Shown here: in pieces, positions 1 to 64,000 of the stretch
Position numbering within the stretch: the first letter of the stretch is position 1
How the letters are laid out: every line of letters starts with the position of its first letter
Assembly: GCA_000165345.1 (NCBI GenBank)
Contig: CM000433.1
Coordinates: 864,001 to 928,000, forward strand
Direction: 5' to 3'
DNA: 64,000 bases
Translations under genes and position numbers: made by a program
The notes under the pieces: generated by a model
Databases searched by the model: none
Told to the model about the DNA's origin: nothing
What the model saw: the letters and a program-made list of their open reading frames with translations, nothing else

Positions 1-374
1 TGTAATGGTGAATCTCCAAATTCTTCATCACACAAATCTAGATTTGGAGATCTTTTTAATAATAAATTTAAGCACTCAATATCTCCACCATTGTTGATTA
101 AGGTTATTATTGGAGTAAATGAATTGGTTGGATCTCTTATATTTACATCTAGATCTTCACATCTTAAAAGTAGCCTTAAAATATCAAAATCTTGGATTTT
201 ACATGCTAAATGTATTGGAATAACACCTTTTTTTGATTTCTTATTAATATCTTCTAGATTTGAAATTATTAAGTAATCATCATTTTCATCTGAAACATTA
301 TCATCAAAGCCAAGTAACTCTTTTAGATCATCAATATTTGATTTGCTAATATATTTTATACACTTATCCAACAT
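1..374 (-). CDS. Ankyrin-repeat protein, partial (N-terminal part only; the C-terminus lies beyond the window start)
   Basis: Reverse strand reads without stops from the ATG at 374 down to position 1: MLDKCIKYISKSNIDDLKELLGFDDNVSDENDDYLIISNLEDINKKSKKGVIPIHLACKIQDFDILRLLLRCEDLDVNIRDPTNSFTPIITLINNGGDIECLNLLLKRSPNLDLCDEEFGDSPL. The repeated hairpin-helix signature (IPIHLAC...LLL...DVN) is typical of ANK repeats. The ORF track misses it because the stop is outside the window. Confidence 0.5.
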   Translation of the reverse strand, partial: MLDKCIKYISKSNIDDLKELLGFDDNVSDENDDYLIISNLEDINKKSKKGVIPIHLACKIQDFDILRLLLRCEDLDVNIRDPTNSFTPIITLINNGGDIECLNLLLKRSPNLDLCDEEFGDSPL

Positions 375-643
375 TCTATTTTAATACTACCTATGTTTTT
401 TATATTATAATATAATATCTTTTTTTCAATTCAAATCACAAAGAAAAAACTTAGTTTAGCTAATTTATTAATTATACTCAAATTTCCCACATTCTGAGAG
501 GCAAGACAGAACTTATGCATTTATTTATGAAACTTAGAGCAAAAAGCACGAAAACTTGGGAAAAAAGAACAATATTAGCAAACTGAGTATAGAGACTGAG
601 CCAAAGAGATATAGAGAACTTTAGTAGTAAAGAACAAGGGGGG

Positions 644-653
644 GGGGAAACGG
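644..653. repeat. G10 homopolymer
   Basis: caaGGGGGGGGGGaaacgg lies in the 3-prime region of RPS12. The tract is unusual in roughly 78% A+T DNA. Confidence 0.6.
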
Positions 654-802
654 AACTACTCCCACTTTAAATATGAAATGGAGGATTAAAATTCTCAGTA
701 ATCTCTATTCATATGTAAAGAGTAAAAGAAAAAAGTAGTAGTAGTGGCAGTAAAATAGAAAAAAAATGACTCGACTTATCCGAAAATTACATTTGTAACT
801 AT

Positions 803-1234
803 TTAAGAGCGACAGTTCTCAGCAATGTGTTTCTGGAGATAATGGTAAGCCTCTGATTCAACACCATAGTCTACTATAGCTACGGATGCTGCTCCAACAA
901 CCTTACGTGGATTACCTTCTCTATCAACTTTACATAAACCTGCCATTTCTCCTAATTCCTTTGAATCTGGAACCATAATCAAAGGAATTCCTCTTTCACG
1001 GCATAAAGCCTCAACCAATTGTTTATAGCAATCCTCCTCACAAGACTCAGCTAAGAAACATACTTGAGCTTTCTTGGAATCTAAAGCCAAAACAACTTCA
1101 TTTAATCCACGTAATAATCCACCTCTAACAAAAGAATTCTTTAAAACATATCTGATAGCAGTTGTTAAATCATTGACAACTTCTTGTTCAACTTGAACTT
1201 GGGTACCTTCCTGATCAATTTCAACGTCAGACAT
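803..1234 (-). CDS. RPS12: 40S ribosomal protein S12 (eS12, L7Ae-fold)
   Basis: 143-aa single-exon ORF. The central block GLLRGLNEVVLALDSKKAQVCFLAESCEEDCYKQLVEALCRERGIPLIMVPDSKELGEMAGLCKVDREGNPRKVVGAASVAIVDYG aligns along its length with eukaryotic RPS12 (human ...[82 protein letters not shown]). It ends at a TAA stop. Confidence 0.9.
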   Translation of the reverse strand: MSDVEIDQEGTQVQVEQEVVNDLTTAIRYVLKNSFVRGGLLRGLNEVVLALDSKKAQVCFLAESCEEDCYKQLVEALCRERGIPLIMVPDSKELGEMAGLCKVDREGNPRKVVGAASVAIVDYGVESEAYHYLQKHIAENCRS

Positions 1235-1562
1235 CTTTCTTAATTATAATATACTAAAAGTTTACTTTATTTACTATATAAAAGAAGTTAATTCCTTTTT
1301 TTATCACCGCTCCTATCCTCACGGCTTAATTTATATTTTCTAATTTTTAATTGCTAAAAATCACGAAAATATTCTTTTTCTCAAATTTATAAATATAAAT
1401 ATAAATATATATTTATATTTATTTATTCTTTATACTAGTCTTTGCAACTTTAATTGAATTAATTTTTTTTAGTAAAAATATATATTTATTATTATTTTTG
1501 TATAGACGAGACGAGACAATATAATATTTATTTGTTTATTTGATTATTTAATTAACAATAAA

Positions 1563-1594
1563 TGGCGCCACACAGAGCGGCAAATTTCGGCGGG
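1563..1594. promoter_or_regulatory. Bipartite E2F-like element (TGGCGCCA ... TTTCGGCGGG) in the divergent RPS12/dynactin-p25 promoter
   Basis: aaTGGCGCCAcacagagcggcaaaTTTCGGCGGGctcc is read directly. This GC-rich island sits inside roughly 80% A+T intergenic DNA. Confidence 0.5.
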
Positions 1595-1808
1595 CTCCAA
1601 CTTTTTTGAAATATAAAAAAACTATAGAAGTGAAAAAAATAGCAAGTGGCATTTTTAGATTGATTAATTTTCTTTTGTTTAATAAGATTAAAATATAATT
1701 GATATAAGGCATGTTTTTAGTGTGATGAAACTAATATATTGCTTTTGTTAAGTGTTAATAATTTATAAAAAAAAATATAAAGTTTGAAAAAAAAAATTGA
1801 GATATATA

Positions 1809-2910
<1,102 letters not shown>

Positions 2911-3091
2911 GAACTTTTGTAAAAATCTAAAAACTGAAACAATTAATGATAATACTATTTTTCGACTAAAAAGAGTTTAATAACAGTGCAGACAATGAAA
3001 GTAACCCGTAATATTAAAAAAATCCTATAAAATTGTTTAATTCAAATTAACTTGTTTATACATAATTTTCTTTCTTGCAATTGTGTGTGCG

Positions 3092-3136
3092 TGGCGCCAA
3101 TCAGAATTATTTCTATACCGATACCACGTTTGGCGG
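3092..3136. promoter_or_regulatory. Bipartite E2F-like element (TGGCGCCAA ... TTTGGCGGC) upstream of gene 3266
   Basis: gTGGCGCCAAtcagaattatttctataccgataccacgTTTGGCGGCaac. It also contains a TATACCGATACC half of the ATACCGG motif. Confidence 0.5.
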
Positions 3137-3265
3137 CAACAGCTATCAATAAAAAAAAAAAGGAAGAGATTGCTAATATATAGATCAGCTTTTGACACAG
3201 TATAAAGTAAAAGAATATTTGTTTTTCAGATTATAATAATTTTATGTATATTGTTTCTATTCTGA

Positions 3266-3706
3266 ATGAAAATGGGAAGTAATGATTTTAAGACAGGAAA
3301 ACATAAACAAAATAGTCTTTTTAATGAAACAGTCAGAGAAATAAGAAAATTAGTATATCCTCATTTGGATAAGTTTCAACGCCAACAATATGATAATGCT
3401 AGGGCAAAAGTTTTAGGTATAAAACAAAAAAAGTCTCAAAAGATGCCTTTACCAGAATTAATTTCTCGTCAAAAAGCTACCAAGAGACATATTGATAAAA
3501 GAAAGCAATTAGAAGAGGAATTAGATGTTAAATTGCATATTGGTGATAAGGCTAATAGATTTGAAGCAGAAAAGGATATTAAAAATCGTAAGAAAAATAA
3601 AATTGAGAAGAGAAACATGTCTACAAGTTTAAGTGGAAAAGGATTTTCTGAAAAATCGGGAGTTGTTTATGTAGGCAAAAACATTGTTAAGAGAAGAAAA
3701 CATTGA
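3266..3706 (+). CDS. Hypothetical Lys/Arg-rich basic protein, possibly nucleolar or ribosome-biogenesis related
   Basis: 146-aa ORF with an ATG start and a TGA stop. The sequence is highly basic (KRKQLEEELDVKLHIGDKANRFEAEKDIKNRKKNKIEKR ... VGKNIVKRRKH). I recognise no specific family. Confidence 0.45.
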   Translation: MKMGSNDFKTGKHKQNSLFNETVREIRKLVYPHLDKFQRQQYDNARAKVLGIKQKKSQKMPLPELISRQKATKRHIDKRKQLEEELDVKLHIGDKANRFEAEKDIKNRKKNKIEKRNMSTSLSGKGFSEKSGVVYVGKNIVKRRKH

Positions 3707-3829
3707 ATATCAATATAAATAATGAGTAGACATCTCATAGTATTATTATTATTTTTAAATTATATTATATTAGAATAGTATTGCTATTTAAATAATTTTT
3801 ATTTCTATCTTATATACTACTAACTATTA

Positions 3830-5694
3830 TTAATTCATTGAATAATGATTAATTAGTTGAGGAAATACTCTGTTATCTAATGTCTTGACATTATTTAGTT
3901 CCACAAGTATACTTATATGTCTAGAATTATCTATTCTTGGAGTTATTGTAATATAACCCGATACACCTCCAACAACTTTAAGAAGTTGATCGTCAGGAGA
4001 CTTAATATGCAATATTGTCTGCTTCCAATGTGTTGGTTCGTGAAATGGAGAAGTTTCCATATCAACTTTTTTGAATTGAGAATAAAATTCTGCATTGAAT
4101 GAAACAACTAAAGAAGTAAAGAATGAAAATTCATCTGAAAGCTCTATTTTAAAAGGTTGTCTTAAATTTGATAATTCTTGACTTGTAATATCTAAAATAG
4201 GTAAACTTGGAAGATCATATACATTTTTACAACGTAATCTTTCTACTGGAACAATCTCAACATATGGAGTTGATAATAGTACTGATAATTTTGGAGATAT
4301 CTCCGAAAGATCCAAATTATAAAGTCTATTATTATTCCAAGGACTTACTAAACTGTCGATAGAATCAGAATAATCTGCCAGCGAAATTTGTAATCTAACA
4401 GAAGAAGGAAAAATATGACCAGAAAATTTCCCATCATTAATCTTTAAATATCTATTTCTAGCGTCTAATATGGTATATAACATACTTTCATATAATAAAC
4501 AATATCCCATCCATTCTGAAATTATTATATCACATTTAAATGGTACTGAATCTTTTGGAGGTAGATCATTCTTTGAAATTGAAATCACTTTATTTTCTAC
4601 AATAAATAAACTTAAATCTTCAAACTTTCCACATATAAAATGAATTTTATTCCCTAAATTATTAGCTTGAGCAATTTTTTCTGCTATTTTAATGGTATCT
4701 TTTGCAGCATCAACAGCAACTACCATTTTGGCTCCACTTTTTACTGCAAATAAACTAAGAATACCAGTACCAGTACCAACATCTAGTACAATTTTATCTT
4801 TAAATAAATTAATTGAATTATTTGGATCAGTAATAAAGTTATAATAAGCATCTGTTCTGACTTTATCCAAAATCATTTCTCTATGAATATCTAAAGTAGA
4901 ATAAGAGCTAAAGTAAGGAGTATCTTCATTCTTAATTTTATTTTTAATAATAGCATCAATGTCATTCAGTTCTTTATCAAGCTTTGGTTTTAATGTTTCA
5001 GATTCTTTTTCTGATAAATCTAATAGTTTTTTTGAAAGCTCATGTGGAGAAACTGTTATTGAAGTACTCTGCTCAGAAGCAGTAGATATTCTACTACATG
5101 GGGATGGATATGGATCTTTTTTAGAATCAAATTCCAATGACTCTTTATTTTGAAATTCTGATATCAAATCTGCCATAAACTTAATTTTTTGTTTTAATAA
5201 TTTGTTTTCTTCTTCAATAGAAAGTTCGCAAATAACATTTGGATTTCTCTCTTCTTCTTGGATATATTCTTCGTTAAGAGTATCTAATTCTAAAATCAAT
5301 CTATCATCATTCAAAATTGGAGTTAATAGTGAGTCATCGTTCCATATTTTACCATCCTTTTTAATATGTTCATACTCTTTCTTAGGATCTAATCCATTAT
5401 TGGCACATTTCCTTAAGTAATTAATCAATCTAATTTGATCATATTCTTCCTTTCCATCAGTTTCTTTAGAAAAGTCAAATTCATGTTGTATTTTCATATG
5501 ATTCCAAATTTCTTCAGTCAAATTTGAGCTGGAATCACAAAATAAACACTTTGCTTCTGAAAGAGATTCAAATTCTTGTAGATATGAATTATACTCTAAT
5601 AGTTCAACATCATCTTCGCTAATCTGTTCATCATCACTAGTATTAATGTCATTTATAATAATTGAAACTTTCTCTTGATTATATTTTCCTGACA
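3830..5694 (-). CDS. PRMT3: Protein arginine N-methyltransferase 3-like (N-terminal C2H2 zinc finger plus a class I SAM methyltransferase core)
   Basis: Zn-finger AKCLFCDSSSNLTEEIWNHMKIQHEFDF matches the PRMT3 finger CLFCDRLFTSAEETFSHCKLEHQFNI. The methyltransferase motif I reads VLDVGTGTGILSLFAVKSGAKMVVAVD, and the post-I and THW-like regions read CDIIISEWMGYCLLYESMLYTILDARNRYL. The ORF track opens at 5818 but the first 40 residues look non-coding. I place the start at the ATG at 5694 (MSGKYNQEKV...), which is uncertain. Confidence 0.8.
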
Positions 5695-6004
5695 TATTTA
5701 TAAATTTACTGCCAACAATATATAACTTTGAAATAAAAGTAATTGTTCTTTTAAACCAACTTAAATCATATAATATATAATCTAACTTTTTATTTAACGA
5801 GCTTATTTCCAAAAACAATAGATTAATTTATAGTTGTATTAATAGTGTAAATACTGCTTCTATTGCTAATAATACGTTCACAAGTCTAATTATTAATATT
5901 CTACTGTTCTTTTCTCTCCTCGTTCAATTTCTTGTTTTCTTGATTTTTTTCTTCTCTCCACTAAATAATGTCAAAATATTACAATATTTCATCTGCATTT
6001 CCCA

Positions 6005-6033
6005 TTTTGGCGGGCAAATTGGTGCCGCCAAAA
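6005..6033. promoter_or_regulatory. Inverted pair of E2F-like half sites (TTTTGGCGGG N11 CCGCCAAAA) in the divergent PRMT3/BCD1 promoter
   Basis: caTTTTGGCGGGcaaattggtgCCGCCAAAAtatc forms a near-perfect inverted repeat. The short ORF 5968..6159 that covers it is therefore rejected as coding. Confidence 0.55.
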
Positions 6034-6325
6034 TATCAATTTTTGACTGAGCATGAAAAAAAAAAGATGTTGAAATTAGTGAGTATAACGGAAAGAAGAA
6101 AAAAAGGTGAAATTAATGTTAAAGGAATTGATATTTCTGGAAAGAAAAGGTATTTCTGAAGAGGAAGGATTATTTTGGATGAATTGACTAGAAGAAAAGT
6201 TGATTAATTGAAAAGACTAAAAAGAATAATATTATTATTTCTTTTATTGATAAAAAGAAGAAAAAGCTGAATAAAAATTAAATAGAATAAAATATATATA
6301 TATTTATTAGTAAAGAGTATTAAAT

Positions 6326-7177
6326 ATGGAGATTGATGATGCATTATTAGCAGAAAAACGAGATCAAAACAGAAAGTGTGAGAATTGTGATAATGATTAC
6401 AAGTACAAATGTCCAGCATGTAATACGAAATCTTGTAGCTTGGAGTGTATTAATCATCATAAATCTAAAACAGGATGTGATGGGGATGGTATGAAAAAGC
6501 ATATTGGAAGAAATATAGCAATAAGTCAATATAATTGTGATGATATGTGGAGAGATTTCAACTTTTTAGAGGAAATGAGAAGAAGAATATTGAATGCATC
6601 AAGGCATCAAGGAAAAGAGAAACACATTGAGAATCAAATAATACAACAAAATTTTGGGTTAATTAGTAGTTTAAGAGGAAGAATCGGAGAATATAAAGGG
6701 AGGGTTAAAACTAATGAAGAGCAAAAGCTCGTTACAGTAATAAAAGAAACCAGCAAATTACCAAGACATAGTCCAATCCCATTGTTGAAAAAAGCATGTA
6801 GTATTAGAAAGATTAAGATATATTTTTGCCCAATAAATGAGATGGAAATAAGAAAGAATAACACAACTTATTATAATAAGAAAGATGATTTAATATTATG
6901 GAAAATGGAATTTAATATATATCAAGATAATAATCTAATAGAAAAGAAGTATTTGGATAATATTTCAGAAAATGAGATAGTTATAGAAATAATACTAAAA
7001 TTGATAATAAATCTAGATAAGAATAACATTAAACAAGTACTTTTAATGAATAACTTTAAAGATGAAAATAATAAAGCTTTTCAAGAAATAGATTTAAATA
7101 AAAGCTTTAAAGAAAATTTAATAGGCAAAAATATTATAGAATTTCCAAGATTCAAGGTAGAAATACATAAATCATGA
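6326..7177 (+). CDS. Box C/D snoRNP assembly factor BCD1/ZNHIT6-like (zf-HIT protein)
   Basis: N-terminal zf-HIT signature CENCDNDYKYKCPACNTKSCSLECINHHKSKTGC follows the pattern C-x2-C...YKCP-x-C...CSL-x-C...HK, as in BCD1/ZNHIT6. 283 aa with a TGA stop. Confidence 0.65.
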   Translation: MEIDDALLAEKRDQNRKCENCDNDYKYKCPACNTKSCSLECINHHKSKTGCDGDGMKKHIGRNIAISQYNCDDMWRDFNFLEEMRRRILNASRHQGKEKHIENQIIQQNFGLISSLRGRIGEYKGRVKTNEEQKLVTVIKETSKLPRHSPIPLLKKACSIRKIKIYFCPINEMEIRKNNTTYYNKKDDLILWKMEFNIYQDNNLIEKKYLDNISENEIVIEIILKLIINLDKNNIKQVLLMNNFKDENNKAFQEIDLNKSFKENLIGKNIIEFPRFKVEIHKS

Positions 7178-7252
7178 AAATATATTAATTCTAATATAGT
7201 TTTATAAATGATAATAAAGAAAGAAAACATTATTATAGCTTTATCTAAATAA

Positions 7253-7870
7253 TTATAGTTTTTCCATAATCTTCTCATCCAAATTACTGGTACTAGAGTT
7301 TAATAGTACTTTATTATTAGTGGTAAATATTTCAGATGATTCAAGAATTTTTCTATCAATTTCTTTTGCTTGTATTGCACTTAATTCCTCCATAAGATCA
7401 GCTTCATTCATTGAAGGAAGAGATTGATTAATTATTTGAGAAATTTCATCATGAATTGATTGTTGCTCCTTAATTGTATCAGAAATTTTTTCCAATTTAT
7501 CAGTATTTGTGGATGATATTATGGATTGATGAGCCATAGCACTTGCAGATAATGCAGACATTGTCATCTGTTGAGTCTTTGCTGTCTCTAAATTAAGTAA
7601 TTGTTGTTCTAATAATAAACTTGAACTTAATAATTTCTCTCTTTCCTGAGTGACCAATTTTTTTCTTCTTAATACTAACAATGCTGAATTCTTATCTCCT
7701 TGTAATGCTAAATTAGCTGCTTCATTTTCAAGCTTCTTTTCTTTCTCCTCCAAATCAAGCAAAGACCTTTGAATTGCTTGTGATGCTTTTAATGCTTTTT
7801 CATGAGCTGATTCTATTTCAGAAAGGGGATTTGTCTCTTCTTTTTCCTGTTTTCTACGAAACAAAAACAT
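7253..7870 (-). CDS. ESCRT-III subunit, Snf7 family, CHMP6/Vps20-like
   Basis: 205 aa with coiled-coil Snf7 architecture. The N-terminal basic segment MFLFRRKQEKE resembles CHMP6 MGNLFGRKKQ. The C-terminal DLMEELSAIQAKEIDRKIL resembles CHMP6 AILEELSAITQEQIE. Confidence 0.75.
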   Translation of the reverse strand: MFLFRRKQEKEETNPLSEIESAHEKALKASQAIQRSLLDLEEKEKKLENEAANLALQGDKNSALLVLRRKKLVTQEREKLLSSSLLLEQQLLNLETAKTQQMTMSALSASAMAHQSIISSTNTDKLEKISDTIKEQQSIHDEISQIINQSLPSMNEADLMEELSAIQAKEIDRKILESSEIFTTNNKVLLNSSTSNLDEKIMEKL

Positions 7871-8092
7871 TTTATTTCCTACTAATATTAACCAAAATTA
7901 AATCACAATAATAATTCAATTCAATCTTCCCTTCATTCAATAAAAGTGGAAAATACTTGTATATATTTGTGAATATTGTATTTTCCTTTTCCTAATTATA
8001 CTTTATTATTATTATTATTTTTTTAATTTTCCCAATATTCAAAACCCACTTATTCACATATTTTTATATCACTAATATTTATAAAAATTACG

Positions 8093-8126
8093 ATACCGGC
8101 ATTGGCGCCAGAATTAGCCCGCCGGA
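8093..8126. promoter_or_regulatory. ATACCGGCAT + TTGGCGCCA + GCCCGCCGG composite in the divergent CHMP6/CTNNBL1 promoter
   Basis: cgATACCGGCATTGGCGCCAgaattaGCCCGCCGGaatatg. Confidence 0.5.
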
Positions 8127-8410
8127 ATATGTATTTATTTAATGGAATTAATTGTCAAAATTCACACAAAAAAAAGAGGAAATATTAGAAAAGTAATAGA
8201 AAAAATAATCAATATTGGGGCTTAGCTTATATATATATATATATAAATAGATTTAAGTATACATAGTTTTTTTTAAACTTTTGCTTATTGATCTACAAAA
8301 AACTTTTTTTTCATCCTTATTATAAGTTTTAAATTTCCAAGTCAAAATACAATAGATGAGAAAATATTTAATATTTTAAAAAAAGGAGAAAAATAGGAGA
8401 GGAGAAAAAA

Positions 8411-10176
8411 ATGACTCAGGATAAAAGAACTCGAATTAGTGCAGAAATTGAAGATTCTGAAGGTGAAAGTAGTAACCATAAGAAAATAAATATAGAAAAT
8501 GAACAAGAAATAAGTGAAATAGTTCAACTACTAAAAAAGCATATAAGAAATTTTGAAATGGAAAAAGTATACTATATCTTTGAGAAGATTAATCAGAGAG
8601 AGATTTTTTTTAAAGATATTGAAGATTATTTAAATGTAAACTTTTCTAAAGTTATTAATGAGTGTTTGCTAGGCTTAAATATTATTCTTTTACCTGATCA
8701 TGATCAAGTAATTATTAATGGGTTAAAGATCAAAATTCTTAAATTGATTTTAAATATTCTTTTAGATATTTCAGAGTTTCAGGATGAAAGTTCTCAAATC
8801 GGAGAAAATTCAAATATTAATTCTATCAAATTAAAGTTATTATTAGAAAATGATCTTAGATTAAGTTTACTGAAATCTATTAAAAGTATTGAACATATTT
8901 ACTTACAAACTTTAAAAGCTGATAATATATCTAAAAAAGAAGATCAAAATTTTGAAGAATTAATAAGTCACGAAAGTGAATTATTACAAGAATCTGTATT
9001 AGAGACATATTTTCAGCTTTTAGAATCTACTATTGAAATTGATCCAGAGAATGTTTCAAAAGAATTTACTGAATTTGAAGAATTATTTGATTGGTTAATC
9101 CAGATATTAGATGACGAGGAGTCTTCAATAGTTGATGAAATTACATCTTTAAAGATGGAAATATTAAGTATTATATTTCAATATATTAAATTATCACAAG
9201 AAAGTACTATTTGGAAAAAAACAAATAAGAAACAATTTATGGACAAGTTTTTGGTAAAATTAGCCAATCTTGCTTTAAGAGATACAGAAATTGGTGGTAT
9301 TAAGGAAAAAGAGTTTTTACATAATATTATAGATATTATTTGTAATCTCTTATTTGAAGAGGAAATGAGAAAAGAATTTTGTGATTTACAAGGATTGGAA
9401 TTGATGATAAAGTTAATGAAAGAAAAGACATCTATGAGACATTTATCTATTAAAGTGGTATCGTTTGCTATGCTTGATAAGGGAGAAATGAATAATAAAT
9501 TTATTCAAATGTAAGTTATTCTAAAATTGCTAATATTTATTAATAAAATATTCTTTTTTTTATTTAGGTCTGGTTTGAAGCTTATTTTTGGTTTTCTAGC
9601 TCACTCTTCAAAGAATTTGATTAATGATGAAAGTTATATTAAGAATAGACAACAACAAGATACAGATGAACATTTATGTAGTATTGTAAAATCATTATTA
9701 CAATTCTCTACTGGTAAGTTGATTAAAAACAATTATTAGATTTGTAACATTTATATTAATTAAAAAATTACCTTTAAACAGGAAATGATCATAAGATTTT
9801 AATAAGTAAATTAATAGAGGACAATTACTCTAAACTTAAGAATTTTCTAATTCTAAGGAATTACTACTCAAAGAAAATTACACAGGCTTTGGAGAATTCA
9901 CAAGATGATTTACTGGAAGAAGATGAAAATCAAATTGAAATAATTGAAACACTAGCTATTGATGCTGGTCTTTTTATAGTACAGCTTATTGATTTAATAT
10001 TAGTTTATACAATATATTATGAAAAAGGTAACATTCATGATTTTGAAAAGAATGTTTTAAGTAAGAATGGAATAGAGTTAAATGATTTAAAAACAAGTAT
10101 TGAAGATTATTCAAGTTCTTTAAATCAGGATGAAAAGAGTTTTAATGAAAGAATGTTAGCTTATTTAAATCTTTAA
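8411..10176 (+). CDS. CTNNBL1: Beta-catenin-like protein 1 (CTNNBL1, an armadillo-repeat splicing factor associated with the Prp19 complex). Three exons: join(8411..9510,9568..9713,9782..10176).
   Basis: The ORF track gives three fragments (8411..9514, 9527..9739, 9889..10176). They join cleanly through a GTAAGT donor at 9511, acceptor tatttag ending 9567, a GTAAGT donor at 9714 and acceptor aaacag ending 9781, with phases 2 and 1. The spliced protein reads ...KFIQ-M-SGLKLIFGFLAHSSKNL...DEHLCSIVKSLLQFSTG-NDHKILISKL...IDAGLFIVQLIDLILVYTI.... This parallels human CTNNBL1 ...KFVDILGLRTIFPLFMKSPRKIKK...EEHVCSILASLLRNL...LDAGLFVLQHICYIMAEI. Confidence 0.8.
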
Positions 10177-10234
10177 AAAAATCTAAAATATATTATTTTT
10201 ATTTTTATTGCTTTTATTAGAATTAAATTAATTA

Positions 10235-11278
10235 TTAAAACCATATTATATTATTTAGCTTTCTTAAAAGACTTGGCATTTCATCCATAAAATTAAGATC
10301 ATCCCAGTTGATTATTTCATCAAGATTAAATAATCCACTTCCAAAAAAGTCATCACTTTCTTCAGTATCTTGTTCATCATCAGGATCACCAAGATTTCTA
10401 CTTCCTAGAACAGCAGAAATAAGTCTTTTAGCTTCTTCAACATTACCATTCTTATTGTAAAGTCCCATACTTAGATTAATTAATCTGACTAAGGGTACCG
10501 TTGAATTTTGTTCAGTAAATTCAATAATATAATAATCTCCATTGGATGTAATCCATTCAGGATCTTGTATTACATTAAAAATCTGAGTAAAATCTTCTTT
10601 ATTTTGAGCCATATCATTTGTTACACTTTCTTGATTAATTTGATTACTATTTGTATCATTATTAATAGATTTTGATAATCCTTGTTCATTTTTATTTTGA
10701 ACACGACGAACATTATGAGTTTCTGTTATTACTTGAGTAGTACTATTATTACCATTAGTTGTGGTTGTTGTAATAGTAGTAGAATTTGTAACAGTGAATG
10801 TAGTTGAAGTTGTTGTAGTTTTTGAAGTAACTGATGACACAGTTTTAGTACTTTTTGGTGACTTTTTTGGTGCTTTAGGAGGACTTTTTCCTGCAGAAAA
10901 AATCACAATAGAACTTTCATCATTTGTTTGGTTATTATGGTTTACAATACCTTCATTAGCAATACCATTTTCTGAGATAATTGTAAAATTTTGTAAATCA
11001 GAATTATCTTCTAAACCACTATTAATAATTTTCTTAGAGCCATTTTCATCTATCAATAATTTTCTCAAAATTAAATTTGAGCTTTTTGAAAATTCAGAAT
11101 TTTCTGTATTGTTTTTAGGTTGATTTCTTGATAACTTTCTACGTGTTATTTTTAATGAATAAGTGTTATTATTGTTTTTAAAGTTTAAAGTATTTTTTGA
11201 AGTTACAAAACTTAAATTAAGAATATTCAAGACAATGCAAAATACCAAAACCTTGCCAATCAATTTAGTCCTATTCAT
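10235..11278 (-). CDS. Secreted Thr/Asn-rich mucin-like glycoprotein
   Basis: 347 aa. The N-terminal hydrophobic signal is MNRTKLIGKVLVFCIVLNILNLSFVTS. A long Thr-rich stretch (TVSSVTSKTTTTSTTFTVTNSTTITTTTTNG) is typical of O-glycosylated mucin domains. Many N-x-S/T sites are present. The overlapping ORF 10761..11123 (+) is the antisense artefact of the Thr tract. Confidence 0.6.
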   Translation of the reverse strand: MNRTKLIGKVLVFCIVLNILNLSFVTSKNTLNFKNNNNTYSLKITRRKLSRNQPKNNTENSEFSKSSNLILRKLLIDENGSKKIINSGLEDNSDLQNFTIISENGIANEGIVNHNNQTNDESSIVIFSAGKSPPKAPKKSPKSTKTVSSVTSKTTTTSTTFTVTNSTTITTTTTNGNNSTTQVITETHNVRRVQNKNEQGLSKSINNDTNSNQINQESVTNDMAQNKEDFTQIFNVIQDPEWITSNGDYYIIEFTEQNSTVPLVRLINLSMGLYNKNGNVEEAKRLISAVLGSRNLGDPDDEQDTEESDDFFGSGLFNLDEIINWDDLNFMDEMPSLLRKLNNIIWF

Positions 11279-12712
11279 AACTTAATATATTCTTTCAGAA
11301 AAAAAAAAAGAACAGATTTCTTGGTTTCCTTACTTTATAATCTACAATTCAAACTACAATCTAACAATTTTTCAAATTTATTACCTAATAGTTAAATATT
11401 ATACTATTACTATAAAAAATGATATATATTTAAAATTCTTTAATGGTACCAATCGTTTTCGAGGAGTTGAATTTGAAGAACATGATAAATATTATTTTTT
11501 CAATGTTGATTTTTTTTTTTCTCAAAGAAGAAAAACTATTCTCTTTTAGATGAAGAAAATTCGGACTTAATAAATTTTTTAAAAAAATTTGGTTATTAAT
11601 TTTAATTCTAATATAAATGTATTTTTATGACGTGTAAATTTTTAATGCATGCACTGGCAGATTAAATTTAAAAAAAAAATGCATTTTAGCATGCAAAAAA
11701 AAAAAAATTCACATTTATATTGGGAAATTTTGATCAAAAATTTAAATTAATATTAACTTATTTATTTATTTATTTATTATAAAAAATACTTGGAAATTTT
11801 TTATTTCAACAAGAAAATAAAATATTCAAATTATTACTCAAATATTAATTAATTAAACTACGTGTAATTCCCGCCCAAATTTGTCCCTCACCCCACTTGT
11901 TAAAATTGATTATTATTATAAGTAAATAAACAGCAATATAAATAATTAAAGAGGAGTGATTTGTTAAGACTCATTAAGTTTTTGAGATTATTGACAGGGA
12001 ATATTTGTAATGGTTAATGAGGACCTGTATATTTTGGATGAGAGTAATTAAATTTAAATAATATTAAATATTAAAAGTATAATTCAAATAAATTAAAGTG
12101 ATTTTTTAAAGAAATTAATAAGAAAAAAAAAGTTCAAGAAAATAAATATTAATTTTGATAATAATAAAAAAACATTAATAATACAAGGATTTAATTAATT
12201 CATTATTAAATAATTAAATAAAGTTTATAGAATATATATATAAATATATAAATTGTAAACGTAAAAAAAAAAAAAAAAAAAAAAACAGAAAATTGTTAAA
12301 TGAGCAAATTAAACATAAATTGCACACAAAAATAAATTCAAGAGAAAAAAAGTGTTCAAAATTGAGTGATTAAAAATTTTAAATATAAAGATTAATATCA
12401 TTAATACTCGGATGAAAGTAGGTATATAATACATTAATATGTAATTATAATCCCAACGAGAAATAATAATATATTTAAATTTATACAATTTGCAAAAGTA
12501 TGCAGTGATACAAATTTGTGCATTGGAAATTAGGAATAATAATATATTTTCATTTTTTACGGATGAAAATAAGAGTAATTAAATTAATATTATTTAGCAA
12601 TATATGAATGGTTAATTAGATATATTACAAAAACAAAAAAAAAAAAGAAATATACAGGAATTATAAGTAGCAGCAGAAGTGTGGTATATTAAATAAGTAA
12701 ACCAAAGAAAAA

Positions 12713-14044
12713 ATGCCAAGAGAAGTCAGCATATACAAAAGTCCTATAAAGACTTTGAATCTTGCATTGCTATTTTGCTATGAAGTAGTATGTAAAATAA
12801 TTGTGGAATTGTTTACAAAATGGTATAAACACATTTTGATATTATTTGGAATTACTTTGACAATAATGGGATTAAGTAATTTAAATGAAAAATTAGGAGA
12901 GCTAATTCATAATTACATTTACGTTAATATTTTGAATGGAATTTGGTGGATTGGATTGGGGTTTTTGAGTTCAGTAGGACTTGGTTGCGGCATTCATACT
13001 GGATTATTGTTTTTATTTCCTCATGTTTATTCAATAATTACTACAGCTGAAAGATATAACACATTGAATTTTGACCCAAGGCAAAATATGTGGAGTAATT
13101 TATTGAACCCAGGAGATTTATTTATAGTAAATGATTTAGGTTCAGATGGATCATCAATCAGTCTATTTAACATATTATTAAAGATTCTCCCATATGCATT
13201 TTTATGGGGTTTTGGTACGGCTTTAGGAGAGTTACCCCCATATGCAGCAGCATATGCAGCTTCAAAATCTAGAAAAAATAATAGATTAAGAGAGTTAAAA
13301 AGGAGAAAAGAAAATGAAGAATTTGAAGTACAAAACTCTTCAAGTATTGAAAATATTGGGAATGAAGGTTTTGAAATTAATAAGGAGTTACTTCCTGATG
13401 ATGAAAGTACTGAAGATACAAATAATGACTCAAGTATTAAACATTACTTGATGAGTTTAATAAAGAAGTGTATAGTCACATTGATTAATAAGTTTGGTGG
13501 ATATGGAGTCTTTATTTTAAGTTGTTGGCCAAATTTAATGTTTGATTTATGTGGAATCATATGTGGCCATTATTTAATGAATTTTTGGACTTTCTTTATT
13601 CCACTAGTTCTTGGTAAAGGTATAATAAAGGTTTTCTTTCAGACTTTATTATTAATATTCTTATTTTCAAGTAAATTTGAAAATAAGCATGTTGATATTA
13701 TTCTTTGGTTTATTAAAAAATGGCCAATTTCTAAATTTTTTGATAAAGATGAAATTTACCTTAAAGAAACAATTCATAACGAGTTAATTTATATAAAAAA
13801 GACTTTAAGTAATATGAATGAGCAATCTGGAGATCCTATTTCATCATTGAATTCCAATAATATTAGTAAAATAAATAATAACAATTGGTGGGAAGTCATT
13901 ATAAGTAAAATCCAAATTACTTCCTTATTTTCATGGATTACTATTTTTGTTGTTGTTTTATTTGCAATCTCTATCATTAATGAGGCAGCAAAATATCAAG
14001 ATGAAGCCATCAGAAATAAGGAGAACAAAGTTAAAAAGGACTAA
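12713..14044 (+). CDS. VMP1: Vacuole membrane protein 1 (VMP1/TMEM49, DedA-superfamily ER scramblase-like)
   Basis: Multi-pass membrane protein. [23 protein letters not shown] matches VMP1 [58 protein letters not shown] matches VMP1 [36 protein letters not shown]. Confidence 0.85.
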   Translation: [443 protein letters not shown]

Positions 14045-14695
14045 AATTTATGGATAACTTTTCATTTTGGATTATTTAGTTTCATTTCTTTTACAATTAT
14101 TGATCTCAGATTATGCGATTGTTCATAATTGATTATAACGCACAAAATTAGGCTCAAAAACTGAGGTTATTAAATATATTTTCTATTTTTAGTATCAATT
14201 CAGATTTTAATTTTAATTATTTAAAAGAGATCACTATTTTTTTAGAAGAGTATACTTGGAAATACATTATATTTCACTTATATACTATTTTTCAAAAGGG
14301 GGAATGTAATAAATTTAATAGTTTGCTTCTCCTTGGAATTACTTTATATTTAACTAATCACTACTTTTTTTTTTGATTTTCAAATTATAATGGGATAATA
14401 TTCATCAAATTCTTTTTTCCTTCGAAGTATTTTCATAAGCCATATTTTACATTATACACAGGGTTTGACAAGGCACTTTGTTTCGAGATTAACCTTGTAT
14501 TATAGTTAAAGAAATTATCTAAAAAAAGAAATTTGAATTCATCCTAGTCACTTTTATATATAAATAGAAGAATTATTCAATCTAATTAAAATGTTTAAAT
14601 TATTTTACGTATTATGCAATTTCCGCCCCACATAATTCTTATCAATTTCTATGATTTTTTTTTTTAAAGTTTACCATTATTCTTTAAAAGGAATA

Positions 14696-14720
14696 TGGCG
14701 CCTAAAATAGCAGGCGGGCC
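14696..14720. promoter_or_regulatory. E2F-like pair TGGCGCC N10 GGCGGGCC in the 2.4-kb region upstream of the Aly/REF-like gene
   Basis: aataTGGCGCCtaaaatagcaGGCGGGCCctgc. Confidence 0.45.
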
Positions 14721-16519
14721 CTGCATTTGACTTAAAGAGCGAAGACAGATATTTCCAGTAATTAGTGGGAATAATAATTAAAAACGTGGTAGTTTTAGAA
14801 GAGAAAATCGAGTATTTTCTTTTTATAGATCGAGTGTTGCATTATATATGTACATATATATATTATATTAAGAGAGAGAGACTATTTTATTAGGTTTCTT
14901 ATTGACTGGAATAAAAATAGAGCTAGATAATTACTACTGGACTGCGTACTTTTATTTTTTATACTATTTTTAAAGTATTTAGCAGAGTAAATTGAATTTT
15001 GTTGCAGATTTAAAGGGTGGAAAATCATTAATATTAAAAGCTATTAAGAACAAGTTTGAGGGATTTGTTTTTTTATTGAAAATAATAAATTATATTTGGA
15101 TATATATATATTTCTTCAGAATAGAATAATTTAACCACTTGTTAGTATATAAAGAAAAGAATAACTTGAAGTGAATTTTGTTATTTTTTTCTTATATAGT
15201 TGTATTTGGCTGGTTTTTTCCTGTATTTTCTTAAAAAGTCTACATTTTTGGAAAAGTTGAGACCAAATTGTTCAAATACTTTAAGAGTTTGTATTAGAAC
15301 AGATATATCGAATATAAATATTTTAAACAATGGCAAAATCTTACTCAACTAAATCTAAAGGAAGAGGTTCGTTGAAATTTGAAATACTCATCTTACGTTT
15401 GTTTCCTTCTTTTTTAAGAAATTCTTGTAATTGCAGTTAATTGGTTGGCTACATTATAGATTTTTTTTTTGTTTCTGGAATATATTAGAGATATTTCAAC
15501 GGAAAGAATTCGATTGACTTTTGGTGGCTTTTGTTTTCATCCTCTTTCTTTGCATTTTATTTTTCTTTTGAACTTATCCAATGAAATGTGATATTTCAAA
15601 TATTTTACCCTCTATTATTTTGGTCTCTTTCTCACTCTAGCTCAATATGGGAGATATCATTAATAAAGTGTAAAGTATTCTGGAATCATTGGAACGCTTG
15701 GGTGGTTGAATTAGAAGTTTGGGATTTGCAGGAAATTGTTAATGAAATCATTGACTTGCCGTATAAATTATGGGATGCGTTTATTCAGACAACCAAGTGG
15801 GATATATAAAATTAATAAAATAAACGTGATTATTTACTATCCTCACATTTTCTATACTCTAATTCATGTTATTGTTGATCTTTTGTATTTTAAATAAGAT
15901 CATTTACAGCTATCAGCAGAGAGTCATCTTTCTTTCCACTAACGCATTTTTCTCTTTCAATTCTACTATGAAGTGGAAAAAAAATGCTATTTAAAATTGG
16001 AATTCATAGTTTTTGGTAGGGCATATTGAATATATTTAATCCATTCAAATCAAAAAGAAAAAAAATTGGCATTTTTAAGCTATACATGCATTGGCGATAT
16101 GATAGTTTTTCTATTACGTCATTCATGTATTTTGAATACCGGTATTTGTGTGCAAAGTTGTGGGGATTTGGCACGATTTTTTTTTTTTTTCATTTGGTTT
16201 AATTTTGGGTATTATATTTTAATATTTTTCATTCTTTTAGGCTTGAATGAAATTATATTACGAATTATGGATTAAAGTAATTTAATACTACTCTTTAATT
16301 GGGGATATTAATGGAAATGATTTAAGTCAATTCAATCGTATTTCTTATTCCTATTTGCGAACAATTCCACAGTTATGTATACTATTAATGTAGTTTAATG
16401 GAGCCATACTAAATTAATATTTATTGCAATTCTAGAAAAAAAGAAGAAAGCAAAACGTGCAATGTGTATATATACAAGTATCATTAACTGACTTTTTTTT
16501 TTTTTTTTGAACATTATAG

Positions 16520-17332
16520 GTCAATCTCGCACTAATTCAAACTCTACAAGACGTATTGTCAGACTTGGTAACACAAATTTATCAAATTCGAGAAATACTT
16601 TGAACTCCGCAAATGGTAGCTCAAAGTCTAGAGTGATTAGAGGCCAAGGCGGTAGGAGAGTCAATACCAGCTTTGATAATCTCAATAGAAGGAAATTAGC
16701 ATCTTCCAGAAACTCCACTAATAGAGGCTCTTCACTTTCTAACAATGCAAGAAACAGAAAGGGAAGCATTGGGCGCTTTAATTCTTCTGGAAATTCAGGT
16801 GCCATTAGAAGAGGAGGTAGTGGTAGTGGAGGTAGGGGAAGAGGATTTAGAGGTAGGAACAGTGGTTCTAGAACATCATCTAGAGGAAGAGGAGGCGCAT
16901 CTGGAGGATTTAGAGGAACTAGACGCCCCCAGAAGAATAAAAACAGTACAAGCACAGCGTCATTGGTAAGTTATTTTTTTCTTTGAAGAAGTTCTATGGA
17001 ATTCCACATCCATTTTTTTTTTAATGGACTGGTTATAGCGCATGGCGCCAAATGTGGGATTACGGAATACAATTTCTCAACTATATTAACTTTTCACAAT
17101 TTCTTCCCCCTTCAAAAAAAAAAAAACTATATATATTATTTTTGATTTTTTTTCTAATAAACAGGATGCAGCATTAGACTCGTATATGGGAGCAGATGTT
17201 TGCAAGGCACGATTAGATTCACAATTAGATTCATACTTTTCTGGACAAAGTACTGGAAATGATAGCATGGTAACCGGCGACTCTTCGATGAATGTGGAGA
17301 GTAATCAGGAGCCAGTTTTGATCTCACTATAG
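16520..17332 (+). CDS. Aly/REF-like RGG-box mRNA-export adaptor, 3-prime part only: join(16520..16965,17165..17332). The 5-prime exon or exons are not resolved.
   Basis: ORF 16507..16986 is RGG/RS-rich (GGSGSGGRGRGFRGRNSGSRTSSRGRGGASGGFRGTRRP). It opens at a TTG directly after an acceptor, (T)17 gaacattatag ending 16519. A GTAAGT donor sits at 16966 and acceptor aataaacag ends 17164. That gives an in-frame last exon DAALDSYMGADVCKARLDSQLDSYFSGQSTGNDSMVTGDSSMNVESNQEPVLISL ending in TAG. The C-terminal tail LDxxLDSY (present twice) resembles the UAP56-binding C-box of ALYREF (LDAQLDAYNARMDTS). An RRM should lie in undetected upstream exons within 14045..16506. Confidence 0.5.
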
Positions 17333-17446
17333 AAGAATATTAGTAAAAAGCTTTTGATAATTAATTCAACGGCAAGATACTTTGAAAAAAAAAATTGCAA
17401 CGCATGTATAGGTGGATAAATAGTAATAATACATATTAATAAAACT

Positions 17447-18717
17447 CTATTCTTGATTAATTGGTATTTCCTCTGAGAAAAGTGCACTATTATGATCATC
17501 AATGTTGTTAGAATCATTGAAATCATTAGGTTCTTGTTCATAATCAGAGGTCTCTAACTGATGATCGGAATTATTGTCCATATGGTTTGTGTAAATGTCA
17601 CTAATCTTTCTATCTAGTTGGTTGTTATTATCATTGTTATTGTTGTTATAGAGCTTTACATCTTCATCTCCATAAATACAATCATTTTGGATATATAATT
17701 CGTTATCAATTTCACATTCTTTTTGTCTTGTTTCAATGTCTGTTTCCGATTTATATTGGTCCTCGATTTGATCTTGTTCTTTTTGATTTTGTTCTTCTTG
17801 ATCCTGCTCTTGCTCTTGATTAAGAACAGGATTTTGATTTTGGTGTTGATAATCACTTTCTAAATTTTTATCGTGATTTTTACTTTGTTCAATTTCGTCA
17901 ATAGTTTCAGTATTTACTTCTAACTCATTTGAATGAATCTCAATATGACGTTCATTTGGTTCAATCTTGGATTTTAATTCGTCCATATTAGTATCATCAA
18001 TGGTACTCAAAGTATTATTATTTGGATAAATTATATCGCTTTTATAAAAATCTGGAACATTTTCTTCTGAAATTTCATTTTCATTAATTTCCTTATATTT
18101 TTTAACTGGAAATGAAGAATTTGAGAGTAAAGAATTGCCATTCTCAGTTGATATAATAACCTAATAAAATTAATTATTTAAATTTCAATAGTAATTTAAT
18201 GGGATCTATTTAAAAAAAAAAAAAAAAAACTTACATCTTTGATAATAATATTTCTTATAGCGTTAAAATAACTTTGCCAAAATATACTCTCGGACATTCT
18301 ACTTGGTACTAATTCATATCTAATATTATTTAATTCATCCATTTGTGAAAGTAATGCTGCTGCCCATTCTGCAAAAGGAATAATACAATCTGGATCATCT
18401 TCGTCTAGAGAAAATCCTTGTATTCTTGATACCGGACAATTTGTTAAAAATACTTGCTTATTCAATGTTAAGCTTTGAACCTTTTCTTTAATACTTTTAT
18501 AGTTCCATTTCAAAACAGTATTTGTAGGTAGTTCTTCGCTCGACCATTGAACAATATGAAACCATGGAAAAACATTATCTTGCATTGTTTCTGATTAATT
18601 AAATTAATATTGGTTATTAAAACTTTTAAAATTATTCATTCAAAACTCACCATCAAAATCCTTCATTTCTAACTCCATTTCTTGGGTTAAATCTTCCACA
18701 CTTTCAACAATTCCCAT
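17447..18717 (-). CDS. BSDC1: BSD domain-containing protein 1-like. Three exons: complement(join(17447..18160,18235..18590,18651..18717)).
   Basis: ORF-track fragments 18196..18585 and 17447..18010 join through a GTAAGT donor at 18234 (minus strand) and acceptor ttttattag ending 18161, in phase 0 (...RNIIIKD-VIISTENG...STIDDTNMDE...). A further 5-prime exon, MGIVESVEDLTQEMELEMKDFD-, joins through a GTGAGT donor at 18650 and acceptor aattaatcag ending 18591, in phase 1, giving -ETMQDNVFPW.... The BSD signature SESIFWQSYFNAI parallels human SEFWHRYFYKVHQL. FAEWAAALLSQ parallels LFDAWLSQF of human BSDC1. Confidence 0.7.
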
Positions 18718-20685
18718 CTTTTTATACTTGCTAGATTAATATTAAGTTATTTTATTTTCCTTCTGAGTGATTCTGATCCTATTTACTTTAAAATATTAAT
18801 TGATCATAATAAGCATTCAAAAACTCTTAATATTTCTACCTTTCTATTATTAATAAATTACTTATTATGACTTTAAGCCTAGCAAATAATTTGTGTTGTA
18901 TTTTGTTTCAATTTATAATTAGAATTTATATTACCGATATTTCCTCTTCAAACACTTTCTATTGAAAACTATTAGAAAATATCCAATCAATAGATTCTAA
19001 AGGAAAACTTTCAATATTTTCTGTTTACTCAAATCCCATATAAATCTATCGATTTTTTTTTCTACTTTAATTAATTTTTTTCATTAAATATTATACAAAT
19101 TAAAATACACAATTTTTACCGCCATTTTTAATTATTTATTTTCCTTTATAACCACAAAATTTCATTAATGTCAAACATATGATCTTTTTTTTTTTTTAAT
19201 ATTTCATAAAAATTTTCATTTTTTAAATACAAAACCGATATAAAAACTCTATTGGTTTAAATTTTATAATTAATTACCTTCCAAAGTAAATTTTTTTTTC
19301 TAATTAATTAATGCAATAAGTGTTTTCTACTTTTATTTACATGTAATTTAATTAATAAACAAAAATATTGAATGTTCCCGCCTTTTTTCTTTTAAAATAA
19401 TAAATAAATATAAAGTAATTTATTTATGAATGTTAAATACATTGTGCGTTGAAGGGTTATATTATTAATAATAATATATTAAAAATTGAAATTAAACGAG
19501 GATAATAAAAAAGTTATTTATAAGAAAACATCATTATTGGATTATATAATAATTAAATTTTTAATAAAATGATTGATCCAGGTATGTATAAAAAGTATTC
19601 CTAAAATTTATATTCAAGGGAAATATATTTTTATTAAGAAAAAATGACTTTCTTTAAATAACATTTGCACTATTATCTCATATTCAGTATATACAATTTC
19701 GGTTTTCCTTATTTTATGCTTTTGTTCGCTATTTATTTACATAATATATGTAAACAATTTACTAAAAGAAAGAGATTCATCTAAAAGACAAAAAAGAAGA
19801 GTAAGTTAACAAATAATGTATACTTTATATGAATTTAAAATTTACATTGTATTAACCAATTTTTTAAATATAGAAACCAAGAAGAAAAGACAGAGAGTAT
19901 TGGAGTATAGATGAGTAAATAATTTAAATTACAAACATTTACTTTTTTTTTTATCGTTTCAAGATTTTGTCTATGAATCTATTAGATAATTCGCAAGACA
20001 TTTTTCAACTACTTGATTAAATAATAATAAACAATTTATTTAGGTAAAACTAATTAATATTTCATTCTAAAAAAGAGTATGTATCGAGTTTGGAGGAAAA
20101 AATAACTAGAATTTTTTTCATTAATTATTTCGTGTTTAGAATTTCAATGTATTAAACAACATAAATGTCCAGTTTCCATAAATACTGCCTATAATAGTAT
20201 ATTACTACATATTAATCTATTCACAGCTACCAAATCAACAAATATATATAAATTTATTAATAAAAAATTTCTATATAATTTTAATTTACTTCTAAAAATA
20301 GAACCCACAAATTGCCCCTCACCCCCACCCCATCGCCTATGCAACAACTTTGGAAAAAAAAACGTCTCAAGATCACGCTTGCGCGCCCGGTACCGAATTA
20401 TTATTATTTTTTAATAAATTAAGTGTGAGGAAAAAAAAAATAATTCAAGATAAAAATGGAGGGAAGATTTTTAAAGAAAAAAAATTAATTAGTATTAATT
20501 ATTTTGAAATAATTTCTCCATTTAATTTTATGAATATTATCTACTTTTGTAACATCATTGAAGATTAATTGATTACTAGATTCAATTTTGAATCCAAATA
20601 ATTGACATTACTTCAGAATAGGATTAAAAAGTCCCAAAAATTCTTTTTTTTTATAGAAATTTTAAAATATTAAAAAGAAAAAAAG

Positions 20686-23574
20686 ATGTCAATAAAGCTA
20701 CGCGAACTAATTAGACAAGTTAGAAACTGCAAAACGGCAGCAGAAGAAAGGTCTATAATTTCAAAAGAATGTGCCCATATCAGAGCACTTTTTAAAGAAG
20801 ATGAAAATCAATATAGACAAAGAAATATTGCAAAATTATTATTTATTCATATGCTTGGATATCCAAGTCAATTTGGACAAGTTGAATGCTTAAAACTAAT
20901 TGCTAGCAATAAATTTTGTGAAAAAAGAATTGGATATCTTGCGATTTGTCAATTATTAGATGAAGATTCTGAAATTTTATTGCTTGCAACCAATAGTATC
21001 AAGAATGATCTGAATCACTCAAACCAATATATTAATGGACTTGCACTCTCTGCTATAGCTAACACAGCTCCTAAAGAGATGTGTAGAGCAGTTTTTAGAG
21101 AAGTTAGTGAACTTTTACTAGTTGGGAACCCATTCATCAAGAAAAGAGCATTACTTGCATCAGTACATATTATTCGAGTTCTTGAAGATGCAGAAATTGA
21201 GTCATTTATTAACTGTATTCCTTCTTTACTTGAAGATAAGCATCATGGAGTTCTTTTAGGTACTTGTCATATGATTAATTCAATAATACAATATCATCCT
21301 GAACATATTGAAGCTTTAGGACCTTTTGTACCTTTATTAGTAAAAATATTAAACACAATAAGTATGGCAGGATATCTTAATTCTATGGAATATGATAATG
21401 GAGGAGTCACAGACCAATTTCTACAAGTACATATACTAATTACAATTGGTGATCTCAGAACTGTTATTGCAGATGATATTAAAGAGAATATTTGTGCCGT
21501 ATTAGCTCAATTATTGACTAATACTGATCATTCCAAAAATGGCGGGAATTCTATTTTATATGAATCTGTTAGAACCATTATTAAATTATTACCATATATT
21601 AATGAGGATGGATTATATATGTTAGCTGTTAATACGGTAACAAAATTCTTACAAAATACTGATTTAAATATCCGTTTTGTTGCCCTTGGTTTATTAGAAA
21701 ATATGAAAGAATTTCCAAATAACTCCAGTACTTGTTCAATAGTCTCAAATGTTAATGAGAGCTTAACTGGAAATAATGACAACAGTAATAATGAAACTGC
21801 GCATGCAGGTTTGGCGCCACATCATGCATTAATTTTAGACTGTTTGAAAGATTCTGACTCGTCAATTAAACTTAGGGCATTAAAAGTTTTGTTTTCTGTA
21901 ATAAATGAAAACAATATAAAGACTTTTATTAAGGACTTATTGAATGCATTATTGATTTCAACAGAAAATGAAGAAATTGATTTTTCTATAGAATTAGCAA
22001 CAGGAATGTGTATTGCGGTAAGGAAATGTAAGCATTTAACCCCACAGTGGTATATTGATACTTATATTAAACTATTTTGCTTGGCTGGAAATATTATTAA
22101 AGAAGAAGAAAGGGATTACTTTATTTCTTACCTTTCTTCTTTAAGTGATTCAAGCATTCATTCATATACTGTCAAAAAGTTATATTTATCATTATTATCA
22201 AGAAATGACCAAATTTTACTAATTCAAGTTACTTTATGGGCAATTGGCGAATATTCTCAGCATCTATTTACTAATAATAATGGAATTGGCTCTTTTGAAG
22301 AACAAAAATCTTTAGATACCTCAGAAATTGATATCTCTGAAGAATCTGTTATGAGTTTAATTGAAAATATTTTAGTTTGTAATTCAAGGGAAATGTCAAA
22401 TAGTAACTACTCATTATCAATATCAGGAATCAATAATTTATGCATTGATTATTCTCATCCAATAAAAGGAGTTGGAACTTATGGCTCTATTAGCTCTATA
22501 GAAACTACAATCAACTTTGCATTAGTAGCTTTGATCAAAGCTAGTATTCGACTCAAGACCCAAAAAAATAAGATACTACAGCTTATTCAGAGTCAAGCAT
22601 CATCTCCATCAGTTGAAATACAACAAAGAGCTTTAGAATATATACAAATTTTGAATTCTAACTGGGATTCTAACCGAAGTCAAATTCTTAACCCTATTCC
22701 AGTATTTGATCTTTCAAATCTTTACTCTAATGAAACTAGAACAAACAGCTATATTAATCTCAATGCCTATAACTCTCCAAAAAATACTAAGAATGAAAAT
22801 ATAAATAACAAATCTAATGATAATACCCTTGTAACAGATCTTTTAGACCTTGATTCTAATATTAATGAAGTAACAGGTAATACAAGTACTAATAATATTA
22901 ACAATTCTAAAGTTGAATCGACTAATGGAAACATCCTGGACTTATTTGACACTATAGCCAGTAATAATACAAAGACTAATCACATCGATTTTAATGCAAA
23001 TGATTCTATGGCTCCAGTTTCTAAAATTGATCCTGTTTTAACTATCACTCATAATAATTCTGGTAACAGTAATAACAACTTACTTAATTTTAATGATAAT
23101 AAACCTACAATAACTACCAAGAGTTCTCCATTTGAGGATCTTATTGACTTTAATAAGCTTGATTTATCTTCTTCACACTCTTCTTCAATTCAAAATAATA
23201 ATTTAAATTCTATTGAAACTATTAAAATTTATGAAAACAAGGATATTAGAATCACATTTGATATATCCAAAAACAAATTCAACCAAAGAGAAACCAACTT
23301 CACTGCAAAGTATTTCAATATTTCTGATGTAGATATATCAAACTTTAAACTAGAAATTGCTGTTCCAAAATATCTTAATATTCAGCTTGAAACTGCCTCT
23401 AGCAACTACCTTCCTTCTAATAACTTCAATCATCCAGCAAAACAAGAAATTAAAGTTACCAAAAATGGAGATGAAAATAATCAAATACTTATGAAGCTTA
23501 GAATTAACTATCTTATCAACAATAACCAAGTTACCGAATATTCGAATGTAAATAATATTCCCAGCAAATATTAA
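20686..23574 (+). CDS. AP1G: AP-1 complex gamma-adaptin large subunit (trunk plus gamma-ear appendage)
   Basis: 962-aa single exon. The N-terminus [85 protein letters not shown] aligns nearly residue by residue with human AP1G1 ([83 protein letters not shown]). Further conserved blocks are [36 protein letters not shown] and the C-terminal ear [24 protein letters not shown]. Confidence 0.9.
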   Translation: [962 protein letters not shown]

Positions 23575-23736
23575 TTATAATTTTAATAATATACAAATAT
23601 TTATTATTACGTGTTTGCATGCATTTTTCTGCATGTATTTGTTTTTTTTTGACACGTCATTTTTTTTCTCAATGTGGATAATAAAAAGTAATTTAGATAT
23701 ATATATATATGTATATATATATTTATATATATTTAC

Positions 23737-26700
23737 TTAAAGTGCACTACCTCTAATTTTCTTAATACTTTCTAATATATTTAATGTCATTTGTTTATTA
23801 ATATATCTGTTATTTTTAATACAAGAATATAAAAGGAAGCCGCAATTAAGACACCCATTTTTACAGTTACAGCTATTTATATTATCCCTCATATTAAAAA
23901 TAATATCTTCAATAATTCGAACTTCCTTTCCGTTTGAAGTACATTTCAATTTCATTAGTTCATTAAAATATCCATTACCTCCCTTTTTATTTTCATATAG
24001 CAGAAGAGTGATAGAATTTGTTTGTTTATCTTTTTGATTATAAATTTTAACTAAAAGATAATTTCAGATAAATGTAATTTATTATTTTTTTTCTCAAGAA
24101 AAATTATACTTAATAAACTTACTGTCAGGGCATTCACAAGAAATATCATTAATATTACAAGATATAAACTTTGGAAGCGAATTAATAACATTGTGAATAA
24201 TCCCATGTATAGCTATATTAATTATTTCAACTTCAAATTTATCACTTAATTCTAACTTTATCTGCATTCCCATTGTATTAAATGAGTAAACTAAAGGATT
24301 TTGAATATATTTCTCTTCCATAAAAATCCATTCATTATTAATTATCTCAAATATTGAATAACTATATATATCAAAAGTAACTCTTGCTCCTGTTATATAT
24401 ATATTCATACTAATAATATCGCTTTCCAAACTTTCACTCAATGTATATCTTTCGCCATTTCCTTGCATTACTACTGAAACTTCCCCTGAAGAAACAGTCT
24501 TTTGTTTAAGTCTATGATCACCCTTCTTAATTTCTTGTACTATTCCTATAATTCATTGTAATTTTTTAACAATTTAATCATTAAATCATTATTTAATTTA
24601 TAAATATTATTATTATTAACCTACCTCTTCTGGATGTTAAGTCCACTGATAAAGTCTTATATAACACCCCATTTATTGAATATATTGATTCTGGATATAC
24701 TAAACGAACTGAATTATAAATTGGTAATGTGTCAATAATCACCCTACTATCCTTAACATCGTAAAGTGATACAGTTATATCGCTATCTCTAACATCTATT
24801 TGTTTGTAAATATCTTTTGGATCATTCAAAATCAACTGATCATTATTTTCAAAATATAATGAAAGCAATGATGAAATGCATGCAGGTTCGATTCCCGCTT
24901 CAGATTGATTCTTTATCCTATTCCAATTATAATATAAATCGCATGCAACAAAATCTTGAACTTTTGAATTATCGTAAGTAACAATTAGATTTCTGTAGTA
25001 CAAAAATTTGATAATATCAACCAATATTTCAGAGTTTAAATCCAAAATCTTTGAATCTCTTTTAATATTAATAAATTTATAAGTTTCAACTGTTAAACAT
25101 ATAAGGTGAAGAATTAATAAATAAGGATTCTTTAAATTAATAACACATGAATCAAATTGTTTAGATAATAATTCATCGCCATGATTACTTATATAATTAT
25201 CAATTTCATTATTTTCATTTAATAAAAGCACTTTAATACTTTTTGTTTTATGATCTCTTCCACATCTTCCAAATTGTTGAGTCAATCTATTAATAGACCC
25301 AGGGTATCCAAAAACTATTACACTATCAAAACATTTTACATCAATTCCTAGTTCCAATGCAATAGTACTAATAACAATTTTTACTTTACCGTTAAATATT
25401 AGTGATTCTAATTTTCTTCTTTCAGTTTGAGAAATCCCTCCCCTATAAATTTGAATATCAGAATCAAAGTTGAATTGATGATCATTATGAAGATTTATCT
25501 TCTTTAAAGCCATTAAAAGGTCTCTCTTAATATTTTCAACCAATTTTCTTGAAGGACAAAATAAAATTAATTTACGATTTAAATAGTAGAATTCAATTAA
25601 CATATTAATACATTCTTTATAACTTTTATTTTTTTTTATTTGACTATAATTTTTTGTATTATCTTTAATAATATACTTATTACAATCCCAAATTAATATT
25701 GATGATTCTCCCTTTGAACTTGAATCATTATCAATAAGTGCAATATCGTTAAAATCTTTAAATTCAGAACCAATCAAGTTTTTAAAATGCTCAATAGGGT
25801 TATTTATTGTTGCAGTACATACAATATACTGAGTATATGTTTCAGAATCTATATAATTATTTTTTTGTTTGTAATATAGAATGCCTCTGTGAAGTCTTTT
25901 TAATATATAGCTTGTATTAATTCCAAAATGGCCTGTATAAATATGAGCTTCATCGATAACAAGCAATTTTAGACGATTATAAATCATACAAGATAAAAGT
26001 TCAATATTCCAATGAATAAAATCAATATTAGTTAGAATAATATTACTTTTTAATAATATTTCTCTTCTTTGATTCATATTTGTATCTCCATCAAGTTTAT
26101 TAACCTTTGGCAAAATAGTTGGAGGTTCGGGATGAAAAAAACTTAGAATTTGTGTAATCTTCATAAACTGATCTTCAGATAATGCCTTTGTTGGAAATAT
26201 TAATAAAGCCAAATTTTTTGGGTTTTGAATGGCAAATTGAATGCATGGAAGTAAATAACACATAGACTTTCCACTTGATGTACTGGTTGTAATGATTACA
26301 TTCTTTTTATCTCGCAAAATGGCTTTAATTGCATCACTCTGATGATTATAAAATCTAAATTTGTTAGATGAACTTTTATTAATATAAATGCTCAGCATAT
26401 CAATTATTTTCGGATCAAGAATTGAATATACCTGATCATTTTCATGGCAGTAGTTAGTTTCTCGTCCCTTCTCAAATTTCTGGCTTACTATTCCACCTTT
26501 TAAAATTGTACTTTTTGAAATAGTTTCAATGACTTTATCAGAGTCTACCGTTTGATTTTTTCCATTTGGGATTGACATTAATTGATTTATTCTTCTTATT
26601 CTAATTTCCTCCAGACTATTCTCTTTTACCTCAATATCAACTTTATCCGTGAATTTGTCTTCAATTTGCTCATTTTTCTCACTAATATTCATTAATAATT

Positions 26701-27308
26701 GTTTCTCAAAGAATTCTAATAAAGAGTCCATTGATTTTTTGTTGAGTTTATTGGATTGAATTAAATTATTACAAGATTTTATATCTAAGTCTTTTGGTTT
26801 GTTTTTATTACATATAGTATCAGTTCCAATATTGAAATTTATTATATAGTCCCTCGCATTAGCCAGTATTTCATTTAATTCAAAGTTAGTATTTGAATGA
26901 GATACTTGTGTTTCTGAAATCCTTGTTATTGTAATTTTATCTTTTAGTACAGCAATTACATCTTTAAAATCACCAATATTTTTAATTCCATGTACTCCAG
27001 GACATCTTCCAAGCCTACAAATGCATTCATCAGAAACCCCACACAATATTGATGATATTCTTGTAATGCATTGGTTTGAAACAAGTTTATTGTAAGTTGC
27101 TAAATATGTTCGAAGATAGAAAAAAAAAATAATCAGATTTTTGTTTAATTAATTTTCAAATATTCTAAATTCTCTGTTATTCAGTCAACTTACCTAGAAT
27201 CTTCTTTAAAAACTCAATTAATCGAATATTTTTAATAATTTGAGCCTGGTATGTATTCAATTTGTTTCTTTGATTTATTAAGTCATCCGTTCTTTCTCTT
27301 TTGAGCAT
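23737..27308 (-). CDS. DEXH-box ATP-dependent helicase of the Hrq1/YprA(MrfA) family with a C-terminal DUF1998-type Cys-rich zinc module. Four exons: complement(join(23737..24050,24123..24545,24625..27099,27194..27308)).
   Basis: The core ORF 24593..27046 has Walker A TSTSSGKSMCYLLP, motif II LLVIDEAHIY (DEAH) and helicase-C motif VI TQQFGRCGRD. Its M at 27046 is a TTG. An upstream exon MLKRERTDDLINQRNKLNTYQAQIIKNIRLIEFLKKIL- joins through a GTAAGT donor at 27193 and acceptor tttag ending 27100, in phase 1, giving -ATYNKLVSNQCITRISSILCGVSDECICRLGRCPGVHG. Downstream, a GTAGGT donor at 24624 and acceptor tatag ending 24546 join to ORF 24094..24468. A GTAAGT donor at 24122 and acceptor ttttag ending 24051 join to ORF 23737..23955. 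All phases check, for 1108 codons in total. The C-terminal Cys cluster is CNINDISCECPD ... CNCKNGCLNCGF. Confidence 0.75.
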
Positions 27309-27387
27309 ATTTCAAGCTTCCTATATTATTTTACCATATAAAAAAAAGTGTTTTATTATTTTAAATTTTTTTCCATTCAATTTTATA

Positions 27388-27454
27388 TTACGTGTACATT
27401 TTATACCGGCATTTCATTAAATGACGTAATAATTATTTTCTTATTTTGACATGT
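27388..27454. promoter_or_regulatory. Composite element TTACGTGTA ... ATACCGGCATTT-N4-AAATGACGTAA ... ACTCCGGTAT in the divergent helicase/27544 promoter
   Basis: tattacgtgtacattttATACCGGCATTTcattAAATGACGTAAtaatt...atgtaACTCCGGTATtaatt. Confidence 0.5.
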
Positions 27455-27543
27455 AACTCCGGTATTAATTTTTATCCACATGCGGGAAATTCAAATTAAT
27501 AATGAATTTAAAAATAGTATTAAAATAATAAAAGTAGAATTTG

Positions 27544-28800
27544 ATGAATAAATTTGAAAATGGTTTGGAACATGTAAAATTAAGGATTTCTAATATTGAA
27601 GATGAAATATATAATATAACAGAGTTGAGAGAAAGAAATATTATTGAGAAGGAGAAATTAGAAGATGAAATATATGAAATTATTGAAATTGAAAAAATAC
27701 TATCAGAGCTTTATGATGAATTGTACAGAATTTCAAATTTCCATGAGGCTAATAATGTTTTAATTACTAGAGCTTTTGAAGAGAAATTGGTGAAAATATT
27801 TAAAGAGTATTACTCAAATAAATTAGAGAATTTAAATAACATTAATTTTTTAGACTATGAACAAATTAAATATAGTTATCAAAATTCCAGATTATCATTA
27901 ATTAATGAGTTGAAAACTAATTTTGGGCAAGATTTGCTGAAGATTGAAGTTTTGAATAATATTATTAAAAAATTAATCGCGTCAAATGAGAAAATCTTTT
28001 ATGCTATATTCAAAGTTGAAGATTTATACAAAATACTTTTGTGCTTTATATATACAGATTTTTTGATTTGGGATCCTTTTTCAGATTCTCCAAATACTGA
28101 TTTACTTTCTTTTTCAAGCATCATCAATGATGTATTAAAACAAGATGGTGTAACTACTTTGAATGTAAGTTTTTTTAATACTGAAAAGCTTGTGGAAAAA
28201 TTATATCTTGAAAAGCTCATGAATTATATTTGTGAAATAGTAAAACTGTATTGGACTCCTTTTTATTTCAAAGAAACAGAGAAATTTGTTAAATCTATAA
28301 GAAATGTTAAAGATATTCTTGAAATTGATATGTCAGAAGTTGTGTCCGAACTCATGAATAAACTTCAAGATAATTTTAATTTTTTGATTTCAGAGAGTTT
28401 TTTAAAACCCGAAAATGAATTTAAGTTTGTATTACTGATCTTAAATTGGGCTGCTTCAGTACTCATGGTTACAAAAGCATTTCAAGTAAAACAAGAGTAT
28501 ATTAATTTATTAATAAGCAAGTCCATTCTTCATTTTTCCCAAAACTCGATCCAAAACCACGAAAATAAAAATTTAAGAAAACTACTCTGCGAAACAGAAA
28601 TTGACGTTAAAGAAATCAATGATTATTCAGTAAATGAACAAAAGTTAGATTCCAATATATTATTGAATCCTAAGGTTGCTGGCTTACTAAATATTAATGA
28701 GGTTTTATATCAAATTAAAAACAGCTTTAAATTAAATTTTCCTAAAAAAAAATATATCTTAATTGATATTATATTAGAAATTATATCAAGTTATAATTAA
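27544..28800 (+). CDS. Hypothetical protein with an acidic coiled-coil N-terminus
   Basis: 419-aa ORF. The track start at 27541 is a TTG, and the first ATG is at 27544. No recognisable domain. Composition and length are protein-like, and a promoter-type motif block lies about 120 bp upstream. Confidence 0.5.
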   Translation: MNKFENGLEHVKLRISNIEDEIYNITELRERNIIEKEKLEDEIYEIIEIEKILSELYDELYRISNFHEANNVLITRAFEEKLVKIFKEYYSNKLENLNNINFLDYEQIKYSYQNSRLSLINELKTNFGQDLLKIEVLNNIIKKLIASNEKIFYAIFKVEDLYKILLCFIYTDFLIWDPFSDSPNTDLLSFSSIINDVLKQDGVTTLNVSFFNTEKLVEKLYLEKLMNYICEIVKLYWTPFYFKETEKFVKSIRNVKDILEIDMSEVVSELMNKLQDNFNFLISESFLKPENEFKFVLLILNWAASVLMVTKAFQVKQEYINLLISKSILHFSQNSIQNHENKNLRKLLCETEIDVKEINDYSVNEQKLDSNILLNPKVAGLLNINEVLYQIKNSFKLNFPKKKYILIDIILEIISSYN

Positions 28801-28804
28801 TTAA

Positions 28805-29779
28805 TTATTTTCTTAGTAAAAGTTCAATACGCTCATTTATCATATTATAAACCTGTCTCGAAGATAGTACATCCATAATAATATCTGTAATTGCTTCTGG
28901 AGTAATATTTTCATTTTTTCGGTTATAATTACTTTCTAATTTACTACCTTTTCCTAAAATATCTTGAAAATGCAAAAGTTTCTGTAGTGAATCATTAATT
29001 ACTGTCTTTTCTGAATTACTCTTACTTTCCACGTTATTGATAATATTATGTTTATCAGGAATATTGGTATTATTACCGTTATTATTATTATTATTATTAT
29101 TGTTATTTACGTTATTTTTAATATTATCATCAGTAACAATTCGACTAGCTTGAATGATTTTATTATTATTTACAGAATTTCGAATCATCTGTTCTATATT
29201 AATTTCGCCTTCTTGATTCTTTTGATTAGATTTCTTGTTGAGGAATTCTAGTATGGTTTTTCCTGCATTACTATTATAAATGGAAGTAGGGTCTGACTGA
29301 AATCCATGACTTGATGAGCTGTTACAATCGATATCACTATTCAATTTTTTAACCATTAACTTCGAAACTATTTGCTTTAATGAAGCTTCAATTGATTTTC
29401 TCTCCTCCACCTCGTAAAACCATAAACAAGAAACCAAAGAGTTATTATTCTTATTTGGAAACTTATAAAATAAATAATTTGTTTCTCCACTTAACTCCCA
29501 TTCACTTGTAATTCCAAGTATAAGATTTTCAGGGTTTTTCTGATTCAAAACAATTAGTTGATATATTGGTTCTATATCCCTCTTAACAATATGTAAAAAC
29601 CCTTCAACTTCTCCTCTAACCCACTTTTGAGTAGTTCCATCCATTAAATATACGCTTACAAAACTTGAGTATGCAATAATCTCATTAATGTTCTCATCAT
29701 GACGTTTTAAAAGCTGTAAATTTAACTTTTTCCTTTCGTCCTCTAAATTGTTTTTTCTCTGATTTTCCAATGAATTCAT
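28805..29779 (-). CDS. DCP1: mRNA-decapping enzyme subunit 1 (Dcp1, EVH1-like domain)
   Basis: N-terminal block SFVSVYLMDGTTQKWVRGEVEGFLHIVKRDIEPIYQLIVLNQKNPENLILGITSEWELSGETNYLFYKFPNKNNNSLVSCLWFYEVEE fits the Dcp1 EVH1 fold, with the conserved Trp and the GLWF-type motif. The C-terminal half is low-complexity poly-Asn. Confidence 0.7.
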   Translation of the reverse strand: MNSLENQRKNNLEDERKKLNLQLLKRHDENINEIIAYSSFVSVYLMDGTTQKWVRGEVEGFLHIVKRDIEPIYQLIVLNQKNPENLILGITSEWELSGETNYLFYKFPNKNNNSLVSCLWFYEVEERKSIEASLKQIVSKLMVKKLNSDIDCNSSSSHGFQSDPTSIYNSNAGKTILEFLNKKSNQKNQEGEINIEQMIRNSVNNNKIIQASRIVTDDNIKNNVNNNNNNNNNNGNNTNIPDKHNIINNVESKSNSEKTVINDSLQKLLHFQDILGKGSKLESNYNRKNENITPEAITDIIMDVLSSRQVYNMINERIELLLRK

Positions 29780-30133
29780 CTTAAATATGTCGTATTTATA
29801 GTATTAGATTATTTGCATATATAAATATATTTAGAATAACTGTACTAATTAACAAGTTCTTTACAAATTTATATAGATTATTTTATATATGACTAAATTT
29901 AGCAATAAAACAATAAATGACACCTTAAATTCAAAGTATTCACTTTAGTTATTTTACTTGTAGTTTTCTTCTTCTGAAAATTAACCCTCGCTAAATTTTG
30001 ACAATTTTTTCTATAGAAAAAATATTATCTTTAATTGTTATTTCCTATTAATATATTTGACATTTATATGATATTATACCCTGTACCGTTCCCCTCACTA
30101 TACATGGCGCCTGATTATTTGTAAAAAATTATG

Positions 30134-30366
30134 TTGCATGCAATAATAAATCAATCAAATATAAGCAAAAAATAAAAATAAAGAATGAAACAAAATGAAC
30201 TAAAATATAATTAATATTAAACCAAATCATTTATATAAAGTACTAGGAAAAAAGCCTTAATACTTTATTATTGTTAATATTCATTATTATTTTTTTAAAC
30301 TAATTATCATGGTAATGATTACTTTTTGTCCACATTAATTTAGAATGCATGCTATTGCATGCATGG
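30134..30366. promoter_or_regulatory. Cluster of three GCATGC-core sites, two of them the full TGCATGCA, plus a TGGCGCC at 30105, in the divergent DCP1/RING-H2 promoter
   Basis: gTTGCATGCAAt at 30134..30143; aATGCATGCTATTGCATGCATGg at 30345..30366; TGGCGCC at 30105..30111. Confidence 0.5.
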
Positions 30367-30476
30367 AAAACTCGTGTAATTGAAAATAAAAATTGCTTAC
30401 GTGGGAATTTATTAATATTAATATTACTATTATTAAATCATTTATAATCAAAAAAAAATTTCAAATCAATAATGAA

Positions 30477-33400
30477 ATGTTGTATGAAATTAGAGTGGAA
30501 GACGGTAAATCAGACAATATTTATAAATGGAAAGATTCCAAACAACCAGAATTATTTAGCTATGAGTTTTCTGATGATCTATTTAACTTACTATTGGATT
30601 ATGACGTAACTGCAATAAGTTTAAATAAAACTCTAATTACAATTACTACTCTAGATAATGAAATAATAATTTTCAAAAAGAATAAAGAATTTACTAAGAT
30701 AGGAAAAACTCAAGTTAACTTAGGAACAAAGGAAGAAATATTTAGACTTATTATTCTAGATGAAAGCAGGAAAATATTACATGCACTTAGCAATAAGGAT
30801 GAATATTTGGTTTATAAAATCAATTTTTCTCCGGAAAAAATTGAAGCCATCAAGATTTTTGGAGAACTTGAAGTTATCAATTTCTTTATTAATGAAGTTA
30901 ACTGTAAAACTTTGCTTGTATTAAAAAATGGAAAGTGTACTATTTTTTCCTTAAATAATGAATTGAATTATGAAACTAATATGATTCTAATAAATGAGAA
31001 AATTCTTAAAAATTCGAAGATAAATGCAATATGGAACACAAAAAACCAGTTAGTTATATGGAATATTGGACATAAGCTATATTTATATGATTATAATATT
31101 GAGAAATTACTATTAAATATTAATTTAAAGAATTACTTAACTATTGACGAAAGAGTGAGTATGAATAGAATAATTGTGCATTATTGTCAAGGAAATATAT
31201 ATATATTAGTTAAAAACAAAGTTTTTTTGTTCAAGATTTCAAAGAATGAAAAAGAAGAATATATATTTAATTTTAAATTGATATATATGATGGAAGATGT
31301 TTACTCAGCGATTGACGCTTCAAATATTGAAATTCAAGTTTTAAATTCAGTTTATACATGTATTATGGCTATTTTGAGTAATTCTAAAGATCAAATTAAT
31401 ATATTTATATTTGATTCCTTCTTTAGAATGGTTAAGCATGATATTATACATTGTACAAAAAGACTATTGAGAGAATTTAGAAGATATAAATATTTGAATG
31501 AATCTGATTATGTTAATATGGAACATCTTCAAAGCGTACCAAGATTTCTAAAGCTTGAAAGAAATCAATTATTAATACATAAAAATAGAAACCAATCATT
31601 TTTAAAAATGAAATCAATTGGAATGGATGAGTTTTTTACTATATGTATGAAGAAATCTCTAATTGATCATTCTCTTTTTTTGATTAATTGTGATATTTCA
31701 AAAGAAATGGAAAGATGTCTAATTATTAAATGTATTCAAAAAAATTCAAATTCAATTGAATTTGTAGATAAATTACTTTCAAATAAGATGTTATTAAGAG
31801 ATTCACAACAGGAACTTGATTTATTTATTGATTTATTCAATCATTTTGGTAAATTTCATGAATTTATTATATATCTCAAAGATTCAGATAGCTTCTTAAA
31901 GATGTTTATGGAAGTTAAAGATTTGCAATGGTACTCAAATTTTATTTATATGTTATATAAAAAAGATATTGCATTATTCTACTATGTAATTCATTATCTT
32001 CCTATTCAGAAAATAATTATGGAGCTTGATTGGAATAATAAAGTTTATTCAGGACTCTTGTTTTTCATGGAAAATAATACTGATTTAAGTCTAAAAGCTT
32101 TTGGAAATGGATTATGTAATCATAAAACTCCAAATAAATATCAAATGACCAATCTTGAAGCTGATAAAGAGGATGTTTATTATTATTTAAGTTATTTCGA
32201 GGTTTTATCTTGGATAAAAATAACTCAGGAGCAAACTATTATTAATTGTCTTCATTTACTTGAAATAATCCCAGAAAATGAAATAATTCGAGATTCCATT
32301 ATTAATTACTTTAATAAGTATTCAGAAGATTCTTCAAATAAAATGAGAAAATTCATTATTGAAAATGTATCATGTATATTAAATACTGACGATTTTATCA
32401 TTATTGGAATATTACTTTATAATAATATAATTGGTGAATATAGTATTTTCTATAATCAAATTAAAAATAAAAAGAAAGATTGCTTTACATTTTTAAAGCA
32501 GTTATTATTTTATCAAATAAATTACAGTAATAATAAAGTTATTAATATTTCAGACAGTTATCAAATAAAAATATGTTTTGAAGAAGTTATTGATTTTTTC
32601 AGTAATCACTTAAATAATATAATTCAGGTTTATTTAGAGTTTTCAGCACATGAATTTCTAAATTTTATTATTATTAATTATGGATTATTTAATACTGAGA
32701 ATTTCCAATATTTGTCAAAATTTGATATATCAAATATTTCAGATAATATTAAATATGATTTAAATTCAGAGAAAAAATATATCATTGAAGCTAATTCAAT
32801 TGCAATATTTCTATTAAATAATAAAACCAATGCATTACAACTATTGATAGATAATGGGCTCATTTTCAGTGCTATATCTTTGATTTTATATTTTAATTCA
32901 GATAATGAAAATATATGGAAACAATTGATCAACATGATTTTAAATAATGAAATCTTACAAATAAATCAGTTGGATAGCTTTATGTTTTGGTATGAATATT
33001 TTATATTTAGTCCAACAAATGAATTATCTGATGGTCATATTTTAGATGTTTTAAATAAATTTACTCTTCCAAAAAGTCAGTTACTTTTTAACATACTGAG
33101 AAAGGATATTTTCTTAAATTCAAGCAATTCATTAGATTGTTGTAATTTTCATAATATTCCTTATAACGGTAAATATTTGACATCTGAAATAAAGAGAACA
33201 ATTATTGAATGTATAGATTTCTGTAAAGAAAAAAATGGGAATGAATACTTTAATTTTGATAAGAAAATACACGAAAAATATCTCAAATTTCAAATCGAGT
33301 TGGCATGCACTAATTTCGATTTTTGTAATCAAGAAACTAATAGAAATATTCAAGAATACATAATTAATTTACCAAGAGCTTCATCTTTAAATTATAATAC

Positions 33401-33635
33401 AGATTTATGTTTATTATGCAACTCTAAATTATTTTTTTTGGAAAATAAAAAACTTTCAAGCAAAGTAATTCTTAATCATTGCAAACATAATTATCATTAC
33501 GAGTGCTATTTAAAACAAGCTTATGTTGACAAAAAGAGTCATAAGTTTAAAATCGTTATAGAAAACAATATTTCAAAGAGCAATATTAAATGTATTATCT
33601 GTCAATATAAATTACTAATTAATCATCATTCTTAA
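30477..33635 (+). CDS. Large protein with a C-terminal RING-H2 finger, possibly a Vps8/Vps41/Vps11-class HOPS/CORVET tethering subunit
   Basis: About 1050-aa ORF. The track start at 30393 is a TTG, and the first in-frame ATG is at 30477. The extreme C-terminus reads CLLCNSKLFFLENKKLSSKVILNHCKHNYHYECYL...CIICQ, the pattern C-x2-C...H-C-x-H-x2-H-x2-C of a RING-H2. The rest is a helical-repeat-like body. The family assignment is tentative. Confidence 0.5.
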   Translation: MLYEIRVEDGKSDNIYKWKDSKQPELFSYEFSDDLFNLLLDYDVTAISLNKTLITITTLDNEIIIFKKNKEFTKIGKTQVNLGTKEEIFRLIILDESRKILHALSNKDEYLVYKINFSPEKIEAIKIFGELEVINFFINEVNCKTLLVLKNGKCTIFSLNNELNYETNMILINEKILKNSKINAIWNTKNQLVIWNIGHKLYLYDYNIEKLLLNINLKNYLTIDERVSMNRIIVHYCQGNIYILVKNKVFLFKISKNEKEEYIFNFKLIYMMEDVYSAIDASNIEIQVLNSVYTCIMAILSNSKDQINIFIFDSFFRMVKHDIIHCTKRLLREFRRYKYLNESDYVNMEHLQSVPRFLKLERNQLLIHKNRNQSFLKMKSIGMDEFFTICMKKSLIDHSLFLINCDISKEMERCLIIKCIQKNSNSIEFVDKLLSNKMLLRDSQQELDLFIDLFNHFGKFHEFIIYLKDSDSFLKMFMEVKDLQWYSNFIYMLYKKDIALFYYVIHYLPIQKIIMELDWNNKVYSGLLFFMENNTDLSLKAFGNGLCNHKTPNKYQMTNLEADKEDVYYYLSYFEVLSWIKITQEQTIINCLHLLEIIPENEIIRDSIINYFNKYSEDSSNKMRKFIIENVSCILNTDDFIIIGILLYNNIIGEYSIFYNQIKNKKKDCFTFLKQLLFYQINYSNNKVINISDSYQIKICFEEVIDFFSNHLNNIIQVYLEFSAHEFLNFIIINYGLFNTENFQYLSKFDISNISDNIKYDLNSEKKYIIEANSIAIFLLNNKTNALQLLIDNGLIFSAISLILYFNSDNENIWKQLINMILNNEILQINQLDSFMFWYEYFIFSPTNELSDGHILDVLNKFTLPKSQLLFNILRKDIFLNSSNSLDCCNFHNIPYNGKYLTSEIKRTIIECIDFCKEKNGNEYFNFDKKIHEKYLKFQIELACTNFDFCNQETNRNIQEYIINLPRASSLNYNTDLCLLCNSKLFFLENKKLSSKVILNHCKHNYHYECYLKQAYVDKKSHKFKIVIENNISKSNIKCIICQYKLLINHHS

Positions 33636-34003
33636 AGATACTTGGAATTATTTTTCAAAAAACGCGCCAGAAAGTGCATGCACTTGCAAACATGCATTTT
33701 AATGTGGACAGAGGCAAGTATTAGTGCATGTGGATATATCCCGGTATATGTAATAAATCATGTATATATAGTCACAAATAGGGAGAAAATGCGGTTCGAA
33801 AGAAATTATTAAAAATTGCAAAATAAATAAATTCCCCCACAACAAATGAATGTAAGGCATGTAATGCAAATAAACAATAGAAGATGAATTTTATTTGTTA
33901 TTATTTTTTTTACATTAATAATATAACAATAGAAGCATTTATTTCAAAAAAAAAATTAATAATAAATAAAAATCAGGAAATGAATTTAACATAAAATTTC
34001 AAT

Positions 34004-35560
34004 ATGTTTAGTAATTCTGTCAGCACAAGTTTAAACTCATACGAGAATTTTGATGAGAACCAAGAATTAAAATTGACAGGTGAAAAAAAAATTGAAATAG
34101 ATCATTTTCAAAATGAAATTAGTCCAAGAAATATAATTAATAATTTTCCTGTAATAACAGGTTACTATGGAGTTGTGTTAAGAAAAAAAAAACATCCACT
34201 TTTTGGGTCATATTGGAATAAGGAATATTGCTTATTACAATCCAATATTTTTTTATGTCATGAATTAAAATATCCATATAAAATCAAAAGGAGTATATCA
34301 ATAGCTTCTATTTCCAAATGTGAAATTTCAAAAATGGATCCTTGTGTATACTGTTTAACAATAAATAATAATGAAGAGAACTTGGAAAAAGCTGGAATTT
34401 CACAAGTTGGTGGATTTTCATGTTTTAACTTCAAGTCTAGGAAAATTGAAATAATTAAAATAAAATGTACATCAACTTTAGATACTCAGAAATGGAATCT
34501 ATATATTAATAATACACTTAAAAATTGGAGATCAAATAAAAATAATACTAAAAATCTATATAATGGAAATCAATATATTGAAAAAACTATAGCTCAAGAA
34601 TTATTTGAAAAGATGAATAAAAAGTTAAAAAGAATTATTATTCAATCATCAATAAATAATATGATTTTAATATTCAGACAAATAGAAAAAAGAAATCTTT
34701 ATAATAGTTTATACAAGATTAAGATTAATAGTATAATCAATTCAAATAATGATATAGAACGGGAAAGTATATCATCAAAAAATACAAATCATTCATCCAT
34801 ATCTAATAATGATTTTACATTTAAAAAAGATTTATTATTGATTAAAAGAAGAATTATTTTATTTAAAATTGAGCAAGGATCAAATCACCTAAAAAGATTA
34901 ATAATTAAAAGAATGTCAGAATATTGGAAATTATTAAAAGAGCATTCTTTAAATAATCATGAAGATCATGAATTTATGGAAATACACTATAAATTAATAT
35001 TAAAAAGACGGATTTTCTTATTTTGGAGAGAATTACTTCGAATTATTTTGTTAAAAGATAAAAATTTTAAACAAGAAAATAGAAAAACAATTAATTCTGT
35101 CATCCCAAAAGATTCTACTATAACAAATAGCAATAATTTTTTTCACTCTAACTTATCATCTAAGCTTATATTAACTTCAACTGAAAATAATCAAATTAAT
35201 ACAAAAAAAGTGTATTATAAATCAAATGAATCCAAGAATCAATTTAAACTAAATAAAATGGTTAAAGATAAAGATGATAAACATCAAGCAACATTTAAAA
35301 TGTTATTAAAAAACAATAATACTCATATAAAGAGTATTTGTAATATTCATGAAAATATTGTACAAATAACTAAGCTTAATTTTATTATACTTACAAAAGT
35401 AAAAACTGCTTGGAATATTTTAGAAGCAAATCGAATAAAAAATAATGCATTATTATCCATTCGCAAATACAATCAAGTTCAATCGTTTTTTGAAATATTA
35501 GAAAGAAATCGGAAATTAAAAATTTATAGAGCTTTCCAAATATTGAAACAAGAAAAGTAA
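34004..35560 (+). CDS. PH-domain-containing protein with a basic helical C-terminal region
   Basis: Residues about 50-170 read ITGYYGVVLRKKKHPLFGSYWNKEYCLLQSNIFLCHE...KIEIIKIKCTSTLDTQKWNLYINN. This is a PH-like beta sandwich ending in the conserved Trp-containing helix. The C-terminal half carries repeated basic W/L-rich segments. Confidence 0.5.
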   Translation: MFSNSVSTSLNSYENFDENQELKLTGEKKIEIDHFQNEISPRNIINNFPVITGYYGVVLRKKKHPLFGSYWNKEYCLLQSNIFLCHELKYPYKIKRSISIASISKCEISKMDPCVYCLTINNNEENLEKAGISQVGGFSCFNFKSRKIEIIKIKCTSTLDTQKWNLYINNTLKNWRSNKNNTKNLYNGNQYIEKTIAQELFEKMNKKLKRIIIQSSINNMILIFRQIEKRNLYNSLYKIKINSIINSNNDIERESISSKNTNHSSISNNDFTFKKDLLLIKRRIILFKIEQGSNHLKRLIIKRMSEYWKLLKEHSLNNHEDHEFMEIHYKLILKRRIFLFWRELLRIILLKDKNFKQENRKTINSVIPKDSTITNSNNFFHSNLSSKLILTSTENNQINTKKVYYKSNESKNQFKLNKMVKDKDDKHQATFKMLLKNNNTHIKSICNIHENIVQITKLNFIILTKVKTAWNILEANRIKNNALLSIRKYNQVQSFFEILERNRKLKIYRAFQILKQEK

Positions 35561-35963
35561 CTATTACCATCAGATTCAATTCAATTATTAATTTCAAAAA
35601 AAAAACTAACAAACATAAATAATTTTACAACTATTTAATTAAATTAATTCCACTATTATAATTTATTTTATACAATAATATATATTTTACTTTTTCGACA
35701 TTGTTAGAAAACTTGCATGCAATTTTGCAATATAATTCCTTTGCATAATAGATCGTTCGGCGGTAACATGCAGAAGAAAGTATAGAACTGGCGCCCAAAG
35801 CAAGAATGCACACGTAATTTAGTTAATTTATGTTTATGTCTATAAAAAAAAGCATGGAAAGTATAAAAAACTCACAATAAGGGTCAAGGAAATTTTTTTT
35901 ATACAATTTAAGTAAATATAAAAAAGATCATTATTTGAGTGTATCTTGAAAATCGAAGAAGAG

Positions 35964-36626
35964 ATGTCAGAATCATCAAATATAAGAAATGGGAATGCAA
36001 CCGTGAAAATTTCTGCATTATATGGAGAGGAGCAATTTTGTCCAATTGTGGGAGATACAAAGGAAAAGAGTATGGAAACTAATACAAGGAGAATTCCATT
36101 TGGTATGACTGAATTGACTTTGGAACACGAGGCAGCATTGAAAGGTTTATTTGATACATTGAATACATATGGAGATGGTAAAATTAGACTTAATGATTTA
36201 ATTATTGCTTTAAGAAGAGCTTTTGACAATGGTACTGTCACATTCTCAAGACATGAGGCTTCAGCAGCAGAAATTACTGGTGAGCATATTGATAGTGAGC
36301 TTGAGAAACTTAAGGAAGATTTTGACATGAATGGAGATGGAACATTGGATTTTGATGAATTTAGACGCTTGGCAAGAATGAAGATTTTGAGATTAAGTCG
36401 TGATGATGAAATTCAATTAGGTTTCAGACTCTTAGATAGAAATAATAGTGGATATATTACTACTTTAGAATTGAAGCAATTATTAACAACAAAAGGAATT
36501 TCCCCACTTACATCAGAAGAGGCTGATGAGCTTTTATTTATTGCAGATGTTGATCATGATGGATTAATAAGTTATGATGAGATTAAGAGATACTTGGAAT
36601 ATAATAGGAGACCTCTTCTCAATTAG
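35964..36626 (+). CDS. EF-hand calcium-binding protein with four EF-hands (calmodulin or centrin-like fold)
   Basis: Canonical 12-residue EF loops: DTYGDGKIRLNDL, DMNGDGTLDFDEF, DRNNSGYITTLEL and DVDHDGLISYDEI. The track ORF begins at a TTG at 35946, and the first ATG is at 35964 (MSESSNIRNG). The overlapping minus ORF 35840..36328 is rejected. Confidence 0.8.
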   Translation: MSESSNIRNGNATVKISALYGEEQFCPIVGDTKEKSMETNTRRIPFGMTELTLEHEAALKGLFDTLNTYGDGKIRLNDLIIALRRAFDNGTVTFSRHEASAAEITGEHIDSELEKLKEDFDMNGDGTLDFDEFRRLARMKILRLSRDDEIQLGFRLLDRNNSGYITTLELKQLLTTKGISPLTSEEADELLFIADVDHDGLISYDEIKRYLEYNRRPLLN

Positions 36627-36859
36627 TAGTGAAGAATTCTTCAATAAATAAAGAATTGTAAATTGAAGAGAAATAGTAAAATCTTAATTATTAGTCATAA
36701 CGATAGTAGTAATTCCTTTTTTCTTTTTAAATATATTTATTTTTATTCTATTTTATTCAAAAATACTAGGAGACAAATTTATGATTAATGTATTTAATTA
36801 AACAAAAGTGATATTTGTAGATTTATAATATGAATAATAAAAGCTCTATTTTTTTCTTT

Positions 36860-37384
36860 TCAAATATATTCATTGGGGAATACAACTAGGTTAATAAATC
36901 CTTGATTTAATGGGATTTTATTATTTTCAATTACTTCGGAATGGATAATTCTGTTTGAGGAATCAAAGTTGTTTAGTTTATCATTCTTTTGGTAATTCTT
37001 TAGTATTTGTAGTACCCCTTTTTTTATTTCTTCTCCAGTTAAAAAGTTAGCATTTTTAATGTAATTATCTATTCTTTCGTCAAGTGAGATATTATTTACA
37101 AAAGAAAGAGATTTCTGACTTTCAGAAAGATATCTTTCATGGTCTTTCTCAAATCTCCATTTGATCTGATTAATAATCAATTCAATACTATCAAAAATCA
37201 ATTCATTAAGTTTTAACGAATCAAGACTATTTAAAGAAATTTCTTCTGTAATCTCAAAATAGGAATTTTTGCAGTTGCTATTTTCATCATTAATATCTAA
37301 ATCATGAATTCCACAACTATTAACTCTAGTTGTTAGTAATAAGCCTTTAATGACCAGTATAGCAACAAAACTTTTAATTTTCAT
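36860..37384 (-). CDS. Small secreted protein (signal peptide), hypothetical
   Basis: 174 aa. The N-terminal MKIKSFVAILVIKGLLLTTRVNSC is a signal peptide. No recognisable domain. Confidence 0.45.
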   Translation of the reverse strand: MKIKSFVAILVIKGLLLTTRVNSCGIHDLDINDENSNCKNSYFEITEEISLNSLDSLKLNELIFDSIELIINQIKWRFEKDHERYLSESQKSLSFVNNISLDERIDNYIKNANFLTGEEIKKGVLQILKNYQKNDKLNNFDSSNRIIHSEVIENNKIPLNQGFINLVVFPNEYI

Positions 37385-38418
37385 AATATCTTATTGCAAA
37401 ACATTAATATTTTAATTTAATATGTTATATTTGATTGTTACTCTTTAAGTATTATTGGTAATATAATTTATCAATATTTATATATAAATAAATATATTTA
37501 TAATTTTTTTGTTTTAAATTGTATATACTTAATCTTCTTATTGAGTAAATCCTTCTCTAATACTTAAAAGTCCTCTTGATCTAACAAAAATTCAAATTTA
37601 TATTCTTTGGACTAATACATTTATTATTCTTCTTTTTAAATATTTACCCTTTGCATACAATAAATAAATAAATAAATAATTGAATTTACTCGTACTCGAG
37701 CATTAATTATAATAAATATACCAATTTTACAAGTATTCAATTTCAATATAAATTCAAGTCTCTAAACTTTAATTAATTTAAATAAAATCTTCCTTTTACT
37801 AGAATAAAAACAAAAATTCATTATTCTATTAAGAATTATTAATGTTAACATACTCTCTCTTTTTAAATTACTATCAACTCATTTTCTATATTTTTATTTT
37901 AATATTAATAATTATTATAATTTTTTCCACATGCAATTTATACACGTAATAAAATTAATACTAGTCCATATCATTTTTCGACCGGTATAGGGAAATAAAT
38001 TAAAAATAAATAAATGCAAGGGAAAAAAGGCAGTTGGCGCCTAATCCGGATGCACTTTCAAATATTAATTAATTAGAAATATAATTATTAATTAAAGTTA
38101 ATTAATTAAATATTTTTTTAAAAAAAAGAGTCATAGAAAGAGTTATTCATAAAGTGACTAAAATATGTATCAGGAAATAGTGTTACCAAATATTATTTGT
38201 CTAAAGTTGATTAAATCCATTGATTCATACTGGTATTTTTTTAAATGTGAAGAAAATCAACAAAAAAATTGATTTATTATTCAATTACTCATAAAATTAA
38301 ATTAAATTATTTTTAAGCAAATAAATATAAACAACTATTTGGTATAAATAATGCTAAAAGAATTCATTTAATTATATTATATTTTTTTTTAATAAAGAGT
38401 ACAGATTTTGGATTAATT

Positions 38419-40524
38419 TTGATGAATGCTACTTTATTTTTTTTAATATTATTTTTAGTTTATGCAAAGTCACAAAAGCCTATTAAAAACGAAATCGAAC
38501 TACGAGAAAATGAAAACATAAAGATACCCGTATTTCTTGATAATTTCAGTAATAAGTTGGGATTGGATTTGGTTATAGGAAAAAAAACTGTTCGATTGGT
38601 TATTGATACATTGAATGAAGGAATTCGACTATTTCAAGATGGTACAGAAGCTTGCAATAAAGGCAAGTTAAGTTACTCATTTAGAAGTGGAACCGGGTTT
38701 GAAGACGATAGTGAAATTAGTAGGATTGGGAAATCTCAATCGAATAATGATAGTTGTTATGATCCGCTTTCATCAGACTCAGCTTCTTGGTGTTATAATA
38801 AGGATCACTGCAGAATTAGTTATTATATGGATTCTTATACATGTGAAAAGAAAAAGGAATTTCCAGATACTAGAGAAAATGGGATTTTTAATGCTTTTTT
38901 TCATTCAAATGAAAGGGTTTATGATGGTATAAGTAAATTTGAAGTAATGCTAGAAGGAAATGAGCTTGTGATAATTCCATGGATGGTTCCAGAATTGGTT
39001 TTACAAGAATTTCCAATTAAACTTATAAAGAGTGATTTATCTACAGGAAATGGAGAAAATTGGCCATCTTTTCACAATTTTGATGGATTTATTGGTCTAG
39101 TAGGTAAGTTAATTTTTTTCTATTATTTAGAGTGGGAAACAGGTTCAAGATTATCTTATTTGAAATTGAATCACATTTTTATTGCTTTGTCTTTAATTTA
39201 TCAACTTTACTATTTATGATGATTTCCCTTAATTTTACCATCTTTCGGGTCTGAATTAAGATGTGTTGATATTATGGGATATACTGAAATAGTTAAGGAT
39301 TTATTACTTTAATGTAATTGATAATATATAATCAAGACATTTCAATTTATTATCTTCTTGAACTTAATAATCCCAAAAAAATTTCTCTAAATCGTTAATT
39401 CAATATTTGTTAACTTTGATATTATTTAATTCTTAGGTTCATCAATGTCATGCAGAGGTATATCTATTTGGAATGATATATTAATGTTATATAACGCATC
39501 AAGAGTTTATTTTGATGTAAATTTTGAAAATCCAAATTCATCTTTTCTTTATTTAAATAACTTACCAGAATATTGGGATCCTATCTCAATTTATTGGAGC
39601 GAGCCAAAACAATCTGGATTTGTTTATGATGATGCTCTAAGTCTATTTCAAATCTACAATTTTGAGATATGTGGTTCAAACATTATGGAAAATATCTCTT
39701 CAAATTGGCTTGCTGCTTTGGACTTATCATCAACTTGTTTATCTTTACCTCCCTTTTTATTCGCAAGATTAATGTCATGGTTACCTTTGGATTGTCCCGA
39801 ATATAGTATTAATAATGATAAACTCGAGCTTGATAAATCAAAGGAAAATTATTCACAAAATAATGAATTACTTCCATATTCATCTTTATGCATTGTTAAA
39901 AAGAAGCCTCTCCCTGTTATATCTTTTTGGTTAAGTCAAACTGATTCAAATGATGGTAAAGTTGAGCCTATAAAGATCTTTTTGGATGATTATATTATTC
40001 ATTTTAATAATATTGACTATCTATGTGTAATTAATTCAACACTAGGTACTTTTGGAAAAATTAATTACATACCTTACAGTGAAGGTAATAGTTATAACTA
40101 CTTTACTCCTTATTATTCATCCTCTAATACTCCTTTGATACTCCTTGGTTCTCTTTTTCTCAAATCATATGGTATTGTAATTGATAACAACTCAGGAAAA
40201 GTTGGATTTTATCCAAAATATAAATACAAGGGTTATAATTCTAACACTATTGAACACTCTGTGAATTCAAACTGTGCTCCTAAAAAAGAGTGTCTATTAG
40301 AAAATGGATTTAAATATGATTCATCTATTAATGAATGCATCCCTCCAAATTGCTCAGACTGGCTCCTTTACGAGTTTAATACTGAAACTAATACATGTGA
40401 GCTAAACTCAATATTTCCTCTCGTTCTCGCATTTATAATCGTTCTATTTACTTTCTTTGAAATACATATAATGTACCTAAAACAATATATTCTTGACAGA
40501 TCTAGTGAAATTTCTAATTCATGA
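38419..40524 (+). CDS. Pepsin-like (A1 family) aspartyl-protease homologue with degenerate catalytic motifs and a C-terminal transmembrane anchor. Two exons: join(38419..39103,39437..40524).
   Basis: ORFs 38419..39219 and 39445..40524 join through a GTAAGT donor at 39104 and acceptor tcttag ending 39436, in phase 1 (...FDGFIGLVG-SSMSCRGI...). Signal peptide MMNATLFFLILFLVYAKS. The N-lobe LGLDLVIGKKTVRLVIDTLNEGIRLFQDGTEAC aligns with pepsin [32 protein letters not shown], but D-T-G is D-T-L. The C-lobe NWLAALDLSSTCLSLPP aligns with AIVDTGTSLLTGP, but D-T-G is D-L-S. The C-terminal A1 hallmark ILLGSLFLKSYGIVIDNNSGKVGFYPK parallels [24 protein letters not shown]. A TM helix IFPLVLAFIIVLFTFFEIHIMYL lies near the C-terminus. 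Confidence 0.75.
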
Positions 40525-41146
40525 ATAACCTAATACTAGTTCAAATGTTATAAGGCTACTTACAATTTAAATTATAATTTATTTTGAAAATATACTCTCT
40601 TGTTTTCTAAATCCTATAGTCCTATCATACTTTTTGTAAATTAGAAAAATTTTCAATTCTATTCATGATCATCTTAAAATCGTGAGAAAAAAATCTAATT
40701 ATTATCCCTGCATTCTAATTATTACAAAATATACCGTTATCGGCTTCCCCACATTTTTGGTATCTGCCAAATGGATGAAGCCCGCCTAAATTAAATTAAA
40801 TAATAATATAATTAAATATAATATATATGAATCTACAAGTATAAAAACAAATAATAATATATAATAATAAAATAAAGACGGGACAGTAATTAATTAACTT
40901 AAGGAGGAAGAAAGAATTGATTAGGTATCAATATAGCAACTTAATAGATTTGGACGAAAGGGAAAAATAAAGGGGTTAATCGCAGGAGAAGACCTAAAAA
41001 TTATATTATTTTTAATTCAGGTGAATACGTAAAATCGTATTTGTGTTTATTGATACTATTTCTTCTTTTTTGAAACTGACTAGCTTAGGCATTGATATTA
41101 CTGGTGTTATTGTTTATTTATTGAAGAAGTGAAAATTTGAATTAAG

Positions 41147-41803
41147 ATGAGTGAACTTGAAAAGAAGTTTGAATTAGGAACTCCAAATCCTGCAACTCAG
41201 GAACCAAAGCCAAGTGAGGATGCAACAGCAGAGGGTGGAAACGCAAGTGGAGATGAGAGATATTATCCAGAGGAGGAATTAACAGAAGGTAACTGGAACA
41301 CTCCTCAAGTTGAATTGAAACAAGTTGAGGTAATGACAGGAGAAGAGGATGAAGAAGAGTTCTGGAAACATAGAGCAAAGTTATACCGCTTTGTAAATGG
41401 AGAATGGAAGGAGAGAGGTGTCGGTAACGCAAAATTATTACAACACAAAGAAACCAAGAAAATCAGGTTTCTTCTGAGACAAGAGAAAACTCTAAAAATT
41501 GTTGCTAATCATTATGTAATTCAAAAGGACAGTTTCTGCAAGCTTACTCCAAATAGTGGAAGTAACAAGATATGGGTTTGGACTGTTCATGATTTCTCTG
41601 AAGAGCAAAAGCTCGAACAATTTGCCCTCAAATTCGGTCAAACTGAACAAGCTGACATATTTAAGTCCAAATTTGAAGAGGCTGTTGAAATTAATAGCAA
41701 ACTCTTCAACACTGCTGAAGAGGAAGATTCTGAAAGCAAAAAACAAAAAGATGACGAAAAAAAAGAAGATACAAGTGATAGGCAAAATGAAGAGAAAAAA
41801 TAA
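41147..41803 (+). CDS. RANBP1: Ran-binding protein 1 (RanBD domain, Yrb1/RanBP1)
   Basis: RanBD core WNTPQVELKQVEVMTGEEDEEEFWKHRAKLYRFVNGEWKERGVGNAKLLQHKETKKIRFLLRQEKTLKIVANHYV...WVWTVHDFSEE. Conserved RanBP1 blocks are EE-x-F-x-x-RAKL-x-RF, EWKERG-x-G and KIR-x-L-x-RQ. The overlapping ORFs on both strands are rejected. Confidence 0.85.
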   Translation: MSELEKKFELGTPNPATQEPKPSEDATAEGGNASGDERYYPEEELTEGNWNTPQVELKQVEVMTGEEDEEEFWKHRAKLYRFVNGEWKERGVGNAKLLQHKETKKIRFLLRQEKTLKIVANHYVIQKDSFCKLTPNSGSNKIWVWTVHDFSEEQKLEQFALKFGQTEQADIFKSKFEEAVEINSKLFNTAEEEDSESKKQKDDEKKEDTSDRQNEEKK

Positions 41804-42563
41804 GATTAACTCTTTTAATTGACTACATCGTATTATCTTCTAGTTATCTTCTTTATGCAAACAAGTATAGCTTATTTTAACTGTAATTGTCTTTTACATT
41901 ATTAATTGTTGTGTGTAATTTTTTAAATCCATAAGAAATCAATCTGGCGCCAATGTTTCATTGATTCATTCCAATTGAAATGAAGTACGGGGTTAAAAAA
42001 AAAAAGCTTATTCTAATTTAAAAAACTCTTTAAATTAAAATGAAAGAAATCTTTGGATTATTAATAGTAAGTTAAAAAAATAGAGTGCATATTTTTTGGC
42101 TACTCCATTTCCCTCTCTTTATTTCTTTACTAAGTAATAAATATCATTTTTAAGAGGGGAAATTGCATGCAAAGATAATTAATTAACTCTTAATGAAAAT
42201 TCTCATTTTGATCAAATATACGAAGATAATAGCATGTAAGCTGAGTACAGTATTTGCATTAGTTAAACAAATGCCACCTGAGACGCCATGGGACACTGTT
42301 TTTTCTATTATAAGAAGCCAATTTTTTGCTGTAAGTTGAGACCATTGTAAATACTGATTAAGAAACCCAGATTAATTACATGTAAAAATTTAACACAAAT
42401 CCATTAAACTAATTGACTCAAAGTGGGGGTTCACAATTTTTCAGTTCTTAATTTTTATATTTTTTGTTCAAATGCAAATATGTAAGTTAATTGATCTTTA
42501 TTATATATCATTTTAATACTTTAATATATTCTTACTTTTTATTTATAATTATAAAGTTAAGAA

Positions 42564-43679
42564 TCAATAATCCATAAAGTCTAAATATGATTCAGTAAAA
42601 TTTTCTTTGTTAGATTTAACAATTATTTCATTAGAAATAGTAAAGTTTAATCCTGTAACAATATTTACTTCATTATCATAAAAATATTTTAATTCTTTAA
42701 CTTGACCCAAAGGAACTCCTACTGTGAAGTTCGACTCCAAAAAATCCAAAGTAACTAAAGCTGGGGAATACATTAGATATGCAGGAATATGTTTGATATT
42801 TGGGTAAACAACTATAGGAGTACTGCTAAAATGCTTTACTAGAAATTCCAATGCGGGAGGAAAAGGAACTACATCGTCTTTCATTCCCCAGAAGAAGATT
42901 ATTTTAAAAGTATTTTCGTATTTGGATAATCTTTCAAAATCCAAATGTCTGTCAAATAAGTTGCCATCTCCGCCTGATTTAATATATGTTGAGAACATTT
43001 GGTGAAAAACGTTCGTAGTGGCTTTTTTTTCTTCTTTAGTTTGTTTTCCCAATTTAACATATCCCAATTTGGAGGCGCAATAAAATCCACATCTAAACAC
43101 TCTTTTAGAATTGTGAATGTTCTTAATGGCACTAACAAGAGAAGAATTTGATAATCTGTATAATTTTGGAAAATCATATTTTGTCATTATTCCAGGTGGG
43201 CACATTGGTATTAAGTTACTAATATGATCCGGGTGTTCTAATGCATAATTGATAATGATTAATCCTCCCATTGAAACACCTAATAATGAAATCTTCTCTA
43301 CAGCTTTATTATCACTATCAACCCACCCAACATGTTTAAGCAATTCATTTAATTGATCAACAAATCTTTTTTGTGAGAAAAAACCAGGAAGTTTCCATTC
43401 AGTGTTAGCATGTCCTAATAAATCATAGGTTAAAACTTGATAACCAGTATGAGAAAATATACACCTCCAATTATCAAATTGGGTTGAAGCTGCTAACAAA
43501 CCATGTACCATTACAATTCTTTTTTTTTGTTCTTCTTTAGTTATAGTATAAAAAGTTCTTCCGGATTTCAAATCTGCAAAATCAGATTTAATTACACAGG
43601 AGGAGCCTTGATAGAAGCAAAGTGTAATAAAACAGATTAATGTGATTACGTATTTCAAGTTCATTTTTGCCAAATTCAA
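42564..43679 (-). CDS. Secreted alpha/beta-hydrolase fold esterase or lipase
   Basis: Signal peptide MNLAKMNLKYVITLICFITLCFYQGSS. The HG oxyanion motif reads VMVHGLLAAS. The nucleophile elbow G-x-S-x-G reads LLGVSMGGLII. Length is 371 aa. Confidence 0.7.
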   Translation of the reverse strand: MNLAKMNLKYVITLICFITLCFYQGSSCVIKSDFADLKSGRTFYTITKEEQKKRIVMVHGLLAASTQFDNWRCIFSHTGYQVLTYDLLGHANTEWKLPGFFSQKRFVDQLNELLKHVGWVDSDNKAVEKISLLGVSMGGLIIINYALEHPDHISNLIPMCPPGIMTKYDFPKLYRLSNSSLVSAIKNIHNSKRVFRCGFYCASKLGYVKLGKQTKEEKKATTNVFHQMFSTYIKSGGDGNLFDRHLDFERLSKYENTFKIIFFWGMKDDVVPFPPALEFLVKHFSSTPIVVYPNIKHIPAYLMYSPALVTLDFLESNFTVGVPLGQVKELKYFYDNEVNIVTGLNFTISNEIIVKSNKENFTESYLDFMDY

Positions 43680-45286
43680 GACCTTAATTGATTTTTTAAT
43701 ATATTTACTTAATTATATACTTTGAATCTAAATGCAGGACCAAATAACTAAATACAAAAACTTTAGGAAATTAAAAAAAGCTAATAAAGGAGTATTATTA
43801 GAATTTCTTTCCACTAAATTTATATGGTTGCAAAAAGTAGAAAACAAGTATCGGAGAAGCCCGCCAAAGCTATCTTTTTCTATGTAATTCGTGAAATTTA
43901 ATATTTACAAAATATTACAAGGCAAATATTTTACTTTTTTCAAATAAAGTTATTTTTTCAATATTAAGAATTAGAGTTACTTAGTCTCATTACCCAATAG
44001 AGATTAAACAATAAGGATGTTTTATTTTGTTTTTCTTTCAAAAATACTATCGGTTTTTTTTTTTCTTATGGGAAAAGAATTAATTTGTAATTAATTAAGC
44101 CTTTCTAACTCTTTGAAAATTGAAAGATAATACACGAAAATATTTGTTATTATTTAAAAGTTGAGAGATGTAATATTGCTTTTGAATATTCTAATAATAT
44201 ACTTAGTAACTAAATAAATGAGCAGATTATGTTTTTAAGTTATTATGATAGTTAATAGAAAATATTTTGTAATTTTTCTTGTTTAAAACTACTACATTAT
44301 TGTTTTTATTAATATTTCTATTTTTAGATTTATCAAGCATAGAATGACTTTTTTTTTTGTAATAATCTAGTTAAATTGAGTTAAACACAACACACAAGAT
44401 ATTCCTAACCTTTTGAAAATACTGGAATTGGATTCAAATATATTTTTTCCTAATTTTTTTCATTTTTTTTTTTTTTTTTTTTTGCAATAATATGCAAAGT
44501 TAAAATTTATATTTTTTTTTACTTATATATAGCGGTAAAAAAAAATTGTATTACGTGTTTGCATGAATGTACTTTACCGCCAAATGTCATGCTTAGAGTA
44601 ACTCATGCATCGCGACAACGCGTAAAATAAAGTACCAGGATAAATAAAGTAATAGGAAAAGGTAATAAAAAGCAGCATAATTAAATGGAATAAAAGGTAG
44701 AATTGAGATCAAAAAAAAGCATTAGGAAAAGACAAGAAAAATTAGTATTGGAAAAAAAAAAAATTACTTTTTGTTTTAATAAATCCGATTTTAAGCATTA
44801 ATTAAGTAATAATTAAGAAGAGAGTATAAAAGATTAGGTGATCTTTGGAGGAATTACGACAAATTAAGTTGAGAAAACATTTTTGAAACTCTGATAAAAC
44901 GATCACATGAATATTGTAAATAATTAAATTGAACTATAAATATAAATAGTGAAAAAAAAGGTGCCTTGCTTCATATTACAATAAAGAATACTGATTAAGA
45001 CAAAAATTAATCACTAAATTCAATAGAAGAGAGATATTTAGTATATTTGAAGTAAAAACTTAAAATAAAGATTAATATAAATATATATATTATATATATA
45101 AATTTATATTTTTATATGTGCAGAACAGCATAAATAATAAGGTATATATAAATATATACTTAAATATTTTCATATTTATTTATATATTATATAGAGAGAT
45201 GCAAAATTCATTAGAAATTTCTACAGAGGAAGTTGGTATAATGAGAAATAATGGCTTTGTTACAGAAGAGGAACAGAATCACTTAA

Positions 45287-47303
45287 ATGAAAGTTTTGGG
45301 TTCGAGGAATGAAGAAAATATAGAGTTAACTGAGAATCAAAGAGTTATAAGAAATTCTCAAAATGAAGAAAACTCAAGTAATCTAGTTAATAGACAACAA
45401 AATAACTTGGAAGGTACAAGATTAATAAAATTATTGAGAAAATATGCAGAAAAAGTGCGTGAGTGTTTAATACAACTTGAATATAATTCAAGAGCACAAC
45501 TTCCATTAATCAAGTTTGTTCTGAGAATCTTCATTATCTTATCTTTAACAATTCTACCTCTAATTAACGAAATCCACTCAGTTACTCCTCTTTTGTCAGT
45601 TTTTCTAAGAGAAAGTGATTGGTTTCTAATTCCAATGTCAATGAATAAACATGCAATTAACAATGACTTGTTATTAAGAATAAATCAGCATGAATATAAT
45701 ATGTTATTACAAAAGAAAAACTATCAACAAAGAATTAACCATAGTATTTTTCCAGGATTATTGAATCCCTATGATGATAACGGACTTTTTTCACAGAATT
45801 TAAAACCAAAAAAGTCAAAAAATAACTCAAATGTGTGCATTAATAGGGATGCCCGCCTTTTGATTTCAAAAGAGACTAGTTTAAATTATGAGCATTTGTC
45901 ACTATTAGTACCGACTATTTGGTGTCCAATATCTAATTTGAATAATGAATTTAATCAAGTGATTTATAATACAAGAAGAGAAGGGCAGAGCAGAAAGGTC
46001 AAGATATTATATATGAACAAGGATCAAAATACACGAAATAATATTCTGGGATTAACTTCTTTGAAGATGCATAAAAATACATATAGATATAGACCAACCA
46101 AAATTTTTAAGATTATCTCTACTTCTTTTGTAATTATAAGATGGTTTATGTTAATTTCAAGAATGGTTATGCAGCTTTGGAGTTTTAATACATTTTTTCC
46201 AAACACTGGAAATAGTAATAATATTAATAGTATTGCACAATTTCAGTTTATCCAAGAATTTAAGTCATTGGTTTCTTTTAGCATCTTCTATATTTGGTCA
46301 TTATCATGTGTATACTTATTATTTGGGCTTACAACCAGTAAATGCAGTATTTTTCCAAAAATTGCAATACATGAGAAAGTACAATGGCTACTTTGGAATT
46401 TGTGTACTAATTACTACAATTTGTTTCTATGCTACTAGGTTACCATACTTTGACTATCAAGAAGACTCTAATAATTCAAACTCTTCTGGTTCTAGTAGTT
46501 CTGTAAATAATAATAATAATAATCAATTAGAAGAAGAAAATTATCGCTTAAAGAAAAGGAAAATTTTTATCCAACATATCCTCTCAGTGATTTCTTGTTG
46601 TGGATTTGGATTTTCATTAAGTGGTAGTGTCCTTTTACTATCTACAAGAATTACTAGTCCTTGGGTTAATTCTTGCTTTATTACAATTATCTCACAATCT
46701 TTAGACCTCCTATTAAGAGGTTATTTGGGGCTTATTATTGATCATCATAGCTTTGAAGAAAAAAAGATCAGATATTATAAATATGTATTTCCTTCATACC
46801 TTTTAAAAGATGAAGAGAAGATCCATTGCAATAATAATGGCCAAAGAGAGTGGGTTGTAAAGTGTAACTATAACTCCCAACCTCCTCCTTTAATCTTTAA
46901 GCATTCTTTTATTTCAATCAGTTTAACCAAAATATCATCCACATTCTTTTCACTTAATAACTTCTCTAATAATGAAGAACAAACAGATTCTCAATCAAAT
47001 AATGCTTCTCAAACAACTAATTGTATGATATGTTATGAAAATCCAAGTAATATAGTTTTTTCTCCATGTTTACATAGTGGAATATGCGATAATTGTATAG
47101 ATGAACTAATGAAGTGGACAGTATGTAAATTAAAGAAAATTCCATGCTGTCACCTTTGCCGTTCACCTATTGAAATTGCATGGCAACTTAATCCTAATGA
47201 ATCCAATTCTAATGAAAATAATTACTTTTCTGAGAAATGCACTGAAGTTATTTATCCCAAGTTACAAATTTATGATGATTCTAATGAAAAGAGCAACTTA
47301 TAA
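45287..47303 (+). CDS. Multi-pass membrane protein with a C-terminal C3HC4 RING finger, a putative membrane E3 ubiquitin ligase. It is interrupted by an apparent +1 frame discontinuity near 46230..46440. It is a paralogue of 50342..52534.
   Basis: Two overlapping ORFs, 45287..46438 (frame 2, TM-rich) and 46233..47303 (frame 0), cover a span about the size of the intact paralogue. The C-terminal RING reads CMICYENPSNIVFSPCLHSGICDNCIDELMKWTVCKLKKIPCCHLCRSPI. It parallels the paralogue CNICFLDFDSIIIFSPCGHGGVCLECLGDYISNNFKLKQHPKCHICREDI. I could not find a canonical intron that restores the frame. Confidence 0.55.
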
Positions 47304-47618
47304 AATTCAGAATCATTTATACTAATTTTATTTATAATTATACTTCTTTTTTCATATACTAATATTATTTATCAAATAAGTCAAGAATTACTATATTTTA
47401 TTAATCAAGGGACAGATATAAAAAAAATAAAAACTGAGCATAAAGCTGTTCGTCATTTTTTTTTATTAATAATAATATTAAATTATAATTTACCAATATA
47501 TACTTTTTTCCAAATTCAATTATTTTTTTTTTTTCTTTATTATTTATTGGTATTAACACTTTCTCATTTACTTAATATTATTATTTCCACATAAAAAATT
47601 TCCCAACTAGTAATTTTA

Positions 47619-47670
47619 ATACCGGCATTTAAAAAATGACGTGTGTAATATTTAACAAATTTTGCATGCA
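47619..47670. promoter_or_regulatory. Composite element ATACCGGCATTT-N4-AATGACGTGTGTAA plus TTGCATGCA, in a convergent 3-prime/3-prime intergenic region
   Basis: taATACCGGCATTTaaaaAATGACGTGTGTAAtatttaacaaatTTTGCATGCAac. Its partner at 27403..27429 has the same order and spacing. Confidence 0.5.
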
Positions 47671-47693
47671 ACTTTTAAAGAAAATCAGAATTT

Positions 47694-49430
47694 TTATGGA
47701 ATTGCAAAAATATGTATAGATTGGTCCTTATGTAAGCATTTTGGTGATTGTCTGTTTTTCTTCTTCATTTTATCTGAAACTGTTACAATCATATTATCAG
47801 AAATGAAAGAAACTCCTTCAACGTTACAATATTTAAAGTCACAAACATGGTCTCTTGGGAAATAATAGACCCGCCCATTGGGAAGTAGTTGAATCTTATC
47901 AGGATCCAAATATTCTCCGTCTCCATAATCTATTTCTCCAATCCATATACTTGAGTCTTCCTGTGAAGTTATTGCTACTTTATTACCTCTTACATCAATT
48001 GATGAGTAATCTTGAAAATTAGCTTCTTTAGGAATGTTAATCATCCTAACTGATTTCCATATGCATTTTGATTTTAAACTATTCATATCACTATTAATTG
48101 TATCCCCAGTTGTTAATTCTGTTGTTTTATTTATATATTCCTTCTTCATTAAAATGAGTCTTCCATTTCCATATTCTTCTCCTTTCATTTCTCCCATACA
48201 AAAATTGCCTTCGCAAAGTCCCAATAAATAAAAATCACCATTTCGCGTTCTTAGTCCTATTGCTCCCTCAAATCCTTTGTTATCAAAATCAAACTTATGT
48301 TCTGCAGTGCATGTTTCTAAAACTTCATATGACTCAACATTATTCACCTTTACTAATGCTAATTCAATAATATGTGAATGATAATGCCTAGAAGAATTAT
48401 GATTTTCGTCTTTTAAGTTCTTTGAAAAATCTTTATATAATTTTAATTCTTCTAAATCATGTGGTATTGATTCTCTGATTACAAATAAATGCCCTGTAAT
48501 ATCATCCCTTACAATTGCTTCCCACTGTGAATCCTCAGTATTTGGATCAGTTCCTAATAAAAGTGTATTAATATCCAAAGGATTTCCACCTGATGTTGTT
48601 GTTTGCATATTTAATAGTTTATTTGAATGTGAAAAAGGAGTTAAGCTTAATCCAAATTTTCCAATAGTCCAAGAATTATCACAAACTACCCACATTTCTT
48701 CATTAAAAACTTTAACATCACTTGCTTCAAATTTTCTTATATTCAAAGTATCTTTGGGTAAGGCAAAATATGAAAGTTCATAAACCAGTTTTAATACTTT
48801 CTTTGTGTAATCCTTGTCATTACATATATCATTTTCTGCTGCTCTTTTATTTATACCATAAGTGTTATAATGACTTCCAAATACTGAATTCACTACATCT
48901 AACGTTGTATTTCCTCCTAAATTGATAACATCTTTAATTATATGATCATTATCTTTCTTAGTTACATTGCCATTAATATCTATTACTGAGCTTCTATTTG
49001 TCACTCTTTCACTATCCCCTAAAATTAATGAACCTGTTTTATTTTGTTCCATATTTGACATTTGAGTTGAATTTACTATTTGTTTCACATTTTTATTCTC
49101 ATAATTATTATAAGCTCTTCCCTCATGTTTCTTCTTTAAAAGTAGAGCATTTTCAAGCATTTCCTTTCTCAATTCTATTCTATTTTTAACTGGTAATTTT
49201 ATTAGTACTAGTAAGCTAATAAAAGCAGCCAATATAACTAAAAATCTTAATATAGATGAAAACTTCTTATTACCTAAATTAAAATACTCATTAAAGAGAT
49301 TATTACTGACATTTCTATTATTAGTATTGGAATTTTGATTATCTGAAATATTAAAGTAGTTATTACTAAATCTTCCCAATGAAATATAATCACTTTCAAT
49401 TTTGTTATCAAAGTTATTATACATATCCAT
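47694..49430 (-). CDS. Type II membrane protein (N-terminal anchor, large lumenal or extracellular domain), hypothetical
   Basis: 578-aa ORF. It has a single hydrophobic segment SILRFLVILAAFISLLVLI after a 50-residue N-terminus. It carries many N-glycosylation sequons and scattered Cys pairs. No recognisable catalytic motif. Confidence 0.5.
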   Translation of the reverse strand: MDMYNNFDNKIESDYISLGRFSNNYFNISDNQNSNTNNRNVSNNLFNEYFNLGNKKFSSILRFLVILAAFISLLVLIKLPVKNRIELRKEMLENALLLKKKHEGRAYNNYENKNVKQIVNSTQMSNMEQNKTGSLILGDSERVTNRSSVIDINGNVTKKDNDHIIKDVINLGGNTTLDVVNSVFGSHYNTYGINKRAAENDICNDKDYTKKVLKLVYELSYFALPKDTLNIRKFEASDVKVFNEEMWVVCDNSWTIGKFGLSLTPFSHSNKLLNMQTTTSGGNPLDINTLLLGTDPNTEDSQWEAIVRDDITGHLFVIRESIPHDLEELKLYKDFSKNLKDENHNSSRHYHSHIIELALVKVNNVESYEVLETCTAEHKFDFDNKGFEGAIGLRTRNGDFYLLGLCEGNFCMGEMKGEEYGNGRLILMKKEYINKTTELTTGDTINSDMNSLKSKCIWKSVRMINIPKEANFQDYSSIDVRGNKVAITSQEDSSIWIGEIDYGDGEYLDPDKIQLLPNGRVYYFPRDHVCDFKYCNVEGVSFISDNMIVTVSDKMKKKNRQSPKCLHKDQSIHIFAIP

Positions 49431-49900
49431 AGCTTTCTGTTTTACTTCTACTACTATTTTATGTAATTAATATTATTCTTTTTAAATTTCATGAAATGAT
49501 GCCAATTAAATTATTTATCTATGTTAAATCCGTTTAAATTTAAGAAATTATATAACTTGAATTGATATAACCCTTTAATTGTATAGGCACACACACATTT
49601 ATTAATATTTAAATGATCATTTAGCTTGAATTTAAAAAAAAACAAACATTAATATTTTTGATCTATTCGCAAACTTTTTTTTTTATTTTGCATATTTGCA
49701 TATAATCACATTTTCCCCTCATTTTTTTGATTATCCTACTCAAAAACAAATAGAAAAACTTAGATTAATCATAAAGACACTAACACAACCTGAAAACTAT
49801 CTAAAATACTAGCTATGCGCACTATGATCAATCATATATTATCTTATTTATATTCAATTTAACTTTTATATGGTATCGAGTGAACAAAAATTATTCCAAT

Positions 49901-49952
49901 ATTGCCGCCAAAACAGCCTCATGTACATGTGACTTTGGCGGTAAAATTGCCT
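49901..49952. promoter_or_regulatory. Inverted E2F-like half sites (TTGCCGCCAAAA N20 TTTGGCGGTAAAATTGCC) upstream of the RING-ligase paralogue 50342
   Basis: aTTGCCGCCAAAAcagcctcatgtacatgtgacTTTGGCGGtaaaattgcc. The outer ATTGCC/GGCAAT arms extend the palindrome. Confidence 0.5.
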
Positions 49953-50341
49953 GGTCAAAGGGTGCATATATTTAAATTAAATTGATCAAGACTCACAAAT
50001 ATAAAATGGGTAAACAGTGAAATAGGTGTCAGTTTTTGTTTTTAAAAAATTGGGGAAAAAGAACTTATAATATTATTTTTTTTTGGTTCATTAGTAAGAT
50101 TGATAAATTAATAATTTATAGAGATCTTTTTTCTCTCATTCTAATTTAATAAAATTCAAGTGAAAATAATAGCAATTTACAAAAAGGATCAAAGTTATTT
50201 TACGTTAAAATAATTAAGATGAAAAATATAATAAAAATATGTATAACCGTATTTTAATTATATGCTCAGTAAATTAGAAAATTGAAGTATTTTTTTCTGA
50301 ATTCAACTAAATAATAAAAAAAAAGAATTTTTGGAGTTGAA

Positions 50342-52534
50342 ATGAGAAACGAAAATGGTATTGCTAATTCTAGTCAAAAGCTAACCTTAGGCAAACATGT
50401 TTTGCGCGCCACTTTGATTCTCACAATATTACTACCATTTATCTTGGAGATATATTATTTGATACCTAATTTTGTTTCGTTTTATTCAGGAAAAGAATGG
50501 GTAAGAGTATTACTTGATGAAAACCAAAATAATGATTTGAGAACAATAAGCAAATCAAACTCAACAGAAAGCAATGTAATGGATAGGATGGCAGTAGATA
50601 AGAATGACAATATATTGATAATGTTAATCAAGAATCCAATTTCTCACATAGTAATTCAAGATGTGTTTTTGGATAAGAGTGTGTCAGAAAATAGTTTGAA
50701 AAAAAGTATAAGAATACCAAAAACAAGGGGAGTAAAGAATTATTCTTCAAGAAGTAAAAAAGAATTAAGTGGAGATAGACTTTTAGTAAGAAAAGATAAT
50801 TGTAACTGCCCAGCATTGGAAAATTCATTTTCAAATATAGTAGAGAATGAAAATGGCGAATTTTATTCATTAATGCTTGATGGTCAAAATAGTGTGAATA
50901 ATCCAATATTAATACAGGTGATATCTCTAATATTATTATTGTTTAGATGGGTCATATTATTAATGTATATAGTGGCTCAGCTTTTTCTTCCAATAAAAGC
51001 TGTAAGACAGATAGTAAACAAGAAGTTATTAAGGTCTAGTGCAATATCAGTTTTTTATGTTACAAGTATATCTCTATCTTTAACCATAGTTGGTTTAGAA
51101 GGTAAAGATTGCATAAGTTGGTGGTTTCTTGGATCTTCTCCAGAATATATATTGTTGATACAAGTTTTTGTTTGGTTAATAGCTAGTGTTTGTATTTTTC
51201 TATATTTGGTTCAATACTTTTTAGAAATAGTTTTGAATGTATCTAGAAGATACAAATTGTTGAATGACTTCATAACAACATCTATTTTTATTCCAGCAGG
51301 ATTACTGATAATCGTTTCAATAAGCTTGTGTATTCTGGGAATAATTAAACCATGGATATTTATGGCTTGGCTAACAACAGCAGTAACTGAGTTTGAGAAA
51401 AATTTAAGAATATTAGCAAAAGTTTATGATGAAGAATTTCCATTAGAAGCAGAAACAAGTTGGAGTAGAAATTCTATTTTTTTCAATAGAACAAACAGTA
51501 ATAATGTCAGAGAAGAGCATAAAAATGAAATTAGCGTAGTAGAATTAAGAGAAGATTCCAATGATGATAAATCTGAAAAAATGAAAGAAAATAACTCAAA
51601 ATTAAATACTAGAAGAGAAAATGATATTTTAATAATACCCATTAGTAATTCATACTTTAAAATATTGGATTATAGCCTTGATAATTTTTGTACAAAGTTA
51701 TGTTTATGGTACATAACTCAGCATAATGAAGCAGATAACAAGCTAGTTTCTAGAATTGAGTTAGAGGAACATTCAAATAAGAACTCACTAAAAATATTCG
51801 AATTTTCAATAACAGATTTTGTTAGGAATTTGGATTTAGAGGAAAAAGGTATAGATAAAAATTCGTCAAGAATATGCCTAACAAAAGTTAAATCATCATC
51901 ATCAGACTCGACAGTTTCTAGAATCAATTCATTTCATACAGAAAATATGAGTGAAAATACAAATAGTCAATTTATTTGTAATATATGTTTCCTGGATTTT
52001 GATTCAATAATTATTTTTTCACCATGTGGGCATGGAGGTGTATGTTTAGAATGCCTTGGAGATTATATATCGAACAATTTCAAGTTAAAACAACATCCAA
52101 AATGCCACATATGTCGGGAAGATATTTCAAAAATGATAGAGATTCAAAAGGGTAAGGAACAAATTAGTCAAGATAAGTATATATTTGAAGAGGCAAGAAG
52201 CTTTGAGACAACTCTAAGCAATAAAGTGAATTCGATTAATGAAAATAATGTGAATGACATTCATTTAATTTCAAATACTAAATTAATTGCTGAAATTTCT
52301 TGTAATTCAAGAAATAGTAATTCCTCAAGTTATAGTAGAAGTTCCAGCTCTGTATCTAATCGAGATTCAAATTCAAGCATTATTACTCTTAAAATATCAA
52401 GAAAGAATTCAGATTTATGGTCACATCCACGTATTAAAGAATTTATTAGCGATAATGAAACTAATAAATTAAAAACTTGGGTTCGTAGTCATTTTACTCG
52501 ATTTTTTACTAATTCAAATAGAAGATTAAGCTAA
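50342..52534 (+). CDS. Multi-pass membrane protein with a C-terminal C3HC4 RING finger (putative membrane E3 ligase), the intact paralogue
   Basis: 730 aa in a single ORF from an ATG. It has at least 6 hydrophobic helices (for example VISLILLLFRWVILLMYIVAQLFL, ILLIQVFVWLIASVCIFLYLV and IFIPAGLLIIVSISLCILGII). The C-terminal RING reads CNICFLDFDSIIIFSPCGHGGVCLECLG...KCHICREDI. The tail is Ser-rich. Confidence 0.7.
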   Translation: MRNENGIANSSQKLTLGKHVLRATLILTILLPFILEIYYLIPNFVSFYSGKEWVRVLLDENQNNDLRTISKSNSTESNVMDRMAVDKNDNILIMLIKNPISHIVIQDVFLDKSVSENSLKKSIRIPKTRGVKNYSSRSKKELSGDRLLVRKDNCNCPALENSFSNIVENENGEFYSLMLDGQNSVNNPILIQVISLILLLFRWVILLMYIVAQLFLPIKAVRQIVNKKLLRSSAISVFYVTSISLSLTIVGLEGKDCISWWFLGSSPEYILLIQVFVWLIASVCIFLYLVQYFLEIVLNVSRRYKLLNDFITTSIFIPAGLLIIVSISLCILGIIKPWIFMAWLTTAVTEFEKNLRILAKVYDEEFPLEAETSWSRNSIFFNRTNSNNVREEHKNEISVVELREDSNDDKSEKMKENNSKLNTRRENDILIIPISNSYFKILDYSLDNFCTKLCLWYITQHNEADNKLVSRIELEEHSNKNSLKIFEFSITDFVRNLDLEEKGIDKNSSRICLTKVKSSSSDSTVSRINSFHTENMSENTNSQFICNICFLDFDSIIIFSPCGHGGVCLECLGDYISNNFKLKQHPKCHICREDISKMIEIQKGKEQISQDKYIFEEARSFETTLSNKVNSINENNVNDIHLISNTKLIAEISCNSRNSNSSSYSRSSSSVSNRDSNSSIITLKISRKNSDLWSHPRIKEFISDNETNKLKTWVRSHFTRFFTNSNRRLS

Positions 52535-53061
52535 AATAGTAATTATTATAATTTTTATAATTTCTTTTATTTTCCCTCCCCTCATGCATTTATTTGCATG
52601 GCTTACATGCAAATAATTCTTTCCACAACAAGCTCCCGCCATACGTGTAAAATACCGGTATCTAAAATTATTGTAAATAATACACACGTAATACGAAAAA
52701 AATAATTTTAGGGAATTAAAAAATTTGATTCCCTATATGAATTTCTTTTTTTTTAAATAAATTATTCAAGACGAATTTCAAAGAATATTCTTGAGGAATT
52801 TTATACAAATTATAAAGAAACCAATGAAAATAATTAAATTCATATAAAGTTTAATTTAAGGAAAAAAAAATATACGATTTTTGGAATATTAATAGACTTG
52901 GATTTGATTCATGTTGTCTTATAACAGAGTTAAATGTGGTGATTATACATTAAGCTTTTATGATTCTAAGTAAACCTTTTTTTATAGTTAGGTAAGAAAA
53001 AATTTAGCCTTCAATTCAAGATTGTGGGGAAGTTTAAAATAAGAACCTCCATACCAAGAAG

Positions 53062-55095
53062 ATGAGTGCTAAGACTAATAATGTAAATAACAATATTAAT
53101 GACAAAGACGAAATAAGTAATAGTTATGTTGATTTAAAAAATGATGAACAAGGCTCTGATATTCAAGATGAGCCTTTTAATATAAGCAATTTAATATCAG
53201 TGTTGCGTTTTAATTTAAATAATGAAAATGCAAGTAAAGAGAAAATATTGAGCCAAATATACAATTTAATGAATAAAAGAATGCCAATAAAGTATTCTAC
53301 TGTACAAAGAAAGACTAAAGCCAAGGGGTTTGTTACAAGTGAAGATAGATTACGAGGTAAACTTTATAATGATCATTTGAGAAATAAGTCTAAAGAAATC
53401 AACAAAAATCACCATAAAGAAATTCAAGAAAAATCTGCAGACCCTGATTCAGCTAATGAAAGTATTTCAAATAATAATAAAAGTCCTACCAATACTATAA
53501 GAATTACATCCCCCAAAATATCTATAATTAATAAAAATGATATGAAAAATAAGCAAATTAACATATTATTTGATTACATTCTATCAACACTTATCATATC
53601 TGATCAGATCAAAGTTAAATTGGATATATTAACATTACTGGAAGAACAGTATGAGACAATATTGGGAAACCCTGAACAAATTCTTTCTGAAAAAAAATGT
53701 TGGGAAAGATATAATACAACTTTTAATCTATTTGAACATATTATCGCAGCAAATTATAAAGCAATTGCAAATGAGTCAATTAATTTATTTGAAGCTAGTA
53801 CAGTCCTTTCTGGTTCAAATTCAATTTCCATTGATAATATTTACCAAGAATTAATCAACAATCCTAAATATTCAATTCCTATAGTATTACAATCTCAGAC
53901 TTTGGTTACTTTTACAAGTATTGCTCTCTGCTTGAATTTATTGGAAACTGCACCTTTCTGGTTTTCTAAGCTACTTTCTATATTGTTTATTATTTGCAAA
54001 GAAGAATCTATTAAAACACAAAAATCACATGATAGAAATCCTATATTATTCCAAAATTACTATTCAATCTTAAGAAGATATGCGATCGAGTGTCTTATTG
54101 AGATTAATAAGACTTATCCGTTGATTTTTTGTCCTCTGTTAGAAATCAATTTTATACCAAATCAGAATATTGAAAAAGTCAATATTGAAAATCAGGGTTT
54201 TGGCTTTATACAAAGAAATATTCATCCAAGTATTTGGCTAGATAATCTTGAAAAAGGATTCATTACAGATTGCAAGAACTTCAATAAGAATAATATTTAT
54301 AATGACCAATTCATTGAACTAATGATCAATATTATCATTACTTTAATCGTTAAAAATTATACAAAACAAACAGATATTACCAAAGTTATCAAGGAAAAGG
54401 AAAGATTTCTTACATATTTGGTGACTTATATTATGGAGAATTTGAAATCTATTTCATGCTGGAATTTACACAGTCGAATTTTATTCTTGAAAAAAATTAC
54501 AAAAACATTGTCAATACCTTCCAATATTTTGGAATCATCTCTTATACCTTTTTCATATTCATCCAGAATTCATATTTTATTTGAAATTTGTTTCTTTATA
54601 TTGGACGGTATTTCAAAAGAATCTTTCTCCAATGTATATCATCAGATTATTGGAATATTAAATAATTTTCATTTTCCTTTAACTTTTAGAATATATTCAT
54701 CCAAATGGATCCAATTTCTCATTTCGAACTATTCTGAAAAGTTAATTGAACAAACTAATAATCATCAAAATTATACTTTGGCTAAGTTTATTCACCATCT
54801 GTTAATACCAAAATGGTACGATTTTTGTAAAATCAAATACTTTAAATCCCTTATCATTCTTCAGCTTAAGTTCCAAAACGTTATTCAAAATACTAATGAC
54901 GAAGATTTTTTTGAGATTCTTTATCAATCTTTAAATACTTTGCAAGAATATATTATTATTAAAGCTCCTGTTGGTGCACATTCAATTTATTTAAAGCTAT
55001 TATTCAAAATTTCTATATTATTTGGAGTTAACCAACATATTTCTGATTTAATTGTTAAATATACATGCCATCCAAATTTCCCAAATATCATCTGA
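53062..55095 (+). CDS. Hypothetical large helical (HEAT/ARM-like) protein
   Basis: 677-aa ORF from ATG to TGA. The N-terminus is low-complexity and acidic. It is followed by long amphipathic helical segments. I recognise no family. Confidence 0.5.
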   Translation: MSAKTNNVNNNINDKDEISNSYVDLKNDEQGSDIQDEPFNISNLISVLRFNLNNENASKEKILSQIYNLMNKRMPIKYSTVQRKTKAKGFVTSEDRLRGKLYNDHLRNKSKEINKNHHKEIQEKSADPDSANESISNNNKSPTNTIRITSPKISIINKNDMKNKQINILFDYILSTLIISDQIKVKLDILTLLEEQYETILGNPEQILSEKKCWERYNTTFNLFEHIIAANYKAIANESINLFEASTVLSGSNSISIDNIYQELINNPKYSIPIVLQSQTLVTFTSIALCLNLLETAPFWFSKLLSILFIICKEESIKTQKSHDRNPILFQNYYSILRRYAIECLIEINKTYPLIFCPLLEINFIPNQNIEKVNIENQGFGFIQRNIHPSIWLDNLEKGFITDCKNFNKNNIYNDQFIELMINIIITLIVKNYTKQTDITKVIKEKERFLTYLVTYIMENLKSISCWNLHSRILFLKKITKTLSIPSNILESSLIPFSYSSRIHILFEICFFILDGISKESFSNVYHQIIGILNNFHFPLTFRIYSSKWIQFLISNYSEKLIEQTNNHQNYTLAKFIHHLLIPKWYDFCKIKYFKSLIILQLKFQNVIQNTNDEDFFEILYQSLNTLQEYIIIKAPVGAHSIYLKLLFKISILFGVNQHISDLIVKYTCHPNFPNII

Positions 55096-55377
55096 TCACA
55101 TAAATAATTCTATACAATTATTACATTTAATATCAAGTTTATTCATCAAACCAGAGACAATTTGTAAGTTTATATTAATTATTTATTTTAATATTATGGA
55201 CTAATTAACTCATGAATTTTCAATATTTTATTTTCAAAAAAAATTAATATAGTGAACATATTCTACTTTTATTTGAAACTTTCCTGAGTCATATCAAAAC
55301 TTTGAATAATCCAAGAGATATTGATCCATTTCTTATGGTATTGATTTATTTATCGAAGAGACTTTAGATTCACAGAA

Positions 55378-56811
55378 ATGGGAAATCATGCAGTAATTTC
55401 AGATTTGATCAATTCATTATTTTATATTCCAAAAGTATTTCTTGAAAAGATTCAAAAACCTGTACTTAAATGGATTTATATTAATAAAGTTTTTACAGTA
55501 AGTTTATTAACTATTGTTATTTTTATTTTAACAAAATTTTAGGTTTGTTTGTCAATAATAACAAATAATATGAATAATTATAATGTAATTTACTTGCTAA
55601 ATAATTTATTTGGTTATATTAAAAGTCAATTAAAAGTTTATGATACTCAATTATTGGACTCAATAAATGAAATAGAATGTTCAATGAATTGTATGAGCTT
55701 GAGAACTATTCATGGTTTATTTGAGATAGAAGAATATAAGCAATGTAAAGAGAATTTAAACAATTTAGAACATATTTCAAAACAAAGAGAAAGTAAATTG
55801 GAAGAGAGGCTTCAAACAGAAAATGTGAATAAAGAACTTTATAAAATTCGATTAGATGCATATAAACAGTTTAGAAGACAAATATATGGTTTGAGAGATG
55901 ATTCATTTTCTATTTTCTCAAAGAATAAGCAACATAATACTTTAATATTACCATTCCAAATTAAATATCTCGAGATTGATGAAGAGCAAAGTTGTTTATA
56001 TGGAATAAAATTAAATTTTAAATCAAGTAATGATTCTTTAGGAATTGATCCAGTTTATATTCCATTCTTAAAACCTCAAAATATTCAAGAATTAGAGAAA
56101 GAAGATATTGAAGAAATGGTGATTAGCAAATACCTAGAAGAAGAAAACTCTAGAGTGATAAATTTGAATAATAATATTGTTTTTCTTTTGTTAATTGTAA
56201 AGGTTAAATTTCCAATTCCAGGAAAATTACAAATTGATATGGAATTCAATGATAAATTCGGTCAAACAATTTATGATAAACTTGACAGTATTCAAATCTC
56301 CTTTCAAGATTACTTTCTTCCTTCTCCAAATGAAGATTGGATTTTAAAATGTTATAAAGCTCTCAGTTTGAGACCATTAGAGTTAGAATCTGAAACATCA
56401 AAACATAAAAGTCAATTAGAAACTCCAGAAATGGTGAATACATGTAAACTTTTGGATATATCATCGAATTTAGTATTAAGAAATATCAATAAGCATTTAC
56501 GTACTTTTGAAATAAATGGAAATGAATTACTTTCTGTGATTAATGAAAAAATTAATATTAAGGAAGATTTTGATTTTAAACATGATTTGTTAATTCATCA
56601 AATAGAACTTAAGAAACAAAACTTTATTGAGGATTTACAAGTTCAAATTAGCTATAGATGGTTTTGTATTCACTTATTACCAAAATATTATTTAATAATT
56701 CAGTTTTCTATCACTAATAAGTCATCAATAGTCAGAATTTACACGGATTTCCCTGAGATTCTTTCTCATTGTGATGATTTTTTTGATTCTTGGTTATCAT
56801 TATCACCATAA
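55378..56811 (+). CDS. Hypothetical protein with two exons, join(55378..55497,55543..56811). It may instead be the 3-prime part of the upstream gene.
   Basis: ORF 55549..56811 opens at a TTG directly after acceptor ttttag ending 55542. An upstream exon from the ATG at 55378 (MGNHAVISDLINSLFYIPKVFLEKIQKPVLKWIYINKVFT) ends at a GTAAGT donor at 55498, in phase 0. It continues as VCLSIITNN.... No recognisable domain. Confidence 0.45.
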
Positions 56812-56869
56812 TTGTTTTAATTAATGTAATTTAAACAAAAAAACATATAAATTTAATAAATGGAGAATT

Positions 56870-56901
56870 CTGCATGCAATAAAATGCATGCAGTGCATGT
56901 A
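56870..56901. promoter_or_regulatory. Two TGCATGCA sites plus GTGCATGT in the 230-bp convergent region between 55378..56811 and CWC25
   Basis: tcTGCATGCAataaaATGCATGCAGTGCATGTaactg. Confidence 0.45.
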
Positions 56902-57041
56902 ACTGTAACAAGTGAAGCTAGTGGTAATAATTTATTATTAAAATACAAAAAAGTATATATTTAATGAATCAAGAAAACAAGAAAAAATAAATCTAAAACC
57001 TTTAAGTTTATATAATTTGTATACCTGAATTATTATGAAGT

Positions 57042-58254
57042 TCAATTTTTCATAAACTTCATTCTTTCTTCTAAAGAAGAAATTTGTTTTTGATTGATTT
57101 TATTCCTCATTTCATGCAAATATTCACGATGTTTGGCGGGCTCTTTATTCGAAATATTACTTTTAGCATTAAATTTCTTAATTCTTTCATTTTGAGTGAG
57201 TTTTCCATAATTAATCATTTTTTGAAGTTTTTCTTCTCTATCTGATTTTGAAAGATGATGGTTATTTTTATTTCTTCTATTTACATGAGTGTGAATATTG
57301 TATTTTTTTCTTGAATCATTCTGATGTTTGTAATTATTTGAAAAATAGGGTTCTGATGGTCTCTCAGGTGATCTTGAGAGAGAACTTTTTCTAAACTTTA
57401 TATTTTTTTCTGAAGTTGTTAATTTCAAATTTGCTTGGCAAAATTCATCACGCTTTTTTTTATAATCATCAACTATTTTCATATGTTTGAGTTCCATTTG
57501 CTTAATAATTAGTAAAGGATCTTCTTTTAGTCTGTTGATGATTTCTTTTTCTTCCAAGTCAAAATCTGCCTCCAGATTTTCTTGGTTTTGAAATTTTGTT
57601 TCACCCAATATTTTGGATGTATTTTCTGGAATATTAGCACCTGAAATAGATTAAATACAAAGTAAATTAATAACTAAATTTTAATTTATTTGGATGTGTG
57701 GGCTTCTTATTAATATTTTGTATTAATTTCTTAGTAAAATGAGTCAATATTTAAGTATTTATTGATATTCTTTTTTTATTTTTTTTTTTTTTAAATGAAA
57801 AAGATGAGTAATTTGTCAAATCAATATTTAAAATTGAAGTTTTGAGAATTTAAATAAAAACCATACTTATTAATTCATTGGTTCCGGAAATGTATATTTA
57901 TTGATTTTCTCTTCAGAAAAAGTGAATATTAATTTAAAAAGAAAAAAAAATTGAGTATTAAATTTGGCTTGAAGCTGAAGTTTTTTTAATTTAACATTTT
58001 AATTATAGCCCCTTAATAACATTCAAATATTATCATATTTCTATCATTTCTATTATTAATATCAATTTATTACTTTAATTATTAAAAAAAAACAGCTCTA
58101 TTTTACCCCCAAGAAAAAAATAGTCTTAACCAATATCATTTTGCAGAACCCCATCTTTTAAATTAAAGAACTTACCTAGTAAATACTTTTCATTGTCATA
58201 TTCTAACAAAGCTTTTGGGTCATAAAGAAACTCCAATCTCTCCTTATTACTCAT
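57042..58254 (-). CDS. CWC25: Pre-mRNA-splicing factor CWC25. Two exons, complement(join(57042..57640,58176..58254)), with a 535-nt intron.
   Basis: ORF 57042..57608 starts at a TTG. The upstream exon MSNKERLEFLYDPKALLEYDNEKYLL- ends at a GTAAGT donor at 58175 (minus strand) and joins acceptor tctatttcag ending 57641, in phase 1, giving -GANIPENTSKILGETKF.... Conserved CWC25 blocks are LEFLYDP...DEYLLG (human LDWMYQGP...DEYLLGRP) and INRLKEDPLLIIKQME (human SKIREDPLFIIRKKE). The C-terminus is basic. Confidence 0.7.
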
Positions 58255-58342
58255 TAATTCTACCCAAAATTATTCTCCTCAATCTAGTCAAAAATTCTAT
58301 TCTTACGTATTTATTTTAAAATTCAAAACAAAAAAGTTGGCA

Positions 58343-58357
58343 TTGGCGCGCGCGCCA
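58343..58357. promoter_or_regulatory. Perfect 14-bp GC palindrome TGGCGCGCGCGCCA (an extended E2F-like site) in the divergent CWC25/58530 promoter
   Basis: gttggcatTGGCGCGCGCGCCAtctag is read directly. It is 100% G+C over 12 bp, in a locus with about 22% G+C. Confidence 0.55.
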
Positions 58358-58529
58358 TCTAGTTTATGACAAATTTATTTTAGTCATTATAATTAACTAA
58401 ATGAGGAAATTTAAGGGAAAATCAAGGAGGAAAAGAAATAACTAGATAATAAAAGGTTAAACTTTATGCACAATATAAATTATCTGAATAAAGTTATAAA
58501 GTAAATGGAGAAGAAACAGTGAAAAGAAA

Positions 58530-60155
58530 GTGGAGGAAATAATGGAAGCTTTTCCAAATAATTGGAAATTTTTCAAGGTAAATTTTGACGAAACAAAATG
58601 GGACTTCCTTGTAGATGGAGGAATGCACTCCGTATTCTTAACAACTTCCAACATAAAGCTGAGTTTCAATAATTGTCTCCGATATAATCAATTTTATTTT
58701 TCCGAGAAGAACAACTCTGCAATTATTTCTATTTTTAATGATCAAGAAAATCAAGTATTTGATAATTTTGAAGTTGTTATGAGTTATTTTGTTCTAAAGG
58801 TTGAAAAGAAGCCTACAAATGTTATTGAAGATATAATAAATAAGATTCTCTTTGAATTTGGACTTAACAAAACTCAATTATCCAGATGTATTATTTCACC
58901 AAGAGTTCCTCTTCTATTTATTCAAAAAAATTTATTTCGGCTTGGATGGTTTGAACCAAATCTATCTTTAATTAATATTCCATTTTTTCCATTAAGTGCA
59001 TGCAATATACACACAAAGTGCGCGCCCCATTTTTTTAATTTAGAATTTAAGCCTAAATGTGTATTACCATTATTAATTGGTGATTTTACACTTTACAGAG
59101 TTCTTCAGAAATTGATTTTAGATAATTCTTGGATAATATGTTCTTCTGGTCTAAGTCAGAAAAAAATTGACCAAGAGTTTGGCTTATTATTAAGATTTAA
59201 AAGATTATGTGGGGTAAAAAATATACCTTGCCAGATTTCTATACAAAAATTATCAAAAGATGACAATTTTGAAAATATATACTCTCCTATTCATTTATTC
59301 TTTTCTAAATCAAAAGATCAAATTTTTTCTGAATTCTTAAAAGCATTAAAAATCTCTGGAAAAGTTATACAAAATAATTCAATTATTAACTTCAATCATT
59401 TATTAAAAAATTCTAACTTTACAGAAATTATTCAAAATGAAATCCCTATATTTTCTGACTCTCTTTCACATTTTTCACAAATTTTTCACAAGTTAATATT
59501 ATGTCAAACTTTTTGTGCTGGACAACAAATTTTGGCTTATTATTTATTTATTGTTCTTAAATTTATTATACCTATTAATGAGATAAAGAAATTAATTAAT
59601 AATCAAACTGTCAATATTTCTACTGTAATGGAAGAGCTATCATCAATTTCTTCAAGTTTAATGAATATTGAATTTTATCATGATAAAGCTGTTGAGAATT
59701 TTCAATTTGGATTATTATATTTAACAAAACTTATTTTTCATATTAAAAAGAATTCTTTATATAAAAATCAATTCAATAAAAATATCAAGGAGGTAATAGA
59801 TAATGATGTAGAATTCAGCTATGCTATTAAAAATACAACTCTATGGCTTTCTAAATATTTCTTTGGAAGATCTGTATGTGATTGTTCATTAATTATAGTA
59901 GTTCTATATACAAATCAAAATAGTTTAACTCCTAATTATTCTGACTTTAAACTAATTAAGACATTCAGTACAGATCACAAATTGAATCTAAATTATTCTA
60001 AAGTTTGGGCTCAAATTAAGATAATTGATATTTCCAATAAACCTTTGGAAAAAATTGATTTTTGGAAGTCTCAATTCTTATACTTAGTTAAGAAGTTACT
60101 AATCAATTATAAAAAGACAAAAAAAGCGAAATTAAAGGATATGGAAATACTTTAA
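58530..60155 (+). CDS. Hypothetical protein, Leu/Ile/Phe-rich and helical
   Basis: 541-aa ORF from ATG to TAA. It shares a 275-bp divergent promoter region with CWC25, which contains the 14-bp palindrome TGGCGCGCGCGCCA. No recognisable domain. Confidence 0.5.
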   Translation: MEEIMEAFPNNWKFFKVNFDETKWDFLVDGGMHSVFLTTSNIKLSFNNCLRYNQFYFSEKNNSAIISIFNDQENQVFDNFEVVMSYFVLKVEKKPTNVIEDIINKILFEFGLNKTQLSRCIISPRVPLLFIQKNLFRLGWFEPNLSLINIPFFPLSACNIHTKCAPHFFNLEFKPKCVLPLLIGDFTLYRVLQKLILDNSWIICSSGLSQKKIDQEFGLLLRFKRLCGVKNIPCQISIQKLSKDDNFENIYSPIHLFFSKSKDQIFSEFLKALKISGKVIQNNSIINFNHLLKNSNFTEIIQNEIPIFSDSLSHFSQIFHKLILCQTFCAGQQILAYYLFIVLKFIIPINEIKKLINNQTVNISTVMEELSSISSSLMNIEFYHDKAVENFQFGLLYLTKLIFHIKKNSLYKNQFNKNIKEVIDNDVEFSYAIKNTTLWLSKYFFGRSVCDCSLIIVVLYTNQNSLTPNYSDFKLIKTFSTDHKLNLNYSKVWAQIKIIDISNKPLEKIDFWKSQFLYLVKKLLINYKKTKKAKLKDMEIL

Positions 60156-60425
60156 AATCATTATTTTTAACAATTAGTATATTTTTTTTTATATTAATAG
60201 TAATTTTAAGTACTTTATCGGATATAATTCAAGTTTTCTAATCTTTTCCATCATCCTCCGTATTATTGCATATATTGATTTTGCAATTTATTATATAACT
60301 TATATTCGATTTCAAAATCTGAGGAGAAATCGAACTCCTTGTGTATTATTATTAGATTCTCATTCACATATCTTTAGTAATTAACCAATGAATTTGAGGT
60401 GATGAAAACCTTTATAGAAGATCCT

Positions 60426-62924
60426 CTATATATTTCCCCCAATGCTCTTCCTAGATCCAACACTACTCCTTCTATAATTAAGGCTTTCCTCTAAACTGAA
60501 TCTTGGAGTTATTGATGCTCCTTTTTGTATTCTCAGTAATGTGTCTTCAACCACTTCCATTGAATCACCGTTAGAGTTGTATCCAACATGTTGTTGTTCA
60601 TCTTCTTCAATAGTATCAAATGCCTTTTTTGCCAGTAATCTTTGGAAGTTTTGCATTCCTATTTCAGCATCATCTAGAAGAGACATGCAATCATTCAAAA
60701 CTGCAATACTTTCCATTTGAATAAACTGTGACTGGTGACATTCATTTAATAGCTCATCAATATCAATATCAGGTTTTTTATTTTCTTGTATATTATTTGG
60801 ATCAATTTCTGCAACACCATTATCTTCAAAAGATATTACAGGAGTAGGAGAGCATAAATTGCTTGTATCACTTTTATCAACATCGCTATTTTCTTGTTCT
60901 CCCTCTTCTTTTCTAGAATTAGCTTTTGGTGATTCAAAATTCTGATTAATAGGAGTTTTAGTCGATTCTAATTCATTCAAAAGAATATTTGTAGATTTGA
61001 GAATATATTCAAAGTCTTCTGGCATAACATTAATACTTTCATGATCATCTTCCTGATTCTTATCAATTCCAGATGAGAATAATCTTGAATTCAACTCTTC
61101 TGCTTCCTCTAAAGCTTTATTTAATCTATTTATATTCAAATTCAAAAGACCAATTTTACTGATCAATTCATCTCTTTCTGAATTCACTGTTTGATACTTA
61201 TCTTCGTTATATTTAACTTCAGGAATCCATGACATTATATCATGTAATTCCAACTCCTTCTCGCTTTCATGTTCAAAAGCTTTATTCAAGAAATACTTAT
61301 GAATACCACTAATTGCTTTAATCATTAACTCGTCATCAATATAATTACATGAAGAACCAGACTGATCTCCTTCATTATCATTTTTTTGGTTAATGGATTT
61401 TTCGAATAATCTGATTTCCTCTTTTGATAGCTGAACAAGCCTCAAACAGATATTGCTGTCAACAGTCATTGTATCCAGCATTTTATTATAGTCTATTTTA
61501 ACATTGGACCCATTTTCTTGATCAAAATCTATGGTATCAAACCTATCTTCATGTTCTTGATAATCAATTAGCGGAATTTCACCTGGATCAAACTTCAATT
61601 CCTCAAACTCTGGGAGAGTTTCTTCTTTTTGTTGAACTTTAGATCTCCTTGAAGAAAATCGTACTTGTTTAGAATAATTATCATCAGAAGCATCAATGCT
61701 TTTTCTTAAAATACTTCCTGTAGTTCTTTGCTTTGCTTCTTCTCTTTTACTACTTTCACTTAATTCTTTCCTCTTTACAGTAATATCAACTTTTGGAGAT
61801 GGCCCAACACCAATCTCACTAGTTTTTGTCTCAATTAGTTCAACAACATCATCGCTTTGATTTTCTTGAAGAAGATTAATATCTCTAAGAGGAGTATCAC
61901 CACCAACCATTGCATCACAATGAATCTTTATTCCTTTTTGGTGAAATTGTTTCTGAACAGGTATATTTTGATTTACTATAGACTTCTCAGAGCGATTTTC
62001 AAGATAACTCCTGTTAGAATTAGCATAATTAGCTTTTTCATGTTCATGATTAAAATGATTTTGGCGATAATTTTGATTTACAAATTCACGATTAACCTCT
62101 TTGGAGCTTCCTACATGAATTAAGTTACCATTTACTGTTCTAACCATCTCTGATCTAAAGGATTTCAGTGGAGTTTCTATTGAATAGATACCATCATTTA
62201 CACTATAAACATTACTTTGATATTCTTCTGGTTTATTGTTGAATTCTATATTACTTCCATTGACTATAATATTCTCGTCATTTTTAGAACGACTAAAGTG
62301 CTGATCACGAATACTATTCAAATATTCCTCATGGTCTTGAGTTGTATCCTTATTAATTTTTGGCCAATAATCTTCCGTTCTAGGGAGAGGAGGTAGATTT
62401 GAAGATCCTTTTTCAGCTCTTTTTCTGAGAGAATTTTCCATAGATTTATCTAGAATATTAGCACCAACTTGTCTCATAGACATTGCTTTGCTTCTTGTAT
62501 TATACATGAATGTATTTTTAGAGTTATTATTAATGGAATGATTTGTTGGATAATTTCTTGATGATAAATCATCTTGGAATATATCAACATTTTCATTTTG
62601 GTGTAATATTCTAGAATGATTAATTTCATTTCTTTCATCAACAGATTCTTGTGGAATTAATGTTCTTTTTCTTCGAACTTTGGGGACTGCTCTCGCTTCC
62701 ATATTTTTATTATATCTATCTTGCATAATCATATTATTCATATTTGCTCTTGATAATCCGTGTTTTATAGGATTTGTTGACATATGTGGCTGATCTAGTT
62801 CCATTGGAGATTCGGTCATATTCCTATAATAATTTTCATCTGGTAAATTGATTGATTCCAAGTATGGACTTTCTGTACCATGTTCTCCGCCAATCGCAGA
62901 TCCATATCTTCTCTTTCTCGCCAT
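60426..62924 (-). CDS. Hypothetical low-complexity protein with coiled coils
   Basis: 832-aa ORF (MARKRRYGSAIGGEHG...). The protein is rich in N, S, E and K. Coiled-coil segments include DELISKIGLLNLNINRLNKALEEAEELNSRL. No recognisable catalytic domain. Confidence 0.5.
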   Translation of the reverse strand: MARKRRYGSAIGGEHGTESPYLESINLPDENYYRNMTESPMELDQPHMSTNPIKHGLSRANMNNMIMQDRYNKNMEARAVPKVRRKRTLIPQESVDERNEINHSRILHQNENVDIFQDDLSSRNYPTNHSINNNSKNTFMYNTRSKAMSMRQVGANILDKSMENSLRKRAEKGSSNLPPLPRTEDYWPKINKDTTQDHEEYLNSIRDQHFSRSKNDENIIVNGSNIEFNNKPEEYQSNVYSVNDGIYSIETPLKSFRSEMVRTVNGNLIHVGSSKEVNREFVNQNYRQNHFNHEHEKANYANSNRSYLENRSEKSIVNQNIPVQKQFHQKGIKIHCDAMVGGDTPLRDINLLQENQSDDVVELIETKTSEIGVGPSPKVDITVKRKELSESSKREEAKQRTTGSILRKSIDASDDNYSKQVRFSSRRSKVQQKEETLPEFEELKFDPGEIPLIDYQEHEDRFDTIDFDQENGSNVKIDYNKMLDTMTVDSNICLRLVQLSKEEIRLFEKSINQKNDNEGDQSGSSCNYIDDELMIKAISGIHKYFLNKAFEHESEKELELHDIMSWIPEVKYNEDKYQTVNSERDELISKIGLLNLNINRLNKALEEAEELNSRLFSSGIDKNQEDDHESINVMPEDFEYILKSTNILLNELESTKTPINQNFESPKANSRKEEGEQENSDVDKSDTSNLCSPTPVISFEDNGVAEIDPNNIQENKKPDIDIDELLNECHQSQFIQMESIAVLNDCMSLLDDAEIGMQNFQRLLAKKAFDTIEEDEQQHVGYNSNGDSMEVVEDTLLRIQKGASITPRFSLEESLNYRRSSVGSRKSIGGNI

Positions 62925-63321
62925 TTCTCACTTCAGAATTGAAGTTTATTATGGCGAGTAAATAAAAAGGGAAAAAAAAAAGAACTTGGACCAACTCTTT
63001 CCTGCAAATTTAATAAACTTCTTGAATATCAATTTCAGTATTCAACTGTCCTTTTACTTAATAACTTTGGTAATAAACGAATGAGTAATATATAAATATT
63101 TTTATAAATTTTTTAAAATATTACTTATATTACTATAAAAGTTTCTTTTTCTTCAGGAAATTTAATTCATTAATTCAGAATTTTTCACATTTATTTGTAT
63201 TCACACAGGACTGAATAACTTTATCAATATATACCACTTTCTTCCGAAATATTATGTTACAATTTATATTATTTCAATTATTTTTTTTTTTTTTCTTAAA
63301 TTAATTAATTTTTAAAAAATA

Positions 63322-63358
<37 letters not shown>

Positions 63359-63820
63359 CACTAATTATTTATCTTTACATAATTTTTTACACGTCATATA
63401 TTTTTTTTGTTTGCGTGTGGGGGGCTATACCGGTGTTTGCATGCTTGTCCACTTGAAATTATTTTACTCTATAAATAATTCAAAGTAAAAAATTAATAAA
63501 CTATTAGATTAAATAAAAAAAATTTAATTAGGAAATGAATAAATACACACAATAAATAAAGTAATTTGGAAATTTTTATTTTTTATCCTAGTTATTTTTC
63601 AGATTTCTTTTCCTGATTTTTCAAGCTTTAATTCGTATTTTTCTAAATTTTATCTAAATTTTATTCATCCTCACAAAGTGGCGCTCATTGGCGGCAACTT
63701 TATGAAATTTTATCTTAGAAATAGAAATAGCCAAGAATATGCAATCATAAGAATAACTTGATGTGATGATTAATCAAAATAAAACAGATCGATTTGTGTG
63801 TAGTGTCCAAAAAGAAAGCA

Positions 63821-64000
63821 ATGACGAATGAATTATTGGATTCAGATGAAATAAATAAGGTTTGGAATCAAAGCCATGAAGATAAAACTACTTTTTCTGT
63901 CATATTTTCACTAGCTCAAGGCATGTTTTGTATAGTAAATATGATTTTTGGATATTTTATATTATTTAACCACTTTAATCAACTTCTTGAAAATAGATAT
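63821..64000 (+). CDS. Partial CDS (N-terminus of a membrane protein) running off the window end
   Basis: The ATG at 63821 gives MTNELLDSDEINKVWNQSHEDKTTFSVIFSLAQGMFCIVNMIFGYFILFNHFNQLLENRY, open to the window end. The promoter-type motifs GTGGCGC...TTGGCGGC (63678..63695) and ATACCGGTG/TTTGCATGC (63427..63444) lie 130-400 bp upstream. Confidence 0.4.
   Translation, partial: MTNELLDSDEINKVWNQSHEDKTTFSVIFSLAQGMFCIVNMIFGYFILFNHFNQLLENRY

What the first reader, a model, noticed from the sequence alone, without database searches (positions are those of the whole stretch)
11646..56901. The palindrome TGCATGCA is enriched about 30-fold in non-coding DNA, including convergent 3-prime regions
Exact TGCATGCA occurs at 11646, 23616, 30135, 30356, 33676, 35714, 42164, 47663, 56871 and 56887. 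Variants lie at 11689, 30346, 52585 and 63437, and one further copy at 59009 lies inside the 58530 CDS. Assuming about 24% G+C, about 0.3 copies are expected. The octamer is the best-known apicomplexan upstream motif and is bound by ApiAP2 factors in Plasmodium; a GCATGC-type upstream motif has also been described for Cryptosporidium. Several copies are paired (30346/30356 and 56871/56887). Three copies sit in short convergent 3-prime/3-prime intergenic regions (23575..23736, 47304..47693 and 56812..57041) where no promoter is expected.
Basis: partly seen in the sequence, partly recalled or inferred. Interest (0 to 1): 0.5.

Follow-up and report, generated by a model that had tools for sequence, protein, structure and literature searches.

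The report
Known ApiAP2 promoter motif in Cryptosporidium
The window is Cryptosporidium parvum chromosome 5, and the enriched palindrome TGCATGCA is the parasite's long-described "AP2_1" transcription-factor binding site, so the finding is real but already known; the smaller point of interest is that copies also sit, conserved, between the tail ends of convergent genes.

Summary
TGCATGCA occurs 12 times in the window against 0.40 expected. Nine copies lie in the 17.7 kb of intergenic DNA, about 90-fold over its own composition. One lies in an intron and two in coding sequence.

The window is Cryptosporidium parvum chromosome 5, at least 99.99% identical to the IOWA-ATCC assembly. In this species the octamer is the published AP2_1 motif. 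It was reported as over-represented in non-coding DNA in 2003, found upstream of about 1,000 genes, and shown to bind several C. parvum ApiAP2 domains on protein-binding arrays.

The convergent-region copies are real: four copies in three tail-to-tail spacers, confirmed by two independent annotations. Two of the three loci are conserved in C. meleagridis and chipmunk genotype I. The exact octamer at 47663 also survives in C. ubiquitum; at 56871-56901 only 1-mismatch TGCATGTA forms do. E2F promoter motifs are absent from all 10 convergent spacers, while AP2_1-type sites are as frequent there as elsewhere.

The most likely role is an ApiAP2-bound promoter module for antisense or non-coding transcripts, which has a published precedent. 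No such transcript is catalogued at these loci. A partner motif, TGACGTGT, co-occurs with the octamer.

The parts
11646..11653 (.). TGCATGCA in the divergent spacer between the 347-aa gene (-) and the 443-aa gene (+). A variant AGCATGCA lies at 11688 and a partner TGACGTGT at 11628-11635.
   Evidence: The octamer and the AGCATGCA variant are both kept, with the same 42-bp spacing, in chipmunk genotype I.
23616..23623 (.). TGCATGCA in the 162-bp convergent spacer between AP-1 gamma adaptin (+) and the DEAD helicase (-), 42 bp past the adaptin stop codon. TGCATGTA lies at 23630, ACGTGT at 23609, and TGACGTGT on the minus strand at 23652-23659.
   Evidence: The octamer is degenerate in chipmunk (TGCATATT) and absent in C. 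felis and C. xiaoi. The neighbouring TGACACGTCA is conserved in chipmunk.
24877..24884 (.). TGCATGCA inside the DEAD-box helicase CDS (- strand gene).
   Evidence: It is kept in chipmunk within conserved coding sequence.
30135..30142 (.). TGCATGCA in the divergent spacer between DCP1 (-) and the 1052-aa RING protein gene (+).
   Evidence: It is not kept as an exact 8-mer in chipmunk.
30346..30363 (.). Pair TGCATGCT (30346) and TGCATGCA (30356), 121 bp upstream of the ATG of the 1052-aa gene. This is a classical promoter position.
   Evidence: An exact TGCATGCA lies 118-245 bp upstream of the orthologous ATG in chipmunk, C. felis (where it is doubled) and C. xiaoi.
33675..33682 (.). TGCATGCA in a tandem spacer, 329 bp upstream of the 518-aa gene ATG and 40 bp past the previous gene's stop codon. 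An E2F-like CGCGCC lies directly upstream.
35714..35721 (.). TTGCATGCAA in a tandem spacer, 250 bp upstream of the EF-hand gene ATG.
42164..42171 (.). TTGCATGCAA in intron 1 of a conserved spliced 67-aa gene (42040-42570, +), 124 bp after its ATG.
   Evidence: It is kept in C. meleagridis, which has a second copy in the same gene range, and lost in C. ubiquitum and C. felis.
47620..47670 (.). Conserved module in the 390-bp convergent spacer between RING-700 (+) and the 578-aa gene (-). It consists of TACCGG (47620), TGACGTGT (47637-47644) and TTGCATGCAA (47663-47670), and lies 31 bp from the stop codon of the 578-aa gene.
   Evidence: The exact octamer lies 28-31 bp from the orthologous stop codon in C. 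meleagridis, chipmunk and C. ubiquitum. TACCGG and AATGACGTGT are conserved in the same four species.
56871..56901 (.). Array of three sites (TGCATGCA 56871, TGCATGCA 56885, TGCATGTA 56894) in the 230-bp convergent spacer between the 1204-aa gene (+) and the CWC25-like gene (-). An AATAAA lies between sites 1 and 2.
   Evidence: The array is kept with site turnover. In C. meleagridis site 1 is lost and site 3 is perfected. Chipmunk keeps sites 1 and 2. C. ubiquitum has TGCATGTA twice.
58997..59026 (.). Intragenic cluster inside the 537-aa (inositol-pentakisphosphate 2-kinase-like) CDS: TGCATGCA (58997), CACACA (59010) and GCGCGCC (59020).
   Evidence: GCATGC and its flanking T are kept at nucleotide 452-455 of the CDS in five species. 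The 3' A is kept in four of the five; chipmunk has TGCATGCG. The flanking codons change the amino acid (S/N before; N/G/T/I after).
63389..63445 (.). Variant module in the divergent spacer upstream of the 832-aa gene: TGACGTGT on the minus strand (63389-63396), a G-box, TACCGG (63428) and TGCATGCT (63438).

Best explanation
What it is. TGCATGCA here is the AP2_1 cis-regulatory element of Cryptosporidium parvum. It is a palindromic double-stranded DNA site, with extended consensus TTGCATGCAA, recognised by several ApiAP2 transcription factors.

Copies upstream of genes. In divergent and tandem spacers it acts as an orientation-independent promoter element for the neighbouring mRNA genes.

Copies in convergent spacers. 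I infer the same kind of ApiAP2-bound promoter module there, often joined to a second motif, T(G/T)ACGTGT, and sometimes to TACCGG. No mRNA promoter is expected in those spacers, so the module most likely drives antisense or non-coding transcripts that start near the stop codon of one of the two genes.

Shown versus inferred. Shown here: the enrichment, the placement, the evolutionary conservation and the motif co-occurrence. Shown in the literature: ApiAP2 binding in vitro and the AP2_1 motif upstream of antisense lncRNAs. Inferred: binding at these particular sites in vivo and the existence of transcripts from the three convergent spacers.
For: Enrichment. The window holds 12 copies against 0.40 expected. 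Intergenic DNA holds 9 against about 0.1, and TGCATGCA is the top-ranked specific 8-mer there.

Organism. The window is C. parvum chromosome 5.

Literature. AP2_1 is a published over-represented upstream motif (PMC3734150). It is bound by at least four C. parvum AP2 domains on protein-binding arrays (PMC4117751; PMC12246861).

Promoter geometry. The copy 121 bp upstream of the 1052-aa gene is conserved upstream of the ortholog in chipmunk, C. felis and C. xiaoi. In Toxoplasma the same motif peaks about 82 nt upstream of transcription start sites, in the nucleosome-depleted region (PMC7854901).

Constraint. Five of 7 intergenic copies are kept as exact 8-mers in chipmunk genotype I, against 10-20% of composition-matched control 8-mers (P 0.0002-0.005). 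Three of 4 convergent copies are kept (P about 0.03). The 47663 site holds its 28-31 bp distance from the stop codon in four species. The 56871-56901 array shows binding-site turnover.

Promoter-like context in convergent spacers. Spacer 47304-47693 carries TACCGG, TGACGTGT and TGCATGCA, the same three-motif combination seen at 52604-52684 upstream of the 1204-aa gene and at 63389-63445 upstream of the 832-aa gene. ACGTGT co-occurs with AP2_1-bearing spacers in 6 of 9 cases against 3 of 22 (P = 0.007).

Precedent. C. parvum antisense lncRNAs are biased to the 3' ends of genes, and ApiAP2_1 is one of their top two upstream motifs (PMC7840661).

DNA-level recognition. The extended palindrome TTGCATGCAA argues for recognition of double-stranded DNA rather than of one RNA strand.
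Against: No lncRNA is listed for the genes flanking spacers 47304-47693 and 56812-57041 in the 396-lncRNA catalogue. None appears between CPATCC_002386 and CPATCC_002404. Only Cp_lnc_211, antisense to DCP1, lies nearby. That supplementary file was truncated when stored, and the later 766-lncRNA annotation could not be consulted.

Sporozoite ATAC-seq peaks show E2F motifs but no AP2 motifs (bioRxiv 10.1101/2025.01.17.633476). Any activity would therefore have to be in other life stages.

The 23616 copy is not conserved even in chipmunk.

None of the three convergent loci keeps the motif in C. felis, and the adaptin/helicase spacer, the only one of the three sampled in C. xiaoi, lacks it there too.

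Baseline spacer identity among the four close species is high, at 61-89% counted over the longer spacer (79-92% over aligned positions), so conservation is only moderately significant.

No binding or transcription data were available for these sites.
Confidence: 0.72

Rival explanations
1. The 3'-end copies are boundary or roadblock elements. In this reading an abundant ApiAP2 bound in the short convergent spacer keeps a nucleosome-free gap. It stops read-through polymerases arriving from the two converging genes, in the way Reb1, Abf1 and Rap1 general regulatory factors do in yeast, rather than starting a transcript.
For: Per base pair, the exact motif is about 5 times denser in convergent spacers (4 copies in 2,320 bp) than in other spacers (5 copies in about 15.4 kb). 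Binomial P is 0.02 by copies and 0.05 by loci. E2F, the dominant promoter motif, is absent from all 10 convergent spacers but present in 19 of 21 others (P = 1.5e-6), so these are not ordinary promoters. The sites lie 31-60 bp past a stop codon, and one array brackets an A(A/G)TAAA poly(A) signal that is conserved in three species. No lncRNA is catalogued at these loci. The yeast analogy rests on general knowledge.
Against: The sample is tiny, at three loci in one 64-kb window, and the density excess is only marginally significant. Seven of 10 convergent spacers, including very short ones, have no such site, so it is not a general requirement for termination. The sites are absent from the even shorter orthologous spacers of C. 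felis and, for the one spacer sampled there, of C. xiaoi. No roadblock function is known for any ApiAP2.
Confidence: 0.12
2. The 3'-end copies act in RNA. In this reading UGCAUGCA in the 3' UTR of one or both convergent mRNAs is bound by an RNA-binding protein, as UGCAUG is bound by RBFOX proteins in animals, and controls stability, translation or 3'-end processing.
For: All the convergent copies lie 31-171 bp past a stop codon. They sit before or at the first A(A/G)TAAA signal, so they are probably transcribed into 3' UTRs. The 47663 site keeps a fixed distance of 28-31 nt from the stop codon in four species.
Against: The consensus is an extended perfect palindrome (TTGCATGCAA). That is expected for a dimeric or double-stranded DNA binder and is unnecessary for an RNA site. 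The same octamer at promoters is a demonstrated ApiAP2 DNA site (PMC4117751). The partner TGACGTGT occurs on either strand relative to the nearby genes. RNAalifold finds no supported structure in the spacer on either strand. No UGCAUG-binding protein is known in Cryptosporidium; that statement rests on my own knowledge and was not tested.
Confidence: 0.08
3. The excess is non-functional. In this reading it comes from compositional or mutational effects, for example (TGCA)n slippage, or from chance survival of sites in spacers that have simply not diverged much.
For: TGCATGCA is two units of TGCA, and some copies extend the repeat: TGCATGCATGG at 30356 and (TGCA)3 in C. felis. Spacers among the four close species are 61-89% identical counted over the longer spacer (79-92% over aligned positions), so some 8-mers survive by descent alone. 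The 23616 copy is lineage-specific.
Against: The excess is 30-fold over dinucleotide shuffles and about 90-fold within intergenic DNA. No tandem expansion beyond about 2.5 units occurs in the window. The motif is conserved above composition-matched 8-mers. It is independently present upstream of the same ortholog in species whose spacers no longer align. Specific ApiAP2 binding is published (PMC4117751).
Confidence: 0.03

Closest known systems
AP2_1 motif of Cryptosporidium parvum (BGCATGCAH / TGCATGCA), bound by ApiAP2 domains cgd2_3490, cgd1_3520, cgd8_3230 and cgd5_4250
   Same: The species, the octamer and the excess in non-coding DNA are the same. So is the position 120-330 bp upstream of start codons for the copies at 30356, 33675 and 35714 (PMC3734150, PMC4117751, PMC12246861).
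   Different: The published genome-wide analysis defined 'upstream regions' only (PMC4117751 methods) and so never scored tail-to-tail spacers. In this window 3 of 10 such spacers carry the motif, and two of those loci are conserved.
Promoter motifs of C. parvum antisense lncRNAs (Li et al. 2021, PMC7840661)
   Same: ApiAP2_1 is one of the two top motifs within 100 bp upstream of lncRNAs. Those lncRNAs are mostly antisense and biased to the 3' ends of genes. This matches sites lying 31-60 bp from stop codons.
   Different: Most of those lncRNAs (309 of 363) lie head-to-head with an upstream mRNA and are thought to share a bidirectional promoter, and E2F is their commonest motif. The sites here lie in convergent spacers with no mRNA promoter and no E2F motif, and no lncRNA is catalogued at these loci.
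TGCATGCA / gCATGCa elements of Plasmodium (PF14_0633 / AP2-Sp site) and Toxoplasma (TRP-2; about 82 nt upstream of 44% of transcription start sites)
   Same: The palindromic core is the same, the ApiAP2 domain family is orthologous, and the promoter location in nucleosome-depleted regions is the same (PMC4117751, PMC7854901).
   Different: The regulons and stages differ between genera (PMC4117751). In C. parvum sporozoites, open chromatin is dominated by E2F motifs, with no AP2 motif detected (bioRxiv 10.1101/2025.01.17.633476).
Yeast general regulatory factor sites (Reb1, Abf1, Rap1) at the 5' and 3' ends of genes
   Same: Both are short, specific sites found at promoters and also between convergent genes in a compact genome. 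This comparison rests on general knowledge and is an analogy only.
   Different: The protein families are unrelated. No evidence of roadblock or nucleosome-excluding activity exists for any ApiAP2 in Cryptosporidium.

Membership tests
AP2_1 (ApiAP2-binding) cis-element of Cryptosporidium | The sequence matches [T/C]GCATGC[A/G] / BGCATGCAH. | tested here: met
   There are 12 exact TGCATGCA copies plus 1-mismatch variants. The extended consensus is TTGCATGCAA.
AP2_1 (ApiAP2-binding) cis-element of Cryptosporidium | The motif is over-represented in non-coding DNA relative to composition. | tested here: met
   Intergenic DNA holds 9 copies against about 0.1 expected, and the motif is the top specific 8-mer there. 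Genic DNA holds 3 copies against about 0.3-0.4 expected. None of 100 dinucleotide shuffles reaches 12 copies.
AP2_1 (ApiAP2-binding) cis-element of Cryptosporidium | The host genome is Cryptosporidium and encodes TGCAT-binding ApiAP2 proteins. | tested here: met
   The organism was identified here as C. parvum chromosome 5. The presence and specificity of the ApiAP2 proteins are taken from PMC4117751 and PMC12246861, and were not recomputed.
AP2_1 (ApiAP2-binding) cis-element of Cryptosporidium | The motif is located upstream of protein-coding genes, in a promoter position. | tested here: inconclusive
   This is met for the copies at 11646, 30135, 30356, 33675 and 35714, which lie in divergent or tandem spacers. 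It is not met for 23616, 47663, 56871 and 56885 (convergent spacers), 42164 (intron), or 24877 and 58997 (CDS).
AP2_1 (ApiAP2-binding) cis-element of Cryptosporidium | The individual sites are occupied by an ApiAP2 in vivo. | not testable with these tools
   No ChIP or CUT&RUN data were accessible. Sporozoite ATAC-seq reports no AP2 motif in open chromatin (bioRxiv 10.1101/2025.01.17.633476).
AP2_1 (ApiAP2-binding) cis-element of Cryptosporidium | The sites are under evolutionary constraint. | tested here: met
   In chipmunk, 5 of 7 intergenic copies are kept against a 10-20% background. The promoter copy at 30356 is kept as far as C. felis and C. xiaoi. The site at 47663 is kept as far as C. 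ubiquitum.
Antisense or lncRNA promoter (as in Li et al. 2021) | A non-coding transcript starts within about 100 bp of the motif. | tested here: inconclusive
   The 2021 catalogue lists no lncRNA between CPATCC_002386 and CPATCC_002404, but the file was truncated when stored.
Antisense or lncRNA promoter (as in Li et al. 2021) | The motif sits at the 3' end of the sense gene. | tested here: met
   The sites lie 31, 42 and 60-74 bp beyond stop codons.
Structured small ncRNA gene in the convergent spacer | There is a match to a known RNA family, or a conserved secondary structure with covariation. | tested here: not met
   Rfam finds only SNORD96, at 39210-39292. ARAGORN finds no tRNA. RNAalifold gives -12 and -10 kcal/mol over 411 columns, with a negligible covariation term.
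E2F/DP-type promoter | A [C/G]GCGC[G/C] or GGCGGG motif is present in the spacer. | tested here: not met
   None of the 10 convergent spacers has an E2F-type motif, against 19 of 21 divergent or tandem spacers.

The most novel reading that the evidence does not exclude
In the C. parvum clade, E2F-free modules made of AP2_1 with T(G/T)ACGTGT, sometimes with TACCGG, may form a distinct and conserved class of regulatory element at the tail ends of convergent genes. They would be either dedicated promoters of stage-specific antisense RNAs or ApiAP2-bound boundary elements. On this reading AP2_1, unlike E2F, is not fundamentally a 5'-end motif. The partner motif TGACGTGT is not among the 25 published C. 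parvum upstream motifs.
Probability: 0.3. Interest if true: 0.5.

Novelty: already known. Interest (0 to 1): 0.25.

Why it matters
The main finding only rediscovers the AP2_1 element of Cryptosporidium, so it adds little by itself.

The part worth keeping is the contrast between two motifs. In this window the E2F motif is strictly confined to spacers that contain a gene start. AP2_1 is just as common in tail-to-tail spacers, where two of three loci are conserved across species and are paired with an undescribed motif.

If this holds genome-wide, it would give a sequence handle on how the abundant antisense transcription of this very compact parasite genome is started or contained. It would also caution against treating every TGCATGCA as an mRNA promoter element when ApiAP2 regulons are predicted.

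Tried and rejected
1. A structured or known ncRNA in the convergent spacers. Rfam at gathering and at E <= 1 found only an intronic SNORD96. ARAGORN found no tRNA. RNAalifold on both strands of spacer 47304-47693 gave weak energies and almost no covariation.

2. A catalogued lncRNA at the convergent loci. Gene-ID searches in the Li 2021 supplement found none between CPATCC_002386 and CPATCC_002404. The sRNA paper and the CpBGF paper have no supplements held.

3. The original 2003 chromosome-6 paper could not be retrieved. Its result is cited second-hand through PMC3734150 and PMC12246861.

4. A literature search for the partner motif ACGTGT in Cryptosporidium returned only PCR-primer papers among the 10 of 96 hits that were listed.

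5. The idea that spacer 47304-47693 is exceptionally conserved was rejected. Its identity to the orthologous spacers is similar to that of the neighbouring spacers.

6. The idea that the 42164 copy is a fourth convergent copy was rejected. It lies in intron 1 of a real, conserved 67-aa gene that has its own upstream E2F site.

8. A genome-wide test by spacer class could not be run. Only about 70 kb of C. parvum sequence was reachable, and the contig look-ups were exhausted.

Full report
**1. Observation**

A search for TGCATGCA finds 12 exact copies. They lie at 11646, 23616, 24877, 30135, 30356, 33675, 35714, 42164, 47663, 56871, 56885 and 58997. One hundred dinucleotide-preserving shuffles give a mean of 0.40 and a maximum of 3.

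With one mismatch allowed there are 34 sites against 15.6 expected. These include the reported variants at 11688, 30346 and 63438. The variant reported at 52585 is only a CATGCA half-site, close to TACATGCA at 52604. Window G+C is 25.7%.

**2. Organism and gene map**

The 962-aa ORF at 20686-23574 is AP-1 gamma adaptin. It is identical to a C. parvum protein and 98% identical to a C. hominis one. Contigs carrying the window's exact proteins include C. parvum IOWA-ATCC CP044418.1, to which the window is at least 99.99% identical in reverse orientation at roughly 837.8-901.8 kb. Gene identifiers place the window on chromosome 5.

Gene calls from two NCBI C. parvum assemblies, together with the window's ORFs, give 33 genes, 31 spacers and 17,726 bp of intergenic DNA.

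**3. Enrichment by compartment**

- Intergenic DNA (21.8% G+C) holds 9 copies against 0.06-0.12 expected under Markov orders 0-2, about 90-fold.
- Genic DNA holds 3 copies against about 0.3-0.4 expected: two in CDS and one in an intron.
- TGCATGCA and GCATGCAA are the most enriched 8-mers in intergenic DNA apart from low-complexity A/T runs.
- Next come the E2F-type words (TGGCGCCA, CCGCCAAA), then ACACGT(A/C)A and CCGGTA.

**4. What it is**

In C. parvum this octamer is the published AP2_1 motif.

- PMC3734150 lists BGCATGCAH as motif 1, over-represented upstream of 55 co-expression clusters comprising 1,034 genes. It notes that the motif's excess in non-coding DNA had already been seen in the 2003 chromosome-6 study.
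- PMC4117751 shows by protein-binding microarray that four AP2 domains from four proteins bind TGCAT: cgd2_3490, cgd1_3520, cgd8_3230 and cgd5_4250.
- A 2025 review tabulates 18 ApiAP2 proteins, seven of them listed as AP2_1-like binders (PMC12246861).
- In Toxoplasma the same motif lies in 44% of promoter windows and peaks about 82 nt upstream of transcription start sites, in the nucleosome-free region (PMC7854901).

**5. Placement of the copies**

- Divergent spacers: 11646, 30135 and 30356.
- Tandem spacers, 250-329 bp upstream of the next ATG: 33675 and 35714.
- Convergent spacers: 23616 (adaptin+/helicase-), 47663 (RING-700+/578-aa-) and 56871 with 56885 (1204-aa+/CWC25-like-).
- Intron 1 of a conserved spliced 67-aa gene: 42164.
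- Coding sequence: 24877 and 58997.

The convergent arrangement is the same in two C. parvum annotations and in the orthologous loci of C. meleagridis, chipmunk genotype I, C. ubiquitum, C. felis and C. xiaoi. Under the intergenic background, 0.013 copies are expected in the 2,320 bp of convergent spacer. Four are observed, at three loci.

**6. Comparison across species**

I fetched the orthologous regions from five other Cryptosporidium species.

- Promoter copy at 30356: conserved 118-245 bp upstream of the orthologous ATG in chipmunk, C. felis and C. xiaoi, whose spacers no longer align.
- Convergent copy at 47663: present as an exact octamer 28-31 bp from the stop codon of the 578-aa ortholog in C. 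meleagridis, chipmunk and C. ubiquitum.
- Array at 56871-56901: retained with turnover. C. meleagridis has lost site 1 and perfected site 3. Chipmunk keeps sites 1 and 2. C. ubiquitum has two TGCATGTA sites.
- Convergent copy at 23616: degenerate in chipmunk and absent in C. felis and C. xiaoi.

Spacers among the four close species are 61-89% identical when counted over the longer spacer (79-92% over aligned positions). I therefore compared the motif with control 8-mers from the same spacers. In chipmunk, 10-20% of 4-G+C control 8-mers survive intact, against 5 of 7 TGCATGCA copies (P 0.0002-0.005). Three of 4 convergent copies survive (P about 0.03). At C. ubiquitum distance only 1 of 4 copies survives, against 17% for controls. 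The constraint is therefore real but moderate, and clade-limited for the 3'-end copies.

**7. Context of the convergent copies**

I mapped six motif classes onto all 31 spacers.

- E2F-type motifs occur in 0 of 10 convergent spacers and in 19 of 21 others (Fisher P = 1.5e-6).
- Seven convergent spacers carry none of the six motif classes.
- AP2_1-type sites occur in 3 of 10 convergent spacers and 6 of 21 others (P = 1).
- Per base pair the exact octamer is about 5 times denser in convergent spacers. This is only marginally significant (P 0.02 by copies, 0.05 by loci).

A second motif travels with the octamer. TGACGTGT occurs 4 times against 0.26 expected, and each copy lies 18-49 bp from a TGCATGCA-type site. 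ACGTGT occurs in 6 of 9 AP2_1-bearing spacers against 3 of 22 others (P = 0.007), always within 100 bp. It is conserved at both convergent loci where it occurs.

Spacer 47304-47693 carries TACCGG, TGACGTGT and TTGCATGCAA within 50 bp. The same combination lies upstream of the 1204-aa and 832-aa genes. That spacer therefore looks like a promoter without a gene.

**8. Mechanism**

Best-supported reading. These are ApiAP2-bound, orientation-independent promoter modules. In convergent spacers they most likely start antisense or non-coding transcripts. PMC7840661 reports that C. parvum lncRNAs are mostly antisense and biased to the 3' ends of genes, and that E2F and ApiAP2_1 are their top two upstream motifs.

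Evidence against.
- That catalogue lists no lncRNA for the genes flanking two of the three spacers.
- Sporozoite ATAC-seq peaks lack AP2 motifs (bioRxiv 10.1101/2025.01.17.633476).

Rival readings.
- A 3'-end boundary or roadblock role is compatible with the absence of E2F, the closeness to stop codons and poly(A) signals, and the absence of a catalogued transcript. It rests on three loci and an analogy.
- A 3'-UTR RNA element is disfavoured by the extended palindrome, and by the partner motif occurring on either strand.
- Non-functional excess is refuted by the shuffles and by conservation.

No known or structured RNA was found in the spacers.

**9. Verdict**

- The convergent-spacer copies are genuine, and two of three loci are conserved. 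They are probably functional, but their role is not established.
- The E2F versus AP2_1 contrast and the TGACGTGT partner motif are small leads. They need a genome-wide test that could not be run here.

Noticed in passing
window 11628-11635 (+), 23652-23659 (-), 47637-47644 (+), 63389-63396 (-): TGACGTGT occurs 4 times against 0.26 expected. Every copy lies 18-49 bp from a TGCATGCA-type site, usually as A-run + ATGACGTGT. The broader core ACGTGT occurs 13 times against 3.2 expected, and TTACGTGT forms are also enriched in spacers. The motif is not among the 25 published C. parvum upstream motifs. It resembles a bZIP (ACGT-core) site.
   Followed up: partly
window spacers, e.g. 8094, 20387, 27404, 27459, 33741, 37982, 47620, 52653, 63428: TACCGG (often as the palindrome TACCGGTA) is enriched in intergenic DNA: CCGGTA occurs 10 times against 0.9 expected. 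It usually lies next to E2F or ACGTGT motifs. It is conserved in four species in spacer 47304-47693.
   Followed up: partly
window 58997-59026, inside the CDS 58542-60155: Three promoter-type motifs lie within 30 bp inside the inositol-pentakisphosphate 2-kinase-like CDS: TGCATGCA, CACACA and GCGCGCC. GCATGC and its flanking T are kept in five species, and the 3' A in four of them (chipmunk has TGCATGCG), while the flanking codons change amino acid. This hints at an internal or antisense promoter under DNA-level selection.
   Followed up: partly
all 31 spacers of the window: E2F-type motifs are present in 19 of 21 divergent or tandem spacers and in none of the 10 convergent spacers. This makes E2F a clean marker of gene 5' ends in this window.
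   Followed up: yes
window 39210-39292 (+): A C/D-box snoRNA lies in the intron of the spliced 589-aa gene (38422-40524). It matches Rfam SNORD96 at 68.6 bits, E = 1e-11.
   Followed up: no
window 42040-42570 (+): A conserved four-exon gene for a 67-aa protein lies between RanBP1 and the secreted alpha/beta hydrolase. It overlaps the hydrolase 3' end by 7 bp. A conserved TGGCGCCA lies about 95 bp upstream of its ATG, and a TGCATGCA lies in its first intron.
   Followed up: partly
window 53062-56811 (+) and 23737-27308 (-): Gene models disagree between C. parvum annotations. The first region is one 1204-aa gene in one annotation and two genes (700 and 413 aa) in another. The helicase is 1013 aa in one and 1108 aa in the other. 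The longer helicase model sets the 162-bp size of the adaptin/helicase spacer.
   Followed up: no
window 23695-23730: An (AT)n microsatellite lies in the adaptin/helicase convergent spacer. It is also present in chipmunk genotype I.
   Followed up: no

Follow-up and report, generated by a model that had tools for sequence, protein, structure and literature searches.

A CHTOP/FOP-type gene without an RRM in Cryptosporidium parvum, with a long conserved first intron and a putative ATG-poor leader

Proteins of the CHTOP/FOP type bind the helicase UAP56/DDX39B and NXF1 within TREX, and their RG region is methylated by PRMT1. In both ALYREF and CHTOP the contact with UAP56/DDX39B is made by a motif of the LDxxLDxY type. 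Human CHTOP is autoregulated through retention of its intron 2 with NMD, the retained intron having a conserved 5′ part and an early stop (PMC5175361); no orthologue of CHTOP is known in yeast, worm or fly (PMC5175361). The yeast gene YRA1 contains an intron in an intron-poor genome, and this intron carries modular autoregulation elements (PMC2864733). A survey of mRNA export in apicomplexans found UAP56, including that of Cryptosporidium (Table S1), and no Aly/REF, while CHTOP was not tabulated (PMC5785795). The published introns of C. parvum have a median length of 61 nt and a mean of 82 nt (SD 73 nt), and 84% of them start with GTAAGT (PMC2483917). The most over-represented upstream motifs of this organism include the E2F-like motif 3, DTTGSCGCCH, and motif 4, TTTGGCGGGAAV (PMC3734150), and E2F motifs mark open chromatin at transcript 5′ ends (bioRxiv 10.1101/2025.01.17.633476).

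The window analysed here is a stretch of 64,000 nt of Cryptosporidium parvum chromosome 4 (contig CM000433.1, positions 864,001 to 928,000, assembly GCA_000165345.1), and all features described below lie on its forward strand. The initial annotation had reported that the segment 14045–16506, upstream of an Aly/REF-like gene, contains no ORF of at least 75 aa, and this holds: the longest ORF started by ATG, GTG or TTG has 73 aa (15588–15809), and the longest stop-to-stop open segment has 81 aa, shuffled sequences giving 72 ± 14. The 2.4 kb can be divided into a spacer of about 650 nt, an E2F-like module that presumably acts as promoter, a probable leader of about 590 nt, 37 nt of exon 1 and an intron of 1153 nt. 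With moderate confidence we read the interval as one ordinary, yet elaborately controlled protein-coding gene, whose product is an RRM-less protein of the CHTOP/FOP type that would serve as an export co-adaptor and whose intron 1 would be subject to feedback. The gene model is already annotated publicly; the conserved regulatory layout is unusual for a compact genome.

The coding part of exon 1 (15330–15366, 37 bases) consists of MAKSYSTKSKGR and the first base of a Gly codon, and is followed by the donor GTTCGT. Exon 2 (16520–16965), delimited by translation and cross-species conservation, has no in-frame ATG and codes for an Arg/Gly/Ser/Asn-rich segment with RGG/RG repeats; the acceptor AG is at 16518–16519, and the first two bases of the exon complete a codon. 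Exon 3 (17165–17332) codes for the duplicated LDxxLDxY(M/F) motif, apart from its initial L, which is supplied by the final codon of exon 2, and for an acidic/polar tail, and it ends with the stop codon. The three segments joined give an uninterrupted ORF of 216 aa. The incoming phase 2 at acceptor 16519 and the need for an upstream coding exon are thus both borne out by the exon at 15330–15366, which had been proposed as a speculative first exon and proved to be real from the ORF, from the start of the public gene call and from its conservation in ten genomes.

The public C. parvum gene call (L001, 12618–14620) corresponds to 15330–17332 of the window, has 216 residues, and agrees with the three-exon model in span and length. 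Since an exact look-up of the spliced 216-aa protein gave no match in the protein collection, its identity with the deposited product is taken from span and length. Complete ORFs were obtained from the same three-exon structure in 10 Cryptosporidium genomes, the phase of exon 1 and its donor being conserved in all ten, and the annotated gene spans of C. hominis, C. canis and C. andersoni are consistent with it. The N-terminus encoded by exon 1 is found also in the annotated protein of C. andersoni and in the intron-free contig L009, where the exon 1 part is contiguous with the RG-rich part. The public models of five species are without this first exon and need correction.

Upstream of the coding region, the intergenic spacer (14045–14695) follows a gene identified as VMP1-like, which ends with a stop codon at 14042–14044 and whose protein has exact matches on C. 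parvum chromosomes; the spacer presumably contains the 3′UTR of that gene. The frequency of ATG is normal in this part (8 observed in 14045–14738, 11.3 expected), and conservation is at its lowest, with 32–70% identity to chipmunk genotype I at 14275–14700. The spacer is followed by an E2F-like module (14696–14720) formed by (T)GGCGCC at 14696–14702 and GGCGGG(CC), GGCGGGCC, at 14713–14720. The positions given to this pair in the initial annotation, and its description as promoter-type, were both right: the cores of the published motifs 3 and 4 (PMC3734150) are matched by GGCGCC at 14697 and GGCGGG at 14713, and both hexamers are unchanged across seven species. Counts in the window are 10 for GGCGCC (0.25 expected) and 13 for GGCGGG (0.58 expected). 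From its position the module would be the promoter of the FoP-type gene. It differs from the published E2F-like motifs in that some 630 nt, including a long leader, separate it from the start codon, and in having another copy within intron 2; binding of E2F/DP is putative.

Immediately downstream there is a box at 14739–14766, GCGAAGACAGATA then CCAGTAATT, which forms the 5′ edge of an ATG-poor segment. A 13-mer of this box is invariant in seven species, and in C. ryanae and C. bovis a GAAGAC(A/G)GAT...CCAGTAATC box is found at −678/−695 relative to the start codon. Within the window the box is specific to this gene, and it is probably the 5′ end of the mRNA or the TSS region. The segment 14739–15329, 591 nt that end just before the start codon, contains one ATG, 13.7 being expected. 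Neither the opposite strand nor the adjoining sequence shares this depletion: the antisense count of CAT is near expectation (4 found, 6.5 expected), as is that of ATG in the spacer and in intron 1. It recurs in the other species, with 0–3 ATG for 8.7–15.3 expected, and in contig L009, with none in 640 nt for 11.7 expected. This repeated sense-strand depletion points to a long 5′UTR, of about 590 nt, that starts just 3′ of the invariant GGCGCC/GGCGGG pair and is nearly free of upstream ATG. Its first 300 nt are 80–96% identical to chipmunk genotype I, which is the level of the coding sequence. An intron within the leader, starting from a conserved CCA|GTAATT, was rejected, since the candidate acceptor is unconserved and the ATG depletion spans the whole leader. 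A candidate long-range helix joining the two best-conserved boxes of the leader (14737–14751/15052–15068) was paired to 97% in register and showed one compensatory change; it was not significant in the shuffle control (107/500).

Intron 1 (15367–16519) measures 1153 nt, about 14 times the published mean intron length, and its length is 612–1193 nt across the ten species. Besides the donor GTTCGT it has a poly-T tract, an acceptor TATAG and a branch-like sequence, TTAACTGAC, at 16486–16494, which from its position and sequence is the likely branch point. The donor is non-consensus in all ten species, being GTTCGT in eight and GTTTGT in two. If the intron is retained, a stop codon follows after 17–42 codons in every species.

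Four conserved stretches could be distinguished in intron 1. The first, at its start (15367–15450; GTTCGTTGAA ... CTTACGTTTGTTTCC ... TTGTAATTGCAGTTAATTGG), shows a mean identity of 69–90% over five non-parvum species, above that of exon 2, and folding revealed neither a conserved nor a stable RNA structure in it; the boundary between exon 1 and the intron, folded as a single sequence, was likewise without significant structure (z = +0.97). The second is a mid-intron block (15490–15790) with elements such as AAT(G/T)CGATTGACTTTTGGTGGC and AATATTTTACCCTCTATTATTTTGGTCTCTT, with as much as 98% identity to chipmunk genotype I and with cores conserved in 5–6 species. It gave no Pfam or Rfam match and no convincing consensus structure. 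The conserved 73-aa ORF at 15588–15809 was rejected as coding, having no Pfam match and interspecies indels of 1, 4 and 8 nt, by which a conserved reading frame is excluded. The third is a composite promoter-type module (16114–16160) of the form TTACGTCAT - N13 - ATACCGGTAT - TTGTGTGCA, conserved in six of seven species, with ACGTCAT at 16116–16122 and ATACCGGTAT at 16136–16145; the end of the composite had been placed correctly at 16145, and its start is at 16116 instead of 16124, 8 nt from the position first given. The fourth, in the 3′ part (16338–16494), was delimited in a seven-species alignment and includes TTCAATCGTATTTCT, AATGGAGCCATA, TTGCAAT, GCAAAACGT and the branch-like sequence, again with no consensus RNA structure. 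RNAalifold applied to four conserved blocks gave no significant structure and almost no covariation.

Intron 2 (16966–17164) has 199 nt and a consensus donor, GTAAGT, found in nine of the ten species. A conserved E2F-like and G-box-like sequence, ATGGCGCCAAATGTGGGA, lies within it at 17042–17059.

What autoregulatory retention requires at the level of sequence is present and conserved: the intron is long, its donor is weak, its 5′ segment is conserved and a stop follows early. By analogy with human CHTOP and with yeast YRA1 and its long intron, the gene may be autoregulated through intron retention, the level of the protein being set by negative feedback on the removal of intron 1. Given a donor that is both weak and conserved, and conserved linear sequence directly 3′ of it, splicing could be blocked by the protein in excess, or by a partner; translation of the intron-retaining RNA would then end after 17–42 codons, and this RNA would be unproductive or degraded. 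The likeness to CHTOP is that an early coding exon precedes a long intron whose 5′ part is conserved and in which an in-frame stop comes soon. The differences are that the retained-intron candidate is intron 1 here and intron 2 in man, and that autoregulation is a proposal in C. parvum. That no conserved RNA structure was detected in intron 1 counts against the feedback.

A module resembling a DNA promoter element is among the conserved intronic blocks, and it suits control of transcription, or a promoter of internal or antisense type, no less well than feedback at the level of RNA. It is conceivable, if rather unlikely, that the long intron and the leader are conserved for regulatory elements acting on DNA, with no splicing feedback, and that the TTACGTCAT/ATACCGGTAT module and that of intron 2 are intragenic enhancers, or promoters of internal or antisense non-coding transcripts modulating the gene. 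In keeping with this, the E2F-like hexamers and the ATACCGG-type palindrome are strongly enriched in the window (ATACCGGTAT with at most one mismatch occurs 10 times, 0.71 being expected), the ATACCGG-type sites lie mainly at the promoter sides of ORFs, the same composite is present at 27403–27429 in a divergent intergenic promoter region, and the intronic copies are conserved. Antisense lncRNAs are moreover reported as common in C. parvum (PMC7840661), but the lncRNA sequences listed from that source include no match to this locus; nor is the locus among the polycistron examples named in the text of bioRxiv 2025.01.17.633476. The conserved non-consensus donor, and the conserved sequence directly after it, would be left unexplained by control on DNA. 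Such control and splicing feedback are compatible, and both may be true.

It is improbable that intron 1 is kept as the host of a small non-coding RNA, be it a snoRNA or a member of the class termed 'intronic is-ncRNAs'. PMC9465071 gives 23 intronic ncRNAs in C. parvum and suggests that they perhaps preserve introns, and the high identity of block 15490–15790 to chipmunk genotype I would suit such a host. However, nothing was found in the interval with Rfam at gathering and E-value thresholds, the best E-value being 4.9; the C-box sequence TGATGA is absent from both strands of intron 1; neither the Rfam covariance models nor the C-box search indicated a C/D or H/ACA snoRNA; and consensus folding of the conserved blocks gave weak structures in which covariation was almost absent.

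We return to the favoured reading, a CHTOP/FOP-type gene whose first intron may be under feedback, and to its protein. The 216-aa product (248 aa in human CHTOP) begins with a short basic segment, followed by an RG/RGG-rich middle and, in its C-terminal part, a duplicated LDxxLDxY(M/F) motif. Residues 111–189 match Pfam PF13865, FoP_duplication, over profile positions 2–80 of 81 (E 9.3e-15; 55.5 bits, gathering cut-off 24.6), and no other Pfam match was obtained for the protein at E up to 1. The duplicated LDxxLDSY motif noted earlier thus survives profile comparison; its copies read LDAALDSY and LDSQLDSY, and LDAALDSYM and LDSQLDSYF are 8 residues apart. Within the genus, LDAALD.YMG....CKARLDSQLD.YFS is nearly invariant. 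A profile search returned 84 relatives, and FoP_duplication is present in all 43 of those with at least 130 aa, of which one has an RRM and 42 are RRM-less. Orthologues are named 'Chromatin target of PRMT1 protein-like' in the sources.

Two alternatives had been offered for the missing RRM, and the one that stands is an RRM-less Aly/Chtop-like adaptor, FoP_duplication being the single domain recognised. That small hidden exons in 14045–16519 code for an RRM and make the protein a true ALYREF orthologue, as the general expectation of an RRM between two RGG regions in Aly/REF proteins would have it, is effectively refuted by a six-frame Pfam scan of this interval, which found neither an RRM nor any other domain at E up to 10, by the completeness of the three-exon model and its conservation in ten species, by the same RRM-less architecture in the intron-free contig L009, and by the lack of an RRM in 42 of the 43 nearest relatives.

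Because the LDxxLDxY(M/F) motif is duplicated and an RRM is absent, the protein is placed with the CHTOP/FOP type, and the likeness to ALYREF stated in the initial annotation has to be corrected in this sense. With CHTOP, also called FOP or SRAG, it shares small size, a central RG-rich region, the absence of an RRM or any other globular domain, and the C-terminal duplicated LDxxLDxYM of FoP_duplication. Apart from the RG region and the C-terminal motif, however, no similarity to CHTOP is detectable, and the N-terminal intron-binding domain of the human protein is not recognisable in the C. parvum protein. With ALYREF/THOC4/Yra1 it has in common RGG-rich regions, a C-terminal LDxxLDxY motif of the UAP56/Sub2-binding type, and membership of the same Pfam family, but the central RRM flanked by RGG regions is lacking, in the intron-free homologue as well, and like CHTOP it carries the C-terminal motif in two copies. 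An N-terminal UBM could not be recognised, and the conserved N-terminal sequence, M(A/V)(K/R)S(Y/F)..(K/R)..G, bears no obvious resemblance to the UAP56-binding motif at the N-terminus of ALYREF. Since CHTOP has no known orthologue in yeast, worm or fly (PMC5175361), orthology over such a distance is uncertain.

By analogy with these proteins, the product may act as a UAP56-binding, arginine-methylated co-adaptor of mRNA export. As the apicomplexan survey found UAP56 and no Aly/REF (PMC5785795), a conserved FoP/Chtop-type protein is an obvious adaptor candidate. It is tempting to speculate, though we hold this only tentatively, that it is the 'missing' UAP56-binding export adaptor and that its gene carries an ancient, genus-wide autoregulatory circuit, the parts of which would be the very long first intron with its weak donor, linear elements with an ACGT core near the donor, in mid-intron and near the branch site, and the AUG-free leader of 600 nt. 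If this is true, intron-retention feedback on TREX adaptors, as in YRA1 and CHTOP, would be a rule, either conserved from deep ancestry or evolved several times, that holds even in a parasite with almost no introns. A long intron and a probable AUG-purged leader of about 590 nt, both conserved in the genus, occur here in one of the most compact eukaryotic genomes, and the gene offers a tractable case of post-transcriptional control in an organism group, Cryptosporidium, for which uORFs and regulated splicing have scarcely been described (PMC12246861).

A sequence search of the PDB matched the low-complexity RG region to a mitoribosomal protein, and the match was discarded as meaningless. Separately, it was observed that a PRMT-type gene lies about 10 kb away within the window.

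The gene lying after the VMP1-like gene on the forward strand (15330-17332) was resolved into three coding exons. The coding part of exon 1 (15330-15366, 37 nt), which the initial annotation had put forward as a speculative candidate, contributes an ATG, twelve codons and the one base that exon 2 lacks. It is followed by intron 1 (15367-16519, 1153 nt, ending in TATAG), by exon 2 (16520-16965), which opens with the two bases that complete a codon, contains no in-frame ATG and is succeeded by GTAAGT, by intron 2 (16966-17164) and by exon 3 (17165-17332). Translation of the joined model, a spliced CDS of 651 nt, gives 216 aa. In each of the three C. parvum assemblies the public gene call has exactly the same end points and 216 residues, and the C. 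hominis call agrees likewise in span and length; to judge from these, the three-exon product is presumably the deposited C. parvum product. Since the gene model and the family label are already in public annotation, the core points of the initial annotation were confirmed and are not new. The stretch 14045-16506, described there as free of ORFs of at least 75 aa, indeed has a longest conventional ORF of 73 aa; its longest stop-to-stop open stretch is 81 aa, compared with 72 +/- 14 in shuffles of the same composition.

The orthologous locus was located in nine further genomes (C. hominis, chipmunk genotype I, C. ubiquitum, one Logan assembly, C. canis, C. felis, C. ryanae, C. bovis and C. andersoni), so that ten Cryptosporidium genomes were compared in all. 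All nine possess a short first exon encoding M(A/V/I/D)(K/R)(S/Y)(Y/F)..., which ends at the first base of a codon before GTTCGT or GTTTGT. After this come a long intron, the exon rich in RG, another intron and the exon that carries the motif, the ORF being complete. In the annotation of C. andersoni and of C. canis the protein already begins with exon 1. This exon is missing from the public models of chipmunk genotype I (5001-5575 of the compared sequence L008), C. felis (L006, 5001-5793), C. ryanae (L007, 5001-5970), C. ubiquitum (L011, 9620-10501) and C. bovis (L014, 9019-10006), which begin inside intron 1 or at its end, that of chipmunk genotype I also omitting exon 3. The Logan SRR29752142 contig (L009; 1535 nt, ~50% G+C) encodes the whole protein, a 208-aa homologue, uninterrupted and intron-free. 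Across both exon junctions its sequence is the same as the spliced C. parvum model; it thus behaves like cDNA and is probably a transcript. Its source is a GC-richer relative, the protein aligning best with the C. bovis/C. ryanae type.

The sole Pfam match of the 216-aa protein was FoP_duplication ('C-terminal duplication domain of Friend of PRMT1'; E 9.3e-15), in keeping with the RRM-less Aly/Chtop-like adaptor that had been considered. The other option, RRM exons hidden upstream, was dismissed because the six translations of 14045-16519 gave no match to an RRM or any other Pfam family at E up to 10. A profile built from Cryptosporidium and gregarine homologues yielded only 84 proteins, mostly of 50-260 aa, from 1.84 billion representatives; FoP_duplication was found in all 43 relatives of at least 130 aa and an RRM in one of them. 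The C. felis and C. andersoni orthologues are named 'Chromatin target of PRMT1 protein(-like)' by their sources. The motif occurs as LDAALDSYM, 8 residues and LDSQLDSYF. In CHTOP an LDxxLDxY-type motif is likewise duplicated; ALYREF has a single C-terminal copy and is defined by its RRM, which the Cryptosporidium protein lacks. The duplication and the absence of an RRM therefore make the protein CHTOP/FOP-like; the likeness to Aly/REF proposed at the outset holds for the motif family and fails at the RRM. A review of mRNA export in apicomplexans reports UAP56, but no Aly/REF, for Cryptosporidium and does not list CHTOP in its tables (PMC5785795). By family membership, the protein may be an export co-adaptor that binds UAP56. 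A PRMT-type arginine methyltransferase gene (3830-5818, minus strand; 621-aa product with the Pfam families PrmA, Methyltransf_25 and PRMT_C) lies ~10 kb from this 'Friend of PRMT1'-type gene, probably by coincidence.

The promoter-type motifs reported upstream of the gene were recovered, TGGCGCC at 14696-14702 and GGCGGGCC at 14713-14720. In the window GGCGCC occurs 10 times (0.25 expected), GGCGGG 13 times (0.58 expected) and ATACCGGTAT with at most one mismatch 10 times (0.71 expected); these are not chance events. The two hexamers form the cores of the E2F-like motifs 3 and 4, which of all C. parvum upstream motifs are the most over-represented (PMC3734150); open chromatin at the 5' ends of transcripts is marked by E2F motifs (bioRxiv 10.1101/2025.01.17.633476). 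In a seven-species alignment both hexamers upstream of the gene are invariant, and ~20 nt downstream of them stands an invariant 13-mer, GCGAAGACAGATA, followed by CCAGTAATT. Starting at the invariant box (14739), the 591 nt before the start codon contain one ATG (at 14848) against 13.7 expected, while the antisense triplet CAT (4 against 6.5) and ATG in the upstream spacer (8 against 11.3) and in intron 1 (20 against 22.7) are near expectation. The depletion recurs in every species, with 0-3 ATG against 8.7-15.3 expected in the seven box-bearing ones and ATG-poor zones of 200-690 nt in C. ryanae, C. bovis and C. andersoni; the upstream 640 nt of L009 have none against 11.7 expected. In C. ryanae and C. 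bovis the box GAAGAC(A/G)GAT...CCAGTAATC, at -678 and -695, is situated at the edge of the ATG-poor zone. Over its first 300 nt the leader is 80-96% identical to chipmunk genotype I, on a par with coding sequence. Selection against upstream AUGs is expected of the 5'UTR of a translated mRNA, which points to a putative transcription start near 14720-14740 and a leader of ~590 nt. Past the spacer, the ORF-free 2.4 kb would be made up of a putative promoter at the hexamers, this leader, the coding part of exon 1 and intron 1.

The ATG-free run 14849-15329 (481 nt) is the second longest on the plus strand of the window. The longest (887-1561, 675 nt) ends at another motif pair, GGCGCC at 1564 and GGCGGG at 1589, ~650 nt upstream of the ORF starting at 2221; that arrangement differs from the leader in that the motifs come after the ATG-free run. 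The two most conserved leader boxes, 14737-14751 (GAGCGAAGACAGAT) and 15052-15068 (TTTG(A/T)GGGATTTGTT), can pair. Pairing reaches 97% in register and 21-51% when they are slid; C. canis has a single compensatory change, and the comparison with shuffles was not significant.

A set of 213 C. parvum introns has a median of 61 nt and a mean of 82 nt (SD 73), and 84% start with GTAAGT (PMC2483917); from a later annotation of 1370 introns, together 1.29% of the genome (PMC9465071), and a genome of ~9.1 Mb (PMC12246861), a mean of ~86 nt was computed. Intron 1 measures 612-1193 nt in all ten species, and its donor is GTTCGT in eight and GTTTGT in two; the donor of intron 2 is GTAAGT in nine of the ten. 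The first ~80 nt of intron 1 are conserved above exon 2, and the block ~15490-15790 reaches 98% identity to chipmunk genotype I. Within a further conserved block (16114-16160), TTACGTCAT-N13-ATACCGGTAT-TTGTGTGCA, both parts of the composite element were found, ACGTCAT at 16116-16122 and ATACCGGTAT at 16136-16145, the start first assigned to it being 8 nt too high. TTCAATCGTATTTCT, AATGGAGCCATA and GCAAAACGT are conserved upstream of a branch-like site, TTAACTGAC, and three ACGT-core elements hold their relative positions ~29 nt past the donor, mid-intron and ~65 nt before the acceptor. The blocks are non-coding, since indels break the frame and Pfam finds nothing in them; they gave no Rfam match, no C box and no conserved fold.

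Negative feedback on intron 1 splicing is the preferred reading of this arrangement. The donor is weak and is held so by selection, conserved linear sequence adjoins it downstream, and the intron is very long and soon meets a stop; if the intron were retained, translation would end after 17-42 codons in every species. These are sequence prerequisites, from which we infer retention and feedback. In human CHTOP, binding of the protein to exon 2 and to the conserved 5' portion of the 1641-nt second intron is accompanied by retention of that intron and degradation of the RNA by NMD (PMC5175361); the arrangement proposed here is the same, in intron 1 instead of intron 2. It would also echo the yeast YRA1 intron, whose modular elements serve autoregulated export and decay of the pre-mRNA (PMC2864733). 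As far as the literature searches reached, the long AUG-free leader and the long weak-donor intron 1 with conserved blocks, both genus-wide, and the protein as a candidate Aly-substitute adaptor seem to be unreported.

The main alternative is control at the DNA level, in which the modules might serve as enhancers within the gene or as promoters for internal or antisense RNAs. The intron 1 composite is found again between two divergent ORFs (27403-27429), most ATACCGG-type sites are on the promoter sides of ORFs, and the intron 2 module ATGGCGCC(A/T)AA.TGTGGG is conserved in the C. parvum clade. At 17042-17059 in intron 2, ATGGCGCCAAATGTGGGA combines an E2F-like and a G-box-like motif, is conserved in C. 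parvum, C. hominis, chipmunk genotype I, C. ubiquitum and the Logan genome L013, and could be an antisense or internal promoter. Such control is compatible with splicing feedback.

The ATACCGG(T/C)AT-type palindrome stands on the promoter sides of ORFs at 8093, 27403, 33738, 40731, 52652 and 63427, and also at 16136, often adjoining E2F-like hexamers or TTACGTCAT. The 2013 survey of C. parvum motifs (PMC3734150) mentions none of CCGG, ACGTCA and TGACGT in its text, and the palindrome may be an undescribed promoter motif.

The window is AT-rich (21-33% G+C per kb), and its coordinates equal those of the public C. parvum record L001 plus 2712. The upstream neighbour ORF (12713-14044, 443 aa) is present as exact sequence on three megabase NCBI records, CP044418.1, CP029784.1 and CP141122.1, across which the gene neighbourhood is identical; its closest non-identical match is the C. 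hominis 'vacuole membrane protein' (98% identity), followed by other Cryptosporidium species. By these matches the window is most probably chromosome 4 of C. parvum. A SNORD96-family C/D box snoRNA (39210-39292, plus strand; 68.6 bits, gathering score 43) overlaps the ORF 38419-39219 at the 3' end of the latter.

What the first reader, a model, noticed from the sequence alone, without database searches (positions are those of the whole stretch)
38419..40524. A membrane-anchored pepsin-fold protein has both catalytic Asp-Thr-Gly triads degenerate, predicting a pseudo-protease
The two-exon gene encodes an unmistakable A1 aspartyl-protease fold. The flank of the N-lobe, the flank of the C-lobe and the C-terminal ILLGSLFLKSYGIVIDNNSGKVGFYPK signature all align. 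The first active-site motif reads D-T-L-N-E instead of D-T-G-S-S. The second reads D-L-S-S-T instead of D-T/S-G-T-S. Loss of the conserved glycines, and of the Thr or Ser in the second site, is expected to abolish catalysis, although the two aspartates are retained. The protein has a signal peptide and a C-terminal transmembrane helix, so it is a surface or secretory-pathway pseudo-enzyme. Inactive pepsin-like proteins acting as binding modules are known in other eukaryotes, but an inactive membrane-tethered one in a parasite-like genome would be worth characterising. It could be an adhesin or a chaperone of active aspartyl proteases.
Basis: partly seen in the sequence, partly recalled or inferred. 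Interest (0 to 1): 0.6.

Follow-up and report, generated by a model that had tools for sequence, protein, structure and literature searches.

The report
Membrane-anchored pepsin-like pseudoprotease gene
This Cryptosporidium parvum gene (cgd5_3940) encodes a membrane-anchored protein shaped like a pepsin-type protease but with both catalytic motifs spoiled; it belongs to an uncharacterised family shared by malaria parasites, Babesia, coccidia, chromerids and dinoflagellates.

Summary

New findings: it is the Cryptosporidium ortholog of a myzozoan clade (Plasmodium, Babesia Bm8, Theileria, coccidia, gregarines, Vitrella, dinoflagellates). All 40 clade members lack the N-lobe glycine, and Plasmodium and piroplasms also lack the N-lobe Asp. 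Distant unnamed relatives with the same stalk and membrane-anchor architecture keep DTG/DTG. dN/dS is 0.17.

The legacy name "erythrocyte membrane-associated antigen" is an annotation artefact. The intron, conserved across the genus, hosts a C/D-box snoRNA.

Inactivity and function remain inferred. It is a new variant of a known kind, of moderate interest.

The parts
38422..39103 (+). Exon 1 (aa 1-227 plus the first base of the Gly228 codon): signal-peptide-like N-terminus and most of the N-lobe, including a Cys-rich insertion (aa ~77-160)
   Evidence: The spliced translation is identical to the deposited cgd5_3940 protein. The older Iowa II annotation called this as a separate 265-aa ORF (P0169).
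38422..38469 (+). Signal-peptide-like hydrophobic N-terminus (MNATLFFLILFLVYAK, aa 1-16)
   Evidence: Helix aa 3-16 in the model and direct reading of the sequence. No dedicated signal-peptide predictor was available.
38605..38619 (+). Degenerate N-lobe active-site motif D62-T-L-N-E (pepsin D32-T-G-S-S)
   Evidence: hhalign of the N-lobe against pepsin. In the family alignment, 0 of 40 clade members have Gly at position 64, against 37 outgroup sequences with Gly.
39104..39436 (+). Intron: 333 nt, GTAAGT..TAG, phase 1, stop codons in all three frames
   Evidence: The codon and phase are the same in C. felis, C. meleagridis and C. muris, with lengths of 174, 305 and 322 nt.
39210..39292 (+). Intron-hosted C/D-box snoRNA (Rfam RF00055, SNORD96 family): C box UGAUGA, guide ACCAUCUUUCGGG followed by D' box CUGA, and a terminal D box CUGA
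   Evidence: 68.6 bits against a gathering score of 43, E 7e-14. It is the only gathering-level Rfam hit in the 64-kb window. It is also found in the C. meleagridis and C. felis introns. The core CCATCTTTCGGGTCTGA is present in the C. muris intron.
39437..40524 (+). Exon 2 (last two bases of the Gly228 codon, aa 229-589, and the stop codon): end of the N-lobe, the C-lobe, the stalk, the membrane helix and the tail
   Evidence: Several species' annotations call only this exon (P0002, P0004-P0008).
39448..39456 (+). Clade-specific invariant S232-C233-R234, directly after the pepsin-like FDGxxGL block
   Evidence: Cys-Arg is present in 37 of 38 clade sequences that have this region. It is absent from the outgroup.
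39721..39735 (+). Degenerate C-lobe active-site motif D323-L-S-S-T (pepsin D215-T-G-T-S), followed by the family-wide Cys328
   Evidence: hhalign against pepsin, 98.2%, E 4e-14.
40138..40218 (+). C-terminal pepsin signature block ILLGSLFLKSYGIVIDNNSGKVGFYPK (aa 462-488)
   Evidence: It aligns to pepsin [26 protein letters not shown] and to aspergillopepsin.
40273..40398 (+). Cys-rich stalk (C507, C513, C528, C533, C548; N526 and P531 also nearly invariant)
   Evidence: These positions are nearly invariant across all 143 aligned family members. The model gives a small beta-rich module with pLDDT >90. No Pfam match.
40411..40479 (+). Transmembrane helix (aa 553-575) with the conserved acidic residue E569
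   Evidence: Highest hydropathy in the protein. Helix 554-588 with pLDDT ~95. Asp or Glu at this column in 34 of 34 clade sequences and 84 of 98 outgroup sequences that have the region.
40480..40524 (+). Short cytosolic tail (KQYILDRSSEISNS) and the stop codon
   Evidence: Sequence. A Tyr at the membrane boundary (Y574) is found in 30 of 33 clade sequences.

Best explanation
cgd5_3940 encodes a type I membrane glycoprotein. Its layout is: signal peptide, pepsin-fold (A1-like) ectodomain, disulfide-rich stalk, one membrane helix, and a 14-residue cytosolic tail.

The ectodomain descends from an active, membrane-anchored A1 protease, but the catalytic machinery is disabled. In the N-lobe, Gly34 has become Leu and Ser35-Ser36 have become Asn-Glu. 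In the C-lobe, Thr216 has become Leu and Gly217 has become Ser.

It most likely works as a non-catalytic module that binds a peptide or protein in the remnant of the substrate cleft. The stalk holds it at the luminal or extracellular face of a secretory-pathway membrane. The buried acidic residue of the membrane helix (E569) probably couples it to a partner membrane protein.

Shown here: the gene model, the fold, the positions of the substituted residues, the family architecture, purifying selection, and orthology across Myzozoa.

Inferred: loss of catalysis, ligand binding, partner coupling through the membrane helix, and an early-secretory location.
For: - Identity and gene model.
- Homology chain: the exhaustive profile search finds 533 representatives. 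Of 60 aligned members, 28 are bona fide PF00026 hits.
- Motif positions.
- Degeneration is a clade property. Gly at the G34 position occurs in 0 of 40 clade sequences, against 37 outgroup sequences. The N-lobe Asp is replaced by Asn, Ser, Gly or Ala in Plasmodium, Theileria, Babesia Bm8, Cardiosporidium and others. 27 outgroup members are canonical at both sites.
- The clade gained an invariant Cys-Arg next to the cleft-forming FDGxxGL block.
- Purifying selection: dN/dS is 0.17 against C. meleagridis.
- The stalk cysteines and the acidic membrane-helix residue are conserved family-wide.
- Indirect location and essentiality: a P. falciparum PF10_0177 exon-1 GFP fusion was perinuclear and not exported, and no P. 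berghei knockout was obtained (PMC2408878). Bm8 antiserum stains inside the parasite (PMC10469411).
Against: - Both aspartates are retained in Cryptosporidium, and the C-lobe Asp is kept in 36 of 40 clade members. Residual or unconventional catalysis is therefore not excluded.
- No enzymatic, localisation or interaction data exist for the Cryptosporidium protein.
- I could not inspect model coordinates, so cleft openness and Asp-Asp geometry are unknown.
- The link between PF10_0177 exon 1 and the pepsin-like gene is inferred from two papers, not verified by sequence.
- The clade grouping rests on an unbootstrapped neighbour-joining tree.
Confidence: 0.6

Rival explanations
1. It is still a working aspartic protease with an unconventional active site, for example catalysis driven mainly by the conserved C-lobe Asp, as in the Plasmodium histo-aspartic protease, where the N-lobe Asp is His.
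For: D62 and D323 are both present in Cryptosporidium. D323 is kept in 36 of 40 clade members and Thr63 is kept. The overall cleft-forming fold is preserved. HAP as an active enzyme with a substituted N-lobe Asp is from my own knowledge of the literature.
Against: - The glycines that follow both aspartates are replaced: Leu64, and Ser325 preceded by Leu324 in place of Thr/Ser.
- No clade member has Gly at position 64.
- Orthologs in Plasmodium, Theileria and Babesia lack the N-lobe Asp altogether (N/S/G) and carry no His there.
Confidence: 0.1
2. It is a surface antigen or adhesin displayed on the parasite plasma membrane (or delivered to the host-cell membrane), as the legacy name 'erythrocyte membrane-associated antigen' and the Bm8 vaccine work suggest. 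This concerns where it acts. It could coexist with the pseudo-enzyme reading.
For: Type I topology with a large glycosylatable ectodomain carrying 10 N-x-S/T sequons. [quoted passage not shown]
Against: - The name derives from an old fused P. falciparum gene model, PF10_0177 (EF-hand + phosphatase + 'acid protease' domains), that was later split (PMC2559854). It is not based on localisation.
- The PF10_0177 exon-1 GFP fusion was perinuclear and not exported.
- The family is conserved in free-living or photosynthetic relatives (Vitrella, dinoflagellates) that have no host cell to adhere to.
Confidence: 0.2
3. The model is an annotation artefact or a decaying pseudogene: two unrelated ORFs joined by a false intron, or a dead protease gene drifting neutrally.
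For: Older annotations split the locus into two ORFs (P0169 and P0002). Pfam sees no domain.
Against: - Intron position and phase are conserved in four species, with lengths differing by amounts that are not multiples of three.
- The junction rebuilds a motif that is contiguous in homologs, including a dinoflagellate homolog from a transcript assembly.
- dN/dS is 0.17.
- Full-length orthologs at 24-58% identity exist across Myzozoa.
- The model is confident across both exons.
Confidence: 0.02

Closest known systems
Peptidase family A1 (pepsin, cathepsin D, plasmepsins)
   Different: - Both D-T/S-G motifs are degenerate (DTLNE, DLSST).
- No Pfam PF00026 match.
- Only 10-17% identity to solved A1 structures.
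- An extra Cys-rich N-lobe insertion, a stalk and a membrane helix.
Non-catalytic pepsin-fold proteins (cockroach allergen Bla g 2, ruminant pregnancy-associated glycoproteins, wheat xylanase inhibitor TAXI, soybean Basic 7S globulin)
   Different: Those are soluble secreted proteins of animals and plants with lineage-restricted roles. This one is membrane-tethered through a conserved stalk and helix. It is a single conserved ortholog group across Myzozoa, and its ligand is unknown.
Membrane-anchored A1 proteases (BACE1/memapsin 2; plasmepsin V / Toxoplasma ASP5)
   Different: Those keep DTG/DSG and are proven enzymes. They lack the Cys-rich stalk, the acidic membrane-helix residue and the S-C-R motif (my reading of the family alignment; BACE and PMV features are from own knowledge).
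Babesia microti Bm8 and the 'erythrocyte membrane-associated antigen' / 'peptidase, putative' orthologs of Theileria and Plasmodium
   Same: Same ortholog group. Bm8 aligns over 558 columns, including stalk and membrane helix (E 1e-44, 27% identity). The T. equi and P. berghei members come from the profile search. The architecture is the same and the motifs are degenerate.
   Different: Bm8 and Plasmodium have lost even the N-lobe Asp (SGRLE, NSRLE). Plasmodium proteins carry long low-complexity N-terminal extensions (715-1120 aa). The Bm8 paper treats it as an antigen and does not describe it as a pepsin-fold pseudo-enzyme.
Apicomplexan pseudoproteases of other folds (e.g. Plasmodium SERA5, papain-like)
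   Same: The concept: a protease fold retained without canonical catalysis, in a parasite secretory compartment, with a regulatory role (mentioned in PMC8540915).
   Different: Unrelated fold and family. SERA5 is soluble in the parasitophorous vacuole.

Membership tests
Peptidase family A1 (pepsin-like), as a fold/homology class | Bilobal pepsin fold | tested here: met
Peptidase family A1 (pepsin-like), as a fold/homology class | Significant sequence match to the family model (Pfam PF00026) or to a member | tested here: inconclusive
   The protein itself gives 0 Pfam families at E<=10. However, the family profile against pepsin gives hhalign 98.2%, E 4e-14, and 28 of 60 relatives hit PF00026, best E 2.3e-17.
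Peptidase family A1, as an active enzyme | N-lobe catalytic motif D-T/S-G-S/T | tested here: not met
   D62-T-L-N-E is aligned to pepsin D32-T-G-S-S.
Peptidase family A1, as an active enzyme | C-lobe catalytic motif D-T/S-G-T/S | tested here: not met
   D323-L-S-S-T is aligned to pepsin D215-T-G-T-S. No D[TS]G occurs in any frame of the locus.
Peptidase family A1, as an active enzyme | Pepstatin-sensitive endopeptidase activity | not testable with these tools
   Needs recombinant protein.
Non-catalytic pepsin-fold proteins (pseudoproteases) | Pepsin fold combined with substitution of residues of the catalytic motifs | tested here: met
Non-catalytic pepsin-fold proteins (pseudoproteases) | Demonstrated absence of proteolytic activity and a binding function | not testable with these tools
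Inactivity is inferred from the loss of Gly34, Thr216 and Gly217 equivalents and from orthologs that lack the N-lobe Asp.
Myzozoan Bm8 / 'erythrocyte membrane-associated antigen'-named ortholog group | Full-length similarity to named members (Bm8, T. equi, P. berghei, Vitrella) | tested here: met
   Profile search E 1e-61 to 1e-150, with names. BLASTP to Bm8 gives E 1e-44 over 558 columns.
Myzozoan Bm8 / 'erythrocyte membrane-associated antigen'-named ortholog group | Architecture: signal peptide + pepsin-like domain + 5-Cys stalk + membrane helix with an acidic residue + short basic tail | tested here: met
Myzozoan Bm8 / 'erythrocyte membrane-associated antigen'-named ortholog group | Clade motif G-x2-G-x2-G-x3-S-C-R, and no Gly after the N-lobe D-T/S position | tested here: met
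   S232-C233-R234 is present. Cys-Arg is found in 37 of 38 clade sequences, and Gly64 in 0 of 40. One bipartition of the NJ tree holds 36 of the 37 Cys-Arg sequences.
Membrane-anchored A1 proteases (BACE1, plasmepsin V/ASP5) | C-terminal membrane helix on an A1 domain | tested here: met
Membrane-anchored A1 proteases (BACE1, plasmepsin V/ASP5) | Intact DTG/DSG catalytic dyad | tested here: not met

The most novel reading that the evidence does not exclude
The protein is the Cryptosporidium member of an essential, pan-myzozoan membrane-tethered pseudo-pepsin that uses its dead substrate cleft as a receptor. One possibility is recognising a linear motif on secretory cargo, or on an active aspartyl protease such as the plasmepsin V/ASP5 or ASP3 type. 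It would assemble through its charged membrane helix into a so-far undescribed secretory-pathway complex. In this reading it would be the aspartyl-protease counterpart of the rhomboid pseudoproteases (iRhoms).
Probability: 0.2. Interest if true: 0.7.

Novelty: new variant of a known kind. Interest (0 to 1): 0.45.

Why it matters
[quoted passage not shown] This family therefore falls outside the usual ASP1-7 / plasmepsin I-X lists, even though it is one of the most widely conserved pepsin-fold proteins in the group.
- It is under purifying selection and is kept from dinoflagellates to Plasmodium. It may be refractory to deletion in P. berghei.
- Its Babesia ortholog has already been proposed as a cross-species vaccine antigen, without anyone noting what kind of protein it is.
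- Recognising it as a probable pseudo-enzyme prevents it from being counted as a druggable protease.
- It corrects a misleading inherited name.
- It points to a concrete set of residues to mutate: the cleft, the Cys-Arg pair, and the acidic residue in the membrane helix.

Tried and rejected
- Pfam on the protein gave nothing.
- phmmer and a six-sequence profile against PDB sequences gave only sub-threshold pepsin hits. These were suggestive because they were colinear, but not significant.
- The first AlphaFold run, with 11 sequences, was unusable (pLDDT 47.6).
- Two further word-indexed homolog searches with alignments added no new lineages.
- The afdb50 fold library was unavailable.
- Literature searches for cgd5_3940 and for terms such as 'aspartyl pseudoprotease' returned nothing.
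- PF3D7_0703500, which also carries the name 'erythrocyte membrane-associated antigen', is an unrelated UPF1-like helicase and was discarded.
- I could not establish the current P. falciparum ID of the ortholog. PF3D7_1018300 and PF3D7_1018100 are only guesses.
- No supplementary tables are held for the C. parvum proteome paper.
- Midpoint rooting of the NJ tree was uninformative, so I used an unrooted bipartition instead.
- The idea that the upstream EF-hand gene reflects a conserved linkage with the Plasmodium EF-hand phosphatase neighbour was noted but not tested.
Full report
**What is there.** The window is AT-rich (about 25% G+C) and comes from Cryptosporidium parvum chromosome 5. The spliced product of 38422..39103 + 39437..40524 is identical over all 589 residues to the deposited cgd5_3940 protein. 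That protein is named "Aspartic peptidase domain containing protein" or "hypothetical protein CPHLJ_5g3940".

The intron (39104..39436, 333 nt, GTAAGT..TAG, phase 1) has stop codons in all frames. It lies in the same Gly codon in three other species:
- C. meleagridis, 305 nt
- C. felis, 174 nt
- C. muris, 322 nt

Splicing rebuilds the block FDGFIGLVG|SSMSCRG. This block is contiguous in homologs, including a dinoflagellate homolog (Yihiella, P0016) that derives from a transcript assembly. Older annotations split the locus into two ORFs (P0169, 265 aa; P0002, 346 aa). Gene order is conserved: an EF-hand gene and a small minus-strand ORF upstream, RanBP1 and an alpha/beta-hydrolase downstream.

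**Is it a pepsin fold?** Routine tests do not show it. Pfam finds nothing even at E<=10. phmmer against PDB sequences finds only a 53-residue C-terminal match to aspergillopepsin at E=0.048. A six-sequence profile gives 14 sub-threshold hits, 11 of them pepsins, colinear in three blocks.

The decisive evidence came from depth.
- An exhaustive profile search found 533 family representatives (383 at E<=1e-10).
- Of 60 aligned members, 28 are genuine PF00026 matches (best E 2.3e-17).
- The 143-sequence family profile matches porcine pepsin with hhalign probability 98.2%, E 4e-14. The pepsin sequence was checked as identical to PDB 1f34_A.
- The N-lobe alone matches at 88.8%, E 2.5e-6.
- AlphaFold2 was poor with 11 sequences (pLDDT 47.6) and confident with 143 (pLDDT 83.5, pTM 0.82).
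- Foldseek gives 548 PDB hits at E<=1e-3, and the top 50 are all A1 proteases.

**Are the catalytic motifs degenerate, and are they in the right place?** Yes. D62-T-L-N-E aligns with pepsin D32-T-G-S-S. D323-L-S-S-T aligns with D215-T-G-T-S. The family alignment shows the same columns carrying DTGSS and DTG[AS]xC in distant members. No D[TS]G tripeptide is encoded in any of the six frames between 37400 and 41140, so alternative exons cannot restore a canonical site.

**Evolutionary context.** Named members of the family are:
- other Cryptosporidium species: C. meleagridis 90%, C. felis 58%, C. muris 45% identity
- Plasmodium berghei and P. gallinaceum ("peptidase, putative")
- Theileria equi ("erythrocyte membrane-associated malaria like protein")
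- Besnoitia, Eimeria and Cardiosporidium
- the gregarine Digyalum
- the chromerid Vitrella
- the dinoflagellate Yihiella

Babesia microti Bm8, taken from the supplement of PMC10469411, aligns over 558 columns at E 1e-44.

These sequences share an invariant Cys-Arg right after the FDGxxGL block (37 of 38). One bipartition of a rough NJ tree holds 36 of the 37 Cys-Arg sequences plus four fragments or variants.

| Position | Clade (40 sequences) | Outgroup |
|---|---|---|
| Gly at the G34 position | 0 | 37 sequences |
| Gly at the G217 position | 8 of 40 | 61 sequences |
| N-lobe Asp | 25 of the 37 that have the region | not the focus |
| C-lobe Asp | 36 of 40 | not the focus |

The N-lobe Asp is replaced by Asn in Plasmodium and T. 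equi, and by Ser or Gly in other piroplasms and Cardiosporidium. Twenty-seven outgroup sequences are canonical at both sites. The outgroup sequences are unnamed and come from metagenomes and read-archive assemblies.

The stalk cysteines (C507, C513, C528, C533, C548) are nearly invariant in the whole family, as is the acidic residue in the membrane helix (E569 column: 34 of 34 in the clade, 84 of 98 in the outgroup). The simplest reading is that an active, membrane-anchored A1 protease with a Cys-rich stalk lost its catalytic glycines in the common ancestor of dinoflagellates, chromerids and apicomplexans. It was then kept for a different job. Between C. parvum and C. meleagridis, dN/dS is 0.17. 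That agrees with the 5 non-synonymous changes among 12 SNPs reported for the C. hominis ortholog Chro.50457. Its typing primers map inside exon 2 at 39784..39803 and 40154..40177 (PMC2928199).

**The name.** "Erythrocyte membrane-associated antigen" on the C. felis, C. hominis and Theileria proteins traces to the old P. falciparum model PF10_0177. [quoted passage not shown] It says nothing about location. A different Plasmodium protein with the same name (PF3D7_0703500) is a UPF1-like helicase. A GFP fusion of PF10_0177 exon 1 (1015 residues with a signal sequence) was perinuclear and not exported, and no P. berghei knockout was obtained (PMC2408878). That this exon is the pepsin-like gene is my inference from the two papers.

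**How it most likely works.** I commit to a non-catalytic, membrane-tethered binding module.
- The substitutions hit exactly the residues that shape the catalytic centre in A1 enzymes (established knowledge of the family).
- Orthologs dispense with one of the two aspartates.
- The fold, a clade-specific Cys-Arg pair next to a cleft-forming segment, the stalk, and a charged membrane helix are nevertheless under strong constraint.
- A charged residue inside a single-pass helix usually signals assembly with another membrane protein (general knowledge; an inference here).

I put about 0.85 on "pepsin fold with a non-canonical, probably dead active site". I put about 0.6 on the full statement, including the binding or scaffold role. 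Rivals: residual unconventional catalysis (0.1), a surface antigen or adhesin role (0.2, not exclusive of the main reading), and artefact or pseudogene (0.02).

**In passing.** The intron hosts a C/D-box snoRNA (Rfam SNORD96 family, 68.6 bits against a gathering score of 43, window 39210..39292). It is the only gathering-level Rfam hit in the 64 kb. It recurs in the C. meleagridis and C. felis introns. Its core, CCATCTTTCGGGTCTGA, is intact in C. muris. The intron diverges less than synonymous sites (8.5% against pS 22.7%). In an intron-poor genome this probably explains why the intron persists.

**Verdict.** It is a new variant of a known kind (pseudo-pepsins). The gene is already annotated as an A1-domain protein, but I found no paper in the searchable literature that describes the family as a pseudo-enzyme. 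Interest is moderate.

Noticed in passing
window 39210..39292 (+), inside the intron 39104..39436; L002 3783..3865; L001 4740..4821; L003 intron 2689..3010: The intron of cgd5_3940 hosts a C/D-box snoRNA (Rfam RF00055 SNORD96 family, 68.6 bits against a gathering score of 43). It is conserved in C. meleagridis and C. felis, and its core guide plus D' box (CCATCTTTCGGGTCTGA) is intact in C. muris. It is the only gathering-level Rfam hit in the whole window. From memory, the guide is complementary to the conserved LSU rRNA sequence CCCGAAAGAUGG. That was not tested.
   Followed up: partly
window 39104..39436 compared with L002 3683..3987: The intron is long for Cryptosporidium and diverges less than synonymous sites between C. 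parvum and C. meleagridis (8.5% against pS 22.7%). Conservation extends beyond the snoRNA core in these two close species, but not in C. felis.
   Followed up: partly
window 38419..39219 and 39445..40524: Older or automatic annotations in several Cryptosporidium species split this gene into two separate ORFs: the exon-1 ORF P0169 (265 aa, Iowa II) and exon-2 ORFs P0002 and P0004-P0008. Those database entries are truncated halves of one protein.
   Followed up: yes
window 39784..39803 (+) and 40154..40177 (-): [quoted passage not shown] They give the reported 394-bp amplicon inside exon 2, with one mismatch in the reverse primer.
   Followed up: yes
window 35946..36626 (+): The upstream neighbour is an EF-hand protein (EF-hand_7, E 7.6e-25), and it is syntenic in C. 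meleagridis, C. felis and C. muris. In P. falciparum the ortholog of the pepsin-like gene was once fused in one gene model with an EF-hand phosphatase. Whether this reflects ancient linkage or coincidence is unknown.
   Followed up: no
window 41147..41803 (+), 42564..43679 (-), 46233..47303 (+): The downstream genes are a RanBP1-domain protein (E 5.8e-39), an alpha/beta-hydrolase (Abhydrolase_1, E 9.5e-20) and a RING-finger protein. The order of the first two is conserved in all three other Cryptosporidium species examined.
   Followed up: partly
window 38020..38055 and 40735..40790: Short G+C-rich islands stand out in the otherwise very AT-rich intergenic DNA on both sides of the gene. The upstream one contains TTGGCGCC (38034..38041). 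From memory, this resembles the E2F-like motif reported upstream of many Cryptosporidium genes.
   Followed up: no
cgd5_3940 aa 313-315 (window 39691..39699): An N-x-S/T sequon (N-I-S) just before the conserved S-S-N-W and the C-lobe Asp strand recurs in many family members, canonical ones included (Asn at this column in 18 of 40 clade sequences and 52 of 103 outgroup sequences). This suggests a widely retained N-glycosylation site near the cleft.
   Followed up: partly

Follow-up and report, generated by a model that had tools for sequence, protein, structure and literature searches.

Human RNF26 is a polytopic protein of the ER in which several N-terminal transmembrane (TM) helices are followed by a cytosolic C-terminal RING of the zf-C3HC4_3 class. 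In other RINGs the isoleucine of the C-x-I-C motif stands at the usual E2-contact position and an arginine directly after the last cysteine is the "linchpin," an arginine at this place being a general feature of the IAP RINGs. For Cryptosporidium parvum, cgd7_4170, cgd1_1790, and cgd8_2560 have been described as HRD1 and HRD1-like homologs (Ponts et al., 2008). Here we examined a stretch of 64,000 nucleotides (the window; contig CM000433.1, positions 864,001 to 928,000) of the 2004 Sanger assembly of C. parvum Iowa II that contains two genes for polytopic proteins with a C-terminal C3HC4 RING (gene 1 and gene 2, Table 1). We consider it highly probable that both genes are intact and diverged from one another anciently, and that the frameshift in gene 1 is an error of the 2004 assembly.

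An earlier note on this DNA had described two membrane RING genes of like orientation with an unrelated gene between them, and this arrangement was borne out: the middle gene, which lies on the opposite strand, had a best BLASTP score of 25 bits, and the downstream copy is indeed a single intact ORF. The note also had the upstream copy split at one point. In the uncorrected window gene 1 does appear as overlapping ORFs of 383 aa (45287..46438) and 356 aa (46233..47303) in different + strand frames, but the frame is broken twice, not once. The true start of gene 1 is the ATG at 45199, the ATG at 45287 being out of frame, and deletion of the bases at 45298 and 46397 produces a CDS of 2103 nt whose translation is identical to the 700-residue protein QOY41795.1.

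Table 1. Features of the two RING genes and their surroundings (positions are those of the window).
Feature	Position	Strand	Basis or remark
RING gene 1, true extent (700 aa after removal of two spurious bases)	45199..47303	+	Corrected translation
Gene 1, reading frames in the window	45199-45297, 45299-46396, 46398-47303	+	Three reading frames
Extra G (GG to GGG), first frameshift	45298..45298	+	Private to the window; overlooked by the earlier reading
Extra A (TGGATT to TGGAATT), between codons W399 and I400	46397..46397	+	Private to the window; break seen earlier
Gene 1, predicted membrane region (TM1 45509-45583, ~170-aa loop, TM2-TM5 46103-46640)	45509..46733	+	Kyte-Doolittle scan
Gene 1, weaker sixth helix	46659-46733	+	Kyte-Doolittle scan
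Gene 1, C3HC4 RING (aa 608-654)	47022..47162	+	Pfam PF13920, 37.3 bits
2004 Iowa II CDS EAK87546.1 / XP_625561.1 (310 aa)	46371..47303	+	Truncated gene 1 model
Unrelated intervening gene (578 aa)	47694..49430	-	ORF; no Pfam family matched; same position across the genus (C. bovis and C. muris)
RING gene 2, intact ORF (730 aa)	50342..52534	+	100% identical to EAK87548.1/QOY41793.1
Gene 2, predicted TM region	50396-51415	+	Hydropathy
Gene 2, RING (aa 546-592)	51977-52117	+	Pfam PF13920, 34.6 bits

In a MAFFT comparison both the G at 45298 and the A at 46397 were missing from all six C. parvum assemblies that cover them, and gene 1 is unbroken, with a length of 700 or 727 aa, in seven other C. 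parvum assemblies (three at chromosome level and four from independent read sets; GCA_015245375.1 represents the same strain). The comparison revealed three further insertions private to the window in the next gene; all five double an adjoining base, and they lie, together with a garbled 13-base stretch, within ~10 kb. At the site of the 46397 insertion, W399 is invariant and I400 and C401 are nearly so across 10 Cryptosporidium orthologs, and uninterrupted orthologs of gene 1 (684–843 aa) occur in C. hominis, C. tyzzeri, C. meleagridis, C. ubiquitum, C. canis, C. felis, C. ryanae, C. bovis, C. serpentis, and C. muris. The comparison of assemblies thus traces the gene 1 frameshift to faulty base calling or assembly in the 2004 reference. 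Isaza et al. (2015, PMC4637869) attribute split ORFs in the C. parvum Iowa assembly to its regions of low quality. In addition, PMC12179316 lists "cgd3_1180 (2 frameshifts)" where CpBGF reads depart from the 2004 assembly, a candidate entry that would fit gene 1 but on which we do not rely, as no link between this ID and the locus was found.

The earlier note had proposed that the upstream copy was decaying or used a non-canonical splice. Neither proposal survived the finding of two private insertions whose removal restores the exact 700-aa protein, and the frameshift had been expected to lose its biological interest should re-sequencing restore a single ORF, which is what the unbroken copies in the other seven assemblies represent. 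A pseudogene or decaying duplicate was rejected, as the disruption is not reproduced in other C. parvum assemblies and the orthologs are intact in 10 species. It is very unlikely that the insertions were real mutations in the stock sequenced in 2004, with gene 1 a pseudogene or dispensable in that line: although they stand in the deposited sequence, from which the 2004 annotators modeled a truncated protein, neither is found in the later assemblies of this strain or in the four independent read-set assemblies, all five insertions share the base-doubling form, and gene 1 is strongly conserved across Cryptosporidium. Iowa laboratory lines do differ slightly (143 variants, including 108 indels, between ATCC and BGF; PMC8744675), but the density of private changes in the ~10 kb, scaled as a rough extrapolation to the 9.1-Mb genome, is far above that number. 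Less credible still, to the point of near certainty against it, is that an unusual intron or programmed ribosomal frameshifting bridges the frames of gene 1. Formal GT..AG pairs of a length that would restore the ORF are numerous around 46246-46498; however, splicing was rejected because every such intron that we enumerated deletes TM3/TM4 residues invariant in ten species, the same residues that removal of one base gives back exactly, and no intron is needed in the other assemblies. Two independent recoding events in only one assembly of a strain would likewise be implausible.

Both RING genes are already known from their annotation in public databases, gene 1 as QOY41795.1 (CPATCC_002394), WKS78018.1, WRK32507.1, and KAL5368794.1 and gene 2 as EAK87548.1 / QOY41793.1 (CPATCC_002392), with cubi_02044 and cubi_02042 as the C. 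ubiquitum orthologs; a functional study of either was not found in a literature search. Among the public gene 1 models, only the 2004 EAK87546.1, labeled "protein with 3 transmembrane domains, ring domain," reflects the frameshift. It matches what the window encodes when its third frame is read from the first ATG there, with the out-of-frame start MRKYNGYFG included, and is translatable only from sequence with the 46397 insertion; its truncation to 310 aa is thus a consequence of the frameshift in the 2004 assembly. The gene next downstream is also cut short in the 2004 reference by such errors. A caution follows for users of the 2004 Iowa II sequence, in which genes are split or truncated by erroneous insertions of single bases, and apparent pseudogenes in it therefore need to be checked against newer telomere-to-telomere assemblies.

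The RINGs of both gene products pass the Pfam gathering cut-off for zf-C3HC4_3, a class of IAP/MUL1-like RINGs (27 bits; scores in Table 1), and no Pfam family beyond the RING was matched by either full product, nor any by a gene 1 fragment spanning TM1-TM3. The shared pattern that the earlier note had recognized, C-x-I-C…SPC-x-H…C-x2-C…C-x-(I/L)-C-R, occurs in both families and is conserved in each. Its cysteines, histidine, and final arginine are invariant in 10 orthologs of gene 1 (C608, C611, C623, H625, C629, C632, C650, C653, and R654) and in nine orthologs of gene 2 (C546, C549, C562, H564, C568, C571, C588, C591, and R592), as is the isoleucine of C-x-I-C (I610 and I548, respectively). 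Both families thereby have the E2-contact and linchpin residues looked for in an active RING E3 ligase. These scores and alignments establish membership in the RING family and conservation of the predicted zinc ligands, and both RINGs look catalytically competent. They also have in common an unusually long loop of 16–17 residues between C6 and C7 with K-L-K/R, and the motif P-x-C-H-x-C-R.

The earlier note had taken the pair for a local duplication. Paralogy is likely, the proteins having a weak and not robust, though colinear, similarity outside the RING, but a recent local duplication was rejected: both copies and the middle gene occur in the same order in C. bovis and C. muris, and beyond the RING the identity between the copies is only ~25%. 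With the RING excluded, BLASTP aligned the C. parvum pair at 42.7 bits over 329 colinear residues, compared to at most 30 bits in 500 locally shuffled decoys; among the seven same-species pairs examined, those of C. parvum and C. muris beat their decoys and the other five did not. A profile-profile match by hhalign over TM1 scored 42.3, compared to at most 31 in 150 decoys, and a second match of this type over TM2-TM3 was also colinear, though weak on its own. The order of elements (TM1, long loop, TM cluster, spacer, RING, tail) is common to both proteins. Based on these similarities the two genes are probably ancient paralogs over their full length. That they are not, and that unrelated polytopic proteins gained similar RINGs or only the RING was copied, we regard as unlikely. 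Such an origin would be in keeping with the five same-species pairs that failed to beat decoys, with a HMMER profile-to-sequence search in which, with the RING removed, the other family was not separated from locally shuffled decoys, and with the RING-less gene 1 profile, which at E ≤ 0.001 matched none of the gene 2 proteins across the whole library. It is at odds with the decoy-beating C. parvum and TM1 matches, the colinear TM2-TM3 match, the common order of elements, the RING features shared by the pair, and the adjacency, which C. bovis and C. muris retain.

A search of 1.84 billion representatives with the RING-less gene 1 profile matched three cluster representatives, all Cryptosporidium orthologs of gene 1, and nothing outside the genus. 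A homolog search with an 8-sequence alignment of the RING alone gave no match, five candidates having words in common with the query. The membrane region is the best-conserved part of the gene 1 family across its 10 orthologs. So far, both genes have been found only in Cryptosporidium, and our best reading of the pair is as two putative, genus-restricted polytopic RING E3 ligases. The earlier note had counted at least six TM helices in each protein; hydropathy supports, in each protein, five hydrophobic segments that are clear and a sixth helix that is weaker, such that at least six is plausible only. AlphaFold2 models of both families, from alignments of 9–10 sequences, had mean pLDDT values of 36 and 35.7 and were unusable. 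Topology, ligase activity, compartment, and substrates are inferred. Each protein would enter an endomembrane via TM1, followed by a lumenal loop of ~150–170 aa and then by four to five more helices in a cluster. The RING would then face the cytosol, provided that the sixth helix spans the membrane. There it would bind two zinc ions and recruit a ubiquitin-charged E2, and each protein might ubiquitinate itself or adjoining membrane proteins.

It is a speculative and rather improbable idea that the RING pair, perhaps joined by the conserved membrane protein of the middle gene, constitutes a Cryptosporidium-specific module. Such a module could be a membrane E3 in the form of a heterodimer, as dimerization is frequent among RINGs of this class, and it might serve a compartment particular to the lineage, for instance secretory organelles or the parasite-host interface. 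The kept order of the three genes, the gene 1 membrane domain without outside relatives, and the apparently competent RINGs are compatible with the idea. As a genus-restricted family of putative membrane RING ligases, the pair is a reasonable, if unremarkable, target for localization or knock-down in a parasite with few drug targets.

As in Hrd1 and gp78, a multi-pass membrane protein carries a RING, inferred here to be cytosolic, after its last helix; however, Hrd1 and gp78 have RING-H2 (C3H2C3) domains, whereas those of the Cryptosporidium pair are C3HC4. A Hrd1/gp78-type ERAD ligase was rejected based on the C3HC4 ligands, a sub-threshold zf-RING_2 score (18.7, Pfam threshold 27.3), and a membrane region with no Pfam match or relative outside the genus. 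The best matches among RINGs of solved structure were those of MUL1/MAPL, CGRRF1, MYLIP/IDOL, the IAPs (BIRC2/3/7 and XIAP), and MEX3C (E-values from 8e-5 to 0.1), which share the C3HC4 spacing and a hydrophobic residue in C-x-[IV]-C. These matches score 16–26 bits, the latter being the maximum to any solved RING, in contrast to 52 bits between the two Cryptosporidium RINGs, which differ in the 16–17 residue Cys6-Cys7 loop and in having His rather than Pro after Cys7; the domain contexts of these proteins are also unlike those of the pair. The likeness to RNF26 is one of overall architecture only. An RNF26-like ligase by homology of the membrane region was rejected, as the gene 1 profile for that region finds Cryptosporidium only and homology to RNF26 is not detectable there. 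The Cryptosporidium proteins also add the presumed lumenal loop of ~150–170 aa after TM1 and long low-complexity tails. RNF26 is nevertheless a plausible functional analog, as a membrane-anchored E3 that would act on nearby proteins.

The window is AT-rich (G+C ~25%), with densely packed long ORFs, and the ORF table bears out the layout given by the earlier note: a split upstream RING gene (gene 1), an intervening ORF and an intact downstream copy (gene 2). The ORF between the two genes (the middle gene) is without a Pfam family. Its counterparts, of 563 aa in C. bovis and 685 aa in C. muris, lie between the RING genes in the same orientation. The product of the middle gene appears to be membrane-anchored, with a large domain at the C-terminus. 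Elsewhere in the window, the genes for a PRMT-type arginine methyltransferase, an adaptin and a DEAD-box helicase are ordinary housekeeping genes.

Features of the window, with positions on the forward strand
Feature	Position	Strand	Description
383-aa ORF	45287..46438	+	Gene 1 fragment
356-aa ORF	46233..47303	+	Gene 1 fragment; overlaps the 383-aa ORF in another frame
578-aa ORF	47694..49430	-	Middle gene
730-aa ORF	50342..52534	+	Gene 2, intact
Next gene downstream	53062..55429		677-aa ORF in the window
PRMT-type arginine methyltransferase	3830..5818	-	C2H2 zinc-finger match weak, below threshold
Adaptin large subunit	20686..23574	+	Adaptin_N + Alpha_adaptinC2
DEAD-box helicase	24593..27046	-	

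The gene 1 locus was compared in three chromosome-level NCBI assemblies (CP044418.1, CP029784.1, and CM109965.1) and four Logan read-set assemblies. In all three NCBI assemblies and three of the four Logan assemblies, gene 1 is one uninterrupted ORF, of 700 aa or, counted from an upstream start, 727 aa, without any intron being needed; the seventh locus (Logan) begins too late to take in the gene. MAFFT alignment of window positions 42342..60534 with the seven loci identified two insertions in gene 1 found only in the window, a G at 45298 (TTTTGGTTCG to TTTTGGGTTCG) and an A at 46397 (TTGGATTTG to TTGGAATTTG). The frameshift described in the earlier note is therefore present in the window sequence, but it divides the gene among three frames and not two. 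The true start is ATG 45199; the first few codons from the ATG previously chosen (45287) are out of frame. Removal of the two bases from 45199..47303 produces a 2103-nt CDS whose translation matches that of L002:2860-4962 (the 700-aa QOY41795.1) at every residue. The 310-residue protein deposited in GenBank in 2004 (EAK87546.1/XP_625561.1) corresponds to the third frame of the window from its first ATG, including the out-of-frame residues MRKYNGYFG, which identifies the window as part of the Iowa II assembly of 2004; gene 1 was cut to 310 aa by the 2004 annotators owing to the insertion error.

The split had been suggested to reflect either a decaying copy or a non-canonical splice. Many formal GT..AG pairs would restore the ORF, but each removes residues that are invariant in the genus. 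The 46397 insertion sits between codons W399 and I400; in ten gene 1 orthologs of the genus, W399 never varies and I400 and C401 hardly do. We conclude that the frameshift of gene 1 is an assembly artifact: the observation is real in the window sequence, and the interesting part of the earlier reading, decay or odd splicing, falls to errors in the 2004 reference. A single ORF in other sequence of the species is also the outcome that, by the earlier note's own criterion, takes the interest out of the frameshift.

The next gene downstream contains three further one-base insertions found only in the window (C at 55080, A at 55135, and C at 55151, by MAFFT), together with a garbled stretch (55355-55367) and window-only substitutions at 54561, 55027, and 55429. 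All five window-only indels in 42342..60534 are insertions that double a neighboring base (GG to GGG, A to AA, CC to CCC, A to AA, and C to CC); so many insertions of one kind, so close together, are better explained by errors in base calling than by biology. The signature suggests that bases were systematically miscalled where the reads behind the 2004 assembly were of low quality. Low-quality stretches of this Iowa assembly of C. parvum are stated to give rise to split ORFs (Isaza et al., PMC4637869), and just 143 variants across the genome separate the Iowa lines ATCC and BGF (PMC8744675). The downstream gene is a 700-aa ORF in other C. parvum assemblies, with IOWA-ATCC fusing the following ORF to give 1204 aa, and the position-matched gene has 1133 aa in C. 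bovis and 1264 aa in C. muris (where it runs off the locus); an assembly error of the kind seen in gene 1 therefore shortens its window model as well. In the genome paper on CpBGF, "cgd3_1180 (2 frameshifts)" is one of the few coding differences given between CpBGF reads and the assembly of 2004 (PMC12179316). Gene 1 likewise has exactly two frameshifting insertions and may be cgd3_1180.

Gene 1 is intact in C. hominis, C. tyzzeri, C. meleagridis, the chipmunk genotype, C. ubiquitum, C. canis, C. felis, C. ryanae, C. bovis, C. serpentis, and C. muris. Gene 2 orthologs range in identity from 91% in C. meleagridis to 38% in C. bovis and C. ryanae, and the downstream RING gene of C. muris is a gene 2 ortholog (E 4e-64). 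The order hydrolase(-)/RING1(+)/unknown(-)/RING2(+)/large gene(+), where RING1 and RING2 are genes 1 and 2, is common to C. parvum, C. bovis, and C. muris, with one additional gene (Mpv17/PMP22) between the hydrolase and RING1 in C. muris; the locus tags cubi_02044/cubi_02042 and FG379_000053/FG379_000051 imply spacing as in C. parvum. Based on the shared gene order and intact orthologs, the duplication came before these species split, and neither copy has since been lost.

The RINGs of the two proteins are 31% identical (52 bits, E 6e-11; profile-profile E 7e-11), about twice the score of either to any solved RING (≤26 bits), and share an unusually long Cys6-Cys7 loop with K-L-K/R..P-x-C-H-x-C-R at its end. 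Outside the RING, BLASTP aligned gene 1 residues 96-417 with gene 2 residues 9-293 (25% identity, E 1e-8 as a single comparison). As transmembrane composition can inflate similarity scores, decoys were added: the C. parvum pair scored 42.4 bits versus 30 for the best of 500 decoys (gene 2 shuffled in windows of 5, 10, or 20 residues), and the C. muris pair also exceeded its decoys, whereas the other five of seven species pairs did not. Profile-profile comparison of RING-less alignments (hhalign) scored 42.3 for the first transmembrane helix (TM1; E 2.3e-4) versus 31.0 for the best of 150 column-shuffled decoys, with a weaker colinear match over TM2-TM3. In HMMER profile-to-sequence comparison outside the RING, real sequences could not be told apart from decoys, and gene 2 was not reached by the RING-less gene 1 profile in a library-wide search. 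Both proteins have the same order of elements: TM1, a 150-170 aa loop, four strong hydrophobic segments, a weaker amphipathic sixth helix starting with (S/K)PW, a spacer, the RING, and a tail. Full-length paralogy is likely on these comparisons, if short of proof.

The C-termini match zf-C3HC4_3 (PF13920) at 37.3 and 34.6 bits (Pfam threshold 27). Both RINGs are C3HC4, with the eight zinc ligands invariant inside each family, and the Ile of C-x-I-C and the Arg right after the last Cys are invariant in both; in other RING E3s these are the E2 contact and "linchpin" positions. A catalytically competent E3 is, from this conservation, the most likely function of both proteins. Their membrane part is without a Pfam family, and the RING-less gene 1 profile matched just three cluster representatives among 1.84 billion proteins, all Cryptosporidium gene 1 orthologs, so that the gene 1 membrane domain appears limited to the genus at HMMER sensitivity. 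AlphaFold models were unusable (pLDDT ~36). A cytosolic RING and, in gene 1, a cytosolic N-terminal extension would call for an even number of spans, which favors six; the long loop, with its conserved cysteines, would then be lumenal. In gene 1, ~60 residues that separate the last helix from the RING (aa 523-585, 46767..46955; YKYVFPxYLLKDEEKIxCNxNGQREWVVKC..NSxPPPLIFKHSFISI) are nearly invariant across the genus and without a Pfam match, and an invariant IPISNSYFKILD motif occupies a comparable position in gene 2; the gene 1 stretch may be a family-specific cytosolic domain.

What remains is a seemingly genus-restricted pair of putative membrane RING ligases, both already annotated in GenBank and UniProt (gene 2 is 100% identical to the C. 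parvum [quoted passage not shown], which assigns the window to that species), and a literature search found no functional paper on either. A Hrd1/gp78-type identity is ruled out, as the RING is C3HC4 and not RING-H2, and the C. parvum HRD1-type genes have been assigned to other loci (Ponts et al., 2008). No homology to RNF26-, MUL1-, or CGRRF1-type ligases was found beyond the RING, and the two proteins are consequently not placed in those families. In architecture both resemble the RNF26-type polytopic ligases, and also membrane ligases of the MUL1 or CGRRF1 type, whose RING is zf-C3HC4_3.
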